Shown: in pieces, positions 1 through 64,000 of the stretch
Layout: each line of letters begins with the position of its first letter
How positions within the stretch are numbered: position 1 is the first letter of the stretch
Source: Nitrospirota bacterium
Lineage (GTDB): Bacteria > Nitrospirota > UBA9217
Reading direction: 5' to 3'
DNA length: 64,000 nt
NCBI GenBank assembly: GCA_963840455.1
Contig: CAWIYV010000011.1
Span: 352,001 to 416,000, forward strand
The notes under the pieces: model-generated
Database searches by the model: none
The model's input: only the letters and a program-made list of their open reading frames with translations
Told to the model about the DNA's origin: nothing
Translations under genes and position numbers: made by a program

Positions 1-272
1 AGATGCCGTTCGTCATTGACGATCGCGTATCGCAGGGTCGTCGTCCCGACCGAGGTGCCGGTCCCGAAGGTGCTCTTCATGTCGATGACCTGCGTCTGTA
101 CCGTGGGAAATACCGAAAGGTCCACGACACCGTCGATCTCGAATTGCTCGGCAAGAGGCTTTGGCAGCGGGCCTCCGCCCGGCGCCCCCTCGCCTCCTCC
201 TCCCGAACAGGAACCGAGGATCACAAAAAGCCCTGCGAGCAACAGCGCTGCTGCATACAAACGCTTATTCAT
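1..272 (-). CDS. Host lipoprotein, 5' part only (runs off the window; not in the ORF track)
   Basis: Manual translation from ATG at 272: MNKRLYAAALLLAGLFVILGSC-SGGGGEG..., a signal peptide with lipobox Cys. GC-rich, host-like composition. Confidence 0.75.
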   Translation of the reverse strand, partial: MNKRLYAAALLLAGLFVILGSCSGGGGEGAPGGGPLPKPLAEQFEIDGVVDLSVFPTVQTQVIDMKSTFGTGTSVGTTTLRYAIVNDERH

Positions 273-300
273 AGTTCGTTCGATCCCGGATACTGGAAGG

Positions 301-305
301 GAAGG
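301..305 (+). repeat. 5-bp target-site duplication GAAGG (left copy)
   Basis: Identical to 33515-33519 and directly abuts the terminal TGT. Confidence 0.85.
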
Positions 306-450
306 TGTCGCGAGACAATTAAGTCCCAGCAAAATCGGCTCGCAACCCATTGATATTACGATACCATAAAAAACGACAAAGAAGCTAAAGTCGTCGTTTT
401 TTCGACCGCGGAACAATTATGTCGTCGAATTTGCAGACAATTAAGTCGTC
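306..450 (+). repeat. Tn7-like left end 1 (TGT terminus, spaced TnsB sites)
   Basis: TGTCGCGAG then ACAATTAAGTC (315-325), ACAATTATGTC (413-423) and ACAATTAAGTC (437-447). Same TGT+6 nt+site layout as Tn7 ends. Confidence 0.85.
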
Positions 451-578
451 ACTAATTTCCAGCTGAATTTGAATCAATACCTCACTGGAGCAATACACTG
501 AACTGGTTGCATCCTGCACAGAACAACGAAGTAAGCGCGCGAAGCTGTATTGTCACGGAGCGTCTGCATTTCGGGATT

Positions 579-1202
579 TTACGAGCCATTTGATGCGAAG
601 CTTTTCCACTTTTCATTTTCAATTAATAAAGATCTGTGGATACGAATTGAACCGCATTCCTTTATGGATTTAAGTGTTCTCTTTACAGTCTCAAATACTG
701 CTTGTGGTAGCCACGGGCTTAGTATGATTCGGTCAATGGCCTCAATAGATATTGGGAATCGATATGTCATAGGTCCCTTCTTCTTTATTCCTAAGAAAAG
801 ACGAAACTCCTTTTCATCGCTGTATGCAGCGCGCTTTAAAAACGGAAGGGCCTTAGTTTTTGGACCAAATGATTCTAGCTCCAGAATAGTCTTGTACTGC
901 ACTTCCTCGGCACGTAACCCAGTTACCTTGCTTGTGCTCCGCAAGAGGTTATCCTTGTCAAAAACTACGCATACGCCGCCACTTCCATGAGAAAACACTC
1001 TCCAGTGATGATATGTTTCTGGTGCTTGAGCCAGACAAAGTGCATAGGTACTCGATAAGCCCTTAGCGCGTGCATATTGCTCAATGTAGTATGAATCATT
1101 TCTATCGTCCCACGAGGAAGGATTGACTAGAACAATCTCCTTGGTCTGCAATAGGTCCACGACGTAGGGCATCTCAGTATATCTTCGAAGCATCGTTTCC
1201 AC
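579..1202 (-). CDS. DUF2971-like protein
   Basis: Motifs RYT...P..WDD.ND, ALC, HWRVFS, KR.AYSDEKEFR. Confidence 0.65.
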   Translation of the reverse strand: METMLRRYTEMPYVVDLLQTKEIVLVNPSSWDDRNDSYYIEQYARAKGLSSTYALCLAQAPETYHHWRVFSHGSGGVCVVFDKDNLLRSTSKVTGLRAEEVQYKTILELESFGPKTKALPFLKRAAYSDEKEFRLFLGIKKKGPMTYRFPISIEAIDRIILSPWLPQAVFETVKRTLKSIKECGSIRIHRSLLIENEKWKSFASNGS

Positions 1203-1335
1203 CGCATAACCTCCTTATCAGCGCTGACCTCCACAATAAACTGTGCCACTTTGAGAGTCGGACCTATGGTACCCTATAATGCAGCTCACGTATTCAAGTC
1301 GATGCCATGCCAAATACCTATCACAAAACAAATCG

Positions 1336-1473
1336 TCATTTTCTTCTTTTCGCAGCGTAAATCTGGGGTAATTCGTAATCCGGATTCGGACGGACACTGT
1401 TTGCCCCTCGCCTCACATAGATCTCCTGCGTATGCACGTGATAGTAGGGTTTCTCTTTCCCTTCAGGAACTAT
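1336..1473 (-). pseudogene. C-terminal remnant of a Schlafen/AlbA_2-like protein
   Basis: Manual translation IVPEGKEKPYYHVHTQEIYVRRGANSVRP..., no start codon. Confidence 0.5.
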
Positions 1474-1666
1474 GGGCGGGGTCAGTATAGCAGAAAAACA
1501 GTGTTTATTTAAGGGGATAAAGTGGACCTGTCAAGCCAAAATGAAGATGTCTCCCACCCATGCGTTGACACGGGCTATCATGGGCTGAATTGGCTCTCCG
1601 ATATGCTCCACACCTTTCCATCCGTCCCAATGAGCAAGTGTTCCATCTAAGTCAACACCGACCCAA

Positions 1667-2074
1667 TCACCGTTTGACATTCAATCCCTCCATCCTCTCA
1701 AAGCGAGTCCTTTGATCCGGGAGACAGAACTCAGTGACTATCTCTGCTTTCATTTTCTCATCGCTGAGTATGTCCTTGCCGGCGATTACAATATATTTTC
1801 GTTTTTTTCGATCATATGCTACTCGACCTCGGAGGAGACCAGTCAATTGCTTCGGCATTCTTTTAGTCTGTTTCAATACGCTAGCAATAGAGCCCTCAAA
1901 ATGTACATTTTTCCGCGCGACATTGACGATACCATCAGCAACGGTGAAGCCAGGACAACCCTGTACATAATTGCCATATCGAATCGGAACAGGATCAGCA
2001 AACAATTCACCATTAGCAAAATAGAATATCCCGATTCGTGGAGTTCGCGCCTCGTACAGCTTTTTATGAAGCAT
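1667..2074 (-). CDS. Hypothetical protein
   Basis: 135-aa ORF co-oriented with its neighbours; RGRVAYD motif; no family recognised. Confidence 0.5.
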   Translation of the reverse strand: MLHKKLYEARTPRIGIFYFANGELFADPVPIRYGNYVQGCPGFTVADGIVNVARKNVHFEGSIASVLKQTKRMPKQLTGLLRGRVAYDRKKRKYIVIAGKDILSDEKMKAEIVTEFCLPDQRTRFERMEGLNVKR

Positions 2075-2180
2075 ATTCCGCTGATGAACCGCAGCCGCAT
2101 ACTTTTAAATTTGAATTTTATTGTTTTTTTTCATTCCGTATGCCTGCAAAATGTTCCAATGTCCAGCCTTGAATTGACAA

Positions 2181-2215
2181 GACAGGCCGGGCGCAGAATA
2201 CGTGCCCAGCCTGTC
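2181..2215 (-). terminator. GC-rich hairpin after the minus-strand cassette
   Basis: GACAGGCCGGGCGC...GTGCCCAGCCTGTC stem just past the stop at 2244. Confidence 0.4.
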
Positions 2216-2243
2216 CACCTACGAGCCGTCATTTTATCGCTAA

Positions 2244-2528
2244 TTACCGTACAAAAAAATACCACAGCGCGGCCAGTGACGTTCCGCCCGGGCCGTCAAT
2301 CGCTTTTTGAATATCTTTTAGCTCCGCTATTTTCTTACCTGTTGAATCTTTAAAATACTTACCATCAAACTCACCGATTCGCTTACCTGTCGAATCTTTT
2401 ATTTTTTCGTTATCGATGTCACCAATTCTCTTGCCGCTTTTGTCTTTGATTTTCGTTCCATCTACCTGCGCCACTCTTGCACCGGTGCGGTCTTTTAAAG
2501 TTTCACCATCAAATTTGAAATTAGCCAT
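2244..2528 (-). CDS. Small beta-repeat (beta-flower-like) protein
   Basis: Four ~17-aa repeats of the form (I/F)KDxTGKRIG-x-DG; GGAG RBS. Confidence 0.7.
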   Translation of the reverse strand: MANFKFDGETLKDRTGARVAQVDGTKIKDKSGKRIGDIDNEKIKDSTGKRIGEFDGKYFKDSTGKKIAELKDIQKAIDGPGGTSLAALWYFFVR

Positions 2529-2630
2529 GTATTTTTCTCCTTTTTATTTTCTTCATTTATTCGCTGAAGTAAAACGCTGTCGAAAGAATAGGACTGTCAT
2601 TGAACTGGTACGACCAACAACAGCCAAGCA

Positions 2631-3305
2631 TTAACTTTCGTATTCAAAAGTATATTTGTTAGCGTAGGCTACAGCAACAATACTATTATCCTTGATCAAT
2701 CGCATCGTTCTATCCTGCTGCTTACCGGAAGATGCCGGCCAAATAATCATTCTCTTTACTGTATTTCCATCCCAGCTTGTTCCCTTTACAAGCAAAGTGA
2801 TTATTTTTTCAAATAGCTCTTTATGCCCCTCAATGGCCCTTGAGAAGGCTATACATTGCTTGATCAACTCGTCCAGTTTCCGATCACTTTTCAGCTCTAT
2901 TACCCATAGTGCACCGCTTGAATCAATCGCCAGTATATCATTGACGGCTTTCTTCCCGTCTTGCTCAACTCTCAATTCTGAGGTCACGAATTTTAGGTTG
3001 AGTTTTTTCCAAAAATCTGGCGGACTACCAAATATCAGCTGGTTGATTAGCCACGCTTGCAGCTCTTTTTCCGGAGTGGCTCTTTTAGGAGAGCTCAGAT
3101 TGTCTATTTTCGCTATCTTTTCTGAGGCGTTATTGGCATTGATTCCCGTCAAACCAAGTTCTGGTGTTTTATTACTGAGTGACACCAACGATACGCCACC
3201 CAACCCTCCGCGAAAATGACATTGTTTCTGTCTTAATACTTCATGATATTGCCCGTTGAGTTTGGCTGCCAACTCTATATACTGCATCTCAGGCACATTG
3301 TTCAC
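2631..3305 (-). CDS. Putative PD-(D/E)xK nuclease
   Basis: EKELQAWL...NDILAID...VIELK restriction-endonuclease-like motif. Confidence 0.6.
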   Translation of the reverse strand: MNNVPEMQYIELAAKLNGQYHEVLRQKQCHFRGGLGGVSLVSLSNKTPELGLTGINANNASEKIAKIDNLSSPKRATPEKELQAWLINQLIFGSPPDFWKKLNLKFVTSELRVEQDGKKAVNDILAIDSSGALWVIELKSDRKLDELIKQCIAFSRAIEGHKELFEKIITLLVKGTSWDGNTVKRMIIWPASSGKQQDRTMRLIKDNSIVAVAYANKYTFEYES

Positions 3306-3337
3306 GTTAAGCGCTCCCTCCTTGAGAAGACCAGGAT

Positions 3338-4577
3338 TTAAATTATCACCACCTGATGATCTTTTATTTCAAAAACATTATTAAATAGTTTTTTAAACTG
3401 ATCGCCATGCTCCGTGTGAATCGGCACTAGTTGTTTCGGATTCATTGCTTGTGCAAACCCTCGAAGATCCTCGACCGTCGCATGGCCGCTGGTGTGCGCA
3501 TACACAAATTTGATCTGCTTGTCATGCTGATATGCTGCTATCTGTTCAGCGCCATAGCATTCATCATTCGAGCACTTCAGGTAGCCAAGCCACTGCGAAT
3601 AAATGACGTTAACAGCTTTATCGCCTTTGTACAATTCAATAATGGGGGATTTTGACATCCTGGACAGATAGAGATATTGCTCGGGATTTGCCTTAAGCTC
3701 TTCCTTTTGAATACGATACTGATAAGCCGACCGTCTGAAATCACCGAATAGTTCCAGGATTCTTCTGGAGCACTTCATCATAATTGCGATCTGCATATAC
3801 TCGGACGTCATCCCACCCGATCCCCGGCACATTGGCGGTGACAGTACGCATCCGCTCCAGTACCCAGGCCGTATAGAGGTCGACCACAAATGTCTTCTCT
3901 GCCCTTTTACATGCGCGGTACGCTGATACAATCCGGTCGATATTCTGCGACGATGAGATCAGGAACGCGATGTTCTCCTGCTTAGCGATTGTATCATAAA
4001 TCTTTTTTTCGACGGCTTCCTCTGTTGGGAATTCATCATTTGACCGCTGCATCATGGTCCCTTCCATGAACATAACGTCGATATCCTTCGGCGGCTTCTC
4101 GATCATCTTATCAAACAGAACGCGTTTTCTGCCGTGAGCGCGAAAGTCCCCACTGTAAAAAATCCTCTTGCCTTCCGCCTCGATCAGGAACGCATATGCA
4201 TCTACTGCGGAATGATCAACCAGATACGGGGTAATAGTGAAATCGCCGATTTTAAATGGCTGCCACTTTTCAAAGTGACGGAATTCGTTCGCGAGCGGTT
4301 CTTTGCCGATAAAGATTCCGACCACATCAATCAGGCTTTTGCCGAGCTTGCCGATATAGACCGGCACGCTGTGGTCAAATGAGTCAATCAGCCCGTAATG
4401 GTCCTGGTGCGGATGGCTGATGATAATCGCATCGGCCTTTATTGATGATAGATCAAGCTTCCTACTCTCTTTACTGAGCGGCAACCCGAGGTCAAGCAAT
4501 ATGGTCGTCTTGGCGGTAGACAGCTGAATGCAGGTGCCCCCGATTTCGTTACTACCCCGATGAATGGTTATGTTCAT
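3338..4577 (-). pseudogene. MBL-fold (RNase J/beta-CASP-like) hydrolase, split by one frameshift near 3755
   Basis: HPHQDH, DHS and GDFRAHG in ORF 3741..4577; HTSGHA and PIHTE in ORF 3338..3931. Removing one base restores KNPELFGDF. Confidence 0.8.
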
Positions 4578-4588
4578 GATGTTCCTTT

Positions 4589-4966
4589 TTAGCGCGGAAG
4601 TTCTTTTTTCAACCTTGCGGCATCGGCATCATATTGTCCGATCCTGGCCTGAAGTTCTTTTATCCGATCTTCCCGGCTGAGGTGTTTTGACAACCACTTC
4701 TCTTCCCGGTATTTTTCGTATTTGAGATACTCGGCCTGTTCCTGCAAATAGAGCAGCTTGCATTCACGAAAACTGAGACCAAGGATTTTTTCAATGCTGA
4801 TCGTTTCGATGTTTCTGGGATCTTCTTGTGACATGAAAGCATTATGGATATCGTAAGCGCACCCTTCACAGATTGGCGCATGAAGCAAGTCGCTCCATTC
4901 AAACACATCATCTTCATGGTCCGGACAGAGCGGACAGTGATAATTTCGGGAGACACGAATCTTCAT
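4589..4966 (-). CDS. Small CxxC...CxxC zinc-binding protein with coiled-coil tail
   Basis: CPLC and CEGC; first gene downstream of a WYL-type operator. Confidence 0.6.
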   Translation of the reverse strand: MKIRVSRNYHCPLCPDHEDDVFEWSDLLHAPICEGCAYDIHNAFMSQEDPRNIETISIEKILGLSFRECKLLYLQEQAEYLKYEKYREEKWLSKHLSREDRIKELQARIGQYDADAARLKKELPR

Positions 4967-5009
4967 AATGACCGCCGATATCTGCTTCCATTATAAATAT
5001 CACGCGTTA

Positions 5010-5027
5010 CTGACAGCACTGTGTCAG
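5010..5027. promoter_or_regulatory. Palindromic operator 1, CTGACA-N6-TGTCAG (putative WYL site)
   Basis: Perfect 6-bp arms; minus-strand TATAAT at 4990-4995, 14 nt away. Confidence 0.65.
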
Positions 5028-5034
5028 CGTTAAA

Positions 5035-6003
5035 TTATTTTTTTGAATATACCGCCAGCATAGCTCGAAGCTCGGCTTGAACTTCTTTTCTGAACGGCAG
5101 CGGGGACAATACCTCGCAGTTCGGTCCCCAGTGATAAATCCACCGCTGAATTTCTCTGGTTCCTTGCACCGTGACACGATAGATTATTGACCCGTCCTTC
5201 TTCGTCTCAACCTTTTCGGTCGGATGCCACCTTTTTCTTGTAATCCAACGTGCAACGTCTTTACTGAATCTGAGTTTGATCTCGACCGGCTCACCATGTT
5301 TATAGATATGCCAGCCTGATTGAAAATATGCATCCATAGAGAAGTCTTTGGGGATGGCATATCTTCTGTCGGTTATCTCGATGTTCTTTATACAGTCAAG
5401 CGCGAATTGCCGAACGTCGCAGTATTTATTACAATAGGCGAGAACGTACCAAATACCGGAACTGAAAAAGAGACCATACGGATCGATCCTTCTTTCGGTA
5501 ATCTTCTGACCATGCATGGCCTGATACGTTATTTCCAGGCCGACGTTCTCATCTAAGGCCCGCTGGATGGCTTCGTACCTGTCCTCAATGTCGGCGAAGT
5601 TGTCGGCGGGGTCTATATCGAACCAGTAGTGCCCTTCAATGTTCTTGATTCGCTGGCCGGTTGCCTGACCAGAACCAGCCTTGATCTTATGCATCAAGCC
5701 TTGATAAGCTTTTGAAACGCCATGCCCCAGCTTCGAGACCACGGCCTTACTCGCCAAAACGGCCCTGATTTCGTCCGGACTCAAGTCGATCTTTTTCAGT
5801 GAGTACCCAGCCGTAAACCGGTACGAACCATGCTCTTCGTCGAAATAGATCGGGTATTCACTCGGGAAACACGCCATGTCCCGGTAGATGGTCCTCTCTG
5901 CTACACCGAAATGCTTTGCAAGCCCTTTCGGTGTTAGTGCTTTCCCGCTATCGATCAACCCGAGAATTTCAACCATCCGATTGATCCGTTTGACATCGGC
6001 CAT
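5035..6003 (-). CDS. HTH-WYL-WCX transcriptional regulator
   Basis: LAKHFGVAERTIYRD helix-turn-helix; ERRIDPYGL...WYVLAYC; WGPNCEVLSP. Start taken at ATG 6003 behind a GGAGG RBS. Confidence 0.9.
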   Translation of the reverse strand: MADVKRINRMVEILGLIDSGKALTPKGLAKHFGVAERTIYRDMACFPSEYPIYFDEEHGSYRFTAGYSLKKIDLSPDEIRAVLASKAVVSKLGHGVSKAYQGLMHKIKAGSGQATGQRIKNIEGHYWFDIDPADNFADIEDRYEAIQRALDENVGLEITYQAMHGQKITERRIDPYGLFFSSGIWYVLAYCNKYCDVRQFALDCIKNIEITDRRYAIPKDFSMDAYFQSGWHIYKHGEPVEIKLRFSKDVARWITRKRWHPTEKVETKKDGSIIYRVTVQGTREIQRWIYHWGPNCEVLSPLPFRKEVQAELRAMLAVYSKK

Positions 6004-6053
6004 ACATGGCCTCCCCGCTTGATAAGTTACCAGACTATAGCATAGTCCTATCA

Positions 6054-6071
6054 CTGACGCAATGGTGTCAG
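6054..6071. promoter_or_regulatory. Palindromic operator 2, CTGACG-N6-TGTCAG
   Basis: Between the WYL gene and the divergent ORF; minus-strand TATAGT at 6034-6039, again 14 nt away. Confidence 0.65.
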
Positions 6072-6115
6072 TAGGCAAATGATAGAGTGGTCAATAACAT
6101 CTGGAGGGAATACAC

Positions 6116-7021
6116 GTGGCTGACATTTCAGAGAGCGTTGCTGAGGCCATTCTCAACAACATAAGGGAGCAGCACCCGGAACATTTGCGCGCTCATGCCG
6201 CCGTGACGATCTCGTTTATCAAAGACGTGAACACGGCATGGAATTCAGCTATCGGCATTAACAGTGAAAATGATATAAGCGACCACTTTGCCAAGGCAAT
6301 ATATGAAAGGCTTGCCGAGGATGTTATAGCAAAACCCATGGAGGCTGGAACAATCGATCTTATTTGCGAATTGTACGATGAGATCGGATTCGAGCATTTT
6401 CTCAGGGAAGGTGCGGATACTGAATGCTCCACATCGTGGCAGTTCAATAACCGCGCAAATTCGAGGTCAGCATTAGGCCGTTATTTGGAAGCGCTTGAAG
6501 ACTATAACCTTGCATGTGAAATTGTGCCCAACTGCCTGATGCACCTGCTTAACCACGCGAAGACGTTCATTGCTCTCGACATGCGTGAACTGGCCATCCG
6601 GGACGCGACGCGCGCATATGCGCAAACAGAGAATAAGCAATTCGGAACTAAAGATGATTTTATGACTATAGACGATTTCGTTGAGATTGCAGGGCTGATG
6701 ATTAATTGCGGGCGTGAAGAAAAAGCGCTGGAAGCGCTCTTGAAATTTACCCTGGCGTTCAAACGTTATCTGCCTTTCTTATCCAGGATAGATGATGACG
6801 GCTTTTGTTCAATGAGTTTAGACGGCCACTCATCACAGGTTAACATAGGATTTTTCCTCGATCAGGCTCTTGCCGTATTTCATTCCATCGGAGAAGGAAA
6901 TAACTGCGTCGTCCAGACGAGGCTAGATGTACTTGCAGGGCTATTGGATTTAACAGACAAGATCGGGGATACGAACGCCTCTCCCCCGGCAGGAGCCGGG
7001 GTTTCTTACAGAATACTATGA
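6116..7021 (+). CDS. Hypothetical helical protein with a TPR-like segment
   Basis: FNNRANSRSALGRYLEALEDYNLA resembles a TPR; GGAGG RBS before GTG. Confidence 0.55.
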   Translation: MADISESVAEAILNNIREQHPEHLRAHAAVTISFIKDVNTAWNSAIGINSENDISDHFAKAIYERLAEDVIAKPMEAGTIDLICELYDEIGFEHFLREGADTECSTSWQFNNRANSRSALGRYLEALEDYNLACEIVPNCLMHLLNHAKTFIALDMRELAIRDATRAYAQTENKQFGTKDDFMTIDDFVEIAGLMINCGREEKALEALLKFTLAFKRYLPFLSRIDDDGFCSMSLDGHSSQVNIGFFLDQALAVFHSIGEGNNCVVQTRLDVLAGLLDLTDKIGDTNASPPAGAGVSYRIL

Positions 7022-7197
7022 TATGTGATACTCGTCATCTTCCACGGCAGTTCGGAATTACTTAATTCAATCTGTGCCCGGACAGATGCAAATGCTTCCT
7101 CTATGCTTTTGCCCTCACCGATAACATGTTCAGCTTCGCATGGCAAAATCAGATCATCTCTTAAATTAACATCAACTTCAAAAAATACGGTAAACAT
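7006..7197 (-). CDS. Small hypothetical protein
   Basis: MFTVFFEVDV... with GGGGG RBS, downstream of operator 3. Confidence 0.4.
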   Translation of the reverse strand: MFTVFFEVDVNLRDDLILPCEAEHVIGEGKSIEEAFASVRAQIELSNSELPWKMTSITYHSIL

Positions 7198-7239
7198 ATT
7201 CACCCCCACGTTTAATGCTCTCAAGTATATCCCCTGTCA

Positions 7240-7257
7240 CTGACAACAGTATGGCAG
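7240..7257. promoter_or_regulatory. Palindromic operator 3, CTGACA-N6-TGGCAG
   Basis: One mismatch to operator 1; upstream of the small minus-strand ORF. Confidence 0.55.
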
Positions 7258-7582
7258 TAATGAAAAAGGGGCCTAGATGACCAGGCCCCTTCTGAATAAC
7301 CCTATATTAAAAAACAACTTTTCAACCCGCCTTTTTCGGATACGGAAGAAACTTCGCCCCACTCTCTTGAGCCCATCTAGATAATCGCCCAGCTGCCGCC
7401 GTCGTCTTTTTATGCTCTTCAAGATTCGCGGTTCGATTGTATACGTAACTTCTCGGATCGCGCACGGCATACACAGGCAGACATTCTATGTATTTGGTCG
7501 GCTAATGGCGGACTCCTTAATCGGCGGGATTTGTTGTGATCCGAAATCCGCACAAAGCGGAATGCTGAACAGGAGGGAAGAA

Positions 7583-7691
7583 TGTAACAACTTTATTCCC
7601 TGCTAACTTTCCGGAAACGCAAAAATGTAACAACTATATTCCCTCTGCAACAACTTAGTTCCCAAAGTAACAACTTTATTCCCTGCAAACA
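7583..7691 (-). repeat. Orphan Tn7-like right end of a second TnsB-site family
   Basis: Four copies of AACAACT(T/A)(T/A)(A/G)TTCCC ending ...CCCTGCAAACA at 7691. The reverse strand reads TGTTTGCAG-GGAATAAAGTTG. Confidence 0.8.
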
Positions 7692-7697
7692 GCAAGG

Positions 7698-7860
7698 TAT
7701 CAGAAGACCATTAAGTCCTTACAAAACCAGTCCGTAACCCATTGAATTAACTATTGCCGAAAAATCATCTAAAAAACTAAAGTTCTTACATTTTCGCGCT
7801 GCATACACTAATGTTGTCAAATTCGCAGACAATTAAGTCCTTACTATTTTACAGCAGAAA
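7698..7860 (+). repeat. Tn7-like left end 2 (TAT terminus)
   Basis: TATCAGAAG-ACCATTAAGTCC ... GCAGACAATTAAGTCC; collinear and homologous with left end 1; preceded by CAAGG. Confidence 0.8.
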
Positions 7861-8094
7861 ATTACAGTCAACACCTCGATGAGAACACAACAAGTTAAGA
7901 GTGGTATTAAAAAGTTTATCACATATTCCCCCCCATTAGCAATCGTAATTCTGGGAAGGATAATATTAGCGAGGAAATGTGACCGATACGGAGAGGGGTG
8001 GAGCTATACCGTATTGAACATGCAGAAAGCCTCAGCTTTACCTACAACTCAGCACCGGAGCTATGTTGATAATGCTGAGAAATTCTGGTTGAAA

Positions 8095-8189
8095 CATTAA
8101 CAACGCACAAGGGGGCGCAGTAGCACAGCCGCCAGAACTGAAAAAGAAGCACGGCTATTCCCGCGTCCCTCTCAATGCTGCTGTTATAC
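8095..8189 (-). repeat. attC-like imperfect inverted repeat
   Basis: Minus strand: GTATAAC-AGCAGCATTGAGAGGGACGCGG...GCGCCCC...GTTAATG, starting about 20 bp after the stop of ORF 8209..9477. Confidence 0.5.
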
Positions 8190-8208
8190 GCTGCTTGTTT
8201 TTATTACC

Positions 8209-9477
8209 TTACAGTGCAGGCATTGGCCAGCCGAAATAGTCAATCGCGTCGCGCCAGCCATTGTTTTTTATACTTTGACAAGTTAAGCCGGGTGGTGCGA
8301 TCCCCCAATGGTTGGTAACATATTTCATTTGAGTAATATTAATGCCAAGGTGCAGGTGATCATTAGCAGTATCCCTGATTATAGCCTTCGTTTTTTTATC
8401 GATTTTATAGGCTTTTCTGATTTGACCTATAGGTATATGATTCGCTACTTTAACCTCCGAGGCTACACCTGCGTTTGCTTTCAAGTCGCTTATTATGTGG
8501 CCATAGTATCCATATAGAGACTGACCATTACAGTCATGCTTTATAACCAAGAAGGCATTGAAATATTCATCATACTCATTCTTGTATTTGTTGCTGTTTG
8601 TCCAATTAAAGACAACAATACCATCGCAAATTGGATAAACATCTGTACCTTCTGGGACCATAATATCGACACCCTCATGTTCGCCATCGCCTGGATAGTT
8701 AGGATCGCACATGCGCCAATGAAATGTATAACTAACAGAATTGTCTAAAGGGAATCTTGGCTGGGTCGTGAAATAAAGCTCCTGTATTTCAGAGTCAGAC
8801 AGGGCACGGTTGTAAATTCGGACTTCATCAATGGTGGAGTTTACGTAGCCTCCCCACGTATTGGTGCCGAGGTAATTGTAATGCGTCCACTGTGGAACGC
8901 CCCCAGTATAGGGATTTGTTCCCTTTAGCTCTCCATCAATGTATATTTTGATGCCACCGGAGCCCCATGTTCCGACAAAATGATACCACTTGCCTGCAAT
9001 CGGCTGAACCCCACTGTCTGCCCAAAGCCAATTCCAAATGGATTTGTCATAGATTCCAAAAACAAGATTGTTCGAATAATAGGGGTGAACGCCAAAGTCG
9101 ATCCCTTCAAAATTCTGATTGATCGGATTCTCTGAGATGCAAAACCACATCCATCCATTACTTGGCAATGGATTAGGTACGGAATGAAAATATACCCAGG
9201 CAGACACGGCGCCATCAGCCAAATAACCCGGATGAGGTAATTCGATATAATCATCAATGCCATCGAAGGCGTAAGCCGTGTTTTCGCGGCCAGACCTATC
9301 TCCCGCTAGAGTTGCTCCATAGACAGCACCAGTGGCCCCGTGGCCGCTCTCATCATCGGCATTGCCATTAAACGGGTAATAAGCAACTAAGCCGTCGTTT
9401 AGATCAGCCGATGCTGAGCCAACCAAGAAAGAACCGACAAACAGAGCAAAAGCTATAAATATCAGGCTCTTCATCAT
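8209..9477 (-). CDS. Secreted LamG-like jellyroll + M23 peptidase domain protein
   Basis: Signal peptide; GLVAYYPFNGNA...DEVRIYNRALS; HEGVD, YGH and HLHLG M23 zinc motifs. Confidence 0.8.
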   Translation of the reverse strand: MMKSLIFIAFALFVGSFLVGSASADLNDGLVAYYPFNGNADDESGHGATGAVYGATLAGDRSGRENTAYAFDGIDDYIELPHPGYLADGAVSAWVYFHSVPNPLPSNGWMWFCISENPINQNFEGIDFGVHPYYSNNLVFGIYDKSIWNWLWADSGVQPIAGKWYHFVGTWGSGGIKIYIDGELKGTNPYTGGVPQWTHYNYLGTNTWGGYVNSTIDEVRIYNRALSDSEIQELYFTTQPRFPLDNSVSYTFHWRMCDPNYPGDGEHEGVDIMVPEGTDVYPICDGIVVFNWTNSNKYKNEYDEYFNAFLVIKHDCNGQSLYGYYGHIISDLKANAGVASEVKVANHIPIGQIRKAYKIDKKTKAIIRDTANDHLHLGINITQMKYVTNHWGIAPPGLTCQSIKNNGWRDAIDYFGWPMPAL

Positions 9478-10100
9478 AATCCTCCCGTTTTGATTCTATC
9501 CGCAAAATACTTTAATAAGCGATGAGGCTGAACATTAGAGTCGTCGTTGACCAAAATTAATACGAATGTATGCTTGAATCGTAGAGCTGTCAACAGTATT
9601 AATTGGATAGAGAACGGTGTAGTGCACGGGTTGAAAATTGATGTATTTTCATAAATGTAAATTCAATGGCTTCAGGATGAACTTATGACCATACACTTTA
9701 GTCAGAATCCTTCACTTCATTCAGAAAAATTCATATTTAGTGGCCACCTACAACTTTACCGACGCGCTCGATTGAAAGAACCGTGAAATATAAGCTGTCC
9801 TCTGCAGCATGATGAAGTCCGGCATAGCCGCAAAGACGATAAACCCGGGCAATGAGAAATGCTTATATCTTTACAACGTCGGGCATAAACTTCGCGTCAA
9901 TCTGTCCAGCGACTGCATAATATAGGAGTCTATTATATATTTTTCTGCATTAGCAATTGTAATTCCGAGAAGAACATTTTAGATGTGGAATTTGACCGAT
10001 ACGGCGAGAAGTGAACCTTAAATACTCATGCAATGCGCTGAACAGTCATTGAAATAAGAAAGGGGTTATTGTGTGCGGACAGTCAGAAGAACAAAAGAAC

Positions 10101-10205
10101 TATCGGGAAGACAATTAAGTCCTTACGAAACCAGTCCGTAACCCATCGATTTTACTATAGCCGAAAAATCACCCGAAAAGATAAGGTTCTTACATTTTCG
10201 CCCTA
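10101..10205 (+). repeat. Tn7-like left end 3 (truncated copy of left end 2)
   Basis: TATCGGGAAG-ACAATTAAGTCCTTACGAAACCAGTCCGTAACCC...GTTCTTACATTTTCG closely matches 7698-7800. Confidence 0.75.
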
Positions 10206-10761
10206 CAACCATCTGTCATAGCCGGCCGCCTTTGCTATGGCCAAGTGGGTCTGATCATACCAAGCATGGGCCGATTGAACTAGTCCGCTTATCAACAGAA
10301 GGAAGATAAACAAGATGGCAAGTAGTGATTTCATTAGTGGATTATATCAGGCATTCTGGCTTATGGAAAGTAGAGATATCCCCCGTTGATTTCACGATGA
10401 AAAGTTCTTTGTGTAAACTACAACTTGTGATATAGTCGTCCAATCAAAGAGTACTTCCTATACTCCTCATAGTTGCATTTCCTTGAAACATGCTCGGTTA
10501 CATTCTGTATTTGATGGAATACCATTAAAATACCCCATTGCGTTCGTTTCTATTTTGGGTTGACACACCCATTCGCCGTTACTTGACATGCCCTGATATA
10601 GGCATACATTTGCAGCACACTTAAGTGCATTAACGTTCTGCTAAAATCGTTTTATCGGCAAACTGCTGTAATTGAACTTTTTAATAGCTAGTTAGCTAGG
10701 AAGACTACTGCTCAACGTCAACCAATAGTCCGAACGGTCAAGGCTGTTTGACTTTTTATAA

Positions 10762-12651
10762 ATGGAGAAAGTGACGATGAGAAGGATTATTGTATGGGTT
10801 GTGGGTTGCTTGATGGTTGCCATTGGTCCTGTTGCGTGTGGAGGGGGCGGAGGCGGTAGTGCAAATAGTACGAGTAACTCGCCAGGATCAATCGGTCAAG
10901 CCGGAGGTATTATTTCTTCACAAAACGGAGACGCAACTCTAAGTGTACCGCCAGGAGCTTTAACTACTGCCACAAATATAACTATAGCTCAAACTGTCGA
11001 TGGTACTCCTCCTGGTACATTTATGAGCAGTTATGAAATAACTTCCACTGGCACCTTAACATTCAATACAGCCGTCACAATCAGTCTTAGATATGATTCA
11101 AGTTTAATTCCTATCGATGTTAATGAAAATGATTTGAAGTTGGCTTATGTATCTGAGGGAGAATGGATAACTATTCCAGCCTCAACAGTAGATACTAGTA
11201 ACCACATTATAATCGGAAATATGACCTATTTCCCATTGAGTAAGGTGGAAAGCGCAAAAGCCTTGCCCAACGCGGTTTCAACGACTCCATCCAAAGTAAA
11301 AGCAATTGTTGGTAGTTCTGCGCCAGCAAATTGCAGCAATCACGGCGTTATAATAATGGGATCCTTTAATTCTGTTGATGTTTACTCTAACGGCTGCATA
11401 AAATACAATTCCTACTATAACAAAGAATACAATTGCGGCAGCGGAACCTACGATTATGTCAGTGGCAGTTGTGTAAATGGAACTTTTACCGGATTGAAAT
11501 GGGAGTGTGTCGAGTATGTGAATAGATATTACCTGTCAGTTTATGGGAAAGACATAGCTTTTCCAAGGAAAGATGCGAGAGATTACTACAATACTGCACC
11601 CTCTCGAGGTCTTGTTTCCTATCCAAATGGTACTTCTGCAACTCCCCAAATAGGAGACATTTTAGTATCGGAAGGCGATGGCAAAGCAAATAATGTTGGA
11701 CATGTGGCTATTATTAAAGAGGTAGCAACCGATCATATTATTGTTGTGCATCAGAATTGGTCTAATGCTAGCAATGATTTTGCCTCAAATTATCGTATCA
11801 GTAGAAATGGTAATTTCATTAATCCATTTAGTTCAGATAATAGTTACCCGATAAAGGGTTGGGTCCGATTACAGTCAACTTATTCCATTAGTGGCACGAT
11901 CCATTCAATAAGTAATTCTGGACCTGCACTATCCGGGGCAACAGTCTCTATTGCAGGTAAGACGGTTACCACAAGCGACACTGGGACGTTCTCTATTTCC
12001 GGAATCCCAGCTGGCACGTATACATTTTCCGTCGCTAAATCAGGCTATGAGACCTACACCAACGTGACATACCCTGTTGGTTCTAATCTGACAGGCCTTA
12101 ATTTCTACCTGACTCAGACCGTTACCTATTCCATGAGCGGCACAATTCATTCAGTGAACCTCTCAGTACCGCTGCCTGGAGCAACAGTTTCGATTGCCGG
12201 TATGACCGCGACTACTAGCAGCAGCGGGACATTCTCCATTGACGGTATCCCAGCTGGCTCGTATACATTTTCCGTCGCCAAATCGGGCTATGAGACCTAC
12301 ACCAACGCAGCATACCCTGTTGGTTCTAATCTTACAGGCCTTAACTTCTACCTGTACCTGGCGCCGCCCTTCGGTTCATTAGCGATTAATTTTTCAACAT
12401 GTGCTGCCGGGTTATCATGGGACTATTCGACTATTGATCTAGCTCATCAAAGTGCCTTGCAGGCGTGTGGTATTGGTTGCATTTTAACATACGATTATGG
12501 CAAAGGTACATGTGCTGCATTTGCAGTAGGTGCTTCTGGGTGCGGAGGTTATGGTGGATGTGATACGCTCGACGAGGCGCTATCAGGCGCAATAAGTGAG
12601 TGTAACAAATATTCCACTGGATGCTATGTAACCTTGTCGGGATGCAATTAA
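10762..12651 (+). CDS. Lipoprotein: ZU5-like + CHAP amidase + 2 carboxypeptidase-regulatory-like repeats + DUF4189-like Cys-rich C-terminus
   Basis: Lipobox VAC-GGG; WECVEYV and GHVAII (CHAP Cys/His); two ~80-aa repeats duplicated at DNA level (~11880-12350); FGSLAI...ALQACG...CAAFA tail. Confidence 0.75.
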   Translation: MEKVTMRRIIVWVVGCLMVAIGPVACGGGGGGSANSTSNSPGSIGQAGGIISSQNGDATLSVPPGALTTATNITIAQTVDGTPPGTFMSSYEITSTGTLTFNTAVTISLRYDSSLIPIDVNENDLKLAYVSEGEWITIPASTVDTSNHIIIGNMTYFPLSKVESAKALPNAVSTTPSKVKAIVGSSAPANCSNHGVIIMGSFNSVDVYSNGCIKYNSYYNKEYNCGSGTYDYVSGSCVNGTFTGLKWECVEYVNRYYLSVYGKDIAFPRKDARDYYNTAPSRGLVSYPNGTSATPQIGDILVSEGDGKANNVGHVAIIKEVATDHIIVVHQNWSNASNDFASNYRISRNGNFINPFSSDNSYPIKGWVRLQSTYSISGTIHSISNSGPALSGATVSIAGKTVTTSDTGTFSISGIPAGTYTFSVAKSGYETYTNVTYPVGSNLTGLNFYLTQTVTYSMSGTIHSVNLSVPLPGATVSIAGMTATTSSSGTFSIDGIPAGSYTFSVAKSGYETYTNAAYPVGSNLTGLNFYLYLAPPFGSLAINFSTCAAGLSWDYSTIDLAHQSALQACGIGCILTYDYGKGTCAAFAVGASGCGGYGGCDTLDEALSGAISECNKYSTGCYVTLSGCN

Positions 12652-13098
12652 TCTACGAAAGAGTCGCATACTTCTTTAGATTTAATTTAATGTAATAAAA
12701 GGATTCTTTTTTCCGATTCAGTTCCTAGAATGAGTATTCTGGGAACAAAGGAGAAAAGGCATAAAAAAGTATCTGGCAGTATGGGACTTACATTCACGGT
12801 CATCGATAAGTCAGGCAAGTCTGCCACAATTGGGATCGTTTATACATATACCGGGACTTGCTTGGTCGCATCTGCAACCCCTGGCGTCAAAAGTGTTGTA
12901 AACGGACTGGAAACACTAATGCACTGATTATTACTACGATTGTTTCCTGAACTCGCCGAATAACGGATTTCTGCAGGTTTTTGCAGATATAACCGCTTAG
13001 CATTTAAAAAGGAGGAATAGACGATGATGTCAAATATGGTGTGGGCTTTGATTTGTATGATGAGCTTACATTCAAGAATCGCTTACAGGAGATCATCA

Positions 13099-13992
13099 AT
13101 GTATTTACGAGTTATAATTGTTTTACTTTTTGCGGTCTTCATTTCAGTGCCAGGGACGGCATTTGCGGCTTCTAAAGACGCAAGCAATAGCAAAGAGACG
13201 CTCGCAAAGGTCCTCTATGCATCTCGTAATAGCGATGGGAACAAATACATTTTCAATAAAGTAGAGGTTATCGAGACCGGCAAGAACCTCGGCCATGGAA
13301 CACCCATTAAGTTTAGAATGAAGGGTATACGCGGTTACACCAGTCAGCATCAAGGATCGCTCAGCCGTATGGAAGCGGAAGCACCCTTCAACGATGTCTT
13401 TGTCGTATTCTATTCGAAGGACGAGTTCGGCAAAATAGTAGCTTGCACTGAGGGAGGATTTAATTGCGTTAAGGAAGAGGACATGAAGCAACACCAGGCG
13501 CTGCTAGATAACATGAAAAAACAACATGACATCGCAAAAAAACAAGACGCACAGGGGATAGCAGAATACGTTCAGCGACAGAGAGACGAAGAGATGCAGC
13601 GTGCTAAACAAGCAAGGCTTGAGCAAATGCGAATACAAGCACAGATCCCGTCTGTAACTCTTGGAACGTATAAGTGTTACGACGATTTTAGCGGCGTGTA
13701 CAAGAATCGCGGGGAAGCTGTACTCACAGATGTGGACATTTCTTACGTGCATGTCTTTCCAGATGGAAATCCTCAACGTGTGAAAGTTATCTTTGAGTTT
13801 AGCAACATAAATAAAATGGATTATGAAGGTAATAGCGGTGTTGTGTTCGACCTCAAACGCGAAATCTGGATGCGTGATGGCGACCGCGCGTTCGGTATTA
13901 CTTTCGCAGACGCGGCCACGAGGCATCGGTTTAATGAAGATTTGGTTAAGGCCATTGTGGCTTGGAGCAATAAACATCCAGAGCTAAAGTGA
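13099..13992 (+). CDS. Secreted hypothetical protein with central coiled coil
   Basis: AGGAG RBS before MYLRVII; signal peptide ending AFA. Confidence 0.6.
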   Translation: MYLRVIIVLLFAVFISVPGTAFAASKDASNSKETLAKVLYASRNSDGNKYIFNKVEVIETGKNLGHGTPIKFRMKGIRGYTSQHQGSLSRMEAEAPFNDVFVVFYSKDEFGKIVACTEGGFNCVKEEDMKQHQALLDNMKKQHDIAKKQDAQGIAEYVQRQRDEEMQRAKQARLEQMRIQAQIPSVTLGTYKCYDDFSGVYKNRGEAVLTDVDISYVHVFPDGNPQRVKVIFEFSNINKMDYEGNSGVVFDLKREIWMRDGDRAFGITFADAATRHRFNEDLVKAIVAWSNKHPELK

Positions 13993-14198
13993 GACATAAT
14001 AGATAGTTAACGCAAGGCAAAGTAGAGCCGCAAATGGAAGACTTATCACGAGAAGTAAAATAGTATAAAATGCAACCAACCCGCACAAGGCATACGATGG
14101 ACAACTCTTCCGCAGTGCTTCATATCCGCGTAGGTAATCTTGGTCGAATGAATGTTTCAAGGTGAAGCATGTAATCAGAGACATAACTTTTTTTATCG

Positions 14199-15920
14199 CT
14201 ATGCCGCAAATTTGGTATTTCCATTTAAACGAACTTCTTGTCGTCGTACTCCATAAGCCTCTTTCGATTCCGAATATTTATCAAGAACCCATTTGCATTT
14301 AGGATATCTTTCATACTTGGCCAAGATCTTGAGTCCGAGACCAGCCTCTTTGATTATGGCTGTTCGAGTAGCTCGCTTATGCGGTACGGCTATTCTGATC
14401 TTTTCAGCAGCTTTAGTTAACATCCCGCTCCAGAGTCGATCACGGCTCGCCCAATCGATATAACGAGGTGGCTTCGAATTATGACTCCATCTTCTTGCTT
14501 CCGAAAATAACCATGCTCGGTCGTTTCGTAGCAACCGGATGTAAAGCCCTTTGTTTGCTCTTGCAGCCAGTTTCCGGCTTCGGTTCGGCACTTTGCTGAG
14601 AAGTTTCAGCCATTCCTTGCGCCATTGATCTATTTTCTGCTCAGTAACCCTATAGATCGGTCTTTTTGCCTGAAGCATGTTCTTGATGGCTCTGTCACGG
14701 ACACCCATCTTTTTCGCGATAGCAAGCATAGAAAGCCCGCTCCTCCGAAGCCGCCCTGCTTCTTCCTCCCAGGTAGGCCCATATTGCATGACTTTGCTTA
14801 TGACAGGCATCTGAGGATCGCTTTCGCTGACTGCCTGGAACGTGAAATGGAACCCACAGCTACACCGAGCGGATGCGACGTATTTTCGATGCTTATGGCC
14901 TATATATATTATCGGATTTTTAATCGGATATTCTTCATCATGCTTACCATAGGGATTTGGACATCTCCATGGCCCAAGGCCGAAAGGAATCTTATCGGTG
15001 ACTTTGGCGGTGACGCTTTCCAAGAAGAGTTGAACAAGTGCATGTTCCAATGGGTGGAAGGTCTTTTTGGCCGATCTGAATATGTTTCGGAACCAGCTAC
15101 CGTTATGACCAATACGGAAATCGCATTGCAAAAGTCGAAGTAATCTATGTCCAAAGTAAGCAACGAAACCCTTTTCTAGCTTTGCCAAGGATAATTGGAT
15201 CGCACCTTCTATGTATCCGTGCTCTATCGCTTCTTTGCGGTAGATTTTGGTTATTTCTTCTCCTTCCCATCCCGGTATCTGTCTCTGCAGCATATCGCGG
15301 CTTCGACGTGCTATCATCAGAGCCTTATCATGATCACTTTTATTTAAGGCTTTAGATATATTCGCCTGGAAATCTGATGTCGCGTTCGTGGCATCAATAT
15401 AATCGTCGAAGCCTTTAGGATGCATAAGCGCCGAGGTATCAATCAATTGATCACCATGCTCGGGACAAACCAAGACTCCCGGCAGTTGATGACAACGATG
15501 CCAATAAGTTTCTCCATATTTGTCGATGTCATTTCTACTGCAAATATTGCAGAAACGAAGATGGCGTGGTCCTTTAATACGATTCGTCACTATTCCTAAC
15601 TTAAGCTGAATCCCGCTACTATTGTTTGACAATAGTTTTTTTATACATAATGCTGTGTGCTTCGCCGATGTATATCTAGAAAAGTAAGGAAATAATGTGA
15701 AACTATTAAGAAGTTCTTCCCCTTTTCTATTCCATGTCATCATAGTTTTTCTGCAAATAACGCTAAGTGAACTCTGCAATAGTGTCGTAGGTCTTGCAAC
15801 GTGCCCTGTCAATTCAGCCATAACGCCCGCAAAATTACTTGACGATATTTGCATCAAGTATCGAGTAAGAATACTATAAAACAACTCATCCTCATAAGCC
15901 TCGTTCATATACATTCTCAT
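14199..15920 (-). CDS. tnsD: TnsD-family target-selection protein (copy 2, intact)
   Basis: DELFYSILTRY; RFCxxC...YGETYWHRCHQLPGVLVCPEH (TniQ); GPWRCPN and CSCGF; IDWASRD. Confidence 0.9.
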   Translation of the reverse strand: MRMYMNEAYEDELFYSILTRYLMQISSSNFAGVMAELTGHVARPTTLLQSSLSVICRKTMMTWNRKGEELLNSFTLFPYFSRYTSAKHTALCIKKLLSNNSSGIQLKLGIVTNRIKGPRHLRFCNICSRNDIDKYGETYWHRCHQLPGVLVCPEHGDQLIDTSALMHPKGFDDYIDATNATSDFQANISKALNKSDHDKALMIARRSRDMLQRQIPGWEGEEITKIYRKEAIEHGYIEGAIQLSLAKLEKGFVAYFGHRLLRLLQCDFRIGHNGSWFRNIFRSAKKTFHPLEHALVQLFLESVTAKVTDKIPFGLGPWRCPNPYGKHDEEYPIKNPIIYIGHKHRKYVASARCSCGFHFTFQAVSESDPQMPVISKVMQYGPTWEEEAGRLRRSGLSMLAIAKKMGVRDRAIKNMLQAKRPIYRVTEQKIDQWRKEWLKLLSKVPNRSRKLAARANKGLYIRLLRNDRAWLFSEARRWSHNSKPPRYIDWASRDRLWSGMLTKAAEKIRIAVPHKRATRTAIIKEAGLGLKILAKYERYPKCKWVLDKYSESKEAYGVRRQEVRLNGNTKFAA

Positions 15921-15933
15921 TTGCCATCCCTCA

Positions 15934-17640
15934 CTACTCATTTCTTAAACATGAACTTTGTGAATTCTGCGTTTTATCAATCGCGGCAATTTGCAATCCG
16001 AGTACTTTCTTACACTTTGGAAGCTTCTGCAGGTCGGCAATTACATCATGATAATTAAGCGATGTTTTGCTTACTATCTGACGCAATAAAATACGTGCTT
16101 TTCTATTGCTAACTGTCGATTGCAACATAGCCTTGACTAACATCTGACTCCACTGCTTATCGCGAGATGATCAATCGACCTTTTTCCCTCTAAAATTTTT
16201 TACACTTTTGCGCCGTTTATCGTTAGTAGAAAGCAGCCATTTAGAATCATGACGCTTCAATTTTCTATAGATCGATGGGTTCTTTCTAGAAGCTCCAACA
16301 TAACGCTGCTCAGAAAGAGAGTCTATTGTCGCAAGCCACTCCTTTCGCCATTGTTTAATTTGCAATTTCGATACGCTCCTAAACTTCCTTTTCAGTAGTT
16401 GGCACACTCTGGACGCATCCGTACCCATTATTTCCCCGATGGTTCTGAATGTGTACCCTTTTTTTCGCAACCTTGCTGCTTCTGATTTCCACGTGGGTCC
16501 AAACCGAGATATTCGAGCAATTATTGGCATTGCTGCATCTTGAGCATCTGTTTCAGAAAAAATGAAGCAGAACCCGCAATTACACGTTGCAAGCGCTTCG
16601 ACTTCGTTACGGTTATTGGTTCTATAAATGATCATATGTCGTTTCAACGGAAATGGCTCTTTATGATGCGCATATTTGTTGGGACATTTCCAGGGCCCGG
16701 CCGAGAATCTGACTTTATGTGATGTTCTAACTTCAGCTGTATTTTCTAAAAATGTTTGCATTAATGCGTGCGCCGCTGGATTTGCAAGAAATACGTCGTT
16801 AGTGAATAACCTTTTTATCCAATGGCAACTATTGTCAGTTAAATTTAAACCATATCTGGCAAGCAACTTATCGCCGAAATATGTTCTAAAAGCCTCCCTT
16901 ATTTTATTTTGTGAAATGTAAAGAGATCCATCAACGAATCCACGTGCTGATGCCGCCTCTCTATAGGCATTTGTCAATTCCCGCAGATGCCAACGGGTCA
17001 TTGTTCCATTAAGAATCTCTTGGCATCTCTTCGCAACAAGAAAAGCACGTTCCCTTTCTATATTGTTTAATATGGCGCCAATTTGACAGTGCTCTTCCTT
17101 TGCATTAGATGCATTCGCATAGGAGAGGTAGGCATTGTGAACTATGCGACTTTGAGTACTGATTAATTCTTCTCCATGCACAGGACATACTAAAGCACCG
17201 GACAGCTGATGAATTCGATGCCAATATGCTTCACCGTATGACTCCATATCAAGAGCCTTGCATATTTTGCAGAAGCGTAATGTACGCGGAGGTTTCAGCA
17301 AGCCCAAAAAACCTCCGGGCTTAAAGTCGCTTGTTTGCATATTACCTAATTCATAATATTCTTTATACCTAGATTTCCCAACATCATTTACATATCGCGT
17401 ATAGTATGGATACATAGTGTGGTTCTGCAATAAATCATTACTGCTCAGCCCCCAGGCAAGAAATGTCTTTTCCGCCATAATGCTGATGGATATTGGAATG
17501 TGTGCATTAACTGAAGTTAATCGATCAGTCAGCGCTATGCACAATTTACTAGGTACAATGATGCCGGCATGATCAGAGTATCGCGCATTTACGCTATACA
17601 GCAGCTCATCCGGATAAGGGATAGGCGGATATAGTCTCAT
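15934..17640 (-). pseudogene. tnsD: TnsD-family protein (copy 1) with in-frame TGA at 16171-16173
   Basis: PYPDELLYS; FCKIC...YWHRIHQL...CPVH; GPWKCPN. The frame continues KKVD*SSRDKQWSQML, matching IDWASRDRLWSGML of copy 2. Confidence 0.85.
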
Positions 17641-17650
17641 ATTAATTCCT

Positions 17651-19201
17651 TCAATCTTTTACTTCGATCAGTCCGGCCGATGCTAATGCGTTGACGGCAT
17701 TAGCACCACCGCCTTTTTGTACTACCTCTGCAAGGCTGTCCCCTCCGCTGACACATGGTCCTTTGTCTTTGGCCGTCGCATCCAAGACCATACGAACTGC
17801 ACGCTCAGATGTAAGATCCGGATATATGTCAAATAGCGTGCCCAGAATCTCTTGAGCCTGATCTTCGTCATATTTCATCGCAACCAAAGCACAAGCAGCA
17901 CTCATGCGTTCGTATTCCTGGTCTCTTTTCTTAGCACTCGCCTCTAGCTTCCCTAATTTGGCATCGACATCGACTTGCTTGGACAGATCTCTGATTCCTG
18001 CGTCAAGGAGATCCTGGTAATTGGCAATCGCCTTTCTATTTTTTTTCCTCAAGGCTTCAAGCATTGGTTCAACAAGTTTGAACTTATCATCGGCCACCTT
18101 GATGATTTGTTCGATTGAGATACCTGGTGCCTTTGTTCTAAGGGCGTCCAATTGCGTCAATTGAAATAATCTGACAACAAGAGCATGAATTCCCTGGGTG
18201 CGTTCTCTCATTACCGTTGACAGTTCATCGGTCAACGGCACAAACTTATCGGTCCATTGGTACTTCCAGAGTCCATTTAAAAAAAACTTCCATTCTTTTT
18301 TATCCAGACAATCCCAAATGCAGGTACCGTAATCGCCTACGCGCCTTGCTTCTCTGAATGTACCCGTCAGCATCTGCATGGCGCGAGGAGTTCCGATCGT
18401 TACAACAGGAATTTTCGCATTAGCAAACGCAACGAAAAAATTCAGCATCTTGCTTTGTCCAACACCACTTGCATCAAGCAAATTCTGAATTTCATCAATG
18501 ACCAATACACCTAAATTATGCATTTCAGTAATATTGGCCACACTCGATATTAATTCATCAATCGTTCCTTTCGAACTAACCTGCTTACGATACGAAGAAT
18601 CGAGAAGAGAGTCGAGTTTGCTGAGGATACCAAGAAGCAGCTGCTTGAGACTGCCGTCCAAAGGGCAGTCGGCTTTAAGCCAAACCACCTGGGTAAACTT
18701 GAACCTTGAGTGCATTAAGACCTGTGGCAAAAATGAAAGGGTTCTATCGGCCACGGTTGATTTTCCCACGCCCGAAGTTCCAAACAAAGCAAACGATGGC
18801 GCAGTTGATGGCCCTGACTCTTCAATTGCACAGATGTCGCCATTCATTGCTTTTCGATAGCGCTCTGTTCGACTTTTCCTATATGCAGGATCTATCGGAT
18901 TGCGAAATGCATAACCTGCTCGAACAATTAGATTAATCTTTTCGATAACCTCATAGTGAGATGGCAATGGCTCCAAGTAATTATTGATACGGGTTATAAG
19001 CAATGTTCGATCTGCTCTCGGCAAGAGTCTTTCTGCTGCGGATATCCTGGGAAAGCGACCAAATTTTTCCGAAATTTCATTTGCTTCTACGAATTGCGGC
19101 AGCGCCTCTAATAGGGGATTCCCTTTATGTTCCTTAATCGTAGACTCCTTATAAATGGCTTCCATCATTGCTGAAGGCATCTCGCTATCAGTCTTCTTCA
19201 T
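17651..19201 (-). CDS. tnsC: TnsC AAA+ ATPase
   Basis: GNPLLEALP; Walker A GTSGVGKST; Walker B VIDEIQ. Confidence 0.95.
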   Translation of the reverse strand: MKKTDSEMPSAMMEAIYKESTIKEHKGNPLLEALPQFVEANEISEKFGRFPRISAAERLLPRADRTLLITRINNYLEPLPSHYEVIEKINLIVRAGYAFRNPIDPAYRKSRTERYRKAMNGDICAIEESGPSTAPSFALFGTSGVGKSTVADRTLSFLPQVLMHSRFKFTQVVWLKADCPLDGSLKQLLLGILSKLDSLLDSSYRKQVSSKGTIDELISSVANITEMHNLGVLVIDEIQNLLDASGVGQSKMLNFFVAFANAKIPVVTIGTPRAMQMLTGTFREARRVGDYGTCIWDCLDKKEWKFFLNGLWKYQWTDKFVPLTDELSTVMRERTQGIHALVVRLFQLTQLDALRTKAPGISIEQIIKVADDKFKLVEPMLEALRKKNRKAIANYQDLLDAGIRDLSKQVDVDAKLGKLEASAKKRDQEYERMSAACALVAMKYDEDQAQEILGTLFDIYPDLTSERAVRMVLDATAKDKGPCVSGGDSLAEVVQKGGGANAVNALASAGLIEVKD

Positions 19202-21398
19202 TACTGTGTTACCTCCCTTTGTTTGCGTTTGGCTTCGAGTACTGCTAATTCTTCGTCGAGATAATCGTTCCCCCGTGATGCTGGCATTTCCTTCGTAATG
19301 TTGTGAACCGAGTCATTCGTCGCGTCGCTCAGATAGAATGTTTCAACCTTCCGCTGCAAGCTCTTTTCATCGGCTTTGTGCGTCCCGATATTTGCAGTCC
19401 TTTCAGATTTTGTAGCATTTGGATTACGAACGGCCTTTGTCTCCTTTGTTGCTTTGCTGACAATTTCCTCCGTGCGCTTGTCTTTTAAAAGTCTTTTGGC
19501 TTGCTTGCCATCTTCTTTCTCAACCTCGATTCTTTTCTTGTCTAAATCGAGTTCTTCTTCCTCGAATAAGGAAACGCCCAGAAGGTCGCTGCTGCTGTCA
19601 AGTAACCGACAAACCTCGAAGCCTTTTTCCATTTTGGGGTCATGAGCGTAAAGAATACCCAGATTCCGCGGATCATATGAGACATCAATTGTCCAAGTCT
19701 CTTTGCGGGCCTTAGCAAACCACTCTTCGTGAATTGCGGTATCACATGAATAGTAGGCTTTCTTGAAGTTGATGCCCTTCGCAGTGACTCTTGCTGTATC
19801 TCGTGGCATAACGTTAAGTCTTACATTATCGAGTGTCAGTCTTCTCAATTTACCGCTTCGATTCTGTATACCCCACTCCCAGAGATCCAGAGGACATGCT
19901 GTTAACCCCTCTGTGATCATTTCTGCTGGCAGTTTAAGCCCCTCAATCGTTTCTTCATTATGTTCTAGAACCGCCAAAATCACCAATTGTGTAAATTCGT
20001 ACAGATTTAATGTTGCTTTTAGCCGGTAGTCTTCTGCACCCCGCTCATTAAAGTCTTTCTCAACATAGCCGGGTGCAAATGGTCGGAATTTTGCCGGCAC
20101 AATACCAAATCTGCGTTCGACCAGAGCTTTTAAATCGGCCCTGCCTGGACTTGCATTTTCGATATCAATTTTGAGATTTTCTACGATATTTTGACCGAGG
20201 TCCACGCTCATAAGTTCGCCCCGATCTCCCATAAGGCGTCTAGGGGCATCTTGAGAGGGCCATTCATCAGCCTCAATATCTAGGTCATATTGACGGCAGA
20301 ACTCGACCTTGTCCATGACCATGTTCGTGAGCGCCATCATTGCTCCAACCCATGATGGACCTTCAAAACCGACATAAATGCCAGTTATCAGTCTACTGAA
20401 CACATCAATAACAAAATAGATAACTGGTCTTCCGACTATCCTTCTCCGGTCCTTGCTCGAGACCAAGTAAATATCCGCAATAGTAGCATCCACTTGGAAT
20501 CTATCTCCTGGGCCTTGGACATCGCCGTCAGCTCTCCCCGTTATCGGACGCTCATTCTTATCCCAGTTCCTCTGACCATGCCTTCGTCTCCGCTTCTTGC
20601 CAAATGGAAATGTCTTGCTGATGTAATACTGCAACTGCCTTAGTGATGGTTTCTTGTCATTATCGATCTGATAATCTATAATTTTGCCCTTATCATCTTT
20701 GATAGCCTTTGAGAAGAAAATGCGCACCATTCTGTCGTACGCGTCTTTCAAAGTAAACTTTTTCTTTCTCAACCAGAATTCGGCGCCTTGCTTGATCGCC
20801 TTTGTTATGTAATCACCGACTATGTTTACCCCTGTTCTCGTCTTATCCTTCCTAGGCGCCCCCAATTTTACGTCCTCTCTTACCCGACGCACTCGATCGG
20901 GATCCTTTATCGTGCCGCACTTATGATAATCGGGACGGAGCGCCTGATATGTCATGCCGCGCTTCCAATAGCGCCTTAACATGTCAACGATCGTGTCATA
21001 TGAACTGTTAACTTCATTCATTCTTTGGCGTATCAAATTCTTGCGAGAGCTTTTTATGAGGATTAGGCTCTCATTATCGCCATTGATTAATGGTTCGATC
21101 AATTCATATCGTTGCCGGTGCATCGCTTCGTTTTTGGGATTTGCCTTCCCAACCATAAAGCAGTCCCACGGATCCTCAGGCTCAATGAATAACGACCATG
21201 CTCCTGGTTCAATTGGGTTTGCAAATCACCTCTTGATAATTTAAAGGGCCATGAATGGTCATCGATCCGGCAAAGCCATATTGTTGAGCTGAAGGAATCT
21301 ATCGAAACGACTCGTAGGAGAACCTTATTGTTGCTGTCACTCAAGTACTTATCTAGTAGCAACATCCGAACAACTATTAATTTGCCATTATCCTTCAT
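19201..21398 (-). pseudogene. tnsB: TnsB DDE transposase, frameshifted near 21187
   Basis: GPGDRFQVDAT, DRGE and KALVERRF in ORF 19201..21156. The N-terminus lies in another frame (21099..21431); adding one base restores GRYSIEPEDPW. Confidence 0.9.
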
Positions 21399-22221
21399 GA
21401 TTAAATGCCCCTTTCGCGAGTTCAAACTCACTTATTGGCAGGTCAGAAAGTCTTGATAAGTTCAGATTCGTTAAAATTCGTTTGCACCAAAGAAGGCGAC
21501 GAAGAGCTGCCAGAGAGTCACCTTGCGGGTAGCCACTCTGTTCGTCAATAACACCACAAGCCTTTTTTATAGGAATATAAGGTTCAACTGACTTAATGAG
21601 TGGAATTTCCCGACAGAGTGTTTCATCAATAATCGAATTTTGCCGATTAATAAGATTTGTCTCCTTATCGAATATCCAAGCGAGATTAGATGTAAACTGA
21701 TTCTTTAATTGCTGATCAGTAAGTATCTTCCATTCCACTTTACGGCATTCCCAGAATCGGCGTTCTATCTCGAGTTTCTCGAGTGTGCGTTTATCACTCA
21801 GACTTTCAGCTTGCTTGACAGTCCGAGCGATCAGCTCTGTCCCGTTTTTTGTCTTTACGGTAAGGAGGAAATCAATGGTTAATACCCAGAGAGCTCCGCT
21901 TAGTGGGTCAACTGGATATTTAACACCACAGCGTGCAGCTATTTCTACTGTTTCTCGCCGATCAAGAAGCGGGTACTGTTCACGTATGTCGATGACCCTA
22001 TCATCCCATTCAAAGAGAAGAAATGCATAATACTCATTGTCAGAAAGGAGGTGATGTTGCCTGCTTGCCTTAATGCCAAATGGTCGATGCACGCGGCCTA
22101 ACGAAGGGACATCGGAAACCTTATGCCAAGGTTTGTAGTTCGGACCATCCCCTTTGCCTCGACCTTCCCGGATAAAGCGACGAATGCGCGCTTCAGTCAT
22201 ACTGTATTTTTTTCTCGCCAT
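21388..22221 (-). CDS. tnsA: TnsA endonuclease
   Basis: EGRGKG.GPNYKPW, HHLLSDNE, DIREQYPLL, TIDFLLT, EKLEIERRFW. Confidence 0.95.
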   Translation of the reverse strand: MARKKYSMTEARIRRFIREGRGKGDGPNYKPWHKVSDVPSLGRVHRPFGIKASRQHHLLSDNEYYAFLLFEWDDRVIDIREQYPLLDRRETVEIAARCGVKYPVDPLSGALWVLTIDFLLTVKTKNGTELIARTVKQAESLSDKRTLEKLEIERRFWECRKVEWKILTDQQLKNQFTSNLAWIFDKETNLINRQNSIIDETLCREIPLIKSVEPYIPIKKACGVIDEQSGYPQGDSLAALRRLLWCKRILTNLNLSRLSDLPISEFELAKGAFNHEG

Positions 22222-22235
22222 GGTGTCTCCTTAAA

Positions 22236-22466
22236 TTATGAGGATTCATTGCATTTTTTCAGGCATTTTGTTAGTGCTTTCATGGCTGCTAAATCGGATG
22301 GTCTGTTAAAACTTATGTCCGCTGCTAAAACACTACGAGTATGCGAATCAACAAGCGTTAACAGCCATGGCCTGCCGAGCTGACCATTATCAGAGACTAG
22401 TTGAATATCGATTCTCGATACATCCAGCAGTAGTTTCCGATCCTGTTTGTTTGTAAGCAAGCTCAT
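22236..22466 (-). CDS. Mini TnsB-core-like protein (76 aa)
   Basis: LDVSRIDIQLVS...GRPWLLTLVDSHTRSV...SFNRPS..AAMKAL aligns with TnsB VDATIADIYLVS...GRPVIYFVIDVFSRLI...GFEGPS..GAMMAL; has its own G-rich RBS. Confidence 0.65.
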   Translation of the reverse strand: MSLLTNKQDRKLLLDVSRIDIQLVSDNGQLGRPWLLTLVDSHTRSVLAADISFNRPSDLAAMKALTKCLKKCNESS

Positions 22467-22487
22467 CACCCCCCCTTGATAATATGC

Positions 22488-22690
22488 AATTACATACATA
22501 ATTTACATATAATACATACTATTTGTCAACATAAAACATATTTACATGCTTATTAAATTATAACATATTGATTTAATTATTATTTTCTTTATTCTGATTG
22601 CTTATGAAGGACTGATCTTTGACGTTTAAAAGTGTATGAAATCCAATAATAGGTGTTTAATACATATTGTTTACATAGATATTTACACAG
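22488..22690. promoter_or_regulatory. Divergent promoter region with repeated ACATA...ATTTACA motifs
   Basis: Similar motifs at ~22490-22509, ~22529-22547 and ~22671-22689; minus-strand TTGACA at 22524-22529. Confidence 0.5.
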
Positions 22691-22700
22691 AAGAGAAACT

Positions 22701-23453
22701 ATGCTATCGTTGCGTATGCTTAAGACCGCAAGACTATTTTATGGTTATACTCAAGAAGAGCTGGCACAAAAAATTGGCAAATCTCAGCGGTATTACACCC
22801 AGATCGAGAATGGACCATCCAAATCAGCTCCTCTCATTAAGAAGCTTTCAAGTATTCTTCAGATGAAGGAATCTTACTTGGGGTCCTCTGCTGAATACAT
22901 CGAATACCCATTTGTGGCCGATTTTTACCTGTTTTGTTTAACTGAAAAAGAGCTATATGATTTGTATAGAAAGATAGTGGAAGATATATGTTCGAAATCT
23001 GAGTTTGTAGACGTTCTTTTTCTGCTGGTCAGGCCTTCTTTGATTGGCGTAATGCCAAGGCTTGGCGGATATCCCGTAATTTACGTTGCCATCCGGGATG
23101 ACAGGGATACGATCTTTCTTTTTAGGAGAAAGCTGAAAACAAGAAGGTATGCTCTGGCGACTTCCGGAAGAAGCAGCGAAATAGCGGAAGATGCTGTCAA
23201 CATGGATGGTTCAAAGAAGCTGAGTAGTAGACAAGTCGAAGTCAAGACATTCTTTAGGTCTGATACCTTTCGAGATATGTTGCAGTCGATAAAAGGAACT
23301 TATGTTTGTGAAATGACTAGAATGGTTACTGAGGATCTTTACCGGCGTATTGAGGAGGGATCTGTTACGCGGGAAGATATAGTCAAGTTATTCCCAAGCG
23401 TCGACTATTTCGAGAGCATGTACCGAGCACATACCAAGATAAAGAATAGATGA
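22701..23453 (+). CDS. Xre/Cro-C1 HTH regulator with long C-terminal domain
   Basis: LKTARLFYGYTQEELAQKIGKSQRYYTQIENG; divergent from the tns operon. Confidence 0.75.
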   Translation: MLSLRMLKTARLFYGYTQEELAQKIGKSQRYYTQIENGPSKSAPLIKKLSSILQMKESYLGSSAEYIEYPFVADFYLFCLTEKELYDLYRKIVEDICSKSEFVDVLFLLVRPSLIGVMPRLGGYPVIYVAIRDDRDTIFLFRRKLKTRRYALATSGRSSEIAEDAVNMDGSKKLSSRQVEVKTFFRSDTFRDMLQSIKGTYVCEMTRMVTEDLYRRIEEGSVTREDIVKLFPSVDYFESMYRAHTKIKNR

Positions 23454-23617
23454 TCCCCTGTTCAGATGAGGACGAATGAGTGTATTCCCAATCCTCTTTC
23501 CTCTGATCCCTCCTGCCACCGGAGTACTGTCGCAAATGAGCTCTCAAGAAAAGACTCAAGAAGGTGCAACTTTTCTTGTTTTTTTTACCAGCCTAGTTTA
23601 TCCTCGACTTGAGTAGT

Positions 23618-23737
23618 ATGAACAATTTTTCTGAACAAGTAAGCTTCATCTGGTTCGTGGCTAATCTTATCAGAGGACTATACAAACCGAATCAGTACAG
23701 GGATGCAAAAGAAGAGATAGTCGAGACACAATTCTAG
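23618..23737 (+). pseudogene. N-terminal remnant of a second type I HsdM
   Basis: Manual translation MNNFSEQVSFIWFVANLIRGLYKPNQY resembles HsdM N-termini. Confidence 0.55.
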
Positions 23738-23767
23738 CCTATTAGCAACAATGTGATTTGAGGCTCT

Positions 23768-26476
23768 ATGGTCAAAAGGCAGGCACCTTCTCCCGACAAT
23801 TCTGAATTTCTGACTCGCCGCAAGTTGATCGACCCTAAACTTAACGCGGCCGGGTGGAAAGTCTTGCCTTTTGACTCTTCTCTCTCTCTTGAAAATTCCA
23901 ATAATTGTGCCATTTCTGAATACCCAACAGACAAGGGTCCCGCGGATTATGCACTTTGCGTTGATGGCAAGATTTCAGGATGATCGAGAGCAAGAGATTT
24001 TCTCTCGGTCCGCGGAATATTATGACTACAGGCTGAACGATGTTCTCACGGCGCTACTCAAATCCCTTCAATTTCCCAATAGGTTCCATGTTTCCTTTTT
24101 CTACTTTCTCAAACTCCATCGGTCTGGCATAGTGACGTCCAGCATATCGTTGAATCATTCTCAGCAGTGGACCCATCGTCACCTCCATCTGCTCTACAGG
24201 AGACTTCGAAGCGAATTTTCAACTCGGACCTGTTCACACTTCCGAAGCTCTCGATGGACAACAGCTTCCTACGGCCCTATCAAGTCCATGCAATTCGGCC
24301 ATCGAAAGGCCATCAAAAGTCAAAACAGCCGAGAATGCTCGTGGCCATCGCTCTGAGTACGGGAGAAACCTTTACCTGGTGGATGGGGATTAATTTTGAT
24401 GAAGAATCCGGGTGCTGCCAAGAGGATTCGATTCCTGGCAGATCGGCGTGTCATTGGCGGCCCAGGCAGTCCGTTCATTTGCATCCTTCGAAGCCGAACC
24501 AGGGCTCCAAGTTCGATAGCATTTACGAGGTGTACAGTCAGCGGTTTCAGACTGGGGATTTTGATGAAAGGTGAGAAGTTCGATCCCAAGGTGTTGCCTA
24601 ATAGCTATCTGACCGATCCACAGCCAGGTCATGCCTTTGTATATGTGTCCACGATCCAGCGCATGACCATCAACCTCTTTGGAAGCGGGGGTACATTCGG
24701 AGATGAAGAGGAAAAAGACGACGAAGCATCACAGATAGAGATCCCAAATCATGCGTTTGACGTAATCATTGCAGATGAATGTCACCGAGGATATACCGCT
24801 CAACAGGTAGCTGTCTGGCGCGATACATTGGACCACTTCGATGCCATCAAGATCGGCCTGACAGCCACACCCGCCGCACATACGACGACTTATTTCCGAG
24901 ATGTCGTTTATCGTTATGAATACGATGGCTGGGCCGTGCGCGAAGGCTACCTCGTTGACTACGATGCCGTGACAATTCGTTCTAATATCCGCATGGGTGG
25001 CGCCTTCCTCAAGGAAGGCGAACTCGTAGGTGTTGTTGACACGTCTACCGGCGCTGAACAAATGGACTATCTTGAAGATGAGCGTCAATACCAGACTTCA
25101 GATATAGAAGCTCGGGTCACGGTTCCAGATTCGAACCGTAAAATACTGCAAGAGCTCAAGAAGTACACGGACGAGCATGAGGCCACCTATGGCCGCTTTC
25201 CAAAAACGTTAATCTTCGCGGCAAATGACCTACAGCATACCTCTCACGCTGATCAGCTTGTGGAGACTGCGCGTACCATCTTTGGTCGTGGCGAAGCGTT
25301 CGCTACCAAGATCACCGGAATGGTTGACCGTCCACTTCAGCGTATCCGTGAGTTCCGAAATAGGCCGCAGCCCTGCATTGCTGTCACCGTGGACCTTCTT
25401 TCAACAGGGGTAGATATCCCGGATCCGAGTTTATCGTCCTTCTTCGGCCGGTTAAGTCCAGAATACTATTTGAGCAGATGCTCGGCCGGGGCACAAGGAA
25501 GGGTGTTGCCTATCCGGATAAATCGCATTTCACCGTGTTCGATTGTTTCGATGGTACTCTGCTCGACTACTTCCGGAATTCGACATCCATAACAGCAGCC
25601 TTGCCGGCTCCCAAAACCCGCTCCATCATCGATATCATCGATGACATCTGGCAAAACAAGGACAGGGAGTATAATACTCGCTGTCGTCAAGCGCCTGCAG
25701 CGAATCGAAAAGGAAATGTCCGCAAAAGCTAGATATGATTTTGCCGCCTTTATTCCTGAAGGCGATATGGGGCGTTTTGCTGAGGCGTTGACCGGAAACC
25801 AACAAGCAATTTGCCGAAACTATGAATATCCTTCGCAATCCTGTATTTCAGGATCTCCTCATTAATTATCGACGTGCGGAGAGAACGTTCGTTAAAGGGT
25901 ACGAAGCTCAGGATGTGGTTACGAGTGATCGCCTGATTCACGCCCCTGGCGGCGTTAAATACAAACCGGAAGACTATTTGTCTGCATTCGCTCAATATAT
26001 AGTAGAGCATCGCGATGACAGACCAGGCTGTGCAGATACTTCTGAACCGTCCAAAAGATTGGAATGTTAGCGCTCTTGCAGAACTTCGGCAGAAGCTAGC
26101 AGCAGCACCCATGCGTTTCAGCGAAAAGGATCTACAAAAGGCACATGCCATGACCTTTCATAAGGAGATGGTAGATATCATTTCCATGGTAAAGCATGCC
26201 GCAAAAGCGGAAGAGAGCCTATACACATCCCATGAACGAGTAGAGCGGGCTCTCATGCGGATAACCGGCAAGCAAACCTTTACCTCTGATCAGCTGGTAT
26301 GGTTAGAACGAATACGTATCCATTTGGAACAGAACCTCTCGATTGATAAGATAGATTTTGACGATCAGCCGACTTTTTCTGGATATGGCGGCTGGAGCAA
26401 GGCAAATCGAATATTTAACGACAAACTTGGAGCAATGCTGACCAAGATTACGAAGCTGTTGCTGCATAAGGATTAA
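23768..26476 (+). pseudogene. hsdR: Type I restriction subunit R, multiply frameshifted
   Basis: Collinear fragments: TRRKLIDPKL..GW..ADYAL, LRPYQ, IADECHRG, GLTATP, MLGRGTR and an EcoEI-R-like C-terminus. Confidence 0.85.
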
Positions 26477-26478
26477 CA

Positions 26479-27933
26479 ATGAGTGATATCGTCAACAAGC
26501 TCTGGGGTTTCTGCCATACACTGCGCCACGATGGCATCGATTACGGCGATTACATCGAACAGCTTACTTACCTGTTGTTCCTGAAAATGGCTGATGAGCG
26601 CGATATTAACCTTTCCAAAACAGTCTGGATCAATGAAAAGGGTAAAAAAGTCATAACTGATTGCGGATGGCCGGCCTTGCGAGATAAGTCCGGAACAGCC
26701 TTGACCGATCATTTTGTCGATGTTCTCCGTGCTCTTGGTAAGCAGACAGGAATGCTGGGCGACATTTTCAGTCAATCCATGTCTCGTTTCAATAATCCAG
26801 TAAATCTCAAAAAATTGATCGGAATGATCGATGATGAAGAATGGTCTTCCATGGATGTGGACATAAAAGGGGCAGCGTTCGAGGGCCTTCTTGAAAGAGC
26901 GGCAAGCGAGGGAAAGAAGGGGGCGGGACAATACTTTACGCCACGTGTCCTCATTCAATCAATCGTACGTGTCATGAAGCCCGATCCGCGAGGAAAGTCG
27001 GATTTCAAAATCAGTGATCCTGCCTGTGGAACTGGAGGATTTCTCGTCGTTTCCTATGAGTGGCTTGTCGAAGCGTCTAAGGGTGTTTTTGATCGGAGCG
27101 AGGCGAAGCGCATACGAAGCAAAACGTACTTCGGCCAGGACCTTGTGCCTCGTCCCCGCAGACTTGCACTAATGAATCTCTTTCTACACGGAGTCGAGCC
27201 ACACATCTATCTGGGTGATACGATCTATACACCACCTCGCGCTGAGCGATATGACGTGATCCTCACAAATCCGCCCTTCGGCACCAAAGGTGCGAACCAG
27301 GCACCTGACAGAGAAGACTTCACCATTGAAACGAGTAACAAGCAGCTCAACTTCGTTCAACATGTCATGAACATTCTTAAACCCGGTGGTCGCGCAGCAA
27401 TAGTGTTGCCGGACAACTGTCTCTTTGAAGATAAAGCGGGCGAGGTCTTTGAAATCTTGATGAAGGACTGCAACTTACACACGGTCCTGCGTCTGCCGCG
27501 TGGTACGTTCACACCTTACAGCCAGGGAGTGAAGGCAAACGTCATCTTCTTCCAAAAAGGATTACCCACGGAAGATACCTGGATATTTGACGCTCGCTCC
27601 AATGTGCCAGGCATTACAAAGAAAGACCGTCCGCTTTCGCCACTTCACTTTGCGGAGTTTGAGAAGTGCTATGGCAAAGACCCAAATGGACGGAGTAAAA
27701 GGATCGACCTCGGGGAAGAAGGTCGGTTCCGGAAGTTCTCTATATATGACATCAAAAAGCGTGATTACAAGCTCGATGTTACCTGGCTTAAGGATGAATC
27801 GCTTGACGACAGTGACGAATTGCCAGAGCCTCAGGAATTGGCGGAAGAAGCAATAACGGAACTTGAAGCGATTGTTGACGATTTGCGAGTAATCGTGACG
27901 TTGACGGAAAAGGAAGAGGGCGTGAAGAAATGA
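26479..27933 (+). CDS. hsdM: Type I RM methyltransferase subunit
   Basis: GAGQYFTPR, DPACGTGGF, NPPF. Confidence 0.95.
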   Translation: MSDIVNKLWGFCHTLRHDGIDYGDYIEQLTYLLFLKMADERDINLSKTVWINEKGKKVITDCGWPALRDKSGTALTDHFVDVLRALGKQTGMLGDIFSQSMSRFNNPVNLKKLIGMIDDEEWSSMDVDIKGAAFEGLLERAASEGKKGAGQYFTPRVLIQSIVRVMKPDPRGKSDFKISDPACGTGGFLVVSYEWLVEASKGVFDRSEAKRIRSKTYFGQDLVPRPRRLALMNLFLHGVEPHIYLGDTIYTPPRAERYDVILTNPPFGTKGANQAPDREDFTIETSNKQLNFVQHVMNILKPGGRAAIVLPDNCLFEDKAGEVFEILMKDCNLHTVLRLPRGTFTPYSQGVKANVIFFQKGLPTEDTWIFDARSNVPGITKKDRPLSPLHFAEFEKCYGKDPNGRSKRIDLGEEGRFRKFSIYDIKKRDYKLDVTWLKDESLDDSDELPEPQELAEEAITELEAIVDDLRVIVTLTEKEEGVKK

Positions 27934-29312
27934 TTGATGATCTTCCTAAAGGCTGGGCTAGCGCCAAAATCGAGCAGCTTTTCGATTTCAAATACGGCAA
28001 GGGGCTCCCGCAGGAGAAACGTAATATAAATGGTGCGGTCAAAGTGTTTGGCTCCAATGGCGTAGTGGGTGTTCACACACACGCGGTTACGAATGGGCCA
28101 ACGATAATCGTTGGCCGGAAGGGCTCGGTGGGCGAAGTTCACTTGTCATCTGAAAAGTGCTGGCCTATCGATACTACATATTATATTGATGCATTTCCTG
28201 CAGAAATGTCTCCAAATTATTGGACACTTTTCCTTAGGTCACTTCGACTCGGTCAGCAGGAAAAGTCTTCTGCAATCCCTGGTATTAGCCGTAGTGACAT
28301 TTATGACATCTATGTGCCGATTCCCCCGCTGAGTGAGCAGCGTCGTATCGAGGCAAAACTGGCGGAGATTCTTGAAAAAGGCGGTGACTGCCAAAAACGG
28401 CTGGAAAAAATTCCGGCAATTCTTAAACGCTTTCGCAAATCTGTCCTTGCCTCTGCTTGCTCGGGCCGTCTTACGGCAGATTGGCGAGATAAGAATCCGT
28501 ACGTAAAGCCATACTCAATTAAGGGACAGCAAGATAGTTCGGAGGTACGCGACGACGAGGCGATCGATCCCTCAAGTTGGCGGATAACGCAACTTGGCAT
28601 TTTGACCACACTGATAACGAGTGGTTCTCGCGGGTGGGCGAAGTACTATTCTAAATCGGGTTCTATGTTCATTCGAGCGCAGAACATAAACTCCGACGTT
28701 CTCAATTTGGATGATATTGCCTTTGTTAAGCTACCTGCCCGCACAGAAGGATTGAGGACTAAAATCCAAAAGCACGATCTCCTCGTTACGATTAGTGGCG
28801 CTAACGTCACCAAGTCCGCACTCGTTGAAGAGTCGCCAAAGGATGCTTACGTGAGCCAACATGTGGCTTTAGTTCGGCTTTCCGATGTGCGTCTGAGCAA
28901 GCTCATCTATTTTTCGATCATTAGCCCTGCACACGGAAGGAAACAGCTACTTGCTGCTACTTATGGGCAAGGTAAACCCGGACTTAATTTAGACAACATT
29001 CGTGAAATGATTGTTTCAATTCCTCCTCTCAATGAACAACAGGAAATCGTCCGACGAGTAAACGAAATGTTTGCGTTAGCCGACCAAATCGAGGCCCGCT
29101 ATGCAAAGTCCAAAGCATATGTGGACAAAATCTCTCAATCAATTCTCGCGAAAGCTTTTCGTGGTGAACTTGTACCGCAGGATCCGAATGATGAACCCGC
29201 ACATATTCTGCTGCAACGCATTCATACAATAAAAAATAGCCTTCATAACCTCTCTCCAAAGCGATCTGCGAAAAAAGGCCGTAAGCCAGCCAAGCGTTTC
29301 CAGATTTCTTAA
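27930..29312 (+). CDS. hsdS: Type I RM specificity subunit
   Basis: Two target-recognition domains with PPLSEQRRI and PPLNEQQEIV repeats; AFRGELVPQDP. Confidence 0.95.
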   Translation: MIDDLPKGWASAKIEQLFDFKYGKGLPQEKRNINGAVKVFGSNGVVGVHTHAVTNGPTIIVGRKGSVGEVHLSSEKCWPIDTTYYIDAFPAEMSPNYWTLFLRSLRLGQQEKSSAIPGISRSDIYDIYVPIPPLSEQRRIEAKLAEILEKGGDCQKRLEKIPAILKRFRKSVLASACSGRLTADWRDKNPYVKPYSIKGQQDSSEVRDDEAIDPSSWRITQLGILTTLITSGSRGWAKYYSKSGSMFIRAQNINSDVLNLDDIAFVKLPARTEGLRTKIQKHDLLVTISGANVTKSALVEESPKDAYVSQHVALVRLSDVRLSKLIYFSIISPAHGRKQLLAATYGQGKPGLNLDNIREMIVSIPPLNEQQEIVRRVNEMFALADQIEARYAKSKAYVDKISQSILAKAFRGELVPQDPNDEPAHILLQRIHTIKNSLHNLSPKRSAKKGRKPAKRFQIS

Positions 29313-29659
29313 TATTATTACCGGCCCCCCCCCAAACGCCACAATCACAAGAGCATCAACAATATCTAATAACAGGAATGGCCACCATGTTGTTGATTAA
29401 TATCATTTTTAACCCTTATTTTCAGCCAGTTACAAACTAAAACATTTTTCAACCGCGCCATTCAAGGATGAAATCCATGCATACCCACGAAGATCCCGTG
29501 AATACTGACTAAATATGGAGTCAAAATACACTTGACTCCACTATATATAGTGATATATTCAGCGTGATGGATTTATTCTTGTGGTTTGATCATTTTCAGC
29601 GCTGAACACGAACATTGGATAATAGCTGCAAAGGCAGACCCTATATATCACGATATGCC

Positions 29660-29739
29660 TTACGCATGCTGCGTAAAAAGTCCTTGACTCGAGGGACTTG
29701 AACTGGTATTGTAAGGATGGGATTACGCATATTGCGTAA
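29660..29739 (+). promoter_or_regulatory. Sigma70 promoter bracketed by two TTACGCA-N3-TGCGTAA operators
   Basis: Palindromes at 29660-29676 and 29723-29739; TTGACT (29684), 17 nt spacer, TATTGT (29707). Confidence 0.75.
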
Positions 29740-29752
29740 AAGGAGGTGTGCG

Positions 29753-30127
29753 ATGAAGTTCGGTCAGCTCTTGAAAAAGGCCCGGACTGGGGAGAAAAAA
29801 ACATTAAGGGAGGTTGCTGCCGCATCTGGACTTTCAATCAGTTTGGTATCAGACATAGAGCATGGCAGAAGAAGCGTATCCTCGTTGGAGGTTGTTGGGA
29901 AGATCGAAAAGTTCCTGAATATAACAGATGGATCTTTAGCAAAAGCAGCTCAGAAGGAAAAGAGTCTCGATGTGCCACCCGACGCAAAGGAGCTATTTTG
30001 GAAACGGGGACCTGAACTGAGCATGGCACTCTTGAGAGCATCAACCGAACTTTCAGAAGAGGCGATACACAAGCTTATCGATGAAATGCAGAAGAATGCT
30101 CAGCAGGCACAGGCAGAGGAGGATTAG
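29753..30127 (+). CDS. Xre-family HTH repressor (ImmR/CapH-like)
   Basis: FGQLLKKAR...TLREVA..SGLSISLVSDIEHGRR; AGGAGG RBS. Confidence 0.85.
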   Translation: MKFGQLLKKARTGEKKTLREVAAASGLSISLVSDIEHGRRSVSSLEVVGKIEKFLNITDGSLAKAAQKEKSLDVPPDAKELFWKRGPELSMALLRASTELSEEAIHKLIDEMQKNAQQAQAEED

Positions 30128-30130
30128 TTG

Positions 30131-30727
30131 ATGTCGGTCTCGGAACTTGCTTTCCCCGCGATGCGTGGATCTCGAATAGACAACCTTGCATTGGATCTCA
30201 TAAGAACGATCCAGCCGGACGTCCTCGCGGGAAAGTGTTTTTTTGACGTAGAGCGATTCGTGGATGTGCACCTTGAGGAGATGACAGGCATTACACCAGA
30301 CTATAGGCGTGGACTTCCCGATGGTATTTATGGATACACGCACACAGCGGAAAATAGCATGGTGATCAATTCAGACCTTCTCGAAAACCCCTTCGGCGAC
30401 AACGAACGATTTTATCGATCAACAGTAGCGCATGAGGTAGGACACTGCATCTTACACGTTCCAATATTACGACGGCAAAAGAGAGATAAGATTTTTACAG
30501 AGAACAAGAAAGAGGAAAAGGTTGCACTCTACCGTAAGACCCATTTTCCACTGTATCAGAATCCTGAGTGGCAGGCATGGCGCTTTGCGGGGGCTCTATT
30601 AATGCCCGAGGTTGTAATTAGATCATTGCGCGGCCAGGGAGCGAGTATACAGGAAGTCGCAACTCATTTTAATGTGAACGGGAGTTTTGTGGAGAGCAGA
30701 ATGAAAGCGTTAAAAATGACCACATAA
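30131..30727 (+). CDS. ImmA/IrrE-family metallopeptidase (CapP-like)
   Basis: RSTVAHEVGH (HExxH); EWQA..FAGALLMP. Confidence 0.9.
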   Translation: MSVSELAFPAMRGSRIDNLALDLIRTIQPDVLAGKCFFDVERFVDVHLEEMTGITPDYRRGLPDGIYGYTHTAENSMVINSDLLENPFGDNERFYRSTVAHEVGHCILHVPILRRQKRDKIFTENKKEEKVALYRKTHFPLYQNPEWQAWRFAGALLMPEVVIRSLRGQGASIQEVATHFNVNGSFVESRMKALKMTT

Positions 30728-31081
30728 AAAAAGCGTCAAGCCGTTGTTAGAGCAACGCTTGACGCTACCCCCTCTAGGGAACGAGGGGTGTCTTGACCCG
30801 GGTGGGCCAGACCACATAAGAAAGATACCATTCCTTTCGCCCACCTGTCAAGACCAATAATCTGTTTCCCAGAAAGCTGGTGATGGCCTTATGGCCAAAT
30901 CCGGATCCACGGTCGTATTCCGTCCGTGGATAATCGCTAAGGGTAGGCGCTACGCGTCCGCCTGCAGCAAGGGCTTTTCCCATTCAGGTACAGAAGAATC
31001 CTGATGGGACGGGGGAGGTCTGTGTCTCCCCCTATTCCAAGAAAGCTCGGCATTGGGAATGCTGAGCGATAGGAGATCACT

Positions 31082-31261
31082 ATGGCTAAAAATCCGCCCT
31101 ATGGAGACGGACACCGGCACGGAGCAGTAACAGGAAGGTCTCAAACGCTGAACACAAAGACCAATCTTTGGACGAAGCGCGATACTGAGACAGGTCGTTT
31201 TATCAACCAGAAGTCTGACCCGAAACCCTTCAAAGGGGTTCGGAAAGAAGGAGGCAAATAA
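31082..31261 (+). CDS. Small basic protein (59 aa; not in the ORF track)
   Basis: AGGAG RBS; MAKNPPYGDGHRHGAVTGRSQ...WTKRDTETGRF...KPFKGVRKE; stop 1 nt before the next ATG. Confidence 0.75.
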   Translation: MAKNPPYGDGHRHGAVTGRSQTLNTKTNLWTKRDTETGRFINQKSDPKPFKGVRKEGGK

Positions 31262-31262
31262 C

Positions 31263-31916
31263 ATGGAAAGGGACAACAAGCCCGGGCACAATCACGAGGA
31301 CCACATCACTATCATCGTGAATCAGGTCTCTCACCACATTTCGAGCAGCACCGTAACAGCAGCCTATCTCCGCGAACTTGCGGGAGCCGGAGCTGACTAT
31401 GAGGTATGGAAGGTAATCAAATCTCCTGATCCGGAAGGACAGCTGCCTGTCGATGATATGCAGGTCAAGGACAGCATTGAGGTAAAGAGCGGGGACAAGT
31501 TCAGGGTCGTCCCTCCGGGAACCTTCGGAACGGTGGCTACATTGCCGGCTGGCCAGCTTTCTCGGGAGTTGGAGCAACTCCATGAACAGGGCTGTGAAAC
31601 CGAAGTGCATGAAGACAGCAGCCTCACGATTGTCATATTCAAAAAGTTCCCTCTTCCTAAGGGGTATAACATGGAGGCAACCGATGTTCTTATAAAGGTT
31701 CCTTTGTCATACCCGAATGGACAACTGGACATGTTCTGGACCGAACCGAACCTTCGACTCGCAAGCGCCAATGGCCAGACAGCGACATCGGTCGAGCAGA
31801 TCCTTGGCAGACAATGGTTGCGGTTCTCGTGGCATCCCCAGAAATGGAACCCGGGCAGGGACAACATACTGACCTTCGTTGAGTTCATCAACAGGAGGCT
31901 CGCCCAACTGAAATGA
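31263..31916 (+). CDS. Ubiquitin-like (multi-ubiquitin type) domain fused to a prokaryotic E2-like domain
   Basis: ITIIVN...LRELAG...IEVKSGDKFRVVPPGTFG, then FPLPKGYN...VP.SYP..LDMFW..P...WLRFSWH...WNPG.D. Confidence 0.8.
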   Translation: MERDNKPGHNHEDHITIIVNQVSHHISSSTVTAAYLRELAGAGADYEVWKVIKSPDPEGQLPVDDMQVKDSIEVKSGDKFRVVPPGTFGTVATLPAGQLSRELEQLHEQGCETEVHEDSSLTIVIFKKFPLPKGYNMEATDVLIKVPLSYPNGQLDMFWTEPNLRLASANGQTATSVEQILGRQWLRFSWHPQKWNPGRDNILTFVEFINRRLAQLK

Positions 31917-33313
31917 GCAAAGAATATACCATACGAATCTCTGAACAAGATCTCAAGCTGTGCAGGTCGGCCGTCATGGCCGACCTGCCTAAAGAGAGCG
32001 CAGTATTTCTCCTGGCGGGCAGAAAAACGATAGGCGATCGAGAGGAACTTCTGATGCGGCGTGTCGTGGTAATCCCGAAATCCGAGTACCGCATTCAGAG
32101 CGATGTCCACCTCGATATTTCACCCCAAGCTATCAATGGCCTGGTAGCCCTATGTGAACAAAACGGCCTCGGCGCGATACTCTGTCACAGCCACCCGACA
32201 GACTCGCCGTACTCGCCGTCAGATGACAAAGGCGAAAAACGCATCGCCGAGACGATCTGGAAGTTTGTGCCAGAAGCACCTGTCGGGTCCTTGTTGATTT
32301 CTCCCGGTCAATACCGCGCCCGCATTTGGCTTCCTGGCCGAGCCCATTCAGCTGTCCAAGGCATTACCGTTGTTGGCAGACACATTCACCGGATCGGTCT
32401 CAACGGAAGCAGCAAAACAATGTCCTTCAATCGCGGTCTTTATGACAGACAGGTCCTCGCATTCGGAGACCAGGGACAGGAGGCAGTGTCGAAGACGAAG
32501 ATTGCCATTGTCGGCATGGGAGGTACTGGTTCGCCAACGGCAGAGCAGGCCGTCAGACTCGGCGTTAAAGATATCCTTCTCATCGATCCCGATACTCTCA
32601 GTGATTCGAATATAACCCGGGTATACGGCAGCTTTTACCGGGACATCACTCGACCGTGGTGGAAAAAGCTGCTGCCCATCAACGGCAAGCAGTCCAAGGT
32701 AGATATGATAGCTCGCCACCTCAGAAGTATTGCACCGGACGCAAAAATAGTCGCTTTGCAGGAGAACATCGTTACATCTTCTGCCGCCCGGGCATTACTA
32801 GACAGAGATGTCATATTCTGCTGCACAGATGAGCACTGGGGCAGATCGGTCGTGAACCAGATCGCGCATCAGTACATGATTCCTGTCATCAACATAGGAG
32901 TTCAGATCGACTCAAAGAACGGCGTGATACAAGGGGCCTCTGGATCCATCCACATTATCCGGCCGGATGCTCCTTGCCTCTGGTGCTATGAATTCCTCAG
33001 CGGTAAGCGTATTCGGGCAGAGAGCCTTCCGCCGGAACAAAGAGATTCTGAGCTGAGGGAAGGCTACGTAGAGAACATTGACGCGAAGGCGCCATCTGTT
33101 GTGTCCTTGACAACAACGCTTTCCGGTCATGCAGTAACAGCCTTCCTGCAGCTTGTCACTGATTTTAGGGGAGCGGCTGGAGGCTTTCACAGTCTGAACT
33201 ACAGCATTATGGAAGGAATCGTCAGGCGATGTTCAACAACGACTGATGAGCACTGCATCTGTAAATCGGCCAAAGGTTATGGAGACATGAAAGCCCTCCC
33301 CACTGTGGCATAA
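31913..33313 (+). CDS. JAB/MPN metallopeptidase + ThiF/E1 adenylation fusion
   Basis: E...HSHP...SPSD; YDRQ, GMGGTGS, IDPD....SN..R, CTD, CLWC and C-x-C zinc ligands. Confidence 0.9.
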   Translation: MSKEYTIRISEQDLKLCRSAVMADLPKESAVFLLAGRKTIGDREELLMRRVVVIPKSEYRIQSDVHLDISPQAINGLVALCEQNGLGAILCHSHPTDSPYSPSDDKGEKRIAETIWKFVPEAPVGSLLISPGQYRARIWLPGRAHSAVQGITVVGRHIHRIGLNGSSKTMSFNRGLYDRQVLAFGDQGQEAVSKTKIAIVGMGGTGSPTAEQAVRLGVKDILLIDPDTLSDSNITRVYGSFYRDITRPWWKKLLPINGKQSKVDMIARHLRSIAPDAKIVALQENIVTSSAARALLDRDVIFCCTDEHWGRSVVNQIAHQYMIPVINIGVQIDSKNGVIQGASGSIHIIRPDAPCLWCYEFLSGKRIRAESLPPEQRDSELREGYVENIDAKAPSVVSLTTTLSGHAVTAFLQLVTDFRGAAGGFHSLNYSIMEGIVRRCSTTTDEHCICKSAKGYGDMKALPTVA

Positions 33314-33350
33314 GCAGCATACTCATGCTATGCCATTTCAAGGCAAAGAG

Positions 33351-33380
33351 AGGGAGGGGCGTTGACGCCTCTCCCTTTTT
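33351..33380 (+). terminator. Intrinsic terminator
   Basis: AGGGAGGGGCGT-TG-ACGCCTCTCCCT followed by a T run. Confidence 0.7.
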
Positions 33381-33410
33381 ATTACCAGAACTCAACTAAG
33401 CAAAACATAG

Positions 33411-33514
33411 GAACTCAATTGTCTATGCCAATATAATCGGATACCGTCTTTAGACGACTTAATTGTTTAACGATGACTTAATTGTATAAGTTACGACTTA
33501 ATTGTTTCTTTATA
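33411..33514 (-). repeat. Tn7-like right end (TAT terminus)
   Basis: GACTTAATTGT at 33456, 33475 and 33495, plus a degenerate copy near 33412; reverse strand begins TATAAAGAA-ACAATTAAGTC. Confidence 0.9.
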
Positions 33515-33519
33515 GAAGG
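33515..33519 (+). repeat. 5-bp target-site duplication GAAGG (right copy)
   Basis: Matches 301-305. Confidence 0.85.
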
Positions 33520-33525
33520 CGTATC

Positions 33526-35157
33526 TCACATCTCGCACACCAGGTCCTCGATCTCCTTCGAGAAGGTCTCATAGTTCGGAGTGTAATCGATGGGACACTC
33601 GATGACGACGACCTTGTGGAGGTCGAAGGCCTGCTTGAGCACCACGGCGAGGTCGTCCCCCTTCTTCACGGTCATGCCGACCGCCCCGTGGCTCTCGGCG
33701 AACCGGGCGAAATCAGGATTGGTATAGTCCAGCCCGAAGCTCCGGAACCCCATGTTCTCCTGCTTCCACTTGATGAACCCGAAGGCGTTGTCGTTCAGGA
33801 TCAGCACGACGACCGGGATGTTCAACCGCACCGCGGTCTCGAGCTCCTGGGCGTTCATCATGAATCCGCCGTCGCCCACCACGGCAAGCACCCTGCGTTC
33901 GGGATGGACCAGCTTGGCGGCAAGGGCCGCAGGCAGGCCCGCACCCATGGTCGCGAGGGCGTTGTCGAGGATGAAGGTGTTCGGCTTGTAGGTGCGGTAG
34001 AGCCGCGAGAACCAGAGTTTGTAGATGCCGTTGTCCAGGGTGACGATGTCGTCCTCGCCGAGGGCCTTCCGCACGTGGCAGACGATCTCCTGCGGCTGGG
34101 GCGGGAAGGTCGTCTCGCAGGTCGCCGCGAGCTTCTCGGTCAGGAACAACCGGAGGTCCGCGAACAGCGTGTCGTCCCTCCGCGTCACCTTCGAGGCGAG
34201 CTGCCGGAGCGAGACCGAGACATCGCCGACCACTTCGATGGCGGGGTCGTAGTAGCGGTCCACATCAGCCTCGACGAAATCGATATGGATGATCTTCTTG
34301 TCAAGTCCCGGGTTCCAGATGAAGGGCGGGTACTCCACGATGCTGTACCCCACGGTGATGATCACATCTGCGCGGTCGATGCCGCAGTTCACGTAGTCCC
34401 GCTTGTGGATGCCCGTTGCGTAGAGGCTGTAAGAAGACTCGTCGGAGAGCACGCCCTTCCCCATCTGCGTATGCACCACGTAGATGCCCGTCCGCTCCAC
34501 GAATTCGCGAAGCTCCTTCCAGATGAGCTTCCGGTTCGCCCCGGCGGATAGGATGAGCAGTGGATGGCGCGACGCGTTGATGAGCTCCGCTGCACCTTCG
34601 ATCGTCTTGGTGTCAGGGTCCGGCCTGCGGCTGTGGCCCGGCTTCTGGACCTGTGCGTCCGTGCTGCTTCCGGCCACGTCCTCGGGAAGTTCGATGTGGA
34701 CCGCGCCCGGCCGCTCTGCCTGGGCGTGCTTGAAGGCGTTCCGGAGCACCGTCGGAATGGTCCCCGGGTCGATGATCGACGTTGCATACTTCGTGACGGG
34801 CCGCATCAGGCTGACCACGTCGATAAGCTGGAAGCAGGCCTGCCAGTTGTCGCGCACCGCCTTCTGGCCGGTGATGGCGATGAGCGGCGCGCCGATGAGC
34901 TGGGCGTGGGCGATGCCCGTCACCAGGTTCGTGGCGCCCGGCCCGAGCGTGGAAAAGCAGACGCCCGCCTTGCCGGTGAGCCGGCCGTAGGTGGCGGCCA
35001 TGAACGCCGCCGCCTGCTCGTGGCGCGTGACGACGAGCTTGATGTGCGACGTGCGGAGCGACTCGAGGAAATCGAGGTTCTCCTCGCCCGGCAGGCCGAA
35101 GATGTACTCGACGCCCTCCTCTTCCAGCTGTCTGACGAACAGGTCCGATGCTTTCAT
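33526..35157 (-). CDS. ThDP-dependent acetolactate-synthase-like enzyme, possibly 2-oxoglutarate decarboxylase
   Basis: GVEYIFGLPGEENL, RHEQ, GDGG...NDN; lies directly after SSADH, citrate synthase and aconitase. Confidence 0.85.
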   Translation of the reverse strand: MKASDLFVRQLEEEGVEYIFGLPGEENLDFLESLRTSHIKLVVTRHEQAAAFMAATYGRLTGKAGVCFSTLGPGATNLVTGIAHAQLIGAPLIAITGQKAVRDNWQACFQLIDVVSLMRPVTKYATSIIDPGTIPTVLRNAFKHAQAERPGAVHIELPEDVAGSSTDAQVQKPGHSRRPDPDTKTIEGAAELINASRHPLLILSAGANRKLIWKELREFVERTGIYVVHTQMGKGVLSDESSYSLYATGIHKRDYVNCGIDRADVIITVGYSIVEYPPFIWNPGLDKKIIHIDFVEADVDRYYDPAIEVVGDVSVSLRQLASKVTRRDDTLFADLRLFLTEKLAATCETTFPPQPQEIVCHVRKALGEDDIVTLDNGIYKLWFSRLYRTYKPNTFILDNALATMGAGLPAALAAKLVHPERRVLAVVGDGGFMMNAQELETAVRLNIPVVVLILNDNAFGFIKWKQENMGFRSFGLDYTNPDFARFAESHGAVGMTVKKGDDLAVVLKQAFDLHKVVVIECPIDYTPNYETFSKEIEDLVCEM

Positions 35158-35180
35158 GAACGCTCCTGAAATGTTAATTC

Positions 35181-35590
35181 GCCACGGAGGCACAGAGACA
35201 CAGAGAAAAGCATAAAAAAACCTTCGACACTGATCAACACTGATAACGGCTATTATAACGGCGGATCAATCCTCGGTATCATATCAAAATCAGTCTTTAT
35301 TCTGTTTTATATTTGCTGCAGTCCTTTAGATGCTCCTTCAGCATTCCTCTTGCAACACGCTTTTTACAGTGGGGACAGGGTGCGCAGCACGGGACTGGAT
35401 GTTCCAGCAAGGCTCTTCCTTCAATGTCTCTGCTTTGATTTTCATCCGTGTCCATCCGTGTCCACTCAGGGGTTGTCCCCGTGTCACCCCGTCACCGTGT
35501 CCCCGTGTCGGTCTTTCTTCGCGTCTCTCCGTGTCTCCCCGTCCCCGCCTGTCCCCGAGCGAGTCTATCGGGGATGTCTCCGTGTCAGCT
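35181..35590. repeat. Intergenic cluster of short-period repeats
   Basis: CACAGAG, ACACTGAT, ATCCGTG and CCGTGTC(A/C/T)CC units. Confidence 0.6.
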
Positions 35591-35593
35591 TTT

Positions 35594-37099
35594 CTACTCC
35601 TTCACCACCACGGTCTTGATGTTCACCAGCTCCTTCAGGCCGTAGTGCGACAGCTCGCGCCCCACGCCGGACTTCTTCACGCCGCCGAAGGGCAGCCGCG
35701 GATCGGATCTCACGAAGTCGTTGATGGCAACGAAGCCCGCTTCGATCCGCTTCGCGAGCCGCTCGGCCCGTGCCGTGTCCCGGCTCCAGATGGCCGCGCC
35801 GAGCCCGTACTCGGTCCTGTTGGCCACGGCAACGGCCTCGTCCTCGGTCTTCACGATGACGATCGGCGCAATGGGCCCGAAGACCTCGTCCTTCAGGACC
35901 TGCATGTCCGGCGTGGCCTTCAGCACCACGCAGGGCGCGCAGAAGTACCCCTTTTTGTACGGCTGGGGCAGTTCGATGGTCTTCGCGCCTTTGATCTTCG
36001 CGTCCCTGAGCTGGGCCTTCAGGCCGTCCAGAATGTCCTTCCGCGCCACCGGCCCGATATCCGTGGCCTCGTCCATGGGATCGCCCATCTTGAGCTCCCG
36101 GAGCCGTGCGGTGAAGTGCTTGGTGAATTCCTCTGCCACGCTTTCCATGACGATGAAGCGCTTTGCCGCAATGCAGCTCTGCCCGCTGTTCACCATACGC
36201 GCCTGCGCCGCCGTTCGGCCGGCCTTCTCAACGTCCGCGTCGTCCAGCACGATGAACGGATCGGACCCGCCGAGCTCGAGCACCAGGCTCTTGATCTTCC
36301 TGCCGGCCCGGCTCCCCACCTCTTCGCCGGCCCGGTTGCTGCCGGTGAGCGACACGGCGTCAACCAGGTCGTCATCAATAAGCTGCATGGCGGCCTGCGG
36401 CGTGATCAGCAGCGTCGTGAACACGTTCTCCGGAAAACCGGCCTTACGGAAGGCGTCCTCGATTGCCAGCGCGGTCATCGGAACGTTCGATGCGTGCTTC
36501 AGGAGCACCACGTTCCCCGCTGCGACGCCGGGCACGCCGACCCGGAACACCTGCCAGAACGGAAAATTCCAGGGTTCAATGGCGAGGATGACGCCCAGCG
36601 GCTCGAAGGCGATGTAGCTCTTCTTCGCTTCCGTCGCGACTATCTCGGGCGCGAGAAACCGCTCGGCGTTCGCGGCATAATACTCGCTCAGCACAGCGCA
36701 TTTCTCCACCTCGGCCATGGCGTCCTTGATAGGCTTTCCCATCTCCTGGGTGATCAGCGTTGCGTAGCTCCGCTTTTCCTCCCTCAGCACCGAGGCGAGC
36801 CTGGTGAGCAGGGCCGTCCGCTGCGCGACCGGAACCTCCCGCCAGCGGGCCAGAGCCTGGCGCGATCTGGCGATCGTGCCTTCCACCTCGGATCTGGACA
36901 TGACGAGGAACTCATGCATCACTTCTTCCGTGTACGGATTGATCGACAGGAGCTTTTCACTCTGCTCCTTTCTTGTTTTCACTATGCTTGCCTTCATTTT
37001 ATTCACCCCCCTGTTCGGGGACGCTCGCTTTGCTGTCTTCTTTGCTGTTCTTTTCTTCGATATCGGTTTCCTTGATGTCTTCGCTGTCTTCTTTTTCAT
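35594..37099 (-). CDS. NAD(P)-dependent succinate-semialdehyde dehydrogenase-like aldehyde dehydrogenase
   Basis: PWNFPFWQ, LKHASN, ELGGSDP, GQSCIAAKR, PFGGVKKSG. Start is 37099 or 36997. Confidence 0.9.
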   Translation of the reverse strand: MKKKTAKTSRKPISKKRTAKKTAKRASPNRGVNKMKASIVKTRKEQSEKLLSINPYTEEVMHEFLVMSRSEVEGTIARSRQALARWREVPVAQRTALLTRLASVLREEKRSYATLITQEMGKPIKDAMAEVEKCAVLSEYYAANAERFLAPEIVATEAKKSYIAFEPLGVILAIEPWNFPFWQVFRVGVPGVAAGNVVLLKHASNVPMTALAIEDAFRKAGFPENVFTTLLITPQAAMQLIDDDLVDAVSLTGSNRAGEEVGSRAGRKIKSLVLELGGSDPFIVLDDADVEKAGRTAAQARMVNSGQSCIAAKRFIVMESVAEEFTKHFTARLRELKMGDPMDEATDIGPVARKDILDGLKAQLRDAKIKGAKTIELPQPYKKGYFCAPCVVLKATPDMQVLKDEVFGPIAPIVIVKTEDEAVAVANRTEYGLGAAIWSRDTARAERLAKRIEAGFVAINDFVRSDPRLPFGGVKKSGVGRELSHYGLKELVNIKTVVVKE

Positions 37100-37130
37100 G
37101 ACGCCCCCTGTTGAGAACCTTGAATACCTT

Positions 37131-37321
37131 AACACGAATTACACGAATAAATTCCGAATGACACGAATGAAATGTCTTTTAACGTCGTCATCCCCGTGCA
37201 AGCGGAGATCCAGTGAAGATCCTAAATCCCTGGATTCCCGCCTTCGCGGGAAAGACGAAACGGCGAGAAAGCTTTTTAAAGGTCTTATTCGTGCCATTCG
37301 TCCATTCGTGACATTCGTGTT
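37131..37321. repeat. Nested inverted repeats: ACACGAAT array enclosing a REP-like palindrome
   Basis: AACACGAAT-type units x3-4 ... ATTCGTG-type units x4; inner CGTCATCCCC..ATCCAG...CTGGATTCCCGCCTTCGCGGGAAAGACG (37186-37257). Confidence 0.75.
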
Positions 37322-37334
37322 CAATCCTCTTATT

Positions 37335-38525
37335 TTACGTGCGTTTCTCGATCGGCGTGTACGTGCACGCTTCGTTCCCGCAGTAGTGGCCGCTGTATTC
37401 CGACGACGGCCGGTACAGCGCCGGCTTCTCGCCGTGGGCGTCGCCGAACTTCTCCTCGATGATATGGGAGGCCCAGCCTGCGATCCGGGACACGGCGAAG
37501 AGCGGCGTCATCAGGTCGCCCGGGAAACCCATCATATGGTAGACCGGAGCACTGTAAAAATCCACATTCGGCTTGATCGTGGTCTTGCCCCTTTTCACGA
37601 ACTCGGCAACGGCCGTCTCCTCGATCACCGTGGACAGCCGGCACCAGTGCTCCTGGCCCAGCTTGTTCCCCAGACGGAAGCACATGTTCTTCAGGAACTT
37701 CGCCCGCGGGTCCGTTGTCTTGTACACCGCATGGCCCATGCCCATGATCTTCGCGTGGCCGTCCAGCTGCTTCTGCACCCAGCGGGGGACGTCCTTCTCC
37801 CGTGACCGCTCCAGCTCATCCAGCATCTTCATCACCTGCGCGTTGGCCCCGCCGTGAAGGCTTCCGGACAGGGCGCCGACGCCTGCGGCCACGCCCGCGT
37901 ACATATGCGCCCGCGTCGAGACGACGGCGCGGCACGCGAAGGTCGACGCGTTGAACGAGTGGTCGGCATGCAGGATGAGGGCCGTGTCGAGGTCATGGGC
38001 GATCTCGGGGTCGGGATACGCGCCCTTCAGGAGCCACAGGAAATTTCCCGCATGCGACAGCGTTTCGTCCGCCGGCAGCGGATCATGCCCGTTGCGGATC
38101 CGGTCCCATCCGGCCACGATCAGGGGAATGCGCGCGATCAGCCTGATCGCCTTGGCAATGTTCGCCTCGCGGGACTCGTCCTGCAGTTCGTGGTCGGCCA
38201 TGCCCAGGACCGGGATGGATGCCTGGAGTATATCCATGGGCGGGGCCGACGTCGGCAGTTTCCTGATGCTGTCAAAGACGAATGACGGCAGCTCCCGCGC
38301 CTCGGCGAGCCTCTTCTTGAAATCAGTGTACTGCTCTTCATTCGGCATGCGGTCATGGAGCAGGAGATAGGCCGTCTCTTCGAAGGTCGAGTGCTCCGCC
38401 AGCTCCTCGATCGGATAGCCCCGGTAGATCAGGATCCCATGCTCGCCGTCGACATCGCTGATCCTGGTGTCTGCGACCTTGATGCCGCGCAGGCCGATGT
38501 TCTTTGTCTTCGCAGTTTCCACCAT
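37335..38525 (-). CDS. gltA: Citrate synthase
   Basis: HADHSFNAS, LHGGAN, GMGHAVYK..DPR, PNVDFYS. Confidence 0.9.
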   Translation of the reverse strand: MVETAKTKNIGLRGIKVADTRISDVDGEHGILIYRGYPIEELAEHSTFEETAYLLLHDRMPNEEQYTDFKKRLAEARELPSFVFDSIRKLPTSAPPMDILQASIPVLGMADHELQDESREANIAKAIRLIARIPLIVAGWDRIRNGHDPLPADETLSHAGNFLWLLKGAYPDPEIAHDLDTALILHADHSFNASTFACRAVVSTRAHMYAGVAAGVGALSGSLHGGANAQVMKMLDELERSREKDVPRWVQKQLDGHAKIMGMGHAVYKTTDPRAKFLKNMCFRLGNKLGQEHWCRLSTVIEETAVAEFVKRGKTTIKPNVDFYSAPVYHMMGFPGDLMTPLFAVSRIAGWASHIIEEKFGDAHGEKPALYRPSSEYSGHYCGNEACTYTPIEKRT

Positions 38526-38579
38526 GCAATTCTCCCCGTTCATCCGCGTGTATCGTTCTTAAAATCCGCCTCTGACCTG

Positions 38580-40529
38580 TCAAAGGTTTTCTTTTGCTCC
38601 GATCCGCTTCTTCACGTAATTCAACGTCCCGCCGGCAAGCAGATGCTGACGCTGCCGGTCGGACACGTCCAGCACCGTTAGGATGGTCTTGCCGTCCACG
38701 TCCACCGGGATCTCCCGGTCGCCCCGTGCAATGCGGCCCCGGATGTCCCGGAGCACGACCTGCATGCCTTTCGTAATCTTATCATAGTCTGCAGGATCTT
38801 TGAACGTAAGCGGCAGGATGCCAAAGTTGCAGAGGTTGGACTTGTGGATCCGGGCGAAGCTCTTCACGATCTTGGCGCGCACGCCGAGGAACCGGGGCGC
38901 CAACGCCGCGTGCTCCCGGCTCGATCCCTGGCCGTAGTTCACGCCGCCGATGACCACGACATTGCCCCTCATTCTTGCCTCTTGAGCGAAGCCGGGGTCC
39001 ACCGGGGAGAAGACGTATTCGCTGATAGCCTCGATGTTCGAGCGCAATGGCAGGACCTTGTTCCCCGCGGGCATGATCGTGTCCGTCGAGATGTTGTCGC
39101 CGATCTTCAGCACGACCTCGGCGGCAAGGATCTCGGGAAGGGCTTCAAGGACCGGCAGCGGCTTAATGTTCGGTCCGGTCACCACGGCGGTCTCCCGAAG
39201 TCCATCAGACGGGAAGATGATCGATCGTTCGTCGATGATATATTTTGTCGGGTCCTCGATCCGCGGATACGTCATCGCTTGAGCAAGGTCCCGTGGGTCC
39301 GTGATGACGCCGGAGATTGCTGCCGCGGTCGCGGTCTCGGGCGAGCAGAGATAGACTTTGTCGTCCTTCGTGCCGCTCCTCCCGGGGAAGTTCCGCGGGA
39401 ACGTGCGAAGGCTTACCTCGCCGGTACCCGGGGCCTGCCCCATGCCGATGCAGCCCTGGCATCCGGGCTCGTGCACGCGCGCGCCTGACATCAGGAACGA
39501 AATAAGTCCGCCCTGCTGCGCCACGTTCTCAATAACCTGCCTGCTCCCGGGGTTCACATGGAAATTGACCTCGGAATGGACCCTCCTGCCTTCGAGCATT
39601 TTCGCCGCCACCATGAGGTCCCGAAAGGACGAGTTCACGCTGCTGCCCACAATGGCCTGGTTCACCTTGATGCCGGCCACTTCGCGGACAGGCACCACAT
39701 TGCCCGGCGACGATGGCTTCGCGATCAGCGGTTCGAGCTGCGACAGGTCGATCTCGGTCCGCTCATCGTATTCAGCGCCTTCGTCAGCCGCGAGCCGGAC
39801 CCAGGCCGCTCCCCTGCCCTGCGCCTCCAGGTACTCCCGTGTGCGCTCGTCGGACGGAAAGATCGAGGTCGTGGCGCCGGTCTCGGTGCCCATGTTCCCG
39901 ATGGTCTCGCGGTCCGTGGCGGAAAGCGACGCTACTCCCGGGCCATAATACTCGATGATCATTCCCACGCAGCCCTTCACATCGTATCTGCGAAGCATCT
40001 CAAGGACCACATCCTTGGCGCTCACCCAATCGGGAAGGCTGCCCGTGAGCTTCACGCCGAGCACCTTGGGGCAAGTCAGATGGTAGGGATAACCCGCCAT
40101 GGCGAGCGCGACGTCGAGACCGCCTGCTCCGATACCGAGCACCGACACACCCGCAGCTCCCGGTGTATGGCTGTCCGAGCCCAACAACGTTTTGCCCGGG
40201 GCCCCGAAACGCTCCATGTGCACCTGGTGCGATACGCCGTTGCCGGGCTTGCTGAAATGGATGCCGTACCGCGCTGCAGCGGTCTGGAGGAACTTGTGAT
40301 CGTCGGCGTTCTTGTTGTCCGTCTGCAGGAGGTTGTGGTCCACGTACTGGGCTGCCAGCCCCACCTTCACCCGGTCCAGGCCAAGGGCCTCGAACTCGAG
40401 CAGGGCAAGCGTCCCGGTGGCGTCCTGCAGCAGGGTCTGGTCGATCGTGATGCCGATCTCCGTTCCCGGCACCAGCCTACCCTCGACAAGGTGCGCATCC
40501 AGTATCTTATAGGTCAAGTTCCTGTTCAT
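38580..40529 (-). CDS. Aconitate hydratase (short form)
   Basis: QDATGT, DHN, GSDSHT, GCQGCIGMG, RNFPGRSG, GSSREHA. Confidence 0.9.
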   Translation of the reverse strand: MNRNLTYKILDAHLVEGRLVPGTEIGITIDQTLLQDATGTLALLEFEALGLDRVKVGLAAQYVDHNLLQTDNKNADDHKFLQTAAARYGIHFSKPGNGVSHQVHMERFGAPGKTLLGSDSHTPGAAGVSVLGIGAGGLDVALAMAGYPYHLTCPKVLGVKLTGSLPDWVSAKDVVLEMLRRYDVKGCVGMIIEYYGPGVASLSATDRETIGNMGTETGATTSIFPSDERTREYLEAQGRGAAWVRLAADEGAEYDERTEIDLSQLEPLIAKPSSPGNVVPVREVAGIKVNQAIVGSSVNSSFRDLMVAAKMLEGRRVHSEVNFHVNPGSRQVIENVAQQGGLISFLMSGARVHEPGCQGCIGMGQAPGTGEVSLRTFPRNFPGRSGTKDDKVYLCSPETATAAAISGVITDPRDLAQAMTYPRIEDPTKYIIDERSIIFPSDGLRETAVVTGPNIKPLPVLEALPEILAAEVVLKIGDNISTDTIMPAGNKVLPLRSNIEAISEYVFSPVDPGFAQEARMRGNVVVIGGVNYGQGSSREHAALAPRFLGVRAKIVKSFARIHKSNLCNFGILPLTFKDPADYDKITKGMQVVLRDIRGRIARGDREIPVDVDGKTILTVLDVSDRQRQHLLAGGTLNYVKKRIGAKENL

Positions 40530-40773
40530 GATGTTCCGTTCTCTTTTCTCGCCGAGATGTCCTCGCCCCGAAGGCCGGTACGACTTTTGGGCCATTACGG
40601 AAGGGCGCGGACTATGCAACAAACTGGATAGAACGACTCCCGTTTTCTCTGCTAGTCAATTTTACCACAATTTGACGGGGAATGACATTGCCAGCCCATC
40701 CGGGCATTACTGCTTTTGCTATAATAATATCATCTTAACCGTTGGAACGTTCTATACAAAGGAGGAATAGGTA

Positions 40774-41301
40774 ATGAGAAAAGTGCTTTTCGCAGCAGTT
40801 CTTGTCGTGGGAGTGCTGGCAGCGCTCCCGGTAGTCGCCGCTGACCTGGTGGTCCCGATGAGCCTGGTCAGCGATCAGGGCATCGGCAAATCCATCGGCA
40901 CGGTCACGATCAGCGAAGGTCCGAAAGGGCTGGTGTTCACGCCCAACCTGACCGACCTGGCCCCTGGGGTCCACGGGTTCCATGTGCACCAGAATCCGGA
41001 CTGCGCTGCAGCAATGAAGGACGGGAAGATGACCCCGGCGCTCGCGGCCGGCGGGCACTACGACCCCGCCAATGTTGGCAAGCATGAAGGTCCGCTGGGC
41101 AAGGGACATCTCGGCGACCTTCCGGCGCTCACCGTCGGCGCTGACGGAAAGGCAACAGCAGCGGTCAACGCGCCCCATCTCAAGATGGCGGACGTGAAGG
41201 GACGGTCCCTCATGATCCATGCAGGCGGAGACAACTACTCAGACCAGCCGGCGCCCCTGGGCGGCGGCGGCGCAAGGATTGCCTGCGGCGTCATCAAATA
41301 G
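40774..41301 (+). CDS. sodC: Periplasmic Cu/Zn superoxide dismutase
   Basis: [31 protein letters not shown]. Confidence 0.95.
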
Positions 41302-41344
41302 GCAGGTCGCCCTTCCACCGGCGCCTCGACCACCGCACCTGCCG

Positions 41345-41374
41345 TCCCCCGCTACGCGGCGGGGGATCTTTTTT
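41345..41374 (+). terminator. Intrinsic terminator after sodC
   Basis: TCCCCCGC...GCGGGGGA followed by a T run. Confidence 0.65.
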
Positions 41375-41503
41375 GCCCCCTGCCGGATGCTGTTGACAGC
41401 GCATGACCATGGAGGTATCATAGTGATGAAAGAGGATTCGGTTTATCCTAATTTTCCGCTCCGGCAGAGCGGCCAGGGATCGACCGGAAAGAGAGGCATC
41501 GAT

Positions 41504-41773
41504 ATGACGAAATATCTCATCACATCAAAGCATGAGCCTGATGATTGTCTGCGCGCGCTCGATGAAGGGCTGGCGATGGGGCCGAAGGTCCTTGATAAGT
41601 TCGTCTTTGGCTGCAAGGAAGGCGACCATACCGGCTACGCGATCGTGGACGTCAAGAGCCTCAGCGAGGCGCTGGCCATGGTACCGGGTTTCCTGCAGGA
41701 GTCGGCCTGTGTCACCAAGGTGGACAAGTTCACACCTGCAGAGATAAGGTCGTTCCATGCAAAGGCAGCATAG
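41504..41773 (+). CDS. Small hypothetical protein
   Basis: GAGG RBS; MTKYLITSKHEPDDC...GCKEGDHTGY. Confidence 0.65.
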   Translation: MTKYLITSKHEPDDCLRALDEGLAMGPKVLDKFVFGCKEGDHTGYAIVDVKSLSEALAMVPGFLQESACVTKVDKFTPAEIRSFHAKAA

Positions 41774-41895
41774 CGCTCAGCGCGTTTTCCTGTGAAGGGA
41801 TCGACCGGCCTTGAGAGGACCGGAAGGACTTTGCTTAAGGTCCTCCCGGATCCCATGATCCGGGGCAGGATTGCATAGCGTTCTGCTCCCGTCCT

Positions 41896-44580
41896 CTACC
41901 GGGCCGGCGTCGGTCCCGGATCGGGTCCCACCGTTATCTGCACAAAATCCTGCGGACGTATCCATCGTGCGAAAGCGTCCCGCACCTCTTCCCCCGACAT
42001 TTCCAGGTATTTCTCCGCCGCGCGGACAGGCTCGTCAAGCGGAAGGTCTTCCATTGCCCGGCGAAGAAGCTCTCCGGCGATGGCATCGACACTCGCATCT
42101 TCGAGCGGGACCTGCCTGACCAGCAGCGTCTTGGCGCGCTGCAGTTCGTCGGGTGAGACCGGTTTGTCCCGCATCAGGCGGAGGTTCTGCTCGACGATCT
42201 CGCGCGCTTTCGAGACGTTGGGAGGATCGCAAGCATACTCGACACCGAAGAGTGCGCGGGTCTTCCCCGCCTCCAGGAATGACTCAACCGTATAGACCAG
42301 TCCCGTCTGTTCCCGGAGGTCGCGGTACAGGCGCGTGGCATAGAAGGCGCCGGAGAGAATGTGGTTCCCGAGCTGGAGACGGTAGTAATCGGGGTGAGAC
42401 CGCGTTATGCCGACCGTTTCCACCAGCGTCACCTCATCCTGCACCCTGCTTGTGTCGGGGACCAGGATGTGTGCCGGCCTGTTCGGCGGCACCGGCGGGA
42501 GCTCCGTGACCGGCGCGGCTCCCCGCGGCTTCCAATCGCCGAAGAAACGTTCGACGGTTGTCCGCGCCCGGTCGGGTGAGACCCTTCCGACGATGACGAT
42601 GGTCGTCATATCGGGCCGAAAGGCCTTCGCATGGTACGTCAGCACGTCCTCGCGGGAGAGCGATGACACGCTTTGCGGCGTCGCATCGCGCAGGACCGGG
42701 TCGTTCTCGGGATAGAGCGCTTCGCGGAGCGCCCGTTTCGAAAAGTACGCCGGGCTCGTCATCAGCCCCTGGAGCGCTGAAACAGACTCGTTGCGCACGA
42801 TGGGAAAGGCGGATTCCGGCAGCGCCGGCCGCAGCAGGTTGTCCGCAAGCAGCTCCATGCCCCGCTCGAAACGGTCTGCCAGCACCCGGAGCGAGAAGGA
42901 TATTCCCGCCTTGATCTCAGCCCCGATATCATCCTGTTCTTTCTGAAAAGCAATACGGTCGTACGATGCGGTTCCGTAGGATAAGAGGCCCGCGAGCAGG
43001 TCCGAAACGCCCTCCTTGCCCACCGGTTCCTCCAGATCATCATTATGCTTCACCTGGCCGAGCAGGTTGATCGCATCGCTGACATCGGTTGGACGGACGA
43101 TCAGCCGCAGGCCGTTGGCCAGCGTGAAGACCGCGGGTCGCACGGTCGAAGCGGGCGGGCCGGGCAGCATCTCGGCCTGAGCGGCCCACGGGGGCAGCGC
43201 GACGGGCTTCGCTTCCTTCGGTGCAAATGACTCCTTGCCGCCGAAGCCCTTCGACGCTGCGGGCTTCTCCGATGGACGGGGCGAGAGCACCGCAGTGATC
43301 GCGCGGTCGTTCCGCAGATACCGTCTCGCGACGCGGTTCACGTCCGCTGCCGTGACCCTCCTGATCAATGCAATATCCTCGTCCGGTGAGCTCCTGCCCT
43401 CGACGGCAAGCGCCTGGGACCAGGCATCGGCGAGGCCGGCTATGGAGTTCTTCTGGAACTCGGCATCGGCGATCTCATGCCGCTTCGAAGCCTCGACCAG
43501 GTCGGACGGTACGCCTTCCTTCACATACTTGTCGACGATGGCCTTGATCGACATCACCAGCGCATCCCCGTCGCCGCCGGCGGGGAAGGCCGCGAGCGCG
43601 TAGCCGTACGACGCCTTGGGCAGCGCTCCGCCGTCAAAGGCGGTGAACAATGCCTTCCCTGCGGGGACCAGGCCGTACAAGTCGCTCCTTGCGCTGTCCA
43701 GCACGTCGGCGAGGATCACGCCTGCTGCGAAATCCGGGTTGTCCGACCCGGGCAGCCGGTAGGCCGCCACCGCGAGCCCGTAGGGCTGGTCGCCCTCGAG
43801 CGTCAGCGAAGCCGCCTTCAGCGGCCGCAGCTTGATCGCAGGCCTCCGGGGAATGGGGCGCTTCGGGATCGTTCCGAAGAGCTCTTTCACGAGCGAAAGC
43901 GTCCGTTTCGGCTCAACGTCGCCGGCGATCACGAGAATGGCGTTATTCGGTGCATACCAACGGTCAGAGAACGCCTTCAACATCGCGCCCGTCGTCCGCT
44001 GGAACGACGGCCGGGTGCCGAGGGCATCGTGCGAATAGGGGGTCCCCGTGAAGAGCTCGGCGAGGATCCGCGTCGACAGCACGTACTCGGGGCTGGAGAG
44101 GTCCTGCGCCACTTCCTGCTCGATCGCTCCCCGCTCCTGCTCCCACAGCTCCTGCGTATCGAGCACGCCGCGCATGCGTTGTGCCTCCACATGCAGGGCC
44201 ACGTCGAGGTTCTCTTTGGGCACGGTAAGGAAATACTGGGTGACGGTCTGCTGCGTGGCGGCGTTGAACTCGCCGCCTAGGAGTGCGATGATGTTCGCCA
44301 GTTGCTCGGCCGATAGTCCCGGACTTCCCCGGAACATCATATGCTCCTGAGCATGGGCCATGCCGGGGAACGCCGCAGGCTCCTCGTTCGAGCCCACGAG
44401 GTAGTTCACCTCGGTAGCCACAACAGGGGCAAGCGTGTTCTTCACGATCACGACCCTGAGGCCGTTTGCCAGAGTAGCGCGGAGGACATCGTCGGTAGCT
44501 GCCGCCCACCGGAACGGGATGAACAGGAAAATGAGCAGAACAACCAGCGCATGCTGGACAACGGACCGCTTGGGCCTCAT
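41896..44580 (-). CDS. M16 (pitrilysin-family) zinc peptidase, secreted
   Basis: HAQEH inverted zinc motif; duplicated LANGLR modules; signal peptide. Confidence 0.9.
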   Translation of the reverse strand: MRPKRSVVQHALVVLLIFLFIPFRWAAATDDVLRATLANGLRVVIVKNTLAPVVATEVNYLVGSNEEPAAFPGMAHAQEHMMFRGSPGLSAEQLANIIALLGGEFNAATQQTVTQYFLTVPKENLDVALHVEAQRMRGVLDTQELWEQERGAIEQEVAQDLSSPEYVLSTRILAELFTGTPYSHDALGTRPSFQRTTGAMLKAFSDRWYAPNNAILVIAGDVEPKRTLSLVKELFGTIPKRPIPRRPAIKLRPLKAASLTLEGDQPYGLAVAAYRLPGSDNPDFAAGVILADVLDSARSDLYGLVPAGKALFTAFDGGALPKASYGYALAAFPAGGDGDALVMSIKAIVDKYVKEGVPSDLVEASKRHEIADAEFQKNSIAGLADAWSQALAVEGRSSPDEDIALIRRVTAADVNRVARRYLRNDRAITAVLSPRPSEKPAASKGFGGKESFAPKEAKPVALPPWAAQAEMLPGPPASTVRPAVFTLANGLRLIVRPTDVSDAINLLGQVKHNDDLEEPVGKEGVSDLLAGLLSYGTASYDRIAFQKEQDDIGAEIKAGISFSLRVLADRFERGMELLADNLLRPALPESAFPIVRNESVSALQGLMTSPAYFSKRALREALYPENDPVLRDATPQSVSSLSREDVLTYHAKAFRPDMTTIVIVGRVSPDRARTTVERFFGDWKPRGAAPVTELPPVPPNRPAHILVPDTSRVQDEVTLVETVGITRSHPDYYRLQLGNHILSGAFYATRLYRDLREQTGLVYTVESFLEAGKTRALFGVEYACDPPNVSKAREIVEQNLRLMRDKPVSPDELQRAKTLLVRQVPLEDASVDAIAGELLRRAMEDLPLDEPVRAAEKYLEMSGEEVRDAFARWIRPQDFVQITVGPDPGPTPAR

Positions 44581-44620
44581 GGTCTTCCTCCGGCTGGACA
44601 GGCGGGCGGACAGAGAGCGG

Positions 44621-44995
44621 TCATGCGATCTCCCCATCGTCAGCGAGGTCGGTCCGCACCAGAGCAAGAATGGCGGAATGGGGCACGATAAGGTATTTCT
44701 TCTCCTCGAACTCGATCTCCATGGCCGCGTCCTTCAGGAAGATAGCGTAGTCCCCTTCCGCGGCCTGGAGCGGCACGTATCTCACGTCCTTCTTGCCCGA
44801 CTGCCAGGACTCTGCCGGAGCAGTGTCGGGCACGGCGTACCCGGGCCCGGTCTTTTTCACGTGGCCGCCGAGGATCCTCTCCTTTTCCTTGACCGTGGGA
44901 GGCAGATAGAGTCCCGAGGGGGTCTTGTCCATCTTCTCGTCCGGTTCGATCAGGACCCGGTCGCCGACTATGATGAGGTTCTTCTTGGTCTTCAT
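44621..44995 (-). CDS. GroES-family co-chaperonin (orphan)
   Basis: GDRVLI..TPSGLYLP..GPG; no groEL adjacent. Confidence 0.85.
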   Translation of the reverse strand: MKTKKNLIIVGDRVLIEPDEKMDKTPSGLYLPPTVKEKERILGGHVKKTGPGYAVPDTAPAESWQSGKKDVRYVPLQAAEGDYAIFLKDAAMEIEFEEKKYLIVPHSAILALVRTDLADDGEIA

Positions 44996-45017
44996 AGTGC
45001 TCCTTATCTAACGTTAT

Positions 45018-45160
45018 CGTCATCCCGAAATGTTTCTATCGGAGATCCAGCGGTTTTCAGAAAAATCCCTGGATTCCCCAACCATACCCCCCCCCTTTTC
45101 CCTCCCCTTAAATTAAGGAGAGGGATAGGGAGGGGTTAGCTATTGCGGGAAGGATCACGA
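45018..45160. repeat. REP-like palindrome interrupted by a second palindrome
   Basis: CGTCATCCC..GATCCAG..CTGGATTCCC, then CCCTCCCCTTAAATTAAGGAGAGGG, then GCGGGAA. Confidence 0.55.
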
Positions 45161-45185
45161 GATATGAACGCTTCACAACACCCTC

Positions 45186-45929
45186 TTAGTACAGCACCTG
45201 GCAGGGTATGCCGTTCTTCTCGAAGGCCTTCCGCAGCTCCTCCCCCTTTTCCCGGAAGAAGCTGTCCTTCATCGCCCACTGCATCCCGTACTTCTTGTAC
45301 ACCGCATCGGCATAGTGATAGTTCAGCCGGTCGACCAGCACATGCCCGACGCTGTCCTTAAGCAGGGCAGGCAATCCTTCGGCTCCGGGGAGCAGCGGCG
45401 CGATCATAGCGAAGGTCTTGATGCCTGAACCGTGGAGCTTCTCCAGGGCCTCGATCCTCTTTGCTATCGGTGGCGCGCCCGGCTCGAAGATCTTCCGCAT
45501 CCGTTCGTCAGCGGTCGTAATCGTGAACCCGACCTCGACATCGGCTGCTCTCCTTAATATCTCGATGTCCCGCAGGACCAGCGGGGACTTGGTCTGCACC
45601 CTGATCGGCCAGTCGTTCCGCACGAGGATCTCGAGGCATCTGCGCGTGAGCCGGTACTTCCGCTCCAGCGGCTGATAGGGATCGCAGACCCCGCTGATCC
45701 AGACCCGGCCGACCTTTTTTTTCAAAACCTCCCGCGTGAGGAGCTCCGGCGCATTGACCTTCACATCGACGAACGCGCCCCACTCCTCCTTGTGGCCGGT
45801 GAACCGCTTCATGAACTTGGCGTAGCAGTAGACGCAGGCATGCTGGCAGCCCACGTAGGGGTTCATTGCGTAATCAGACACCTGCGAGGTTGACAGAATG
45901 CTCTTGGCCTTTACTTCCTTGATCTGCAT
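45186..45929 (-). CDS. Radical SAM protein (SPL-like family)
   Basis: NPYVGCQHACVYCYA; DPYQP; TKS. Confidence 0.85.
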   Translation of the reverse strand: MQIKEVKAKSILSTSQVSDYAMNPYVGCQHACVYCYAKFMKRFTGHKEEWGAFVDVKVNAPELLTREVLKKKVGRVWISGVCDPYQPLERKYRLTRRCLEILVRNDWPIRVQTKSPLVLRDIEILRRAADVEVGFTITTADERMRKIFEPGAPPIAKRIEALEKLHGSGIKTFAMIAPLLPGAEGLPALLKDSVGHVLVDRLNYHYADAVYKKYGMQWAMKDSFFREKGEELRKAFEKNGIPCQVLY

Positions 45930-45971
45930 GATGATCGTACCGGATTCCCGCCGAAGGATTTCCTCAAGCGC

Positions 45972-46649
45972 CTACTCCCACTTCCCCGGATGTCCCTTCT
46001 TCTCCCGGTTCTTCCTCACCTGCTTCAGGAACTCCTTTCGCGGCATCTCTTCCGCTCCGAGGCTCAGGAGATGCGGGTTCGTCACCTGGCAGTCGATAAG
46101 AGGGAACTTCCAATCCTTCAATCGCTGGACCAGGTGATAGAGCGCGATCTTGGATGCCTCGGGCCGGAGGTGGAACATGGACTCGCCGCTGTAGGTCATG
46201 CCGATGGCAACGCCGTACAATCCGCCGGCAAGCTCGCCGCCCATGAACACCTCGGTCGAATGGGCGTACCCCAGTTCATGCAGTCGGATATACGCCTCGA
46301 CCATCTCCTTCGTGATCCAGGTCCCACGCTGTCCCTTGCGCTTTGTCGCGGAGCAGTGTCTGATCACGTCCGTAAAGCACGTGTCGAACCGGACCTCATA
46401 ACCACCCTTCCTGAGCGCCTGCCGGAGGCTCGTCGAGACCTTCAGGTTCTCCGGATAGAGCACGCACCGCGGTTCAGGCGACCACCACATGATCGGCTCA
46501 CCCTTACTGAACCAGGGGAAGATGCCGTTCCTGTAGGCCAGCAGCAACCGCTCGGGCTTCAGGTCCCCGCCCACGCCGAGCAGGCCGTCCTCTTCGGCGA
46601 GGTCCGGGTCGGGAAAGATCAGGTCATCGGGAATGCGGAAAACGGGCAT
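45972..46649 (-). CDS. aat: Leucyl/phenylalanyl-tRNA--protein transferase
   Basis: GGDL, AYRNGIFPW, WWSPEPR, GESMF, IDCQ. Confidence 0.95.
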   Translation of the reverse strand: MPVFRIPDDLIFPDPDLAEEDGLLGVGGDLKPERLLLAYRNGIFPWFSKGEPIMWWSPEPRCVLYPENLKVSTSLRQALRKGGYEVRFDTCFTDVIRHCSATKRKGQRGTWITKEMVEAYIRLHELGYAHSTEVFMGGELAGGLYGVAIGMTYSGESMFHLRPEASKIALYHLVQRLKDWKFPLIDCQVTNPHLLSLGAEEMPRKEFLKQVRKNREKKGHPGKWE

Positions 46650-46707
46650 GGAAAGATAGTTTAGCGTCTAAAAATACAAAAATTATTGGAAGGATCAAAT
46701 GCATTGT

Positions 46708-46813
46708 ACCGCGAAGGCGCGAAGAGCGCGAAGGACGTCAAAAAACAACAGAATCCTTTGCGTTTATTTTAAGACCTGCAAGATTTCCTTCGCGACCTTT
46801 GCGCCTTCGCGGT
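46708..46813. repeat. 9-nt-period inverted repeat pair
   Basis: CGCGAAG x3 ... CTT(C/T)GCG x3. Confidence 0.7.
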
Positions 46814-46870
46814 TCCAAGGTTTCCGTTCCTGCAGGTTTGGATCACGATCCTCCAATGTCTTAAGCGCCT

Positions 46871-47059
46871 TTATTTGTCCGGATCGCCCTTTTTCTTGAA
46901 CACCTCGGGATTTACGTTCCCCGACCCGGGCCCGCCGCACTCGGGGATGTAGCACGTGACGTCCACATACTCGCACTTTTCCCTGCAGAAGGGGCAGATC
47001 TCCGGCGGGGTGTCCGCGTTGATCGTGTTGCCGCACTTATTGCATTTCCAGGCCGTCAT
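46871..47059 (-). CDS. Rubredoxin-like small protein
   Basis: WKCNKCG...PPEICPFC...C..CYIPECG; GGAGG RBS. Confidence 0.8.
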   Translation of the reverse strand: MTAWKCNKCGNTINADTPPEICPFCREKCEYVDVTCYIPECGGPGSGNVNPEVFKKKGDPDK

Positions 47060-47155
47060 ATTCGCCTCCTTGTACTTAAGAACAACACCAAACCCTCTCA
47101 CCACCGAGGACACAGAGAACTACCTCGGGCCCGAGAGGAGGAAATATTCTTCAGG

Positions 47156-48427
<1,272 letters not shown>

Positions 48428-48609
48428 AGCGCACGCTCCCCCTGACGGCGTTCATCACCGTCTAGAGTGAGACTACCCCAGAACGGCATGAAAATCAAGG
48501 CTCGGCGACGCAAAGTGCCTTGACAAAGAAAACAATCCCTGTTACCGTACTTCTCAGCACGATCGCGGGTGCCTCACGGCATCCGCCCCCTGTCCGAAGG
48601 AGCGTTCCC

Positions 48610-50028
48610 ATGCCTTCACCAGCAGTCTGCACCACCAGCCCCTGCTACAGCATCCAGATCCGGCTCGAGATCGATAACGTCATCGGCAAGTTCGCCCAGA
48701 TCGCCATGGCCATCGGCATGACCGGCGGGAACCTCGGCGCCGTGGACATCGTGCGCGTCGAGCGCGGGAAGATCATCCGCGACGTGACCGTGGACGCCCG
48801 CGACGTAGAACACGAGAAAGAGATCGTCAAGGCGATCAAGAACGTGGGCGGCGTCAAGGTCCTCCGTACCATAGACCGGACCTTCACGGTGCACGAAGGC
48901 GGCAAGATCGAGATCCGCAGCAAGATGCCGATCCGCGACCGCAATGACCTCTCTCAGGTCTACACCCCCGGCGTGGCGCGGGTCTGCATGGACATTCATG
49001 ACAATCCCGAGCACGTCTACCGGTATACCATCAAGCGGAACACCGTGGCCATCATCACCGACGGCACGGCGGTCCTCGGACTGGGCGACATCGGGCCGGA
49101 AGCGGCCATGCCCGTCATGGAAGGCAAGGCGATGATCTTCAAAGAGTTCGCGGACATCGACGCCTTCCCCATCGCGCTCCGCACCAAGGACCCCGATGAG
49201 ATCGTCGCCACCGTCAAGAACATCGCCACGCCCTTCGGCGGCATCAACCTCGAGGACATCTCGGCCCCCCGGTGTTTCGACATCGAGATGCGCCTCCGGA
49301 AGGAGCTGTCCGTGCCGGTCATCCATGACGACCAGCACGGCACCGCCGTGGTCGTGCTCTCCGCACTCATCAACGTCGGGCGGCTGCTCAAGAAGGACAT
49401 CCGGAAGTACCGGGTCGCCATGGTCGGCGCCGGCGCGGCGGGGACCGCCACGGCCAAGATCCTCCTTGCCTACGGCGTGAAGGACATCACGGTCTGCGAC
49501 AAATATGGCGTGGTCTACCCGGGCCGGCGGCAGGGCATGGACCGCCATCTCACGGCGCTGGCGAAGATGACCAACCCCCGGAAGCTCAAGGGCACCATCG
49601 GCGACGCCATGAAAGGCGCCGACGTGTTCATCGGCGTTTCGGCGCCGAACGTCATCACGGCCGACGACATCCGGCGCATGGCGAAGAACCCCGTGGTCTT
49701 CGCCCTGGCCAACCCGGACCCGGAGATCGCGCCCGAAGTGGCGCTGCCGCTCGTGAAGGTCCTCGCCACGGGCCGGTCCGACTTCCCGAACCAGATCAAC
49801 AACATGCTGAGCTACCCCGGCATCTTCCGGGGGCTCCTCGACGTGCAAGCAAAAGGCGTGAACGAAGCGGTGAAGCTCGCCGCTGCCGAGGCCATCGCCC
49901 ATATGGTGAAGGCCGATGAACTGCACGAGGACTACATCATCCCGAGTCCCTTCGAAAAACGCGTGGTCCACGCCGTTGCGCACGCGGTCTCGGAAGCGGC
50001 GCGGAAGACCGGACTGGCGGAGAGATAG
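48610..50028 (+). CDS. NAD-dependent malic enzyme with N-terminal ACT domain
   Basis: YTPGVA, VMEGKA, NLEDI, DDQHGT, FALANP. Confidence 0.92.
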   Translation: MPSPAVCTTSPCYSIQIRLEIDNVIGKFAQIAMAIGMTGGNLGAVDIVRVERGKIIRDVTVDARDVEHEKEIVKAIKNVGGVKVLRTIDRTFTVHEGGKIEIRSKMPIRDRNDLSQVYTPGVARVCMDIHDNPEHVYRYTIKRNTVAIITDGTAVLGLGDIGPEAAMPVMEGKAMIFKEFADIDAFPIALRTKDPDEIVATVKNIATPFGGINLEDISAPRCFDIEMRLRKELSVPVIHDDQHGTAVVVLSALINVGRLLKKDIRKYRVAMVGAGAAGTATAKILLAYGVKDITVCDKYGVVYPGRRQGMDRHLTALAKMTNPRKLKGTIGDAMKGADVFIGVSAPNVITADDIRRMAKNPVVFALANPDPEIAPEVALPLVKVLATGRSDFPNQINNMLSYPGIFRGLLDVQAKGVNEAVKLAAAEAIAHMVKADELHEDYIIPSPFEKRVVHAVAHAVSEAARKTGLAER

Positions 50029-50120
50029 TCGAGAGGCAGTCAAACAACAGTCATGCAACAGTCGTAAGGCAGTCGAAGAGCAGTCATAAAGGCAGTCAAG
50101 AGCATCTATAGGGCAGTCTC
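50029..50120 (+). repeat. CAGTC array (11-12 nt period) upstream of the four-helix-bundle gene
   Basis: About 8 CAGTC-centred units; complementary GACTG array downstream. Confidence 0.75.
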
Positions 50121-50144
50121 AACCTGAAATCAAAAACCGAATCG

Positions 50145-50513
50145 ATGGCAAAGATAGAGCGATTTGAAGATATTAAAGCTTGGCAAAAATCACGGGAACT
50201 GGTCAGGATGATCTATTCCTTGTCGAACGCAAAATCGAAGTTCAGTGAGGATTTTGGCCTTCGCAAGCAGATCAGAAATGCATCTGTATCGGTCATGAGC
50301 AACATCGCGGAAGGTTTTGCCAGAAAAGGTGATAAGGAGTTCAACCATTTTTTGTCAATAGCTCTTGGGTCGGTTGCCGAAGTGCAAAGCCAGCTCTATG
50401 TTGCTGTTGATCTCGAGTACATCACGAAAAAGGAATTCCGCGAAACCTATGATGCCGCTCTTGAGACTGGCAAAATGATCTCAGCATTCATGCAGTATTT
50501 GAATAAAGTTTAA
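50145..50513 (+). CDS. Four-helix-bundle protein (23S rRNA IVP / Avd-like family)
   Basis: RFEDIKAWQKS...DFGLRKQIR..SVSVMSNIAEGF; AT-richer than its neighbours. Confidence 0.9.
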   Translation: MAKIERFEDIKAWQKSRELVRMIYSLSNAKSKFSEDFGLRKQIRNASVSVMSNIAEGFARKGDKEFNHFLSIALGSVAEVQSQLYVAVDLEYITKKEFRETYDAALETGKMISAFMQYLNKV

Positions 50514-50519
50514 TCTCGG

Positions 50520-50577
50520 CTCTCGACTGCTTTACGACTGGTTCTCGACTGAACTACGACTGTTTCTCGACTGCCCT
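50520..50577 (+). repeat. CGACTG array downstream of the four-helix-bundle gene
   Basis: Five CGACTG units, inverted relative to 50029-50120. Confidence 0.75.
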
Positions 50578-51966
50578 ATGACTGAATATAGAATCGAAAA
50601 AGACAGCCTCGGCGAAGTCAAGGTCCCGAAGGACGCGCTCTACGGCGCCCAGACCCAGCGGGCCGTGGAGAACTTCCCGGTCAGCGGCATCCGCTTTCCC
50701 CGCGTCTTCATCCGGGCGCTCGGGCTCATCAAGGCCGTCGCCGCCGAGGTGAACGCGGGCCTGGGACTGCTCGACGCGCAGATCGCGAACGCCATCCACC
50801 TGGCCGGCCTCGAGGTCGCCGAAGGGAAGTGGGACGATCAGTTCCCGCTCGACATCTTCCAGACCGGGTCGGGCACGTCCACGAACATGAACGCCAACGA
50901 GGTGATCGCCGGCCGGGCGACGCAGATCCTCGGCGGTACTGCCGTCCATCCCAACAACCACGTGAACATGGGCCAGTCTTCCAACGACGTCATCCCCGCG
51001 GCCATCCACGTAAGCGCCTACCTTCAATTGCAGGAAGTATATCTTCCCGCCTTCACCCACCTCCACAGTGCGCTCAAGAAACGCGAAGCAGAGCTTGCCG
51101 ATGTCGTCAAGACCGGCCGGACGCACCTCATGGATGCTCTGCCGGTCCGGATGGGCCAGGAGATCGGCGGCTGGGCGTTCCAGGTCCAACAGGCCATCGA
51201 GCGCGTCGAGTCCTGCCTGCCGCGGCTCGCACGCCTCGCCATCGGCGGTACGGCAGTGGGAACAGGCGTCAACGCGCCGAAGGAGTTCGGCGCGATCGTT
51301 GCCGGCAGGCTTGCCGGGCGAACAGGCCTTCCCTTCCAGGAAGCAAAGGACCACTTCGCGGCGCAGGCGGTCATGGACACGGCGGTTGAGCTGTCAGGCC
51401 ATCTCAAGGCCGCGGCCTCGTCGCTCATGAAGATCGCCAACGATCTGCGGTGGATGAACAGCGGTCCCATAGCCGGGCTCGGCGAGATCGCCCTCCCGTC
51501 GCTCCAGCCGGGATCCAGCATCATGCCCGGCAAGGTGAACCCCGTGATCTGCGAGTCCGTGATGATGGTCTGCGCCCAGGTGACCGGGAACGACGTGGTC
51601 ATCACCATATCGAACCAGCACGGCAACTTCCAGCTGAACGTGATGATGCCCGTGATCTCGCACAACCTGCTCCAGTCCATCACGCTGCTGGCGAATGGGG
51701 CGCGGCTGCTCGCCGACAGGGCCGTCGCCGGCTTTACCGTCAACCGGGAGCGCATCGCCGGGCTCGTGGACCAGAACCCGATCCTCGTGACCGCGCTGAA
51801 CCCCGTCGTCGGGTACGACAAGGCAGCGCAGATAGCCAAGAAGGCCTATGCGGAAGGAAGGTCCGTGAAGGACGTCGCTGCGGAGATGACGAAGCTGTCC
51901 AGAAACGAGCTGGACCGTCTTCTTGATCCGAAATCCATGACCCAGGGCGGGGTCGGGAGGGAATAA
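50578..51966 (+). CDS. fumC: Class II fumarate hydratase
   Basis: QTGSGTSTNMN, GSSIMPGKVNP. Confidence 0.95.
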   Translation: MTEYRIEKDSLGEVKVPKDALYGAQTQRAVENFPVSGIRFPRVFIRALGLIKAVAAEVNAGLGLLDAQIANAIHLAGLEVAEGKWDDQFPLDIFQTGSGTSTNMNANEVIAGRATQILGGTAVHPNNHVNMGQSSNDVIPAAIHVSAYLQLQEVYLPAFTHLHSALKKREAELADVVKTGRTHLMDALPVRMGQEIGGWAFQVQQAIERVESCLPRLARLAIGGTAVGTGVNAPKEFGAIVAGRLAGRTGLPFQEAKDHFAAQAVMDTAVELSGHLKAAASSLMKIANDLRWMNSGPIAGLGEIALPSLQPGSSIMPGKVNPVICESVMMVCAQVTGNDVVITISNQHGNFQLNVMMPVISHNLLQSITLLANGARLLADRAVAGFTVNRERIAGLVDQNPILVTALNPVVGYDKAAQIAKKAYAEGRSVKDVAAEMTKLSRNELDRLLDPKSMTQGGVGRE

Positions 51967-52136
51967 GCGAACCGACGCAGGGAAACTGCTCTTAACATTT
52001 CAAACTGGTGACTGGAGCCATCATCCGTGTGCAGACCTGTTCATCCGTTCATAAAACGATTTTCTCCATGGCCTCTGCGGTGTCTGTGGTAAAATGTTCT
52101 GCAGTCGATCTTGAAATATTGTAAGGAAATCTTTCC

Positions 52137-52802
52137 ATGCTCCCCACCTCTTCAGTCGGCAGAAAGCTCGTGATGGCGGCGACCGGCCAGATGATGATCA
52201 TCTTCGTCCTCTTCCATGTGGCCGGCAACTCGACCATCTATTTCGACAAGCTCAACGCCTATGCGGCCGGGCTCCATGCCTTCCCCTTCCTCGTATGGGC
52301 CGTCCGGCTCGTCATGCTGGTCGCCGTCTCCTTCCATATATACTATGCCATCCGGCTGAAGCTCGAGAACAATGCAGCCCGGCCTGAGCCGTATCAGAAG
52401 AAGAAAGAGATCGAATCCACCTTTGCCGGCAGGAACATGGTCTGGACCGGCGCCATCATCGGCACGTTCCTCGTGTATCACCTGCTCCACTTCACGTTCC
52501 AGGTGATCGACCCGGCAACTGCCGCACGCGCGCATCTCGACAATGCGGGCCGCCCCGATGTTTTCCTGATGGTGGCCCGGAGCTTCCAGAGGGCCGGAAT
52601 CGTTGCCGGCTACCTGTTCGCGGTGACCGCCCTGTGGTTCCATCTGACCCACGGCATCCAGAGCTCCTTCCAGACCTTCGGTCTGAACGGTGACCGGTCC
52701 TTCCCGCTGGTCCGGGGAGGGGGCTCCGTTGCAGCCCTCGGGCTCCTGGCCGCATATGCGTCCATACCATTGGCGATCTTCGCGGGACTGCTGCTGAGGT
52801 AG
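52137..52802 (+). CDS. sdhC: Succinate dehydrogenase/fumarate reductase cytochrome b subunit
   Basis: SSVGRKLVMA.TG, H..GN, HL.HG..S.FQT.G. Confidence 0.9.
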   Translation: MLPTSSVGRKLVMAATGQMMIIFVLFHVAGNSTIYFDKLNAYAAGLHAFPFLVWAVRLVMLVAVSFHIYYAIRLKLENNAARPEPYQKKKEIESTFAGRNMVWTGAIIGTFLVYHLLHFTFQVIDPATAARAHLDNAGRPDVFLMVARSFQRAGIVAGYLFAVTALWFHLTHGIQSSFQTFGLNGDRSFPLVRGGGSVAALGLLAAYASIPLAIFAGLLLR

Positions 52803-52817
52803 GAAGAAACGAATCTC

Positions 52818-52958
52818 GCCACAGAGACACAGAGGCACAGAGAACGACAAGAACGAATGCAACGCAGAATAACCATGATCGATTATGAATTCACGGTAAC
52901 TTCATAAACCATAATAATGATTTCAAGGTTCTCTCTGTGTTCTCTGTGCCTCTGTGGC
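52818..52958. repeat. CACAGAG/CTCTGTG inverted arrays around an AT-rich core, inside sdhC-sdhA
   Basis: CACAGAG x3 ... CTCTGTG x3. Confidence 0.75.
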
Positions 52959-52985
52959 AATATGTTGACTCTTCATCATTAAGGT

Positions 52986-54905
<1,920 letters not shown>

Positions 54906-54964
54906 AGCCTGCAAGCCTGCCAGCTTGCCAGCTGACAAGCAAGTAACACGATATTGAGGTACCT

Positions 54965-55705
54965 ATGAATCTAACACTCTACGTCTGGCGCCAGAGGGGG
55001 CCGAAGGACAAAGGCAGGCTCGTCCGGTATGAGGCGAGGGACATCACGCCCGACATGTCGTTCCTCGAAATGCTCGATGTGGTGAACGAGGCGCTGGTCA
55101 AGAAGGGTGAGGACCCCATAGCCTTCGACCACGACTGCCGCGAGGGCATCTGCGGCATGTGCGCGCAGGTCATCAACGGAATTCCACAGGGGCCGCAGAA
55201 AAAAACGACGGTCTGCCAGCTCCACATGCGCCACTTCAAGGACGGCGACACCATCTATATCGAGCCGCTGCGCGCCCGCGCATTCCCGGTCATCCGGGAC
55301 CTGGTCGTGGACCGCGGCTCCCTGGACAGGATCATCCAGTCCGGCGGCTACGTCTCGGTCCACACGGGCGGGGTGCCCGATGGCAACGCCGTCCTCATCC
55401 CGAAGGCGGATGCCGACAAGGCCATGGACGCCGCCGAGTGCATCGGCTGCGGCGCCTGCGTGGCCGCCTGCCCCAACGGCTCCGCCATGCTCTTCACCGC
55501 CGCCAAGGTGACCCAGCTCGCGCTCCTGCCCCAGGGCAGGGTCGAGGCAGCGAGGCGCGTCTGCCTCATGACCGAGGAGATGCTCGAACAGGGCTTCGGT
55601 AACTGCGGCAACCACTACGAATGCCAGGCCGCCTGTCCCAAGGGCATCAAGGTCCAGTTCATCGCCAAGCTCAACCGGGAGTTCATCAAGGCGCAGGTGA
55701 AGTAA
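54965..55705 (+). CDS. sdhB: Succinate dehydrogenase/fumarate reductase Fe-S subunit
   Basis: [22 protein letters not shown]....ECQAACP. Confidence 0.95.
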
Positions 55706-55815
55706 AGCTGAAATTTGACATTGCAAAATTGGCAGCCCTGTGCTATTTATAGAGTTGATCGCGTCATAAGTAATCCCTATACCCTGAAGCATTTCCCTAC
55801 CACAAGGAGGTCTGT

Positions 55816-57006
55816 ATGAGACGGTTGTCGGTCCTGATAGCACTGTTGTTCCTATTCGGCTTCTTTGCTTTGCCGGTCCTGGCCGCGGATACTTTTGATC
55901 TCGTCATCCCGCTCCCGCTCACGGGCAAGCCTGCCAAGTTCGGTGAGATCATGAAGCGCTCCTACGAGATGGCCGCCGAGGAGATCAATGCCAAAGGCGG
56001 CGTGAAGGGCAAGAAGATCGCCCTGTCCTTCGAGGATTCCAACGGCAAGCCGGAGACGGCCCGCGCCATCGTCGAGAAGCTGATCGATTCGAAGAAGCAG
56101 CCCATCATCGTCGGCGAGTACACCTCGTCGTGTGCAAAGGCCGTCGCAGCCGTGGCCGAGGAGCGCAAGACTCCCTACCTCGTCGTGGCAAGCGCCGACG
56201 ACGACATCACCCAGAAGAACTATAAGTACGTGTTCCGGCAGAACCAGGTGAACGCCCATTACGGCGATGCCGTCGTCGACTTCCTGAAGACCGTCGTAAA
56301 GCCCAAGACCATCGCCATCCTCTTCGAAAGCTCGGCCTTCGGGACCTCGGGCGCTGATGCCATGGAGAAGGACGCGGCCTCCTTCGGCGCCAAGGTCGTG
56401 CTGAAGGAGAAGTTCGAGACCGGCGCCATCGATTTCAAGCCGCTCCTGTCGAAGGTCAAGGCGGCGCAGCCTGACGTGATCTACACCGTCGCCTATGCCA
56501 ACGAGGCCCAGCTCATCATGAAGCAGGCCAAGGAGCTGCGAATCGATGCCAAGCTCTACGCCGGCGGGGCAGCCGGATTCGCGATCCCCGAGTTCATCAA
56601 AGGCGCCCAGGATGCCGCCGAATATGTGGTCAGCGCCACGCTCTGGACGCCGCAGCTTAAATATCCCGGCGCAAGGGAATTTGCCGACAAATACAAGGCA
56701 AAGTATAATGACTACCCATCCTACCACGGCGCCTCGGCCTATGCCGCGCTTTACGTGACTGCTGACGCCCTCAACCGCGCAAAGGACTGGACATCCGACG
56801 GCATTCGCGATGCGCTCAAGGCGACAAACCTTAAGACCGCCTACGGGCCGGTGAAGTTCGAGGACAAGGAAGGGTACCAGAACCAGAACTTCCACGAGAC
56901 CTTCGCGATCCAGGTGCAGAAGGGCGAGTTCGAGACCGTGTGGCCCAAGTCCCAGGCCAGCAAGCCCTATATCTACCCGGTGCCGTCGTGGAAGGACAGG
57001 AAATAA
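55816..57006 (+). CDS. Branched-chain amino acid-type ABC substrate-binding protein
   Basis: Signal peptide; PLTG...EEINAKGGVKG. Confidence 0.9.
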   Translation: MRRLSVLIALLFLFGFFALPVLAADTFDLVIPLPLTGKPAKFGEIMKRSYEMAAEEINAKGGVKGKKIALSFEDSNGKPETARAIVEKLIDSKKQPIIVGEYTSSCAKAVAAVAEERKTPYLVVASADDDITQKNYKYVFRQNQVNAHYGDAVVDFLKTVVKPKTIAILFESSAFGTSGADAMEKDAASFGAKVVLKEKFETGAIDFKPLLSKVKAAQPDVIYTVAYANEAQLIMKQAKELRIDAKLYAGGAAGFAIPEFIKGAQDAAEYVVSATLWTPQLKYPGAREFADKYKAKYNDYPSYHGASAYAALYVTADALNRAKDWTSDGIRDALKATNLKTAYGPVKFEDKEGYQNQNFHETFAIQVQKGEFETVWPKSQASKPYIYPVPSWKDRK

Positions 57007-57010
57007 CATC

Positions 57011-57092
57011 ATTGCGGATTTCGGATTGTAGCTTGCGGATTCGATCCGCAGACCGAACGCCAATCCGAAATCCGCATTCCACAATCCGCAAT
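57011..57092. repeat. 7-nt-period inverted repeats
   Basis: TGCGGAT/TTCGGAT units ... AATCCG(A/C) units. Confidence 0.7.
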
Positions 57093-57105
57093 TAAAGGGT
57101 TGTTC

Positions 57106-58035
57106 ATGACCGCAGTCCAAACCGAGGTCCTGCTCCAGACGCTCATCTCCGGCATTCTGCTCGGCGGCCTCTACGCCTTGATCGGGATCGGCATGACCAT
57201 CATCATGGGCGTGATGAAGATCATCAACCTCGCCCATGGCGAGCTGATGATGGTGGCGATGTATATCGCCTACGTGCTCTTCTCGACGTTCCACATCGAT
57301 CCCTATCTTTCGATCATCGTTGCGGCGCCCGCGCTCTTCCTGCTCGGCGTCGGCCTCCAGAAGTACCTCATCAACCCGGTCCTGAAGGTGGATTCCATCC
57401 TGCCGGAGAACCAGGTGATCCTGACCGTCGGGATCGGCATGGTACTGGCGAACCTCGCCACGATCATCTTCCAGTCCGACTACCGCCAGACGCCGGTCTC
57501 CTACGGCACCAAGGCCTGGTACCTGCGCGACTACTGGAAGGACTCGCCCGTGGACATCTCCCTGTCCATGCCCTGGACCGTCTCCTTCACCATGGCCCTC
57601 CTGATCACCGGCGGCCTCTGGTTCTTTCTGACCAAGACGGACACGGGCAAATCCATCCGCGCCACGGCGCAGGACCTGGATGCCGCGCAGCTCATGGGCG
57701 TGAACGTGGAGCGCATGCGCGTCATCACCTTCGGCCTCGGCTCGTCGCTGGTCGGCGCGGCAGGCTGCCTCTTCATCCCGATCTACTACATCTATCCCGA
57801 CATAGGCGGCCAGTTCACGCTCATCTCCTTCGTTATCACGATCCTGGGCGGGCTCGGTTCCACGGTCGGTGCGATCATCGGCGGCCTGATCCTCGGGCTC
57901 TTTGAATCGCTCACGGCGACTTACATCGGCATGGGCTGGGCGCCCGTCGGCCGGTTCGTGATCTTCGTCGCCGCGCTCATCTTTATCCCCGGCGGCGTGG
58001 CCTCGCTGCTCCGGAGCAGGAAGTTGGGAAAGTAG
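57106..58035 (+). CDS. ABC permease, LivH-like
   Basis: GGLYALIG.G...INLAHGE; IRATAQD. Confidence 0.9.
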   Translation: MTAVQTEVLLQTLISGILLGGLYALIGIGMTIIMGVMKIINLAHGELMMVAMYIAYVLFSTFHIDPYLSIIVAAPALFLLGVGLQKYLINPVLKVDSILPENQVILTVGIGMVLANLATIIFQSDYRQTPVSYGTKAWYLRDYWKDSPVDISLSMPWTVSFTMALLITGGLWFFLTKTDTGKSIRATAQDLDAAQLMGVNVERMRVITFGLGSSLVGAAGCLFIPIYYIYPDIGGQFTLISFVITILGGLGSTVGAIIGGLILGLFESLTATYIGMGWAPVGRFVIFVAALIFIPGGVASLLRSRKLGK

Positions 58036-58047
58036 CAAGACCCTCTT

Positions 58048-58117
58048 GACACTGAGGACTCTGAAGAATCTTATGAAAGATACTGCTCATTCATACTTGT
58101 TCAGTGTCCCCAGTGTC
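58048..58117. repeat. Short inverted repeat pair
   Basis: GACACTGAGGACTCTGAA ... TTCAGTGTCCCCAGTGTC. Confidence 0.55.
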
Positions 58118-58120
58118 TAA

Positions 58121-59071
58121 ATGGATTTCATGAAAAAATATATTACCTACATAGTCCTCGGCCTGCTCGCGTTGCTGCCGCTCCTGGGCCTGAGTTCCTA
58201 CGTGATGCACATCCTGATCCTCGTCATCATGTGGTCCGTCATCGGCATGGCCTGGAACCTCCTCTCGGGATATTGCGGCCAGGTCTCCTTTGGACACGCA
58301 GCCTTCTTCGGCGTCGGCGCCTACACCGCCGGCATGCTCTACAGCAAGCTCGGGATCTCGGGATGGTGGGGCTTCCCGGCAAGCGTGTTTGTCGTATCCC
58401 TCTGCGCGCTGGGCATCGGCTACATCTGTCTCCGGCTCCGCGGACCCTACTTTGCCTTGGCCACGCTGGCCATGGGCGTGATCTTCCGGATCGTGGCCGA
58501 GAACCTCGTCGGCGTCACCGGCGGCGACCTGGGCATCATGCTGCGGGAGCGCACGTGGATCGACAAGACCTGGTACTTTTACATCATCCTGATCGTTGCT
58601 GCAGCCACCTATTACCTGGTCCGGAAGGTCATCGAGTCCAAGCTCGGCTACTATTTCGTCGCCATCCGCGAGGACCAGGACGCGGCCGAATCCCTCGGGA
58701 TCGACACCACGAAGTACAAGACCATCGCGCTCATCCTGAGCGCCGTGATCACGGGCTTTGCCGGCGTCTTTTACATGAACTACATGGGCTACATCGATCC
58801 CAAGGTCGTGTTCGCCCTCCATGACATCTCGATCATCACGATCATGGTCGTCATGGTCGGCGGCGTGGCAACCTTCTGGGGGCCCGTCGTCGGCGCCATC
58901 ATCATGGTGCTCCTGGCCGAGATGATCCGCTCCATCCCCAAGCTCGGCACTGCACACCACACCTTCTTCGGCATCCTGCTGATCGTCATCATCATCTTCC
59001 TACCCAACGGCATCGTCGGGGATTTCGGCAAGATCAAAAAGATCTTCGGGGCGCGGAGGCCTGCGGCATGA
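58121..59071 (+). CDS. ABC permease, LivM-like
   Basis: GQVSFGHAAFFG; RGPYFALATL; AIRED. Confidence 0.9.
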   Translation: MDFMKKYITYIVLGLLALLPLLGLSSYVMHILILVIMWSVIGMAWNLLSGYCGQVSFGHAAFFGVGAYTAGMLYSKLGISGWWGFPASVFVVSLCALGIGYICLRLRGPYFALATLAMGVIFRIVAENLVGVTGGDLGIMLRERTWIDKTWYFYIILIVAAATYYLVRKVIESKLGYYFVAIREDQDAAESLGIDTTKYKTIALILSAVITGFAGVFYMNYMGYIDPKVVFALHDISIITIMVVMVGGVATFWGPVVGAIIMVLLAEMIRSIPKLGTAHHTFFGILLIVIIIFLPNGIVGDFGKIKKIFGARRPAA

Positions 59072-59790
59072 GCCTGCTTCAGGTCAAGAAGGTCTCCCGC
59101 TTCTTCGGCGGGCTCGCGGCAGTCAAGGATGTCTCCTTCGAGGTCAACAAGGGCGAGATCGTGGGCCTCATCGGCCCGAATGGCGCCGGCAAAACAACGC
59201 TGTTCAACGTAATCAACGGCTTCTACGCGCCGTCACGCGGCGAGGTCCTGCTCCGCGGCAAGCGCATCTCGGGCCTCAAACCCCACCAGATCTGCCAGCA
59301 GGGCATGGCCCGGACGTTCCAGGTCGTGAAACCGCTCCAGCGGATGAGCGTGCTGGACAATGTCGTCGCGTCGGCATTTCTCCGTGCAAAGGACCGCAAA
59401 GAGGCCGATGCTATCGCCGAGGATACGCTCAAGTTCACCGGCCTCTTCGAGGACCGCACGGTGATCTCCAAGGGGCTTCCCCTGGGCAAGCGGAAGCGGC
59501 TCGAGATCGCCCGCGCCCTCGCCACCCGGCCCGAGCTGCTGCTCCTCGACGAGTCCTTCGCCGGCCTGAACCCGTCCGAGCTGGACGAGTCCATCGGCAT
59601 CATCCGCAGGATCAAGGAAAAAGGCATCACCATCATGATCATCGAGCACCATATGAAGGTGATCATGTCCATTTCGGACCGCATCGTGGTCCTAAGCTAC
59701 GGCGAAAAGCTTGCCGAGGGAACGCCTGCCGAGATCGGCAGGAACCCGCAGGTCATCGAAGCCTATTTGGGAGAGGCGCAGAGTGCTTGA
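59068..59790 (+). CDS. ABC ATPase, LivG-like
   Basis: [23 protein letters not shown]. Confidence 0.92.
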
Positions 59791-60487
59791 GGTCCGCAAC
59801 ATAGACGTCTTTTACGGCGATGTGCAGGTCATCTGGGACATCTCCTTTGACGTGAAGCAGGGCGAGGTGGTCGCGCTTATCGGCGCGAACGGTGCCGGCA
59901 AATCCACGACCTTGAAGACCGTGTCGGGCCTCCTGAAGCCGCGAACGGGATCGGTCTCGTTCAACGGCGAGAACCTCTCATCGGTCGAGGCGTTTCACCG
60001 CATCGACCGCGGCATGGCGCTCTGCCCCGAGGCGCGCCGGCTCTTCGTGGAAATGACCGTCGAGGAGAATCTCGATATGGGCTCGCTCCGCGGCGAGGCA
60101 AAACAGAAGCGGGCTCAGACGAAAGAGATGGTCTACACCCTGTTCCCCAGGCTCAAGGAGCGTCTCGCGCAACTTGCCGGCACCCTCTCCGGCGGCGAGC
60201 AGCAGATGGTGGCAGTCGGGCGGGGCCTCATGTCGCTCCCGAAGCTCCTGATGTTCGATGAACCGTCTCTGGGGCTGGCGCCAATTCTGGTGCGCGAGAT
60301 CTTCGATGTGATCAAAAAGATCCGCCAGGAAGGCACAACGGTCCTGATCGTGGAGCAGAATGTGAAGCAGACCCTTGCCATTGCGGACCGTGCTTACGTT
60401 CTCGAGCATGGACGGGTTTCGATGCAGGGAGCGGGTAAGGACCTCTTGAACGACCCCCATGTCAAGGCGGCGTATCTAGGATTGTGA
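59783..60487 (+). CDS. ABC ATPase, LivF-like
   Basis: GANGAGKST, LSGGEQQM, DEPSLGLAP; GTG start. Confidence 0.92.
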   Translation: MLEVRNIDVFYGDVQVIWDISFDVKQGEVVALIGANGAGKSTTLKTVSGLLKPRTGSVSFNGENLSSVEAFHRIDRGMALCPEARRLFVEMTVEENLDMGSLRGEAKQKRAQTKEMVYTLFPRLKERLAQLAGTLSGGEQQMVAVGRGLMSLPKLLMFDEPSLGLAPILVREIFDVIKKIRQEGTTVLIVEQNVKQTLAIADRAYVLEHGRVSMQGAGKDLLNDPHVKAAYLGL

Positions 60488-60511
60488 TAGACTCAAGGTA
60501 GGGAGGCGGCC

Positions 60512-61156
60512 ATGTACGTATCCGACTGGATGACGAAAAAGGTATTCACCGTCGGGCCCGACGATTATCTTTCCGATGCAATCACGCTGATGCGGGAAAA
60601 GGGCATCAAGCACCTTCCCGTCGTGAAAGGCGGCAGGATCAAGGGGATCATCTCGGACCGGGACATCAAGGAATACACGCCCTCTAAAGCAACGACCCTC
60701 GACATCTACGAGCTCCACTACCTCCTGGCGAACATGAAGATCAAGGAGCTCATGAGGACCAAAGTCATCACGACGGCCCCCGATACCCCCGTGGAAGAGG
60801 CCGCCATGGTCATGCTCGACCAGAACATCTGCTGCCTGCCCGTCGTGGACAGCGGCAGCCTCGTAGGGATCATCTCGGACAAAGACATCTTTCACGCCAT
60901 GGTGGATATCACGGGCGTGCGCCACGGCGGCCACCGCATCTGCGTGACCATCGAGGACCGGCCGGGCACGATCCGGGAGGTAGCTGACATCGTCCGCAAG
61001 CACGGCTTCCATTTGCACGGGATCCTGACATCCTACGAAGGGGTCAGGGAGGGATTCCGTAAGATCGTGATCCGGACCACCGAGATGGGTGATTTCAAGG
61101 GATTGAAGGAAGATCTGCTGGACAATTACCGGAACGTCCAGATCAGGAAAGGGTAG
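60512..61156 (+). CDS. CBS-pair + ACT protein (AcuB-like)
   Basis: HLPVV..GIISDRD, CLPVV, EDRPG. Confidence 0.88.
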   Translation: MYVSDWMTKKVFTVGPDDYLSDAITLMREKGIKHLPVVKGGRIKGIISDRDIKEYTPSKATTLDIYELHYLLANMKIKELMRTKVITTAPDTPVEEAAMVMLDQNICCLPVVDSGSLVGIISDKDIFHAMVDITGVRHGGHRICVTIEDRPGTIREVADIVRKHGFHLHGILTSYEGVREGFRKIVIRTTEMGDFKGLKEDLLDNYRNVQIRKG

Positions 61157-61183
61157 CGCGCAATAGCACTGAGCATCATGGCA

Positions 61184-61210
61184 AAGGCCGGGGAACATAT
61201 CCCCGGCCTT
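61184..61210. terminator. Hairpin between convergent genes
   Basis: AAGGCCGGGGA-ACATA-TCCCCGGCCTT. Confidence 0.65.
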
Positions 61211-61241
61211 ATGTATTCCTGCCCCCACGGCGATGTTGCGG

Positions 61242-62357
61242 TCACGCCGCCTTCTTCATTGTCCGCACGCTGAACTTTTTCTCCAGCACCTCCAGCTTTT
61301 CCATGATGCCCGTATACTCCAGCTCGTTCATCGGCAGCATGGCGGCCCCGAAGAACCCCTGCTTCCGCATATCCATGGCCTTGTCCGCCACATGGTCCCT
61401 CACCCGGTCCCAGAAGGGATGGTCGAAGGCATCAATAGGCTCGGTCAACTTGCCGTTGCGGATGCAGAACGTGGCGCAGCTTACAATGGGCGGGCCGTCA
61501 AAGTAGCTGATCGTGGTGTTCAGCTTCACGGGCATAAGCGGCATGTTGTGCGAGCCCCGCATACAACCGGCGACAAAGTGGCCGAGGGAGAAGGGCTGGA
61601 GCACCTCGCCCGTAGCCGGGAAGTCCATCTGGCTCCGGACGAGCATCACCGGGTCGTCCTTGCCCGTGTATTTCCCCGCGATGTTGTGGAGCCGCGACGT
61701 CGCCACGGAGACCGCCTGCGTGCCCGCGGCACGGGACCAGACAGACTCCACCACGAACCGCTCCGCGTCTCGGAGCAATGTCGCGATATCATACAGGTCC
61801 TCCGGGGCATTCAGCTCGATGACCCGGTCGCCTTCGGTGTGGTTCACGTCCATGATCACGAACTTGAAGCCTTTCGCCAGCTTAGGCGACAGCATCAATC
61901 CCGGCGTGTTCATGGCGTCGCTGAAGGCAAGGTAGAGCGGAAGGTTATAGGCGCCGGGGTCGGTCTTATCGGCAGCAAAGAACAGGAAGGGCTCGCCCGG
62001 CCGCTCCTCGAACTCCATCTCCGTGACCGCAGGCCCCATGCCGTGCACGTTCCCGGAGAACGCATCCTTCAGAAGGTCCTGGCCCGCTCCGTACAGGCCC
62101 TGGGCTTTCGCGACTGCGGTGCCGGCCAGGAACGCCTCCCACGCCAGCTTGTGGACCTGCTCGTTCCCTTCACCGTTCGCATGGGTCATGAGTATGGCCA
62201 CGTCGTCACCGGTGTAGCTCACATAGTTGTCGATCAGCAATCCCCTGCCCTTTTCCTGGACATGCCTCCGCACGGTCTCCAGCAGTTTTTCCGAGGGTGC
62301 AATATGCCCTCCCACGGACCCGATATCGGCCTTGATCACGCTCACCGTTATCTTCAT
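61242..62357 (-). CDS. fbp: Fructose-1,6-bisphosphate aldolase/phosphatase (class V)
   Basis: KADIGSVGGH, GDD, YGAGQDLL.DAFSGN, GKDDP, MRGSH, ELEYT. Confidence 0.95.
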   Translation of the reverse strand: MKITVSVIKADIGSVGGHIAPSEKLLETVRRHVQEKGRGLLIDNYVSYTGDDVAILMTHANGEGNEQVHKLAWEAFLAGTAVAKAQGLYGAGQDLLKDAFSGNVHGMGPAVTEMEFEERPGEPFLFFAADKTDPGAYNLPLYLAFSDAMNTPGLMLSPKLAKGFKFVIMDVNHTEGDRVIELNAPEDLYDIATLLRDAERFVVESVWSRAAGTQAVSVATSRLHNIAGKYTGKDDPVMLVRSQMDFPATGEVLQPFSLGHFVAGCMRGSHNMPLMPVKLNTTISYFDGPPIVSCATFCIRNGKLTEPIDAFDHPFWDRVRDHVADKAMDMRKQGFFGAAMLPMNELEYTGIMEKLEVLEKKFSVRTMKKAA

Positions 62358-62650
62358 GGCTTCCTCCTTTCGCATAACAGTTGCAGCTCGTTGAAACTCA
62401 TGCCTCTGGCTCGAACTGACTAATTATATGATAGCACTACTTTGAGAAAATAGTTATGGCTGGTCACGATCCCGAATTGCTGTCCCACCTGAAAGAAAAA
62501 GCCGTCATCCTGAAGGATGAAGGCCTGAATTGATGTTAAATTGACCACGGTCCGTTCCGACCGGATGCGGTCGGCGAGGATCATCGTCCCGCCCCGCAGA
62601 ACACCCAGCGCTCTGACCGCAGAGAAGGCTTTCGCTTTCCCGCCGGTCCG

Positions 62651-64000
62651 TTACCGCGCTTTCCACTCGAACCGGTGCGGCCAGTTGGTAAGATTGCCCG
62701 CGTTCAGGAACCCCGTGTGGCAGATATTACATGCCGATGTCTTTCCTTCGGCAACATGCTCTTCGGTGAAATTGCTACCACCGCCCCGCGAGGTGGCATG
62801 ACAGACCCCGCAGTCGCCGAGAGTCTTGGCTGCGCCTTGGTACTGCATTGCCTGGTAGTTGTCGGTCGGCTGGTTCGACGGCACCATGGCATGCGGGCTG
62901 CCGTGGCAGCCGGCGCAGTACACGCCGCCGTGGCCCGGCTTGTTGCGGTAGAGCACCGTGCCCGTATCCACGTCCCAGACGCCACCATGGCAGGTCACGC
63001 ACTTCGGCTCGCTCAGCCAGGGAGCGCGGCCCGCGGTGATGGACCCTCCCACCGTGCTCATATCCCCGTGGCAGGTGATACAGTTGCCGTTCGCGGACGT
63101 ATGCCGGACGCTCCGGTTGCAGGACGTGGATGCGCCCGGGTGGCAATCGTAGCACTGGGCACCCCTCGTCGCGTGGAATGAATGAATCGCTTCGGATAGA
63201 TACTTGCCCGATGAGCCACGCCCTCCCTGGCCCAGCGCGGGGCTGCCGTGGCACTTGGCGCACAGGACCGGTTTGCTGGAGGAAAGCGTCGTTGTCTCGC
63301 GGGAATCATGCTTCTGCAGGATGTCAGTAAAAACCACGGTAGGGTCGGTTGAAGGGCCATGGCACTTGCCGCAGTCGATCTCGTCCGACGTCGGCACGGT
63401 CGTTCGCGTCTCGGCGAGAACATTTCCCGCCTGATCCTTCGCCGTGATGACGGCCACCTGATAAGGACTCCAGGCCCCGCTGTCATTGACCGGCGTGACC
63501 GGAATGCCATTCACCTGGAAATGGTCCGCAATGACGTTCGTGCCTGACGGTTTCGAGACCATCGTCCCGGAAAGGCCGTTGTGGATATTCGGGTCTTCGA
63601 GGTTAAGCCCCGTATCGTGCGCCAGCGTTGCTACCCCGAAGAGCGCGAAAACATTGTCCCAGAACTGGCCGTAGCTCCTTTTGCCATAGGAATAGGTATT
63701 ATTCTCGATGCGGTATTCGACCGTGATGCCGTTCGTCACGATCTTCGGCGGTGTGCCGCGCTGGATCACCTGGGCCCAGATCGTATTGTACGGCGGCAAG
63801 ATCACGGCCGTGTCATAGGAAGGATTGAGGCAATGCATCCCCAGATCGTTCCAGGCAACGACGACGTAGGCAAACTGCGTGGCCGGGATCGGGCTGCTCT
63901 CGCCTTCGCTTCCTCCCCCGCTCCCACCCCCGCCGCAGCCGCTCGAAGCGATAACTGCAACCAGCAAATAAAGACCGGCGACAACGAGCATCCTTCTCAT
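62651..64000 (-). CDS. Multiheme (8 CxxCH) cytochrome c lipoprotein
   Basis: Lipobox SGC; WNDLGMHC; CGKCH, CAKCH, CYDCH, CITCH, CVTCH, CAGCH, CGVCH, CNICH. Confidence 0.88.
   Translation of the reverse strand: MRRMLVVAGLYLLVAVIASSGCGGGGSGGGSEGESSPIPATQFAYVVVAWNDLGMHCLNPSYDTAVILPPYNTIWAQVIQRGTPPKIVTNGITVEYRIENNTYSYGKRSYGQFWDNVFALFGVATLAHDTGLNLEDPNIHNGLSGTMVSKPSGTNVIADHFQVNGIPVTPVNDSGAWSPYQVAVITAKDQAGNVLAETRTTVPTSDEIDCGKCHGPSTDPTVVFTDILQKHDSRETTTLSSSKPVLCAKCHGSPALGQGGRGSSGKYLSEAIHSFHATRGAQCYDCHPGASTSCNRSVRHTSANGNCITCHGDMSTVGGSITAGRAPWLSEPKCVTCHGGVWDVDTGTVLYRNKPGHGGVYCAGCHGSPHAMVPSNQPTDNYQAMQYQGAAKTLGDCGVCHATSRGGGSNFTEEHVAEGKTSACNICHTGFLNAGNLTNWPHRFEWKAR

Follow-up and report, generated by a model that had tools for sequence, protein, structure and literature searches.

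The window (the whole stretch of 64,000 nt that was analysed) contains a low-GC island of approximately 33.2 kb at 306-33514, located between a lipoprotein-like gene and an intact gene for an acetolactate-synthase-like ThDP enzyme (Table 1). The GC content is approximately 0.40-0.53 in the island and 0.58-0.65 outside. One tnsA-tnsB-tnsC-tnsD-tnsD operon, three left ends and one cognate right end were found in the island, together with an orphan right end belonging to a related subfamily, and a Pfam search detected no integrase in it. The lipoprotein-like gene had no match in Pfam or NCBIfam.

Table 1 Features of the island and its flanks (window coordinates; G, L and X handles denote genomes, loci and a sequencing run, respectively)
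Feature	Position	Strand	Remarks
Lipoprotein-like gene, left host flank	3..275	-	ORF; G001 has a 75% identical ORF downstream of its ThDP gene
Extra GAAGG copy	296..300		Third copy; empty allele in run X7 has one GAAGG
Left copy of 5-bp target duplication GAAGG	301..305		
Left end L1	306..460	+	Terminus TGT; TnsB sites 315, 413, 437
Distal-segment cargo	579..7021		DUF2971/PDC-S31, beta-flower protein, split MBL-fold hydrolase, WYL regulator, TPR protein
Orphan right end, related subfamily	7584..7691	+	Four 17-nt repeats, ending ...ACA
Junction GCAAGG between orphan right end and L2	7692..7697		CAAGG vs GAAGG, 4/5 positions
Left end L2	7698..7877	+	Terminus TAT; sites 7707, 7829
Truncated left end L3	10101..10207	+	86% identical to 7703-7803
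tnsD copy 2	14199..15941	-	580 aa, full length; Pfam TnsD 3.4e-67 + TniQ
tnsD copy 1	15943..17640	-	ORF 16171-17640 (489 aa), in-frame TGA; copy-2 homology runs on past the TGA
tnsC (AAA+ / TniB-like)	17651..19201	-	AAA_22 8.5e-18, TniB 1e-12
tnsB transposase	19201..21156	-	Pfam PF09299 (Mu-transpos_C), weak match; 58-59% identity to L028/L029 TnsB
tnsA	21388..22221	-	Pfam PF08722/PF08721
Small ORF upstream of tnsA	22269..22436	-	Resembles TnsB residues 219-277, E 0.003
Cargo between tnsA and right end	22653..33313	+	HTH protein, type I R-M, CapH/CapP-like pair, Prok-E2_E, ThiF/E1
Right end	33412..33514	-	Three close-packed TnsB sites 33456, 33475, 33495; terminus TAT on element strand
Right copy of GAAGG	33515..33519		
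Acetolactate-synthase-like ThDP gene, intact	33526..35193	-	NCBIfam NF006187; 3' end = inferred att site

According to the original prediction, GAAGG flanks the whole island, and it was indeed observed at both borders, twice before the left terminus (296-305) and once after the right terminus (33515-33519). It represents a 5-bp target-site duplication, being present on both sides of the island and in a single copy in the empty allele; this model predicts two copies and the window has three. The prediction also placed a tnsA-proximal end 6 bp from the stop codon of the ThDP gene. This distance holds for the gap between the pentamer and the stop, but not for the terminus, whose last base lies 11 nt from the stop (GAAGG + CGTATC). 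As for tnsA, it is 11 kb away from the right end at 33514.

Multi-site TnsB arrays are present at the ends in the window, and the TnsB sites of the clade share the core ACAAT(T/A)AAGT. The 11-mer ACAATTAAGTC has exactly seven exact copies, all of them within ends (315, 437, 7829, 10111, 33456, 33475 and 33495). The site spacing of L1 (98/24 nt) was also observed in the left end of a mini-element in genome G046, and L2 is 70% identical to 302-483. The 17-nt repeat of the orphan right end occurs in 4 copies at 7584-7683, compared with 0.05 expected; a matching left end, a second tns gene set and a tnsA fragment were all searched for in the window and not found. The predicted separation of an internal right end from an internal left end by GCAAGG was confirmed, the junction consisting of 6 nt with one mismatch to GAAGG. 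The terminus is TGT in L1 and TAT in the window right end, L2 and L3, and the same right end has TGT in G003 and G047.

The only Pfam domain supporting TnsB is the C-terminal domain of Mu transposase. The loci of its two closest relatives (L028 and L029) carry tnsA, tnsC and tnsD in addition to tnsB, and both have an ORF at the position equivalent to that of the small ORF upstream of tnsA. Both tnsD genes match PF06527 and PF15978. The nearest relatives of tnsD copy 2 are 58-60% identical (P0002-P0006), and its residues 15-307 match the solved Tn7 TnsD (8GLU, E 1e-18). In the case of copy 1, the nearest relative in a search of 5.8 billion proteins is only 37% identical. In the larger cargo segment hsdR of the type I R-M system is fragmented, the CapH/CapP-like proteins are a regulator pair, and the E2 (Prok-E2_E) and ThiF/E1 proteins lie alongside. 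To judge from its sequence, the window copy is probably decaying and no longer mobile, because its right terminus is TAT, a premature stop interrupts tnsD copy 1 and the cargo includes broken genes.

The ThDP gene matches NF006187 (acetolactate synthase large subunit) with 799.5 bits against a cutoff of 509. The neighbour gene of the right end is therefore this enzyme and not glmS, the gene that defines the canonical attTn7. Its last 81 nt exhibit codon-pattern conservation across 45 genomes.

Occupied and empty sites in relatives

When 48 genomes of the order with at least 45 nt readable after the orthologous stop codon were surveyed, the TnsB-site motif was found 13-24 nt past the stop in 10 of them, where about 0.06 would be expected by chance (control for the motif: 6 sites in 151,339 nt, both strands). 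The motif has the right-end orientation (gene strand) in 10/10 genomes and the reverse orientation in none. In four of the 10 it starts at 20 nt, so that the terminus falls 11 nt past the stop. The genomes of one order are kin and non-independent. In the metagenomes the double-site pattern was found at 58 loci; 5 of these, comprising 4 distinct sequences, adjoin ThDP orthologues (65-72% identical), 10-12 nt after the stop. Over the order genomes and the metagenome loci the terminus lies 9-15 nt, mostly 11, after the stop, and the stop-to-terminus spacers vary among genomes. The right-end orientation at the same gene in 10/48 genomes and 5/58 metagenome loci supports the earlier proposal that the 3' end of the ThDP gene is the att site; the proposal was to be refuted if homologous elements lay beside unrelated genes, and this comparison came out in its favour.

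A BLAST search of 64 genomes with the right-end DNA gave 6 hits, of which 4 are directly after the ThDP gene, including that in the window's genome; the remaining two are located beside an MFS gene (G061) and behind tRNA-Asp (G042). The exact double-site pattern is present in 4/401 genomes of the phylum sample, all in the window's own family, and viral contigs contained neither TnsD copy 2 nor the end pattern. At least four end subfamilies were distinguished at the site (TGTGGAGAA.., TATCGGGAA.., TGTCCGCAA.. and TGTCAATAA..), in support of the "at least two end families" first claimed for this position. In G007 one right end and three left ends lie downstream of the gene and form a second stack. 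The G003 right end is cut by an IS-like gene.

The expected empty alleles were also found. In G001, of the same genus, the ThDP gene is followed approximately 0.5 kb on by the lipoprotein gene with no Tn7 ends, and the same-genus genomes G005 and G002 are empty as well. In a metagenome contig (run X7) the left flank is joined straight to GAAGG-CGTATC-stop with a single GAAGG; its overhang of 30 letters differs from window 266-295 at 1 position, indicating a near-identical strain. Other items were noted after the gene in relatives, namely a DUF559-like fragment (G001) and a toxin-antitoxin pair with repeats (G005).

TnsB was found in 1/64 genomes of the order, the window's own only. When the window Tns proteins were used in tblastn (26 loci run), tns genes were absent from the stretches (up to 20 kb) downstream of the orthologue in 15 relatives, and likewise from six further downstream stretches. 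Beside the ThDP gene outside the window no autonomous relative was observed, and the loci adjacent to the acetolactate-synthase-like gene there are without tns genes. No matching flanking pentamers were found for the G046 mini-element or for the G016 and G007 elements.

Relics without tns genes everywhere outside the window, in genomes that are kin, are what would remain after decay and loss if the order had inherited a single ancient insertion from its ancestor, with no repeated targeting. We consider this very unlikely. The site is occupied by ends of four or more subfamilies, which differ in their termini, and the counterparts of the window right end in G046 and G003 are 95-98% identical beside genes that are only 67-85% identical. 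Moreover, one and the same genus may contain both occupied and empty sites (g1, for example, has 3 genomes of each), the empty allele occurs in a near-identical strain, and the GC content of the island is approximately 15 points below that of the host.

Other targets of the same end family

Ends of the same family were also found at the 3' ends of amtB and of a sigma-54 regulator gene, at glmS, at tRNA-Asp and on the 5' side of an MFS gene. Those at amtB and the sigma-54 regulator lie at equally precise distances after the stop codons. Since one end family is present at several other genes, the site appears to be specific to the selector and not to the end family. A TnsB scan of genome contigs gave only 4 loci (L028-L031), none adjoining the ThDP gene, and thus the two closest TnsB relatives (58-59%) are not beside it. 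No Amt or NtrC-like genes were found beside these loci, and their only Rfam match is a glmS ribozyme (L030). A TnsB relative at 42% identity is located behind glmS (ribozyme and gene), which suggests that the clade behaves like Tn7 with its targets swapped. In the literature searched, nothing related by title was found on Tn7-like elements and an ammonium transporter.

These other targets bear on the idea that the region after the ThDP gene is a general hotspot for mobile DNA (a terminator region or an integrase site), in which Tn7-like ends are one tenant among several and are not placed by TnsD. The items after the gene in G001 and G005 and the IS-like gene in G003 would fit such a hotspot. 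However, the distance of the ends from the stop is fixed (mostly 9-12 nt, up to 15) despite varying spacer sequence, and they are always in the right-end orientation; the island is without an integrase, and its 5-bp duplication is typical of Tn7. In addition, the precise placement of the same end family after the amtB and sigma-54 regulator stops is the pattern of swapped selectors. A hotspot of this kind is thus highly improbable.

Probable repeated use of the site and origin of the island

We conclude that the 3' end of the ThDP gene is very probably the att site of a Tn7-like clade directed by a TnsD-type selector, and that the window reflects repeated use of this site. By analogy with Tn7, the selector would bind to the final ~50 nt of the coding sequence, which are conserved, and recruit TnsC and TnsAB; insertion would then take place in non-conserved DNA approximately 11 nt past the stop, with the right end toward the gene and a 5-bp duplication. 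If the spacing is Tn7-like, as we assume, the TnsD-binding stretch would be 33541-33576 (minus strand). TnsD copy 2 appears to be the intact candidate selector for this gene end. The island would then consist of a distal gene-less remnant, bounded by L1 and the orphan right end (7691), and a proximal segment, bounded by L2/L3 and the right end at 33514, which retains tnsABC and the two tnsD genes; we infer the order of the insertions in the stack. Several observations count against this explanation: the lack of an autonomous relative beside this gene elsewhere, the location of the two closest TnsB relatives and of two of the six right-end hits away from it, the pentamer mismatch in G046, the third GAAGG, the 6-nt internal junction with its one mismatch, the site flavour of L1, the distance of 11 kb to tnsA and the kinship of the genomes.

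It is also possible, if somewhat improbable, that the whole 33.2-kb composite was inserted once, by means of L1 and the 33514 right end, and that the internal ends are fossil cargo from a stack that had formed in an earlier host at a site of the same kind. The site flank is of the GTCGTC type in both L1 and the proximal right end, GTCCTTAC is shared by L2 and L3, and exactly the outer pair of ends is bracketed by GAAGG. The internal pentamer CAAGG differs from it, as expected if it came from the site of another host. Four metagenomes show no part of the island beside a near-identical gene and give no coverage of 33100-33507, although contigs cannot show absence. On the other hand, an identical outer GAAGG is expected if the stack arose in place, and the flanks thus do not discriminate between the two. 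The G061 right end combines both site flavours, which are therefore probably of one TnsB specificity, and in G007 left ends are stacked in place. The site flavour of L1, nearest to that of the proximal right end, fits a single composite element and a stack equally. The conclusion on the att site is unchanged under either reading.

Between about a fifth and a third of the genomes of the order have right-end relics beside the gene, with the transposase gone. The relics may act as target-immunity decoys, or the orphan TnsD copy 1 may be a newly evolved selector for the ThDP gene; we regard these suggestions as unlikely. As decoys, relics with two to four intact TnsB sites would keep cognate elements out, and only elements of diverged TnsB/end specificity would land, which would explain stacks that mix end subfamilies. 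If TnsD copy 1 were the selector, TnsD copy 2 would serve another site.

Significance and comparison with known systems

With the finding that the att site is the likely explanation, a recurrent variable island after the ThDP gene can now be accounted for in annotation. Programmable DNA-insertion tools are built on Tn7-like elements, and natural TnsD/att pairs are examples of how a selector is re-aimed. Here, occupied and empty sites across six genera locate the insertion point with a precision of a few bases, and one complete gene set is present in the window. Since one TnsB/end family serves several gene-end targets (the ThDP gene, amtB, the sigma-54 regulator and glmS), the clade is well suited for mapping the part of TnsD that sets specificity.

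The literature searched, supplements excepted, does not list acetolactate synthase among Tn7 targets. Relative to that literature, the element is of a known kind and its target, the end of the acetolactate-synthase-like gene, is new. The words "acetolactate" and "thiamine" are absent from the main text of Faure et al. 2023 (PMC10293859), which counts 1,048 dual tniQ/tnsD Tn7-like loci versus 2,905 single-gene loci. As described in that text, the dual elements resemble the window element in having two tandem selector genes after tnsC. They differ in protein size: one member of the pair is usually far smaller in them, whereas both were originally TnsD-sized in the window; copy 1 is shorter there because of its premature stop.

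Tandem Tn7-like islands at one att site are also on record, for example the Acinetobacter resistance islands (PMC11014353). There, several related elements and remnants are reported to lie head to tail at one site, as in the window. The Acinetobacter islands differ in host, target gene and cargo, the cargo of the window being of the defence type with no resistance genes.

Compared with Tn7 itself, the window element has a second tnsD instead of tnsE, an 11 kb cargo between the right end and tnsA, and the right terminus TAT. The target of Tn7 is glmS (attTn7, 3' end) and that of the window element is the acetolactate-synthase-like ThDP enzyme gene. Nevertheless, the two elements share the tnsA-tnsB-tnsC-tnsD order, asymmetric ends with several TnsB sites and the 5-bp duplication, and in both the insertion follows a conserved gene shortly after its stop codon, leaves that gene intact and has the right end toward it.

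The island, its genes and their state

The region from ~300 to ~33500 is a low-GC block (GC ~0.40-0.53, vs ~0.58-0.65 in the remainder of the window) with host genes on both sides. The ThDP enzyme on its right (the ALS-like gene) carries all three TPP-enzyme domains (Pfam) and scored 799.5 bits against the NCBIfam model NF006187 'acetolactate synthase large subunit' (cutoff 509); elsewhere in the window genome there is a second match to this protein (33 % identical). One transposition operon was found in the island by Pfam, on the minus strand, and the remainder of the window genome contained no further TnsD outside this operon. Gene content, ends and duplication all mark the element as Tn7-like.

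Coordinates of the flanking genes, transposition genes and element ends (window positions)
Feature	Position	Strand	Remarks
Lipoprotein-like gene, small	3-275	-	Host flank on left
Left end L1	TGT start at 306		Sites at 315, 413 (one mismatch) and 437
Orphan right end, related subfamily	End ...ACA at 7691		Four 17-nt repeats, 7584-7683 (4 found vs 0.05 expected)
Left end L2	Start 7698		
Left end L3, truncated	Start 10101		
tnsD copy 2	14199-15941	-	Pfam
tnsD copy 1	16171-17640	-	Pfam
tnsC	17651-19201	-	Pfam
tnsB	19201-21156	-	Pfam
tnsA	21388-22221	-	Pfam
Right end	Last base 33514		Three close-packed sites: 33456, 33475, 33495
ThDP enzyme (ALS-like gene), 555 aa	33526-35193	-	Host flank on right

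Judged from its sequence, the window element appears to be in decay, with an altered right terminus, a stop in tnsD1 (copy 1), a broken hsdR and a split MBL-fold gene in the island. The right terminus is TATAAAGAA, and the same end is TGTGGAGAA in the relative G003 and TATGGAGAA in the relative G046 and the locus L120. At the position of the in-frame TGA of tnsD1, TnsD2 (the copy 2 product) has the Trp of '..IDW..', and in-frame similarity to TnsD2 runs ~75 codons beyond the TGA (15943-16173). The tnsD1 TGA and the TAT right terminus are all G-to-A changes on the strand concerned. TnsD2 is full length compared with relatives of 573-589 aa and its N-terminal half matches the solved Tn7 TnsD, while no TnsD1 relative above 37 % identity was found in a collection of 5.8 billion proteins. 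Dual selector genes are common (1,048 dual vs 2,905 single loci; Faure et al. 2023, PMC10293859).

Immediately upstream of tnsA, a small ORF (22269-22436, minus strand) is similar to TnsB residues 219-277 (E 0.003); the two closest relatives also have an ORF at the equivalent place (L028, 1714-1968; L029, 8666-8938). In the right-end-proximal cargo (29717-33313), genes for a CapH-like HTH protein and a CapP-like M78 peptidase precede those for a Prok-E2_E protein and for a ThiF/E1 protein that has an additional N-terminal region. This cargo resembles a regulated defence module of the ubiquitin-like conjugation type, and none of the PADLOC system models fitted it fully. In the type I restriction-modification system (23871-29312), hsdM and hsdS are intact but hsdR is split into two or more pieces (24396-25592 and 26015-26476). 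The DUF2971 protein at 579-1202 matched the PADLOC candidate defence family PDC-S31 (7.1e-17).

Ends, duplication and the empty allele

The window contains exactly seven copies of the 11-mer ACAATTAAGTC, all of them inside end arrays. GAAGG is present at 301-305 and 33515-33519, with another copy at 296-300, and GCAAGG separates the orphan right end (7691) from L2 (7698); the ends and GAAGG flanks had been correctly described in the original prediction. The 6 bp given there as the distance to the stop codon is right for the gap between the duplicated pentamer and the stop, but not for the element end, which is 11 nt away because GAAGG and CGTATC both lie between the element and the stop.

When four metagenome runs were compared with window 33100-34100, the predicted empty site, in which the lipoprotein flank leads into one GAAGG copy, CGTATC and the stop, was recovered in run X7. 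Its contig (867 nt) matched 33515-33555 without difference, and the 30 letters before 33515 correspond to window 266-295 with one mismatch. In G001, a genome of the same genus, both flanking genes are together, separated by ~0.5 kb that contains a DUF559-like fragment and no Tn7 ends. The left GAAGG of the window is doubled (296-305), giving three copies at the occupied site vs one in the empty allele; this could have arisen by slippage, or be the mark left by an earlier insertion that was later lost.

Recurrence behind the ALS-like gene

The order and family of the window are represented by 64 species genomes (19 genera), and the ALS-like gene was found in 53 of them (E <= 1e-100). The survey set consisted of the 48 genomes, window included, with at least 45 nt readable past the stop; G065, whose contig breaks off at the stop codon, was left out, as were genomes with only N-terminal gene fragments. 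When the TnsB-site motif A[ACT][ACG]A[TA][TA]AAGT[CT] was searched within 60 nt of the stop, it was observed on the gene strand in 10 of the 48 genomes, starting 13-24 nt past the stop, and in the reverse orientation in none of them. In four genomes it starts at exactly 20 nt, which places the terminus 11 nt past the stop. As the motif occurs six times in 151,339 nt of the other sequence analysed (both strands), ~0.06 occurrences are expected in the 48 stretches searched. Weaker end traces, a subjective class, were seen by eye in five further genomes: G004, G075 and G047 retain a terminal 9-mer and a partial site, G041 has a degenerate end trace after the gene, and in G007 a right end lies 44 nt past the stop.

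The stop-to-end spacers (9-15 nt) have no sequence kinship between genomes. The termini at this site represent at least four subfamilies (TGTGGAGAA.., TATCGGGAA.., TGTCCGCAA.. and TGTCAATAA..), with additional end types in G007 and in the orphan right end of the window. Occupied genomes span four genera (six when the by-eye traces are included), and the site is empty in the same-genus genomes G001, G005 and G002. The unrelated spacers, several subfamilies and genera, and empty congeners argue for occupation by independent insertions. When the window right end (69 nt) was compared with the 64 genomes by BLAST, matches were found in six; four of these, including the window's own, lie directly after the ALS-like gene with 88-100 % identity, whereas the adjacent ALS-like genes are just 67-85 % identical. 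TnsB was found in only one of the 64 genomes, and therefore all other occupants seen are relics or non-autonomous elements. In G046, a mini-element of 3.7 kb has both ends and lacks tns genes. This mini-element sits between an NtrC-like regulator gene (L041, 14741-16231) and the ALS-like gene.

Relic right ends (junctions of G003 (L004), L120, G047, G075 and G004) are often cut within a TnsB site, right after ACAAT(T)(A), and not in the stretches separating the sites; beyond the cut in G003 there is an IS-like HTH gene. These cuts may reflect chance or a bias in motif recognition.

A second stack is present in G007, with three tandem left ends 4.1, 5.7 and 7.7 kb downstream. Together with the internal pentamer of the window, which matches GAAGG at 4/5 positions, it favours a stack that may have been built in place from a distal remnant (L1 to 7691) and a proximal tns-bearing element (L2 to 33514). 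The stack may instead have been partly imported as one composite element, as L1 is more like the proximal right end than L2 and L3 are. Neither in-place stacking nor import accounts exactly for the presence of three GAAGG copies or for an internal junction of 6 nt.

Other neighbours of the ends and comparison with known systems

The metagenome scan, which looked for pairs of sites with right-end spacing, yielded 58 loci. Five of them (L088, L116, L120, L125 and L138) have an end 10-12 nt past the stop of an ALS-like orthologue (65-72 % identical); L116 and L125 share an identical junction sequence, so these represent four distinct sequences. The other recognisable neighbours were the 3' ends of ammonium transporter (16) and sigma-54-dependent regulator (4) genes, glmS (1) and dnaN (1), and 31 loci were unclassified. 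Within the order, right ends elsewhere were found beside an MFS gene (G061) and behind tRNA-Asp (G042), and on genomic contigs a 42 % identical TnsB relative lies behind the glmS ribozyme and gene. Since the neighbours of one end type vary, the end/TnsB family is shared and the target is element-specific. Shared ends with differing targets are what swapped TnsD selectors predict.

The ammonium transporter gene is the commonest recognisable neighbour (16/58). At these loci (L085-L136; e.g. L087, L110 and L135) the terminus TGATAGGAA.. lies 1-7 nt past the stop and the product ends in ..TPEREPNW; no paper on Tn7-like elements at this gene was found, the literature matches being unrelated as judged by title. 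Ends abut the sigma-54-dependent, NtrC-like regulator genes ~10-11 nt past the stop (L099, L134, L117 and L137), and in L117, which has a complete element with tnsABC and two tnsD, the abutting end is the left, tnsD-proximal one. Downstream of tRNA-Asp in G042 C6 (L040, ~1310-1700), a CATAGTTTGG-type site array is followed in tandem by a ACAATTAAGT-type array; judged from these arrays, this locus is a further stacked att site in the window's bacterial family.

The offset, orientation, duplication and recurrence of insertion at the ALS-like gene are direct observations, and right-end-oriented insertion past its stop in both surveys supports the att site originally proposed there. They are best read as the Tn7 scheme directed at a new target, for which we infer both that a TnsD binds and which TnsD is responsible. 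A TnsD would bind the conserved coding end of the gene, and insertion would take place at a set distance past the stop, within the variable DNA there, with the right end toward the gene. The last 81 nt of the gene exhibit codon-pattern conservation (45 genomes).

The words 'acetolactate' and 'thiamine' are absent from the main texts of Faure et al. 2023, Benler et al. 2021 and a 2025 archaeal Tn7 preprint. A full-text literature search found no paper tying Tn7-like elements to acetolactate synthase; flanking genes may instead be listed in supplementary tables. As no mention was found, the ALS-like site is new as far as the search reached. The finding is real, and the site is of most interest for the study or engineering of Tn7 target selection. 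In contrast to glmS-targeting Tn7-like elements, the window element is not at glmS, and the ALS-like site is a new target for a well-known kind of element.

Follow-up and report, generated by a model that had tools for sequence, protein, structure and literature searches.

The Tn7 prototype carries TnsA, TnsB, TnsC and TnsD and inserts downstream of glmS. In the reports cited here, 5'-TGT is treated as a usual and not a defining feature of Tn7-like ends (PMC11406308, PMC9881144), and a 2024 review called it not yet understood why Tn7-like and related DDE elements follow the TGT/ACA rule (PMC11406308). Hsieh and Peters (Nucleic Acids Res 2023, PMC9881144) described McCAST, a type I-D CAST, as an active element bounded by 5'-TAC/GTA-3' in which exchanging the ends for TGT had a modest effect. 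They reported that conservation of TGT/ACA is not universal: of the tnsAB-fusion elements from cyanobacteria that they checked, almost 20% are without it. Type I-F3 CASTs and Tn7005 are described with TGA/TCA ends (PMC9723613; bioRxiv 10.1101/2025.07.27.667033; review PMC11406308).

The window, by which we mean the whole 64,000-nucleotide stretch of Nitrospirota DNA analysed (contig CAWIYV010000011.1, positions 352,001 to 416,000), appears to hold a Tn7-like element array at 306 to 33514, where it follows the stop codon of an acetolactate-synthase-like gene by 6 nt. It has a TnsA endonuclease gene, a Mu/Tn7-type DDE TnsB, an AAA+ TnsC, a TniQ/TnsD selector, asymmetric multi-site ends and a 5-bp target-site duplication. 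As in Tn7, tnsA and tnsB are separate genes accompanied by an AAA+ tnsC and TniQ/TnsD selectors, spaced left sites and packed right sites go with a terminal block of 8 bp and a duplication of 5 bp, and the right end is turned to the 3' end of a conserved gene. Beside two members of the TnsB clade described below lies a gene end that we take, from its last codons, to be that of glmS. Unlike in Tn7, about half of the clade ends start with TA, the attachment gene in the window is acetolactate-synthase-like, tnsE is absent from the window and two tnsD paralogues are present, the right end is separated from tnsA by cargo (11 kb of it in the window, up to ~44 kb among relatives), and tnsD is followed after 144 to 2000 bp by the left end.

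Like McCAST, which thus joins a 3'-TA end (PMC9881144), the window has ends starting with TA. Unlike McCAST and the cyanobacterial non-TGT elements as described there (tnsAB-fusion, CRISPR-guided or cyanobacterial), it has separate tnsA and tnsB and TnsD targeting, and the clade trinucleotide is TAT or TAA and not McCAST's TAC; TAT may already figure among the end types in supplementary figure S5B of PMC9881144. The position-3 exception of the I-F3 CASTs and Tn7005 is matched by the TGA left end of one clade member (L084) and by a betaproteobacterial group that has the same site core as the window and shows TGATAGGA. Unlike those published TGA ends, which keep 3'-CA, the TA ends found here alter the C. 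Measured against these published descriptions, the window element is a further case of the known exception to the TGT rule, and since non-TGT Tn7-like ends, including the functional TAC/GTA of a type I-D CAST, had already been published, it is less new than the earlier note implied.

The transposition genes of the array, one each of tnsA, tnsB and tnsC and two of tnsD, all lie on the minus strand, and the cargo is mostly of defence type. The tnsD paralogues, paralogue 2 (14199 to 15941, 580 aa, Pfam TnsD 3.4e-67) and paralogue 1 (16171 to 17640, 489 aa, Pfam TnsD 1.2e-47), each have TniQ and TnsD domains in Pfam. They are followed by tnsC (17651 to 19201, AAA_22/TniB), tnsB (19201 to 21431) and tnsA (21388 to 22221, Pfam Tn7_TnsA-like_N 9.6e-19). 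The tnsB gene, the sole copy in its genome, is broken in two by a single frameshift located at about 21180 to 21213, which leaves ~70 N-terminal residues in one frame and a 651-aa remainder with the catalytic core in another; because of this split, the TnsB is presumably inactive now. The 651-aa frame matched Mu-transpos_C, and its best solved relative was Tn7 TnsB (7PIK, E 8e-95, residues 15 to 614). The left-segment cargo (579 to 7021; Pfam, PADLOC) is without transposition genes and encodes a DUF2971/PDC-S31-like protein, a split metallo-beta-lactamase-fold/RMMBL protein, a WYL-WCX regulator and a TPR protein. The cargo between tnsA and the right end (22653 to 33313, plus strand; Pfam, PADLOC) comprises an HTH protein, a type I restriction-modification system (hsdR in pieces, hsdM, hsdS), a CapH/CapP-like pair of HTH protein and M78 peptidase, and a Prok-E2_E and ThiF/E1 pair. 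The 31 ORFs annotated from 1 to 35200 include no cas gene. The attachment gene (33526 to 35193, minus strand; Pfam) is that of an acetolactate synthase large subunit-like TPP enzyme, scoring 799.5 bits against NCBIfam NF006187 (cut-off 509), and its stop codon lies 6 nt past the duplication. The packed-site right end is oriented toward this gene, as TnsD-directed insertion would give.

Direct reading of the termini bore out the earlier note, which had reported TAT at 7698 and on the reverse strand at 33514 and a retained TGT at the outer end, 306. The left end at 306 to 471 (plus strand; nhmmer left-end profile E 2.4e-40) has the canonical terminus TGTCGCGA, with TGT at 306 to 308, then CGCGA, then GACAATTAAGTC, and TnsB-type sites at 314 to 325, 412 to 423 and 436 to 447. 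The complete left end at 7698 to 7860 (plus strand; nhmmer E 6.9e-37), 71% identical to it, has the terminus TATCAGAA, with TAT at 7698 to 7700, then CAGAA, then GACCATTAAGTC as the site at 7706 to 7717, and a second site at 7828 to 7839. At the right end (33412 to 33514, minus strand), the plus strand runs ...TTTCTTTATA up to 33514 and the reverse strand reads TATAAAGA, then AACAATTAAGTC; its TAT occupies 33512 to 33514, the transferred strand ends ...TTTATA-3' at 33514, and packed sites lie at 33495 to 33506, 33475 to 33486 and 33456 to 33467, with a further one at 33412 to 33423. At all three ends the trinucleotide starts an 8-bp terminal block immediately before the outermost TnsB-type site. 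The spacing of the left sites (starting at 314, 412 and 436, and at 7706 and 7828) and the packing of the right ones (33412, 33456, 33475 and 33495) form a Tn7-like layout, which relatives of the element share. The site core GACAATTAAGTC occurred 10 times in the window with at most 2 mismatches, every time within the end regions of 306, 7698, 10101 or 33514, versus 3.78 expected by chance (10 or more in 0 of 100 shuffles).

A second right end, of a related site type (family D2), lies at 7584 to 7691 on the plus strand, where four GTAACAACTTTATTCCC sites (4 matches versus 0.05 expected) with spacings of 43, 20 and 20 give the same layout as at 33514; the sites look like those of the relative L058, and the terminus, ...TGCAAACA (reverse TGTTTGCA), ends at 7691. 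The 8-bp block thus opens with 5'-TGT at 306 and 7691 and with TAT at 7698 and 33514. The copy of the TAT end that the earlier note placed at 10101 does carry TAT, but out of register, with 9 nt and not 8 before GACAATT. It covers 10101 to 10206 (plus strand), has a single site (10110 to 10121), aligns to left-end profile positions 2 to 105 only and is 85% identical to the 7698 end. Judged by this alignment, it is a truncated, out-of-register relic of the same lineage as the 7698 end, and with ~105 nt left it makes no independent third case.

Which ends belong together is less plain than had been claimed. The only perfect 5-bp flank match in the window, GAAGG at 301 to 305 and identically at 33515 to 33519, links the left end that starts with TGT (306) to the right end that starts with TAT (33514). 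The flank of 7698 is CAAGG, a 4/5 match to the duplication by eye, and the six-base spacer between the two abutting ends, GCAAGG at 7692 to 7697 by direct reading, can be taken as GAAGG plus one C or as CAAGG. The pairing script described below gave 7698 no score, its first site having C where the search pattern needs A. The flanks therefore do not establish that 7698 and 33514 bound an "inner element", which is one of two possible anatomies; with the right-hand TAT linked by the perfect duplication to the TGT at 306, the proposed same change at both inner ends is uncertain. Likeness to the left end of the relic G041 (65.5% for 306, 64.4% for 7698) did not discriminate between the two partners. 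One end used in the insertion that made GAAGG would have been the TAT end at 33514; its partner would have been the TGT end at 306 or, under a tandem history, the TAT end at 7698. Empty-site comparison with G001 and G005, which are without the array, gave intergenic sequence that could not be aligned at the junction.

Ends of relatives were paired by a script blind to the terminal octamer, whose sole requirements were identical 5-bp flanks and, 8 nt inward of the end, a site-like motif, and which returned exactly one solution each in 6 of the 8 pairings tried. Besides the window (TGTCGCGA/TATAAAGA, GAAGG), these were L058 in G405 (TATCGGAT/TATCGGAT, duplication TAAGG), L051 in G409 (TAACGGGT/TATCTGCG, AAATT), L060 in G407 (TATGGACT/TGTGACGT, CCTGG), L084 in G408 (TGACGATA/TAACGAGA, GCTTG) and L059 in G406 (TGTCTGGC/TGTCTGGC, TCAGG). 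Across this small sample of six elements, which come from different phyla, 7 of the 12 flank-checked ends start with TA (TAT or TAA), and at least one TA end is present in 5 of the 6 elements. Position 1 is T in 12/12; position 2 is A in 7, G in 5 and a pyrimidine in none; position 3 is T in 9 and A in 3. The frames of tnsA, tnsB, tnsC and tnsD are open in L058, L051, L060 and L059, and also in L050, of which only the left end is known and which is thus outside the six. L084 has no detectable tnsA and a short TnsB frame and may for that reason be dead. Left ends in the 8-bp register, without a flank check, were read in L050 (TATCAGGT), L063 (TATGAAGC), G041 (TATCAAGA) and L061 (TGTATTGC). The right ends of G041 (TATGGAGA) and G042 adjoin the same gene end as that of the window, at a distance equal to within 1 nt; these closest right-end relatives differ, G041 having TAT and G042 TGT. 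The two are relics: G041, 3.7 kb long and devoid of tns genes, has flanks that match at 0/5, and G042 is cut after the third site.

In a TnsB tree of 35 rows, hand-picked out of 81, all TA-ended elements fell in one 12-row clade (SH-aLRT 100), to which the window TnsB belongs. Outside the clade, 7 of the 7 ends read start with TGT: both ends of L110, with a duplication, and those of L052, L069, L073, L107 and L132. Loci L017 to L049 have no Tns match beside their ends (tblastn with all six Tns pieces gave nothing better than E 0.24), and the TGT right ends in L025, L022 and L030 were therefore left out of the clade counts. The window TnsB was matched at E<=1e-30 in 5 of 401 genomes of its phylum, its own included, the other four matches being at most 33% identical, and the TnsB of L060 was matched at E<=1e-100 in 3 of 201 genomes of the family of G407, G407 included. 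A search of viral contigs gave no match, and the best match among plasmids was 39% identical. By these genome counts, the TA-end TnsB clade is rare.

The explanation that we favour, and consider probable, is an array at its attachment gene in which TA termini are characteristic of the TnsB clade and ordinary Tn7 chemistry accepts 3'-YA. Clade termini would have an invariant terminal T (3'-A on the transferred strand), G or A as the second base and T or A as the third; TnsB at the outermost site would cut and join the 3' end at a distance of 8 bp beyond that site, cleavage of the other strand would fall to TnsA, and TnsC with TnsD would carry the complex to the attachment site. The distinguishing feature would be an active site that takes either pyrimidine before the terminal A. 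The insertion footprints (sequences, register, duplications and clade distribution) are observed directly, and from them we infer the cleavage and joining of TA ends and their efficiency. The TA ends most probably reflect what this TnsB lineage accepts, its enzymes most probably joining 3'-YA ends. The earlier proposal of a TnsB that transfers 3'-TA, as opposed to random decay, thus gains support from the comparison, but as a relaxation at position 2 and not as a switch to TA.

Random decay, in which the ends were TGT at transposition and G-to-A changes gathered later in a dead element, is unlikely, although it accords with the state of the window, where tnsB is frameshifted, hsdR fragmented and the 10101 end truncated, with the TGT retained by G042 at the same attachment site, and with the 85% identity of the 7698 and 10101 ends, which may share one ancestral change. 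It does not fit TA at 7/12 flank-checked ends of six elements from different phyla, four of them with open tns frames, nor a position 2 confined to purines beside a constant position 1, since decay would follow neither rule. L058 has TAT at both ends within termini identical over the first 20 nt, which makes two independent later mutations implausible. The earlier note had named uniform TGT/ACA ends among close relatives as the outcome that would speak against its proposal of 3'-TA transfer, and the extracted ends contradict that outcome. For the window copy alone, a G-to-A change at 33513 after insertion may have occurred, given that this element is decaying.

Penultimate-base changes at Mu and retroviral ends lower activity and do not always abolish it, so TA could be usable yet far weaker than TG, the preference of the clade TnsB being unaltered and TA persisting either because infrequent transposition is tolerated or favoured, or because a single TG end is enough. 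Mixed TG/TA elements (the window, L060, L084) and clade members with TGT at both ends (L059) or at the left end (L061) are consistent with such attenuation. We nevertheless consider it improbable, as L058 and L051 combine TA at both ends with perfect duplications and open tns frames, and TA is equally common at right (4/6) and left (3/6) ends. That the boundaries are misplaced, the true termini lying elsewhere with canonical sequence and TAT being internal, is very improbable: G408 has TGT 2 nt outside its TAA terminus and G041 has TGTCG just outside its TAT, but identical 5-bp flanks adjoin the TA termini at the 8-bp register in five elements, with one octamer-blind solution each, the canonical member L059 has the same register, and shifted registers gave, by eye, no matching flanks at both ends.

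Beyond acceptance of 3'-YA by the clade, it seems slightly on the likely side that a clade of classical TnsA plus TnsB, TnsD-guided transposases has lost the need for C before the terminal A, so that 3'-TA and 3'-CA would be joined alike, and which of the two stands at a given end may modulate end strength or the asymmetry between left and right. With TG and TA ends occurring together, in some cases within one element, this natural clade offers ready material for comparison on the TGT/ACA question, and setting its TnsBs against Tn7 TnsB would, if the relaxed reading is true, indicate which residues recognise the terminal dinucleotide in enzymes of the Mu/Tn7/retroviral type. The advance is modest, since the type I-D CAST had already provided functional ends that start with TA. 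End calling anchored on TGT or TGA, as in the methods of PMC10702557 and PMC9723613, would miss or misplace the boundaries of these 30- to 50-kb cargo-rich islands.

The exact right-end pattern gave 19 loci in genome contigs, ~7 of them of the window's type, the three-site pattern gave only 2 loci in metagenome contigs, both repeating types already seen, and of the 8 loci given by the left-end pattern G041 alone was relevant. The window TnsB had no match in G041 to G044. An unbiased scan of 80 loci for inverted repeats with duplications returned a clear pair in L110 only (TGT/TGT), most elements extending past the 22-kb loci used; matches at 19 to 21 of 28 were noise, and a 26/28 match in L064 was rejected as GC-rich sequence that does not start with T. 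A k-mer scan for inverted matches was uninformative for ends. A shared T[A/G]TCGCGAGG motif a short way upstream of tnsA resembled an end but was rejected as the right end of L050 and L051, being without sites and matching flanks; the true right end of L051 is ~44 kb from tnsA. Right ends were not found for L050, L061 and L063, in the last case also not via a comM 5' fragment. On G410 to G414, the right-end double-site pattern gave nothing for L061, L063 or L064 and two matches, in G414 and G413.

Four end-like regions of the window share the core GACAATTAAGTC of the TnsB site, the motif repeated in transposon ends. At up to 2 mismatches this core was found 10 times in the window (3.78 expected), a count reached in 0 of 100 shuffles, and a whole-genome scan for the core without mismatch gave no occurrence elsewhere in the genome. 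Three regions, starting at 306, 7698, and 10101, are of the left-end type with spaced sites, and the fourth, ending at 33514, is of the right-end type, where three sites at intervals of 19 to 20 bp are followed, 44 bp inward, by a fourth. The 8-bp block before the outermost site reads TGTCGCGA at 306, TATCAGAA at 7698, and, on the reverse strand, TATAAAGA at 33514. An earlier note had reported TAT instead of TGT at 7698, 10101, and 33514; these termini are real at 7698 and 33514, but the end at 10101 has to be set aside, as its site lies 9 nt from the TAT and only about 105 nt of the copy are present. Identity to the 7698 end was 85% for the 10101 end and 71% for the 306 end. Direct repeats of ~95 nt (7913 to 8005 and 9927 to 10018, 72 to 76% identical) sit on either side of a LamG/M23 peptidase gene in the interval that separates the left end at 7698, which is complete, from the truncated end at 10101. 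A fifth end region (7584 to 7691) carries four GTAACAACTTTATTCCC sites (4 matches versus 0.05 expected) with the spacing seen in the 33514 end. Its last bases, up to 7691, are ...AAACA, which makes the region a canonical right end of the TGT type, built on a related type of site.

The tns genes all lie on the minus strand: tnsA (21388 to 22221), tnsB (19201 to 21431), tnsC (17651 to 19201), and two tnsD paralogues (16171 to 17640 and, encoding 580 aa, 14199 to 15941). A single frameshift, located between about 21180 and 21213, interrupts the tnsB gene, the sole copy in the genome; the main frame of tnsB, of 651 aa, matches the TnsB of Tn7 (7PIK; E = 8e-95). Two tnsD paralogues were present in the window versus one in the closest relatives (loci L050, L051, L058, and L060), and the single TnsD of these relatives is nearer to the 580-aa paralogue (34 to 42% identity) than to the other (29 to 34%); the presence of two paralogues suggests a second attachment site. 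The cargo includes a DUF2971/PDC-S31-like protein, a WYL regulator with a split metallo-beta-lactamase-fold gene, the LamG/M23 peptidase with a CHAP-domain protein, and a type I restriction-modification system, in which hsdM and hsdS appear whole and hsdR (23871 to 26476) is broken into three or more open frames (a ResIII piece, an EcoEI_R_C piece, and an unassigned frame). At 29717 to 33313, a CapH/CapP-like pair (HTH protein and M78 peptidase) precedes genes for a Prok-E2_E and a ThiF/E1 protein, in that order, a predicted ubiquitin-like conjugation cassette of the defence type carried as transposon cargo. The window's own element is decaying and has probably lost its mobility.

The right end is adjoined by GAAGG (33515 to 33519), and an acetolactate-synthase-like gene on the minus strand (NF006187, 799.5 bits), the attachment gene, has its stop codon six nucleotides beyond this motif. 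Related right ends were found at the same gene end, at a distance equal within 1 nt, in two other Nitrospirota metagenome-assembled genomes (MAGs; G041 and G042), and two genomes of the same genus (G001 and G005) have the gene and lack the array. A second GAAGG (301 to 305) stands immediately 5' of the TGT end at 306, and the two copies formed the sole flank-matched pair in the window when ends were paired by a script blind to the content of the 8-bp block. The earlier note had taken 7698 and 33514 as the two ends of an inner element; that pairing was assumed, and it failed in the script, whose search pattern did not recognise the first site in the 7698 end. The flank 5' of 7698 reads GCAAGG, and two histories fit. 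In a tandem history (GAAGG, 306 to 7691, G(C)AAGG, 7698 to 33514, GAAGG, with a C inserted in the middle copy), 7698 to 33514 would be the autonomous element with TAT at both ends; in a composite history, 306 to 33514 last moved as a single unit, with TGT on the left, TAT on the right, and older ends inside. Resemblance to the ends in G041 does not separate the two. Under both, the TAT end at 33514 acted as a functional right end, unless it mutated later.

Outside the window, about 1.4 kb before its start (G000:C11:350569-350608, in the same genome), an exact 40-bp direct copy of window positions 33526 to 33565, the 3' end of the acetolactate-synthase-like gene, was found with the left flank GCAAGG, the same hexamer as at 7692 to 7697. 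G001 has a 53-bp version of this copy (81% identity), so the copy is older than the array, which G001 lacks; a scar left by an earlier integrative element or a decoy attachment site could account for it. G041 has, at this attachment gene, a 3.7-kb element (L036, G041:C5:334113-337850) with TAT at both ends and unmatched flanks. Its cargo is limited to genes for a methyltransferase, a glycosyltransferase, and a DUF4386 protein, and it is either a non-autonomous element or an array remnant.

Protein-guided scans found TnsB relatives at 79 loci. In a TnsB tree of 35 rows, hand-picked from 81, the window fell in a clade (SH-aLRT 100) with L050, L051, L058, L064, L060, L062, L063, L059, L061, L084, and L053. 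Clade ends were located in the genomes by a left-end profile and site patterns, and their sequences were then retrieved; the distance from tnsD to the left end is 144 to 2000 bp, and the right end lies far upstream of tnsA (L050 is known by its left end only). With the script used for the window, exactly one end pair with identical 5-bp flanks was obtained for each of six elements: the window (left TGTCGCGA, right TATAAAGA, duplication GAAGG), L058 (TATCGGAT at left and right, TAAGG), L051 (TAACGGGT and TATCTGCG, AAATT), L060 (TATGGACT and TGTGACGT, CCTGG), L084 (TGACGATA and TAACGAGA, GCTTG), and L059 (TGTCTGGC at left and right, TCAGG). Seven of these 12 ends start with TA; position 1 was T in all 12, and no pyrimidine occurred at position 2. 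Unpaired ends with TAT in the 8-bp register were those of L050, L063, G041 (left and right, flanks matching at 0 of 5 positions and no flank-matched pair found by the script), and window 7698, and those with TGT were L061, G042, and window 7691. Outside the clade, all seven ends read start with TGT. The tnsA, tnsB, tnsC, and tnsD frames are open in L058, L051, L060, L059, and L050 and not in L084. The L058 element has its attachment site next to a putative glmS gene.

The simplest account of these footprints is that this TnsB lineage would take either pyrimidine before the terminal 3'-A. The comparison of ends, with TA in 7 of 12, supports the earlier proposal of a TnsB that transfers 3'-TA, as opposed to random decay. 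The main rival reading is attenuation, in which TA ends would be less active than TG ends. Three points are left unexplained by random decay: TA ends occur in elements of different phyla with open tns frames, L058 has TAT at each end within 20-nt termini that are otherwise identical, and only purines occur at position 2 and position 1 never varies.

Tn7-like ends typically finish in TGT/ACA, a conservation whose reason is described as not understood in a 2024 review, which also mentions non-TGT ends in some I-F3 CASTs and the I-D McCAST (PMC11406308). The TA ends of the window are part of this known class of exceptions. McCAST is reported to be bounded by 5'-TAC/GTA-3', with a modest effect of a switch to TGT, and TGT/ACA to be missing in almost 20% of cyanobacterial tnsAB-fusion elements with duplications (Hsieh and Peters, PMC9881144); McCAST ends thus start with TA, as do the TAT or TAA ends of the window clade, but differ in the third base. 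I-F3 CASTs and Tn7005 are described with TGA ends (PMC9723613; bioRxiv 10.1101/2025.07.27.667033), unlike the TA-starting ends of the window clade. Neither TAT or TAA ends nor this TnsD-guided clade came up in the passages retrieved by full-text literature search; supplementary tables may hold cases.

A segment of ~110 nt upstream of tnsA is identical in L050 (1552 to 1720) and L051 (8500 to 8650), from a Nitrospirales and a gammaproteobacterial MAG, respectively. It folds better than shuffles (z = -2.35) and had no match in Rfam; the sequence before it, T[A/G]TCGCGAGG, is the same as the opening 9 nt of the window end at 306. The segment is possibly a non-coding RNA or the relic of an internal end. 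Mostly betaproteobacterial right ends (L017, L018, L019, L021, L023, L024, L026, L027, and L032 to L035) have the same site core (ACAATTAAGTCTGTCGG) and an 8-bp block with the consensus TGATAGGA, from which single loci vary; seven ends of this group lie directly 3' of a gene ending in ...CGAACTGGTGA or a close variant.

Follow-up and report, generated by a model that had tools for sequence, protein, structure and literature searches.

The question raised by this locus is how a Ubl-E2 fusion followed by a JAB-E1 fusion, with serine and tyrosine standing where catalytic cysteines are expected, may work, and to which of the known ubiquitin-like systems it is related. We consider it likely that the locus is a Bub-like (formerly "6E") Ubl conjugation module, carried as cargo by a Tn7-like transposon and working by the steps proposed below. 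The window (the whole stretch of 64,000 nucleotides analysed) contains all the sequence features named in an earlier note on this DNA, including the open reading frames, motifs, regulators, terminator and transposon end. The system, though, is not of two genes, as that note had it: a 59-aa gene was missed, and the transcription unit consists of three genes, encoded and terminated as follows:

31082-31261, + strand: 59-aa basic protein, pI 10.5, PDC-S38/phrog_12550 (PADLOC 5.1e-32, full length)
31263-31529, + strand: Ubl part of BubAB, residues 1-89, a predicted single beta-grasp domain (AlphaFold2 model; Foldseek)
31530-31916, + strand: E2 part of BubAB, residues 90-217, Prok-E2_E (Pfam PF14462 6.9e-30, residues 102-214)
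31913-32407, + strand: putative JAB part of BubCD (alignment to Citrobacter BubCD)
32435-33313, + strand: E1 adenylation domain of BubCD, approximately residues 175-466 (Pfam ThiF 7.2e-34; alignments)
33347-33385, + strand: intrinsic terminator, a 15-pair stem followed by UUUUUAUU (fold, sequence read)

As to the first of the fusions, BubAB (31263-31916, + strand, 217 aa), its Ubl part does end with PPGTFG (residues 84-89, the G89 codon being 31527-31529), and the frame runs on through T90 into an E2 that has a serine and no catalytic cysteine, as had been described. GTFG is conserved among relatives. In the AlphaFold2 model, strands and a helix extend across residues 15-83, and the only residues with pLDDT under 50, 90-94, connect two confidently modelled domains. 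The Ubl model is matched by Foldseek to bacterial multi-ubiquitin proteins (8u38, 9d5b, 9cd2) and to BubA (9ea8_B), and the beta-grasp fold is confirmed at the level of the predicted structure. The HMM searches proposed in the earlier note recognize Prok-E2_E and ThiF at the values listed above, while the matches to Multi_ubiq (E 0.024) and Prok-JAB (E 0.0034) are weak and fall below the Pfam cut-offs; the calls of putative Ubl and JAB domains are based on structure prediction and on alignment with the Citrobacter proteins. The E2 part carries the motifs DMFW (156-159) and RFSWH (187-191), whose D156, S189 and H191, invariant in 31 BubAB/BubB sequences, stand where the catalytic cysteine would be expected, and the sole cysteine of BubAB, C111, is not conserved. 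The three residues align with D299, S333 and H335 of Citrobacter BubB (9eae_C; phmmer 4.3e-6), and the E2 model superimposes on BubB with an rmsd of 1.8 Å over 117 columns at 25% identity (Foldseek E 2.3e-7, TM 0.81).

The second fusion, BubCD (31913-33313, + strand, 466 aa), whose ATG overlaps the BubAB stop (ATGA), matches Citrobacter BubCD (9ea4_A; phmmer 3.4e-39) over residues 26-420. Its E1 domain features the nucleotide loop G201-S207, R236, D306 and the zinc cysteines C355, C358, C448 and C450, the latter in the motifs CLWC (355-358) and CIC (448-450). The crossover loop carries Y385 as part of EGY (383-385), and there is no cysteine between residues 359 and 439, in agreement with the Cys-free loop after CLWC noted before. 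Residues E28, H92/H94 and D104 of the JAB domain and R236 and Y385 of the E1 show no variation across 12 aligned BubCD proteins, and they align, respectively, with E28, H91/H93, D104, R227 and Y370 of the Citrobacter protein. The operon-ending terminator is also borne out, by the 15-pair hairpin and U run; while it was not picked up by a simple pattern scan of the + strand at 33347-33385, the fold of 33314-33400 reaches -34 kcal/mol (z = -5.66), and 0 of 200 shuffles were as good. An E1 that keeps the zinc cysteines of ThiF/MoeB, and that scores with ThiF (1.3e-19) and MoeB (1.6e-14), both far below cut-offs, could be taken for part of a ThiS/ThiF- or MoaD/MoeB-like sulfur carrier pair acting in cofactor biosynthesis and not in protein tagging. 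However, one partner here is fused to an E2 and the other to a JAB peptidase, there is neither a rhodanese nor a sulfurtransferase, the genes reside on a mobile element with a stress-type regulator above them, and the closest solved relative conjugates proteins, making such a carrier highly improbable.

For the conjugation module, the following steps can be proposed. The unit 31082-33313, once expressed, would provide the 59-aa protein, BubAB and BubCD. The JAB domain of BubCD would cut BubAB at G89|T90, to produce an 89-residue Ubl ending with Gly and a 128-residue E2, and the E1 domain would adenylate G89. Tyr385 of the crossover loop would then take the Ubl as an oxyester and pass it to Ser189 of the E2, aided by His191 and Asp156, and the E2 would hand it on to lysines of target proteins. 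Cleavage, adenylation, oxyester relay and conjugation are suggested here by the conserved residues and by comparative data, their experimental demonstration being limited to the Citrobacter homologue, for which the portions of the preprint available (Ye et al., bioRxiv 10.1101/2024.11.21.623953) describe cleavage of BubAB by BubCD after G229, established by Edman sequencing and active-site mutants, Ubl carried as Tyr/Ser oxyesters, and loss of conjugation in Y370F and S333A/H335A. The mechanistic core, a predicted JAB cut after the GTFG glycine and Cys-free oxyester chemistry, is well supported, as the architecture is the same as in Citrobacter, the catalytic residues map one to one, and Ubl genes of the split type end 0-9 codons past GTFG. 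While this part of the earlier interpretation, including the release of both Ubl and E2 by a single cut, holds, the novelty of the polyprotein variant does not, since both the BubAB fusion and its cleavage by BubCD are already published (Ye et al., bioRxiv 10.1101/2024.11.21.623953, in the portions available).

The evidence from split genes comes from a count of how often the fusion occurs, which the earlier note had called for. In 93 related loci, the two parts form one gene 19 times and separate genes 63 times, with the other 11 showing no motif under the pattern used; the Ubl-E2 fusion is a minority form in the clade. In the split loci, the Ubl reading frame ends 0 codons past GTFG in nine cases, 1 codon in 19, 2 codons in 19 and 3-9 codons in 16, and since these genes stop so close to GTFG, the predicted cleavage site is fixed independently. 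This use of split-gene ends is new here. The split majority, 63 of the 82 classifiable loci, could also suggest that the in-frame fusion was produced by faulty assembly or sequencing and that the true genes are separate. However, both halves are found in one chain in 88 of 114 related protein clusters, and the 19 fused loci include L002, L003 and L037-L043, which together with the split L104 (68% over its best segment) make up the 10 classified loci of at least 63% identity, the fused ones spanning 63-69%. In addition, four runs (the tables of three being the same) yielded contigs of approximately 90% identity that read through the junction with no insertion or deletion (X1 record 3 and X4 record 21). 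The fusion is genuine, and the probability of an error is negligible.

The organization of the locus also departs from the plain published type in that BubE is absent and an extra small gene is present at the head. Published Bub sets are defined by DUF6527, and published Bub operons all carry BubE, which strongly reduced conjugates in cells, as reported in the available part of the preprint (Ye et al.). Here, BubE/DUF6527 was not found in the organism's own genome (100% complete), nor in 9 of 10 relatives' genomes, nor in any of the 56 related loci that could be evaluated (44 from metagenomes, and 12 from genomes in which the DNA downstream extended far enough). When an HMM made from three BubE sequences was searched against six-frame translations of 115 loci, its only hits were the three themselves and a single unlinked copy. 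The operon thus sits in a clade without BubE, a finding that is new here. With BubE missing from both the locus and the genome, and with the operon being the last cargo set before the transposon end, one may envision a decayed, non-functional Type I Bub operon whose bubE was lost in a rearrangement of the transposon end or cargo. We find this very unlikely: the absence is clade-wide, while three distant loci, of 30-34% identity, all have BubE directly downstream; the catalytic residues are all intact, a strong terminator follows the BubCD stop, and the E2 motif of the clade is W[LR]RFSWH versus the classic QRWSRH. Neither lone BubE-less operons among BubE-containing ones nor DUF6527 remnants downstream of close relatives were seen. 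For a functional module, lack of the BubE deconjugating protease would imply that JAB also removes conjugates or that conjugation is never reversed, and a Bub system without BubE may behave unlike the published ones.

The previously overlooked PDC-S38 gene at the operon head is also new here. It has AGGAG upstream of its own ATG, its stop is positioned 1 nt before the bubAB ATG, and its product matches phrog_12550 (3.1e-18). Related proteins form 611 clusters, and elsewhere the family heads CBASS, Pycsar and methylase operons, and is also found in the lysogeny modules of temperate phages.

As to the control of the unit, the operon is indeed preceded by the HTH gene and the ImmA/IrrE peptidase gene noted earlier, along with candidate regulatory elements:

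29541-29656, + strand: candidate operator/promoter region upstream of the HTH gene (repeat search, promoter-like sites)
29717-30127, + strand: XRE-type HTH regulator, 136 aa, CapH-like (Pfam HTH_3 5.9e-9; PADLOC capH 5.3e-9)
30128-30727, + strand: M78 (ImmA/IrrE-type) zinc peptidase, 199 aa, HEVGH, CapP-like (Pfam Peptidase_M78 2.5e-9)
30732-30766, + strand: hairpin, a perfect 10-nt inverted repeat (repeat search; fold)

The boxes CTATATATAGTGATAT and CTATATATCACGATAT form an inverted repeat with 14-nt arms, 93% complementary. Both are positioned within 29532-29712, a stretch bounded by promoter-like sites at 29532-29559 and 29684-29712, and the first box overlaps the former site, suggesting a possible operator/promoter role. 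The peptidase is short, its match to PADLOC capP (1.3e-10) covering only positions 37-141 of the 242 in the profile; of 13 close genome loci, 8 have a Peptidase_M78 no more than 2.6 kb away. The hairpin directly 3' of the peptidase stop codon, which has no U tract (fold of 30726-30800, -34.4 kcal/mol, z = -5.43), is a candidate attenuator or protein site, and in the 355-nt spacer ahead of the 59-aa gene a pattern scan found no + strand promoter-like site. The XRE-type repressor and the peptidase probably keep the unit silent as long as neither DNA damage nor infection occurs. According to the accessible part of Ye et al., CapH and CapP are both present at 31% of 544 Bub operons, the regulators of Bub operons respond to DNA damage (also in a 2026 paper), and cleavage by the purified Citrobacter proteins needs no trigger. 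Control of the unit is more probably exerted at transcription, by the upstream pair, than by the conjectural "built-in activation switch" previously envisioned.

The location at a transposon end is well documented in the window:

33454-33505, + strand: Tn7-like transposon end with three direct copies of a 13-nt motif (motif scan; Tns genes)

The motif, ACGACTTAATTGT, has nine matches in the window versus 0.82 expected, including inverted copies at 315-449, and its copies are presumed to be TnsB sites; TnsA, TnsB, TnsC and two TnsD genes are encoded at 14199-22221. Fewer than 25 nt separate the end from the stop codon (33526-33528) of a flanking TPP-enzyme gene on the - strand, and G+C content is approximately 0.5 up to 34000 and approximately 0.6 thereafter. 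The Bub-like operon is the final cargo gene set ahead of this end. In the contigs of approximately 90% identity from run X4, the match is limited to 30867-33315, with both flanks diverging, in line with mobility of the operon as a unit.

This context makes a role in phage defence plausible: a type I R-M system is immediately upstream in the window, CBASS, Druantia DruA, McrBC and toxin-antitoxin genes adjoin the loci of relatives, and the 59-aa gene is shared with CBASS and Pycsar operons. The same points argue against the alternative that the module does conjugate but serves a DNA-damage or general stress response, or the benefit of the transposon. That alternative, which we regard as possible if somewhat doubtful, draws on the response of the associated regulators to DNA damage and on the fact that phage protection is yet to be shown for any Bub operon: in the accessible part of Ye et al. 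none was found to protect E. coli from phage, with stress response raised by these authors themselves, and the 2026 paper repeats that phage protection by Bub is not shown.

Comparison with known systems places the predicted conjugation module closest to Bub. With ThiF/ThiS and MoeB/MoaD it shares an E1 adenylation fold of the homodimer type, structural zinc cysteines and a beta-grasp partner with a C-terminal Gly, but those systems have no E2, JAB domain or protein conjugation, and their context is biosynthetic. With Type II CBASS Cap2/Cap3 it shares a JAB peptidase partner and CapH/CapP-type control, and its E1 scores with the Cap2-type "E1-E2" models of PADLOC (best 7.9e-16); however, Cap2 systems rely on Cys-based chemistry and conjugate their own cyclase instead of a Ubl, and this operon has neither cyclase nor effector. 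Bil (BilABCD, bacterial ISG15-like) also combines Ubl, E2, JAB and E1 in one defence-island operon without an E3, as far as the available description goes, but its genes are separate, its E1 and E2 work through thioesters on catalytic cysteines, a Cys domain accompanies tandem adenylation domains in its E1, and its tagging of phage tail proteins has been demonstrated; none of these features applies here. Type II Bub (6E.2; BubA, BubBD, BubE) has the same regulators and likewise handles its Ubl without Cys, through a Tyr of the crossover loop and a Ser of the E2, but there E2 is fused to E1, JAB peptidase is lacking and BubE is present, while here E2 is fused to Ubl, JAB to E1, and BubE is lacking. 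The closest is Type I Bub (6E.1; BubAB, BubCD, BubE), known from Citrobacter sp. RHBSTW-00271 (PDB 9ea4, 9ea8, 9eae, 9eav), with the same order of Ubl-E2 and JAB-E1 fusions and a conserved Gly at the Ubl end. There, too, Cys is replaced by Ser/His/Asp in the E2 and by a Tyr in the crossover loop of the E1, the JAMM residues are identical, regulators of the CapH/CapP type are frequent, and the location is a mobile element. Identity, however, is only about 30% (25% for E2, by structural alignment), BubE/DUF6527 is absent from operon and genome, there is one beta-grasp domain versus three in Citrobacter, and the E2 motif is RFSWH versus RWSRH. The zinc cysteines CxxC...CxC are kept here, with the first pair aligning with non-Cys residues in Citrobacter, and the 59-aa head gene is extra. 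The self-cleaving Ubl-E2 design is already published, and the Bub-like branch without BubE is new here.

The operon in question consists of three genes, preceded by a pair of genes of the HTH and M78 families, all in the following order:

29717-30127, + strand: XRE-type HTH gene
30128-30727, + strand: M78/ImmA-IrrE peptidase gene, with HEVGH in its translation
31082-31261, + strand: gene for a 59-aa protein, with a 355-nt spacer before it
31263-31916, + strand: gene for the 217-aa BubAB (Ubl-E2 fusion)
31913-33313, + strand: gene for the 466-aa BubCD (JAB-E1 fusion), its own ATG overlapping the BubAB stop

The BubCD stop is followed by a terminator composed of a 15-pair hairpin and a U run (-34 kcal/mol, z = -5.66), which was revealed by folding, the terminator pattern scan listing no + strand site after BubCD, and neither the sequence as read nor the folding places anything but this terminator between that stop and the transposon end. 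An Rfam scan of 29300-33600, at E values up to 0.1, produced no match. A search of sequencing runs for this stretch returned 11 runs, with shares all of 0.09 or less and no RNA run among them. The description in the earlier note, of an operon preceded by an HTH gene and an ImmA/IrrE peptidase gene and ended by a terminator at the transposon end, is borne out by family scans, folding, and end motifs, and the sequence strings it quoted, along with the missing Cys, can every one be found in the translations.

In BubAB, PPGTFG occupies residues 84-89, after which the E2 follows without a change of frame, and RFSWH occupies residues 187-191, the E2 site being taken by Ser and the sole Cys of the protein, C111, being not conserved. 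In BubCD, CLWC corresponds to residues 355-358 and EGY to 383-385, there is no Cys from 359 to 439 (between C358 and C440), crossover loop included, and the E1 is represented by a single adenylation domain, without a Cys domain. The HMM searches proposed earlier gave clear Pfam matches for two of the four families, Prok-E2_E (PF14462; E = 6.9e-30) in BubAB and ThiF (E = 7.2e-34) in BubCD, and weak ones for Multi_ubiq (E = 0.024) and Prok-JAB (E = 0.0034), in the same two proteins respectively, while the NCBIfam scan of the operon proteins yielded no specific family match. Using phmmer, both proteins can be matched to the solved structures from the Type I Bub reference, Citrobacter sp. RHBSTW-00271, BubB at 4.3e-6 and BubCD at 3.4e-39, the latter match spanning residues 26-420 and thus both domains, and the residues tested in Citrobacter have counterparts in the window proteins:

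Corresponding residues in the Citrobacter proteins and in the window proteins
JAB residues: Citrobacter E28, H91/H93, D104; window E28, H92/H94, D104
Adenylation Arg: Citrobacter R227; window R236
Crossover-loop Tyr: Citrobacter Y370; window Y385
E2 residues: Citrobacter D299, S333, H335; window D156, S189, H191

The catalytic BubCD residues, Y385 included, are invariant in 12 aligned BubCD sequences, as is S101 among the JAB residues, and D156, S189, and H191 are invariant in 31 BubAB/BubB sequences. The AlphaFold2 model of BubAB (mean pLDDT 87.6) consists of a beta-grasp domain (15-83) and an E2-like domain (96-214), the pLDDT falling below 50 nowhere but at residues 90-94. In Foldseek searches, the first of these domains matches bacterial multi-ubiquitin proteins and BubA, and the second matches BubB (E = 2.3e-7, TM 0.81, rmsd 1.8 A, 117 columns).

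Type I Bub, as described in a recent preprint, is composed of BubAB (Ubl-E2), BubCD (JAB-E1), and BubE, a DUF6527 protein (Ye, Gong, Chambers, Corbett, bioRxiv 10.1101/2024.11.21.623953). The same source reports that BubCD cuts BubAB directly after a conserved Gly, based on purified proteins, E28A/D104A mutants, and Edman sequencing, and that conjugation requires the crossover-loop Tyr along with the E2 Ser/His (bioRxiv 10.1101/2024.11.21.623953). By residue identity with this tested homologue, the window proteins would operate through adenylation of the Ubl, followed by an oxyester on Tyr385, an oxyester on Ser189, and transfer to lysine. Likewise, the JAB domain would cleave at G89|T90, with strong though indirect comparative support from residue conservation and from split genes that end at the Gly.

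The GTFG motif is conserved in 82 of 93 related loci, as determined by pattern search, 19 of these loci being fused and 63 split, with 11 lacking the motif by the pattern used. In the split loci, the Ubl reading frame stops directly after GTFG in 9 cases, after one or two further codons in 38, and after three to nine in 16. Ends of this kind are the classic ones for a Ubl precursor that is trimmed to its Gly, and they fix G89 as the predicted mature end, independent of the Citrobacter experiment; the split genes allow the site of Ubl processing to be mapped without an experiment. As for the count of fusions called for by the earlier note, the Ubl-E2 fusion is the minority form in the BubE-less clade. 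A protein search, which is blind to stand-alone Ubl genes and counts clusters rather than loci, gave another proportion, with the fusion in 88 of 114 clusters, E2 alone in 25, and an intermediate form in 1. The central proposal of that note, of a polyprotein from which the JAB domain must free both the Ubl C-terminus and the E2, is right in substance, given the cleavage experiments of Ye et al., but it is already published, and the polyprotein in question is the standard Type I architecture. Contigs about 90% identical to the three-gene unit (the 59-aa gene, BubAB, and BubCD), from relatives and not from the window organism, cover it in four coded runs, three of which (X1-X3) give identical tables and perhaps represent one data set, and no indel occurs in these contigs across the codons of G89|T90. 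The contigs of the fourth run, X4, match 30867-33315 only and differ in sequence on both flanks, suggesting that the three genes, along with a leader of about 215 nt, may move as a cassette.

One difference from the published operons is the absence of BubE. No PF20137 (DUF6527) match was found in the window's own genome, which is 100% complete, the best E value, 0.18, falling under the cut-off. A scan of species-representative genomes produced 16 loci, with BubCD directly after BubAB in all. DUF6527 is encoded directly downstream only in L015-L017, the three most distant of these (30-34% identity), and it was not found at the 13 closer loci (41-66% identity), of which 12 can be judged, the sequence of the remaining one, L014, ending about 190 nt past BubCD. 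From the metagenome scan, 80 of 141 matches were kept, 44 of them with BubCD complete and 450 nt or more of sequence beyond it, and in these 44 no DUF6527 was detected among up to three reading frames per locus within 1.3 kb, so that, of the 56 loci in the clade that can be evaluated, none has BubE. When the three BubE sequences were made into an HMM and run against six-frame translations of 115 loci, nothing was recovered beyond these three sources except one unlinked copy (L036), and whole-genome DUF6527 searches of relatives gave 0/5 and 1/5, the single match being on another contig. The unlinked copy, with an E value of 3.3e-27, resides in the genome of L009, on a contig other than that of the BubE-less operon; presumably it forms part of a classic Bub operon of its own, in which case the BubE-less and the classic kinds would be able to coexist. 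A small HNH endonuclease gene adjoins the BubE-less operon in five loci (downstream in L006, L050, L061, and L079, upstream in L014), and this gene could be an accessory or an effector in part of the clade.

As to the statement that all Bub operons possess bubE, the published set was selected from operons in Millman et al. 2022 that contain DUF6527 (Ye et al. Table S1; companion preprint), and the statement is thus true by construction. The DUF6527-based catalogue omits the whole clade, comprising at least 13 species-representative genome loci and the 80 kept metagenome matches and predicted to operate without BubE as eraser. No report of BubE-less Bub operons was found in the literature search, which yielded only the two preprints of 2024 and a regulator paper of 2026, and the final version of the preprint ("Ye et al, 2026") could hold more.

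A further difference from the published operons is the gene for a 59-aa protein at the head of the unit. This protein matches the PADLOC profile PDC-S38 (E = 5.1e-32, residues 1-56 on positions 1-56 of 57) and phrog_12550. Its family comprises 611 clusters at E values up to 1e-3, typically of 57 aa, 60-80% identical across phyla, with a nearly invariant C-terminal PFKGVRKE. Only one (L025) of the 17 other genomes carrying the gene has BubAB/BubCD beside it, for which reason a role confined to Bub, as partner or as target, was rejected as the default and the protein is taken not to be Bub-specific; the gene is present in 18 of 401 sampled genomes of the phylum, the window's genome included. The Bub relatives possessing the gene all belong to the closest subclade (L002, L003, L039, L041, L042, and L043), L002 and L025 probably being the same place. 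Elsewhere, it is encoded in a variety of settings:

Neighbours of the 59-aa gene in other loci
L021, L023: ahead of a Pycsar effector, same strand
L022, L030: ahead of patatin and CD-NTase, same strand
L027: ahead of Multi_ubiq and DUF6791-ThiF, same strand; L029: ahead of DUF6791-ThiF, same strand
L032, L033: ahead of a DNA methylase, same strand
L019, L027, L028, L029: beside HTH/M78 genes
L030, L032: beside LexA-like genes
L023: beside a WYL gene
L021, L022, L031, L033: beside STAS/GHKL-type genes

On one side of PDC-S38 are DNA-damage regulators, of four kinds in all, and on the other is the opening gene of a CBASS, Pycsar, Ubl-E1, or methylase operon. The STAS/GHKL-type neighbours resemble the CapK/CapS regulators described in a recent paper (EMBO J 2026; PMC13373217). 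In L027 and L029, the gene heads another type of Ubl-E1 operon, flanked by a divergent HTH/M78 pair. The protein is also encoded in 16 phage records, at 60-68% identity, and in Streptococcus phage Javan642 and Staphylococcus phage phiSP119-3 the gene is positioned in the lysogeny and early-control region, on the repressor's strand; from the window genome to Streptococcus and Staphylococcus prophages, the proteins are 60-80% identical. As modelled (pLDDT 71), the protein forms a small sheet of three strands, for which Foldseek found no structural match at E values up to 0.001, nor did Pfam and NCBIfam provide one for the sequence at E values up to 1, and the ESM Atlas search returned unnamed clusters only. 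A match of one relative (L024) to 2C_adapt, at 3.2e-5, was set aside because the window copy shows none. No paper naming PDC-S38 was found.

The gene pair upstream is recognized as HTH_3 (Pfam, 5.9e-9) and capH (PADLOC, 5.3e-9) and as Peptidase_M78 (Pfam, 2.5e-9) and capP (PADLOC, 1.3e-10), respectively; as in a CapH/CapP pair, the XRE-type HTH and M78 zinc peptidase genes are adjacent to each other and beside the operon. The peptidase, of 199 aa, covers the capP profile at positions 37-141 of 242 only, and could resemble a plain ImmA-type peptidase more closely. CapH with CapP is present in 31% of 544 Bub operons, as stated in the preprint (bioRxiv 10.1101/2024.11.21.623953), and the window pair would likewise control transcription, based on family membership and on the published CapH/CapP work, perhaps with cleavage of the repressor upon DNA damage and de-repression of the operon. 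An inverted repeat in 29541-29656 provides candidate operators. The spacer between the peptidase and the 59-aa genes (30728-31081) is unusually long, the equivalent in the related locus L003 being 91 nt, and contains a perfect hairpin (30732-30766). A second hairpin, GGGGAG...CTCCCC, can be seen by eye near 31013-31033. In this spacer, the promoter scan detected no site on the + strand. Related contigs have 69 other nucleotides in place of 63 nt of the spacer (30998-31062), and they lack 17 nt at 30889.

A Tn7-like element, about 33 kb long (window 300-33525), carries the operon as its last cargo, as indicated by the end motifs, the Tns genes, and a rise in G+C from about 0.5 to about 0.6 past 34000. 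The transposition genes are as follows:

21388-22221, - strand: TnsA
19201-21156, - strand: TnsB
17651-19201, - strand: TnsC
16171-17640 and 14199-15941, - strand: two TnsD/TniQ genes

The respective Pfam matches are Tn7_TnsA-like_N, Mu-transpos_C, TniB/AAA_22, and, twice, TnsD with TniQ. A 13-nt end motif, with 9 matches against 0.82 expected, is present in three copies at 33454-33505 and in inverted copies at 315-449; additional copies, at 7707-7841 and 10111, possibly point to a second element or to a nested one. Fewer than 25 nt separate the right end from the stop codon of a TPP-enzyme gene (33526-35193, - strand), a position reminiscent of Tn7, which inserts downstream of a conserved gene. 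Upstream of the operon is a type I restriction system, with hsdM (26479-27933), hsdS (27930-29312), and an apparently broken hsdR (23871-26476) of at least three reading frames (23871-24356; 24396-25592, with ResIII; 26015-26476, with EcoEI_R_C). The same element also encodes a WYL+WCX regulator (5035-6078, - strand), CapW/BrxR-like by its domains and adjoined by metallo-beta-lactamase-fold/RMMBL genes (3338-4577), and, in a low-G+C region, two large secreted-type proteins resembling cell-wall hydrolases (8209-9477, Laminin_G_3 and Peptidase_M23; 10762-12651, CHAP, CarboxypepD_reg, and DUF4189).

Neighbours of the defence type, the type I restriction-modification system in the window and CBASS, DruA, McrBC, and toxin-antitoxin genes near relatives, suggest a role in phage defence for the window operon; the published work shows phage protection for no Bub operon (bioRxiv 10.1101/2024.11.21.623953; PMC13373217). 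It can be put forward only tentatively, and on balance is rather doubtful, that the BubE-less loci represent a third, minimal type of Bub and, separately, that PDC-S38 is a functional small effector or regulator shared across many systems. If the former were true, Ubl, E2, and JAB-E1 would be the only components, and maturation of the Ubl would fall to one JAB domain, which would also be the sole possible eraser, or else the tagging would be irreversible, and such a type would have been overlooked because Bub operons were collected via DUF6527. The clade is a natural test of the roles of BubE versus JAB, and PDC-S38, very conserved and placed at the junction of regulators with many defence operons, as well as in prophage lysogeny modules, merits a study of its own. 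The locus brings no new chemistry, both the chemistry and the idea of self-processing being published, and what it still offers is a clade without BubE, a processing site mapped by comparison, and the small head gene.

To our knowledge, Bub systems present the only ubiquitin-like cascades that employ Tyr/Ser oxyesters rather than Cys thioesters. The Bil systems possess a catalytic Cys in the E2 and a Cys domain in a tandem-adenylation E1, while the window proteins lack both. With Type I Bub, the window operon has in common a beta-grasp Ubl whose C-terminal Gly is fused to the E2, a Prok-E2_E domain with Ser/His/Asp replacing the catalytic Cys, a JAB/JAMM domain fused N-terminally to a ThiF-type E1, and a Cys-free crossover loop with an invariant Tyr. 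The Ubl of Citrobacter contains three beta-grasp domains whereas that of the window contains one, a single domain being reported for 40% of the published Bub Ubls in the companion preprint; another small difference is that the window E1 has kept its zinc cysteines. Overall, by analogy with the tested system, the locus appears to work like the Type I Bub pathway, within the wider Prok-E2_E/JAB-E1 group, and it falls outside the published Type I definition by one tested feature, the BubE that Type I possesses and the window operon does not.
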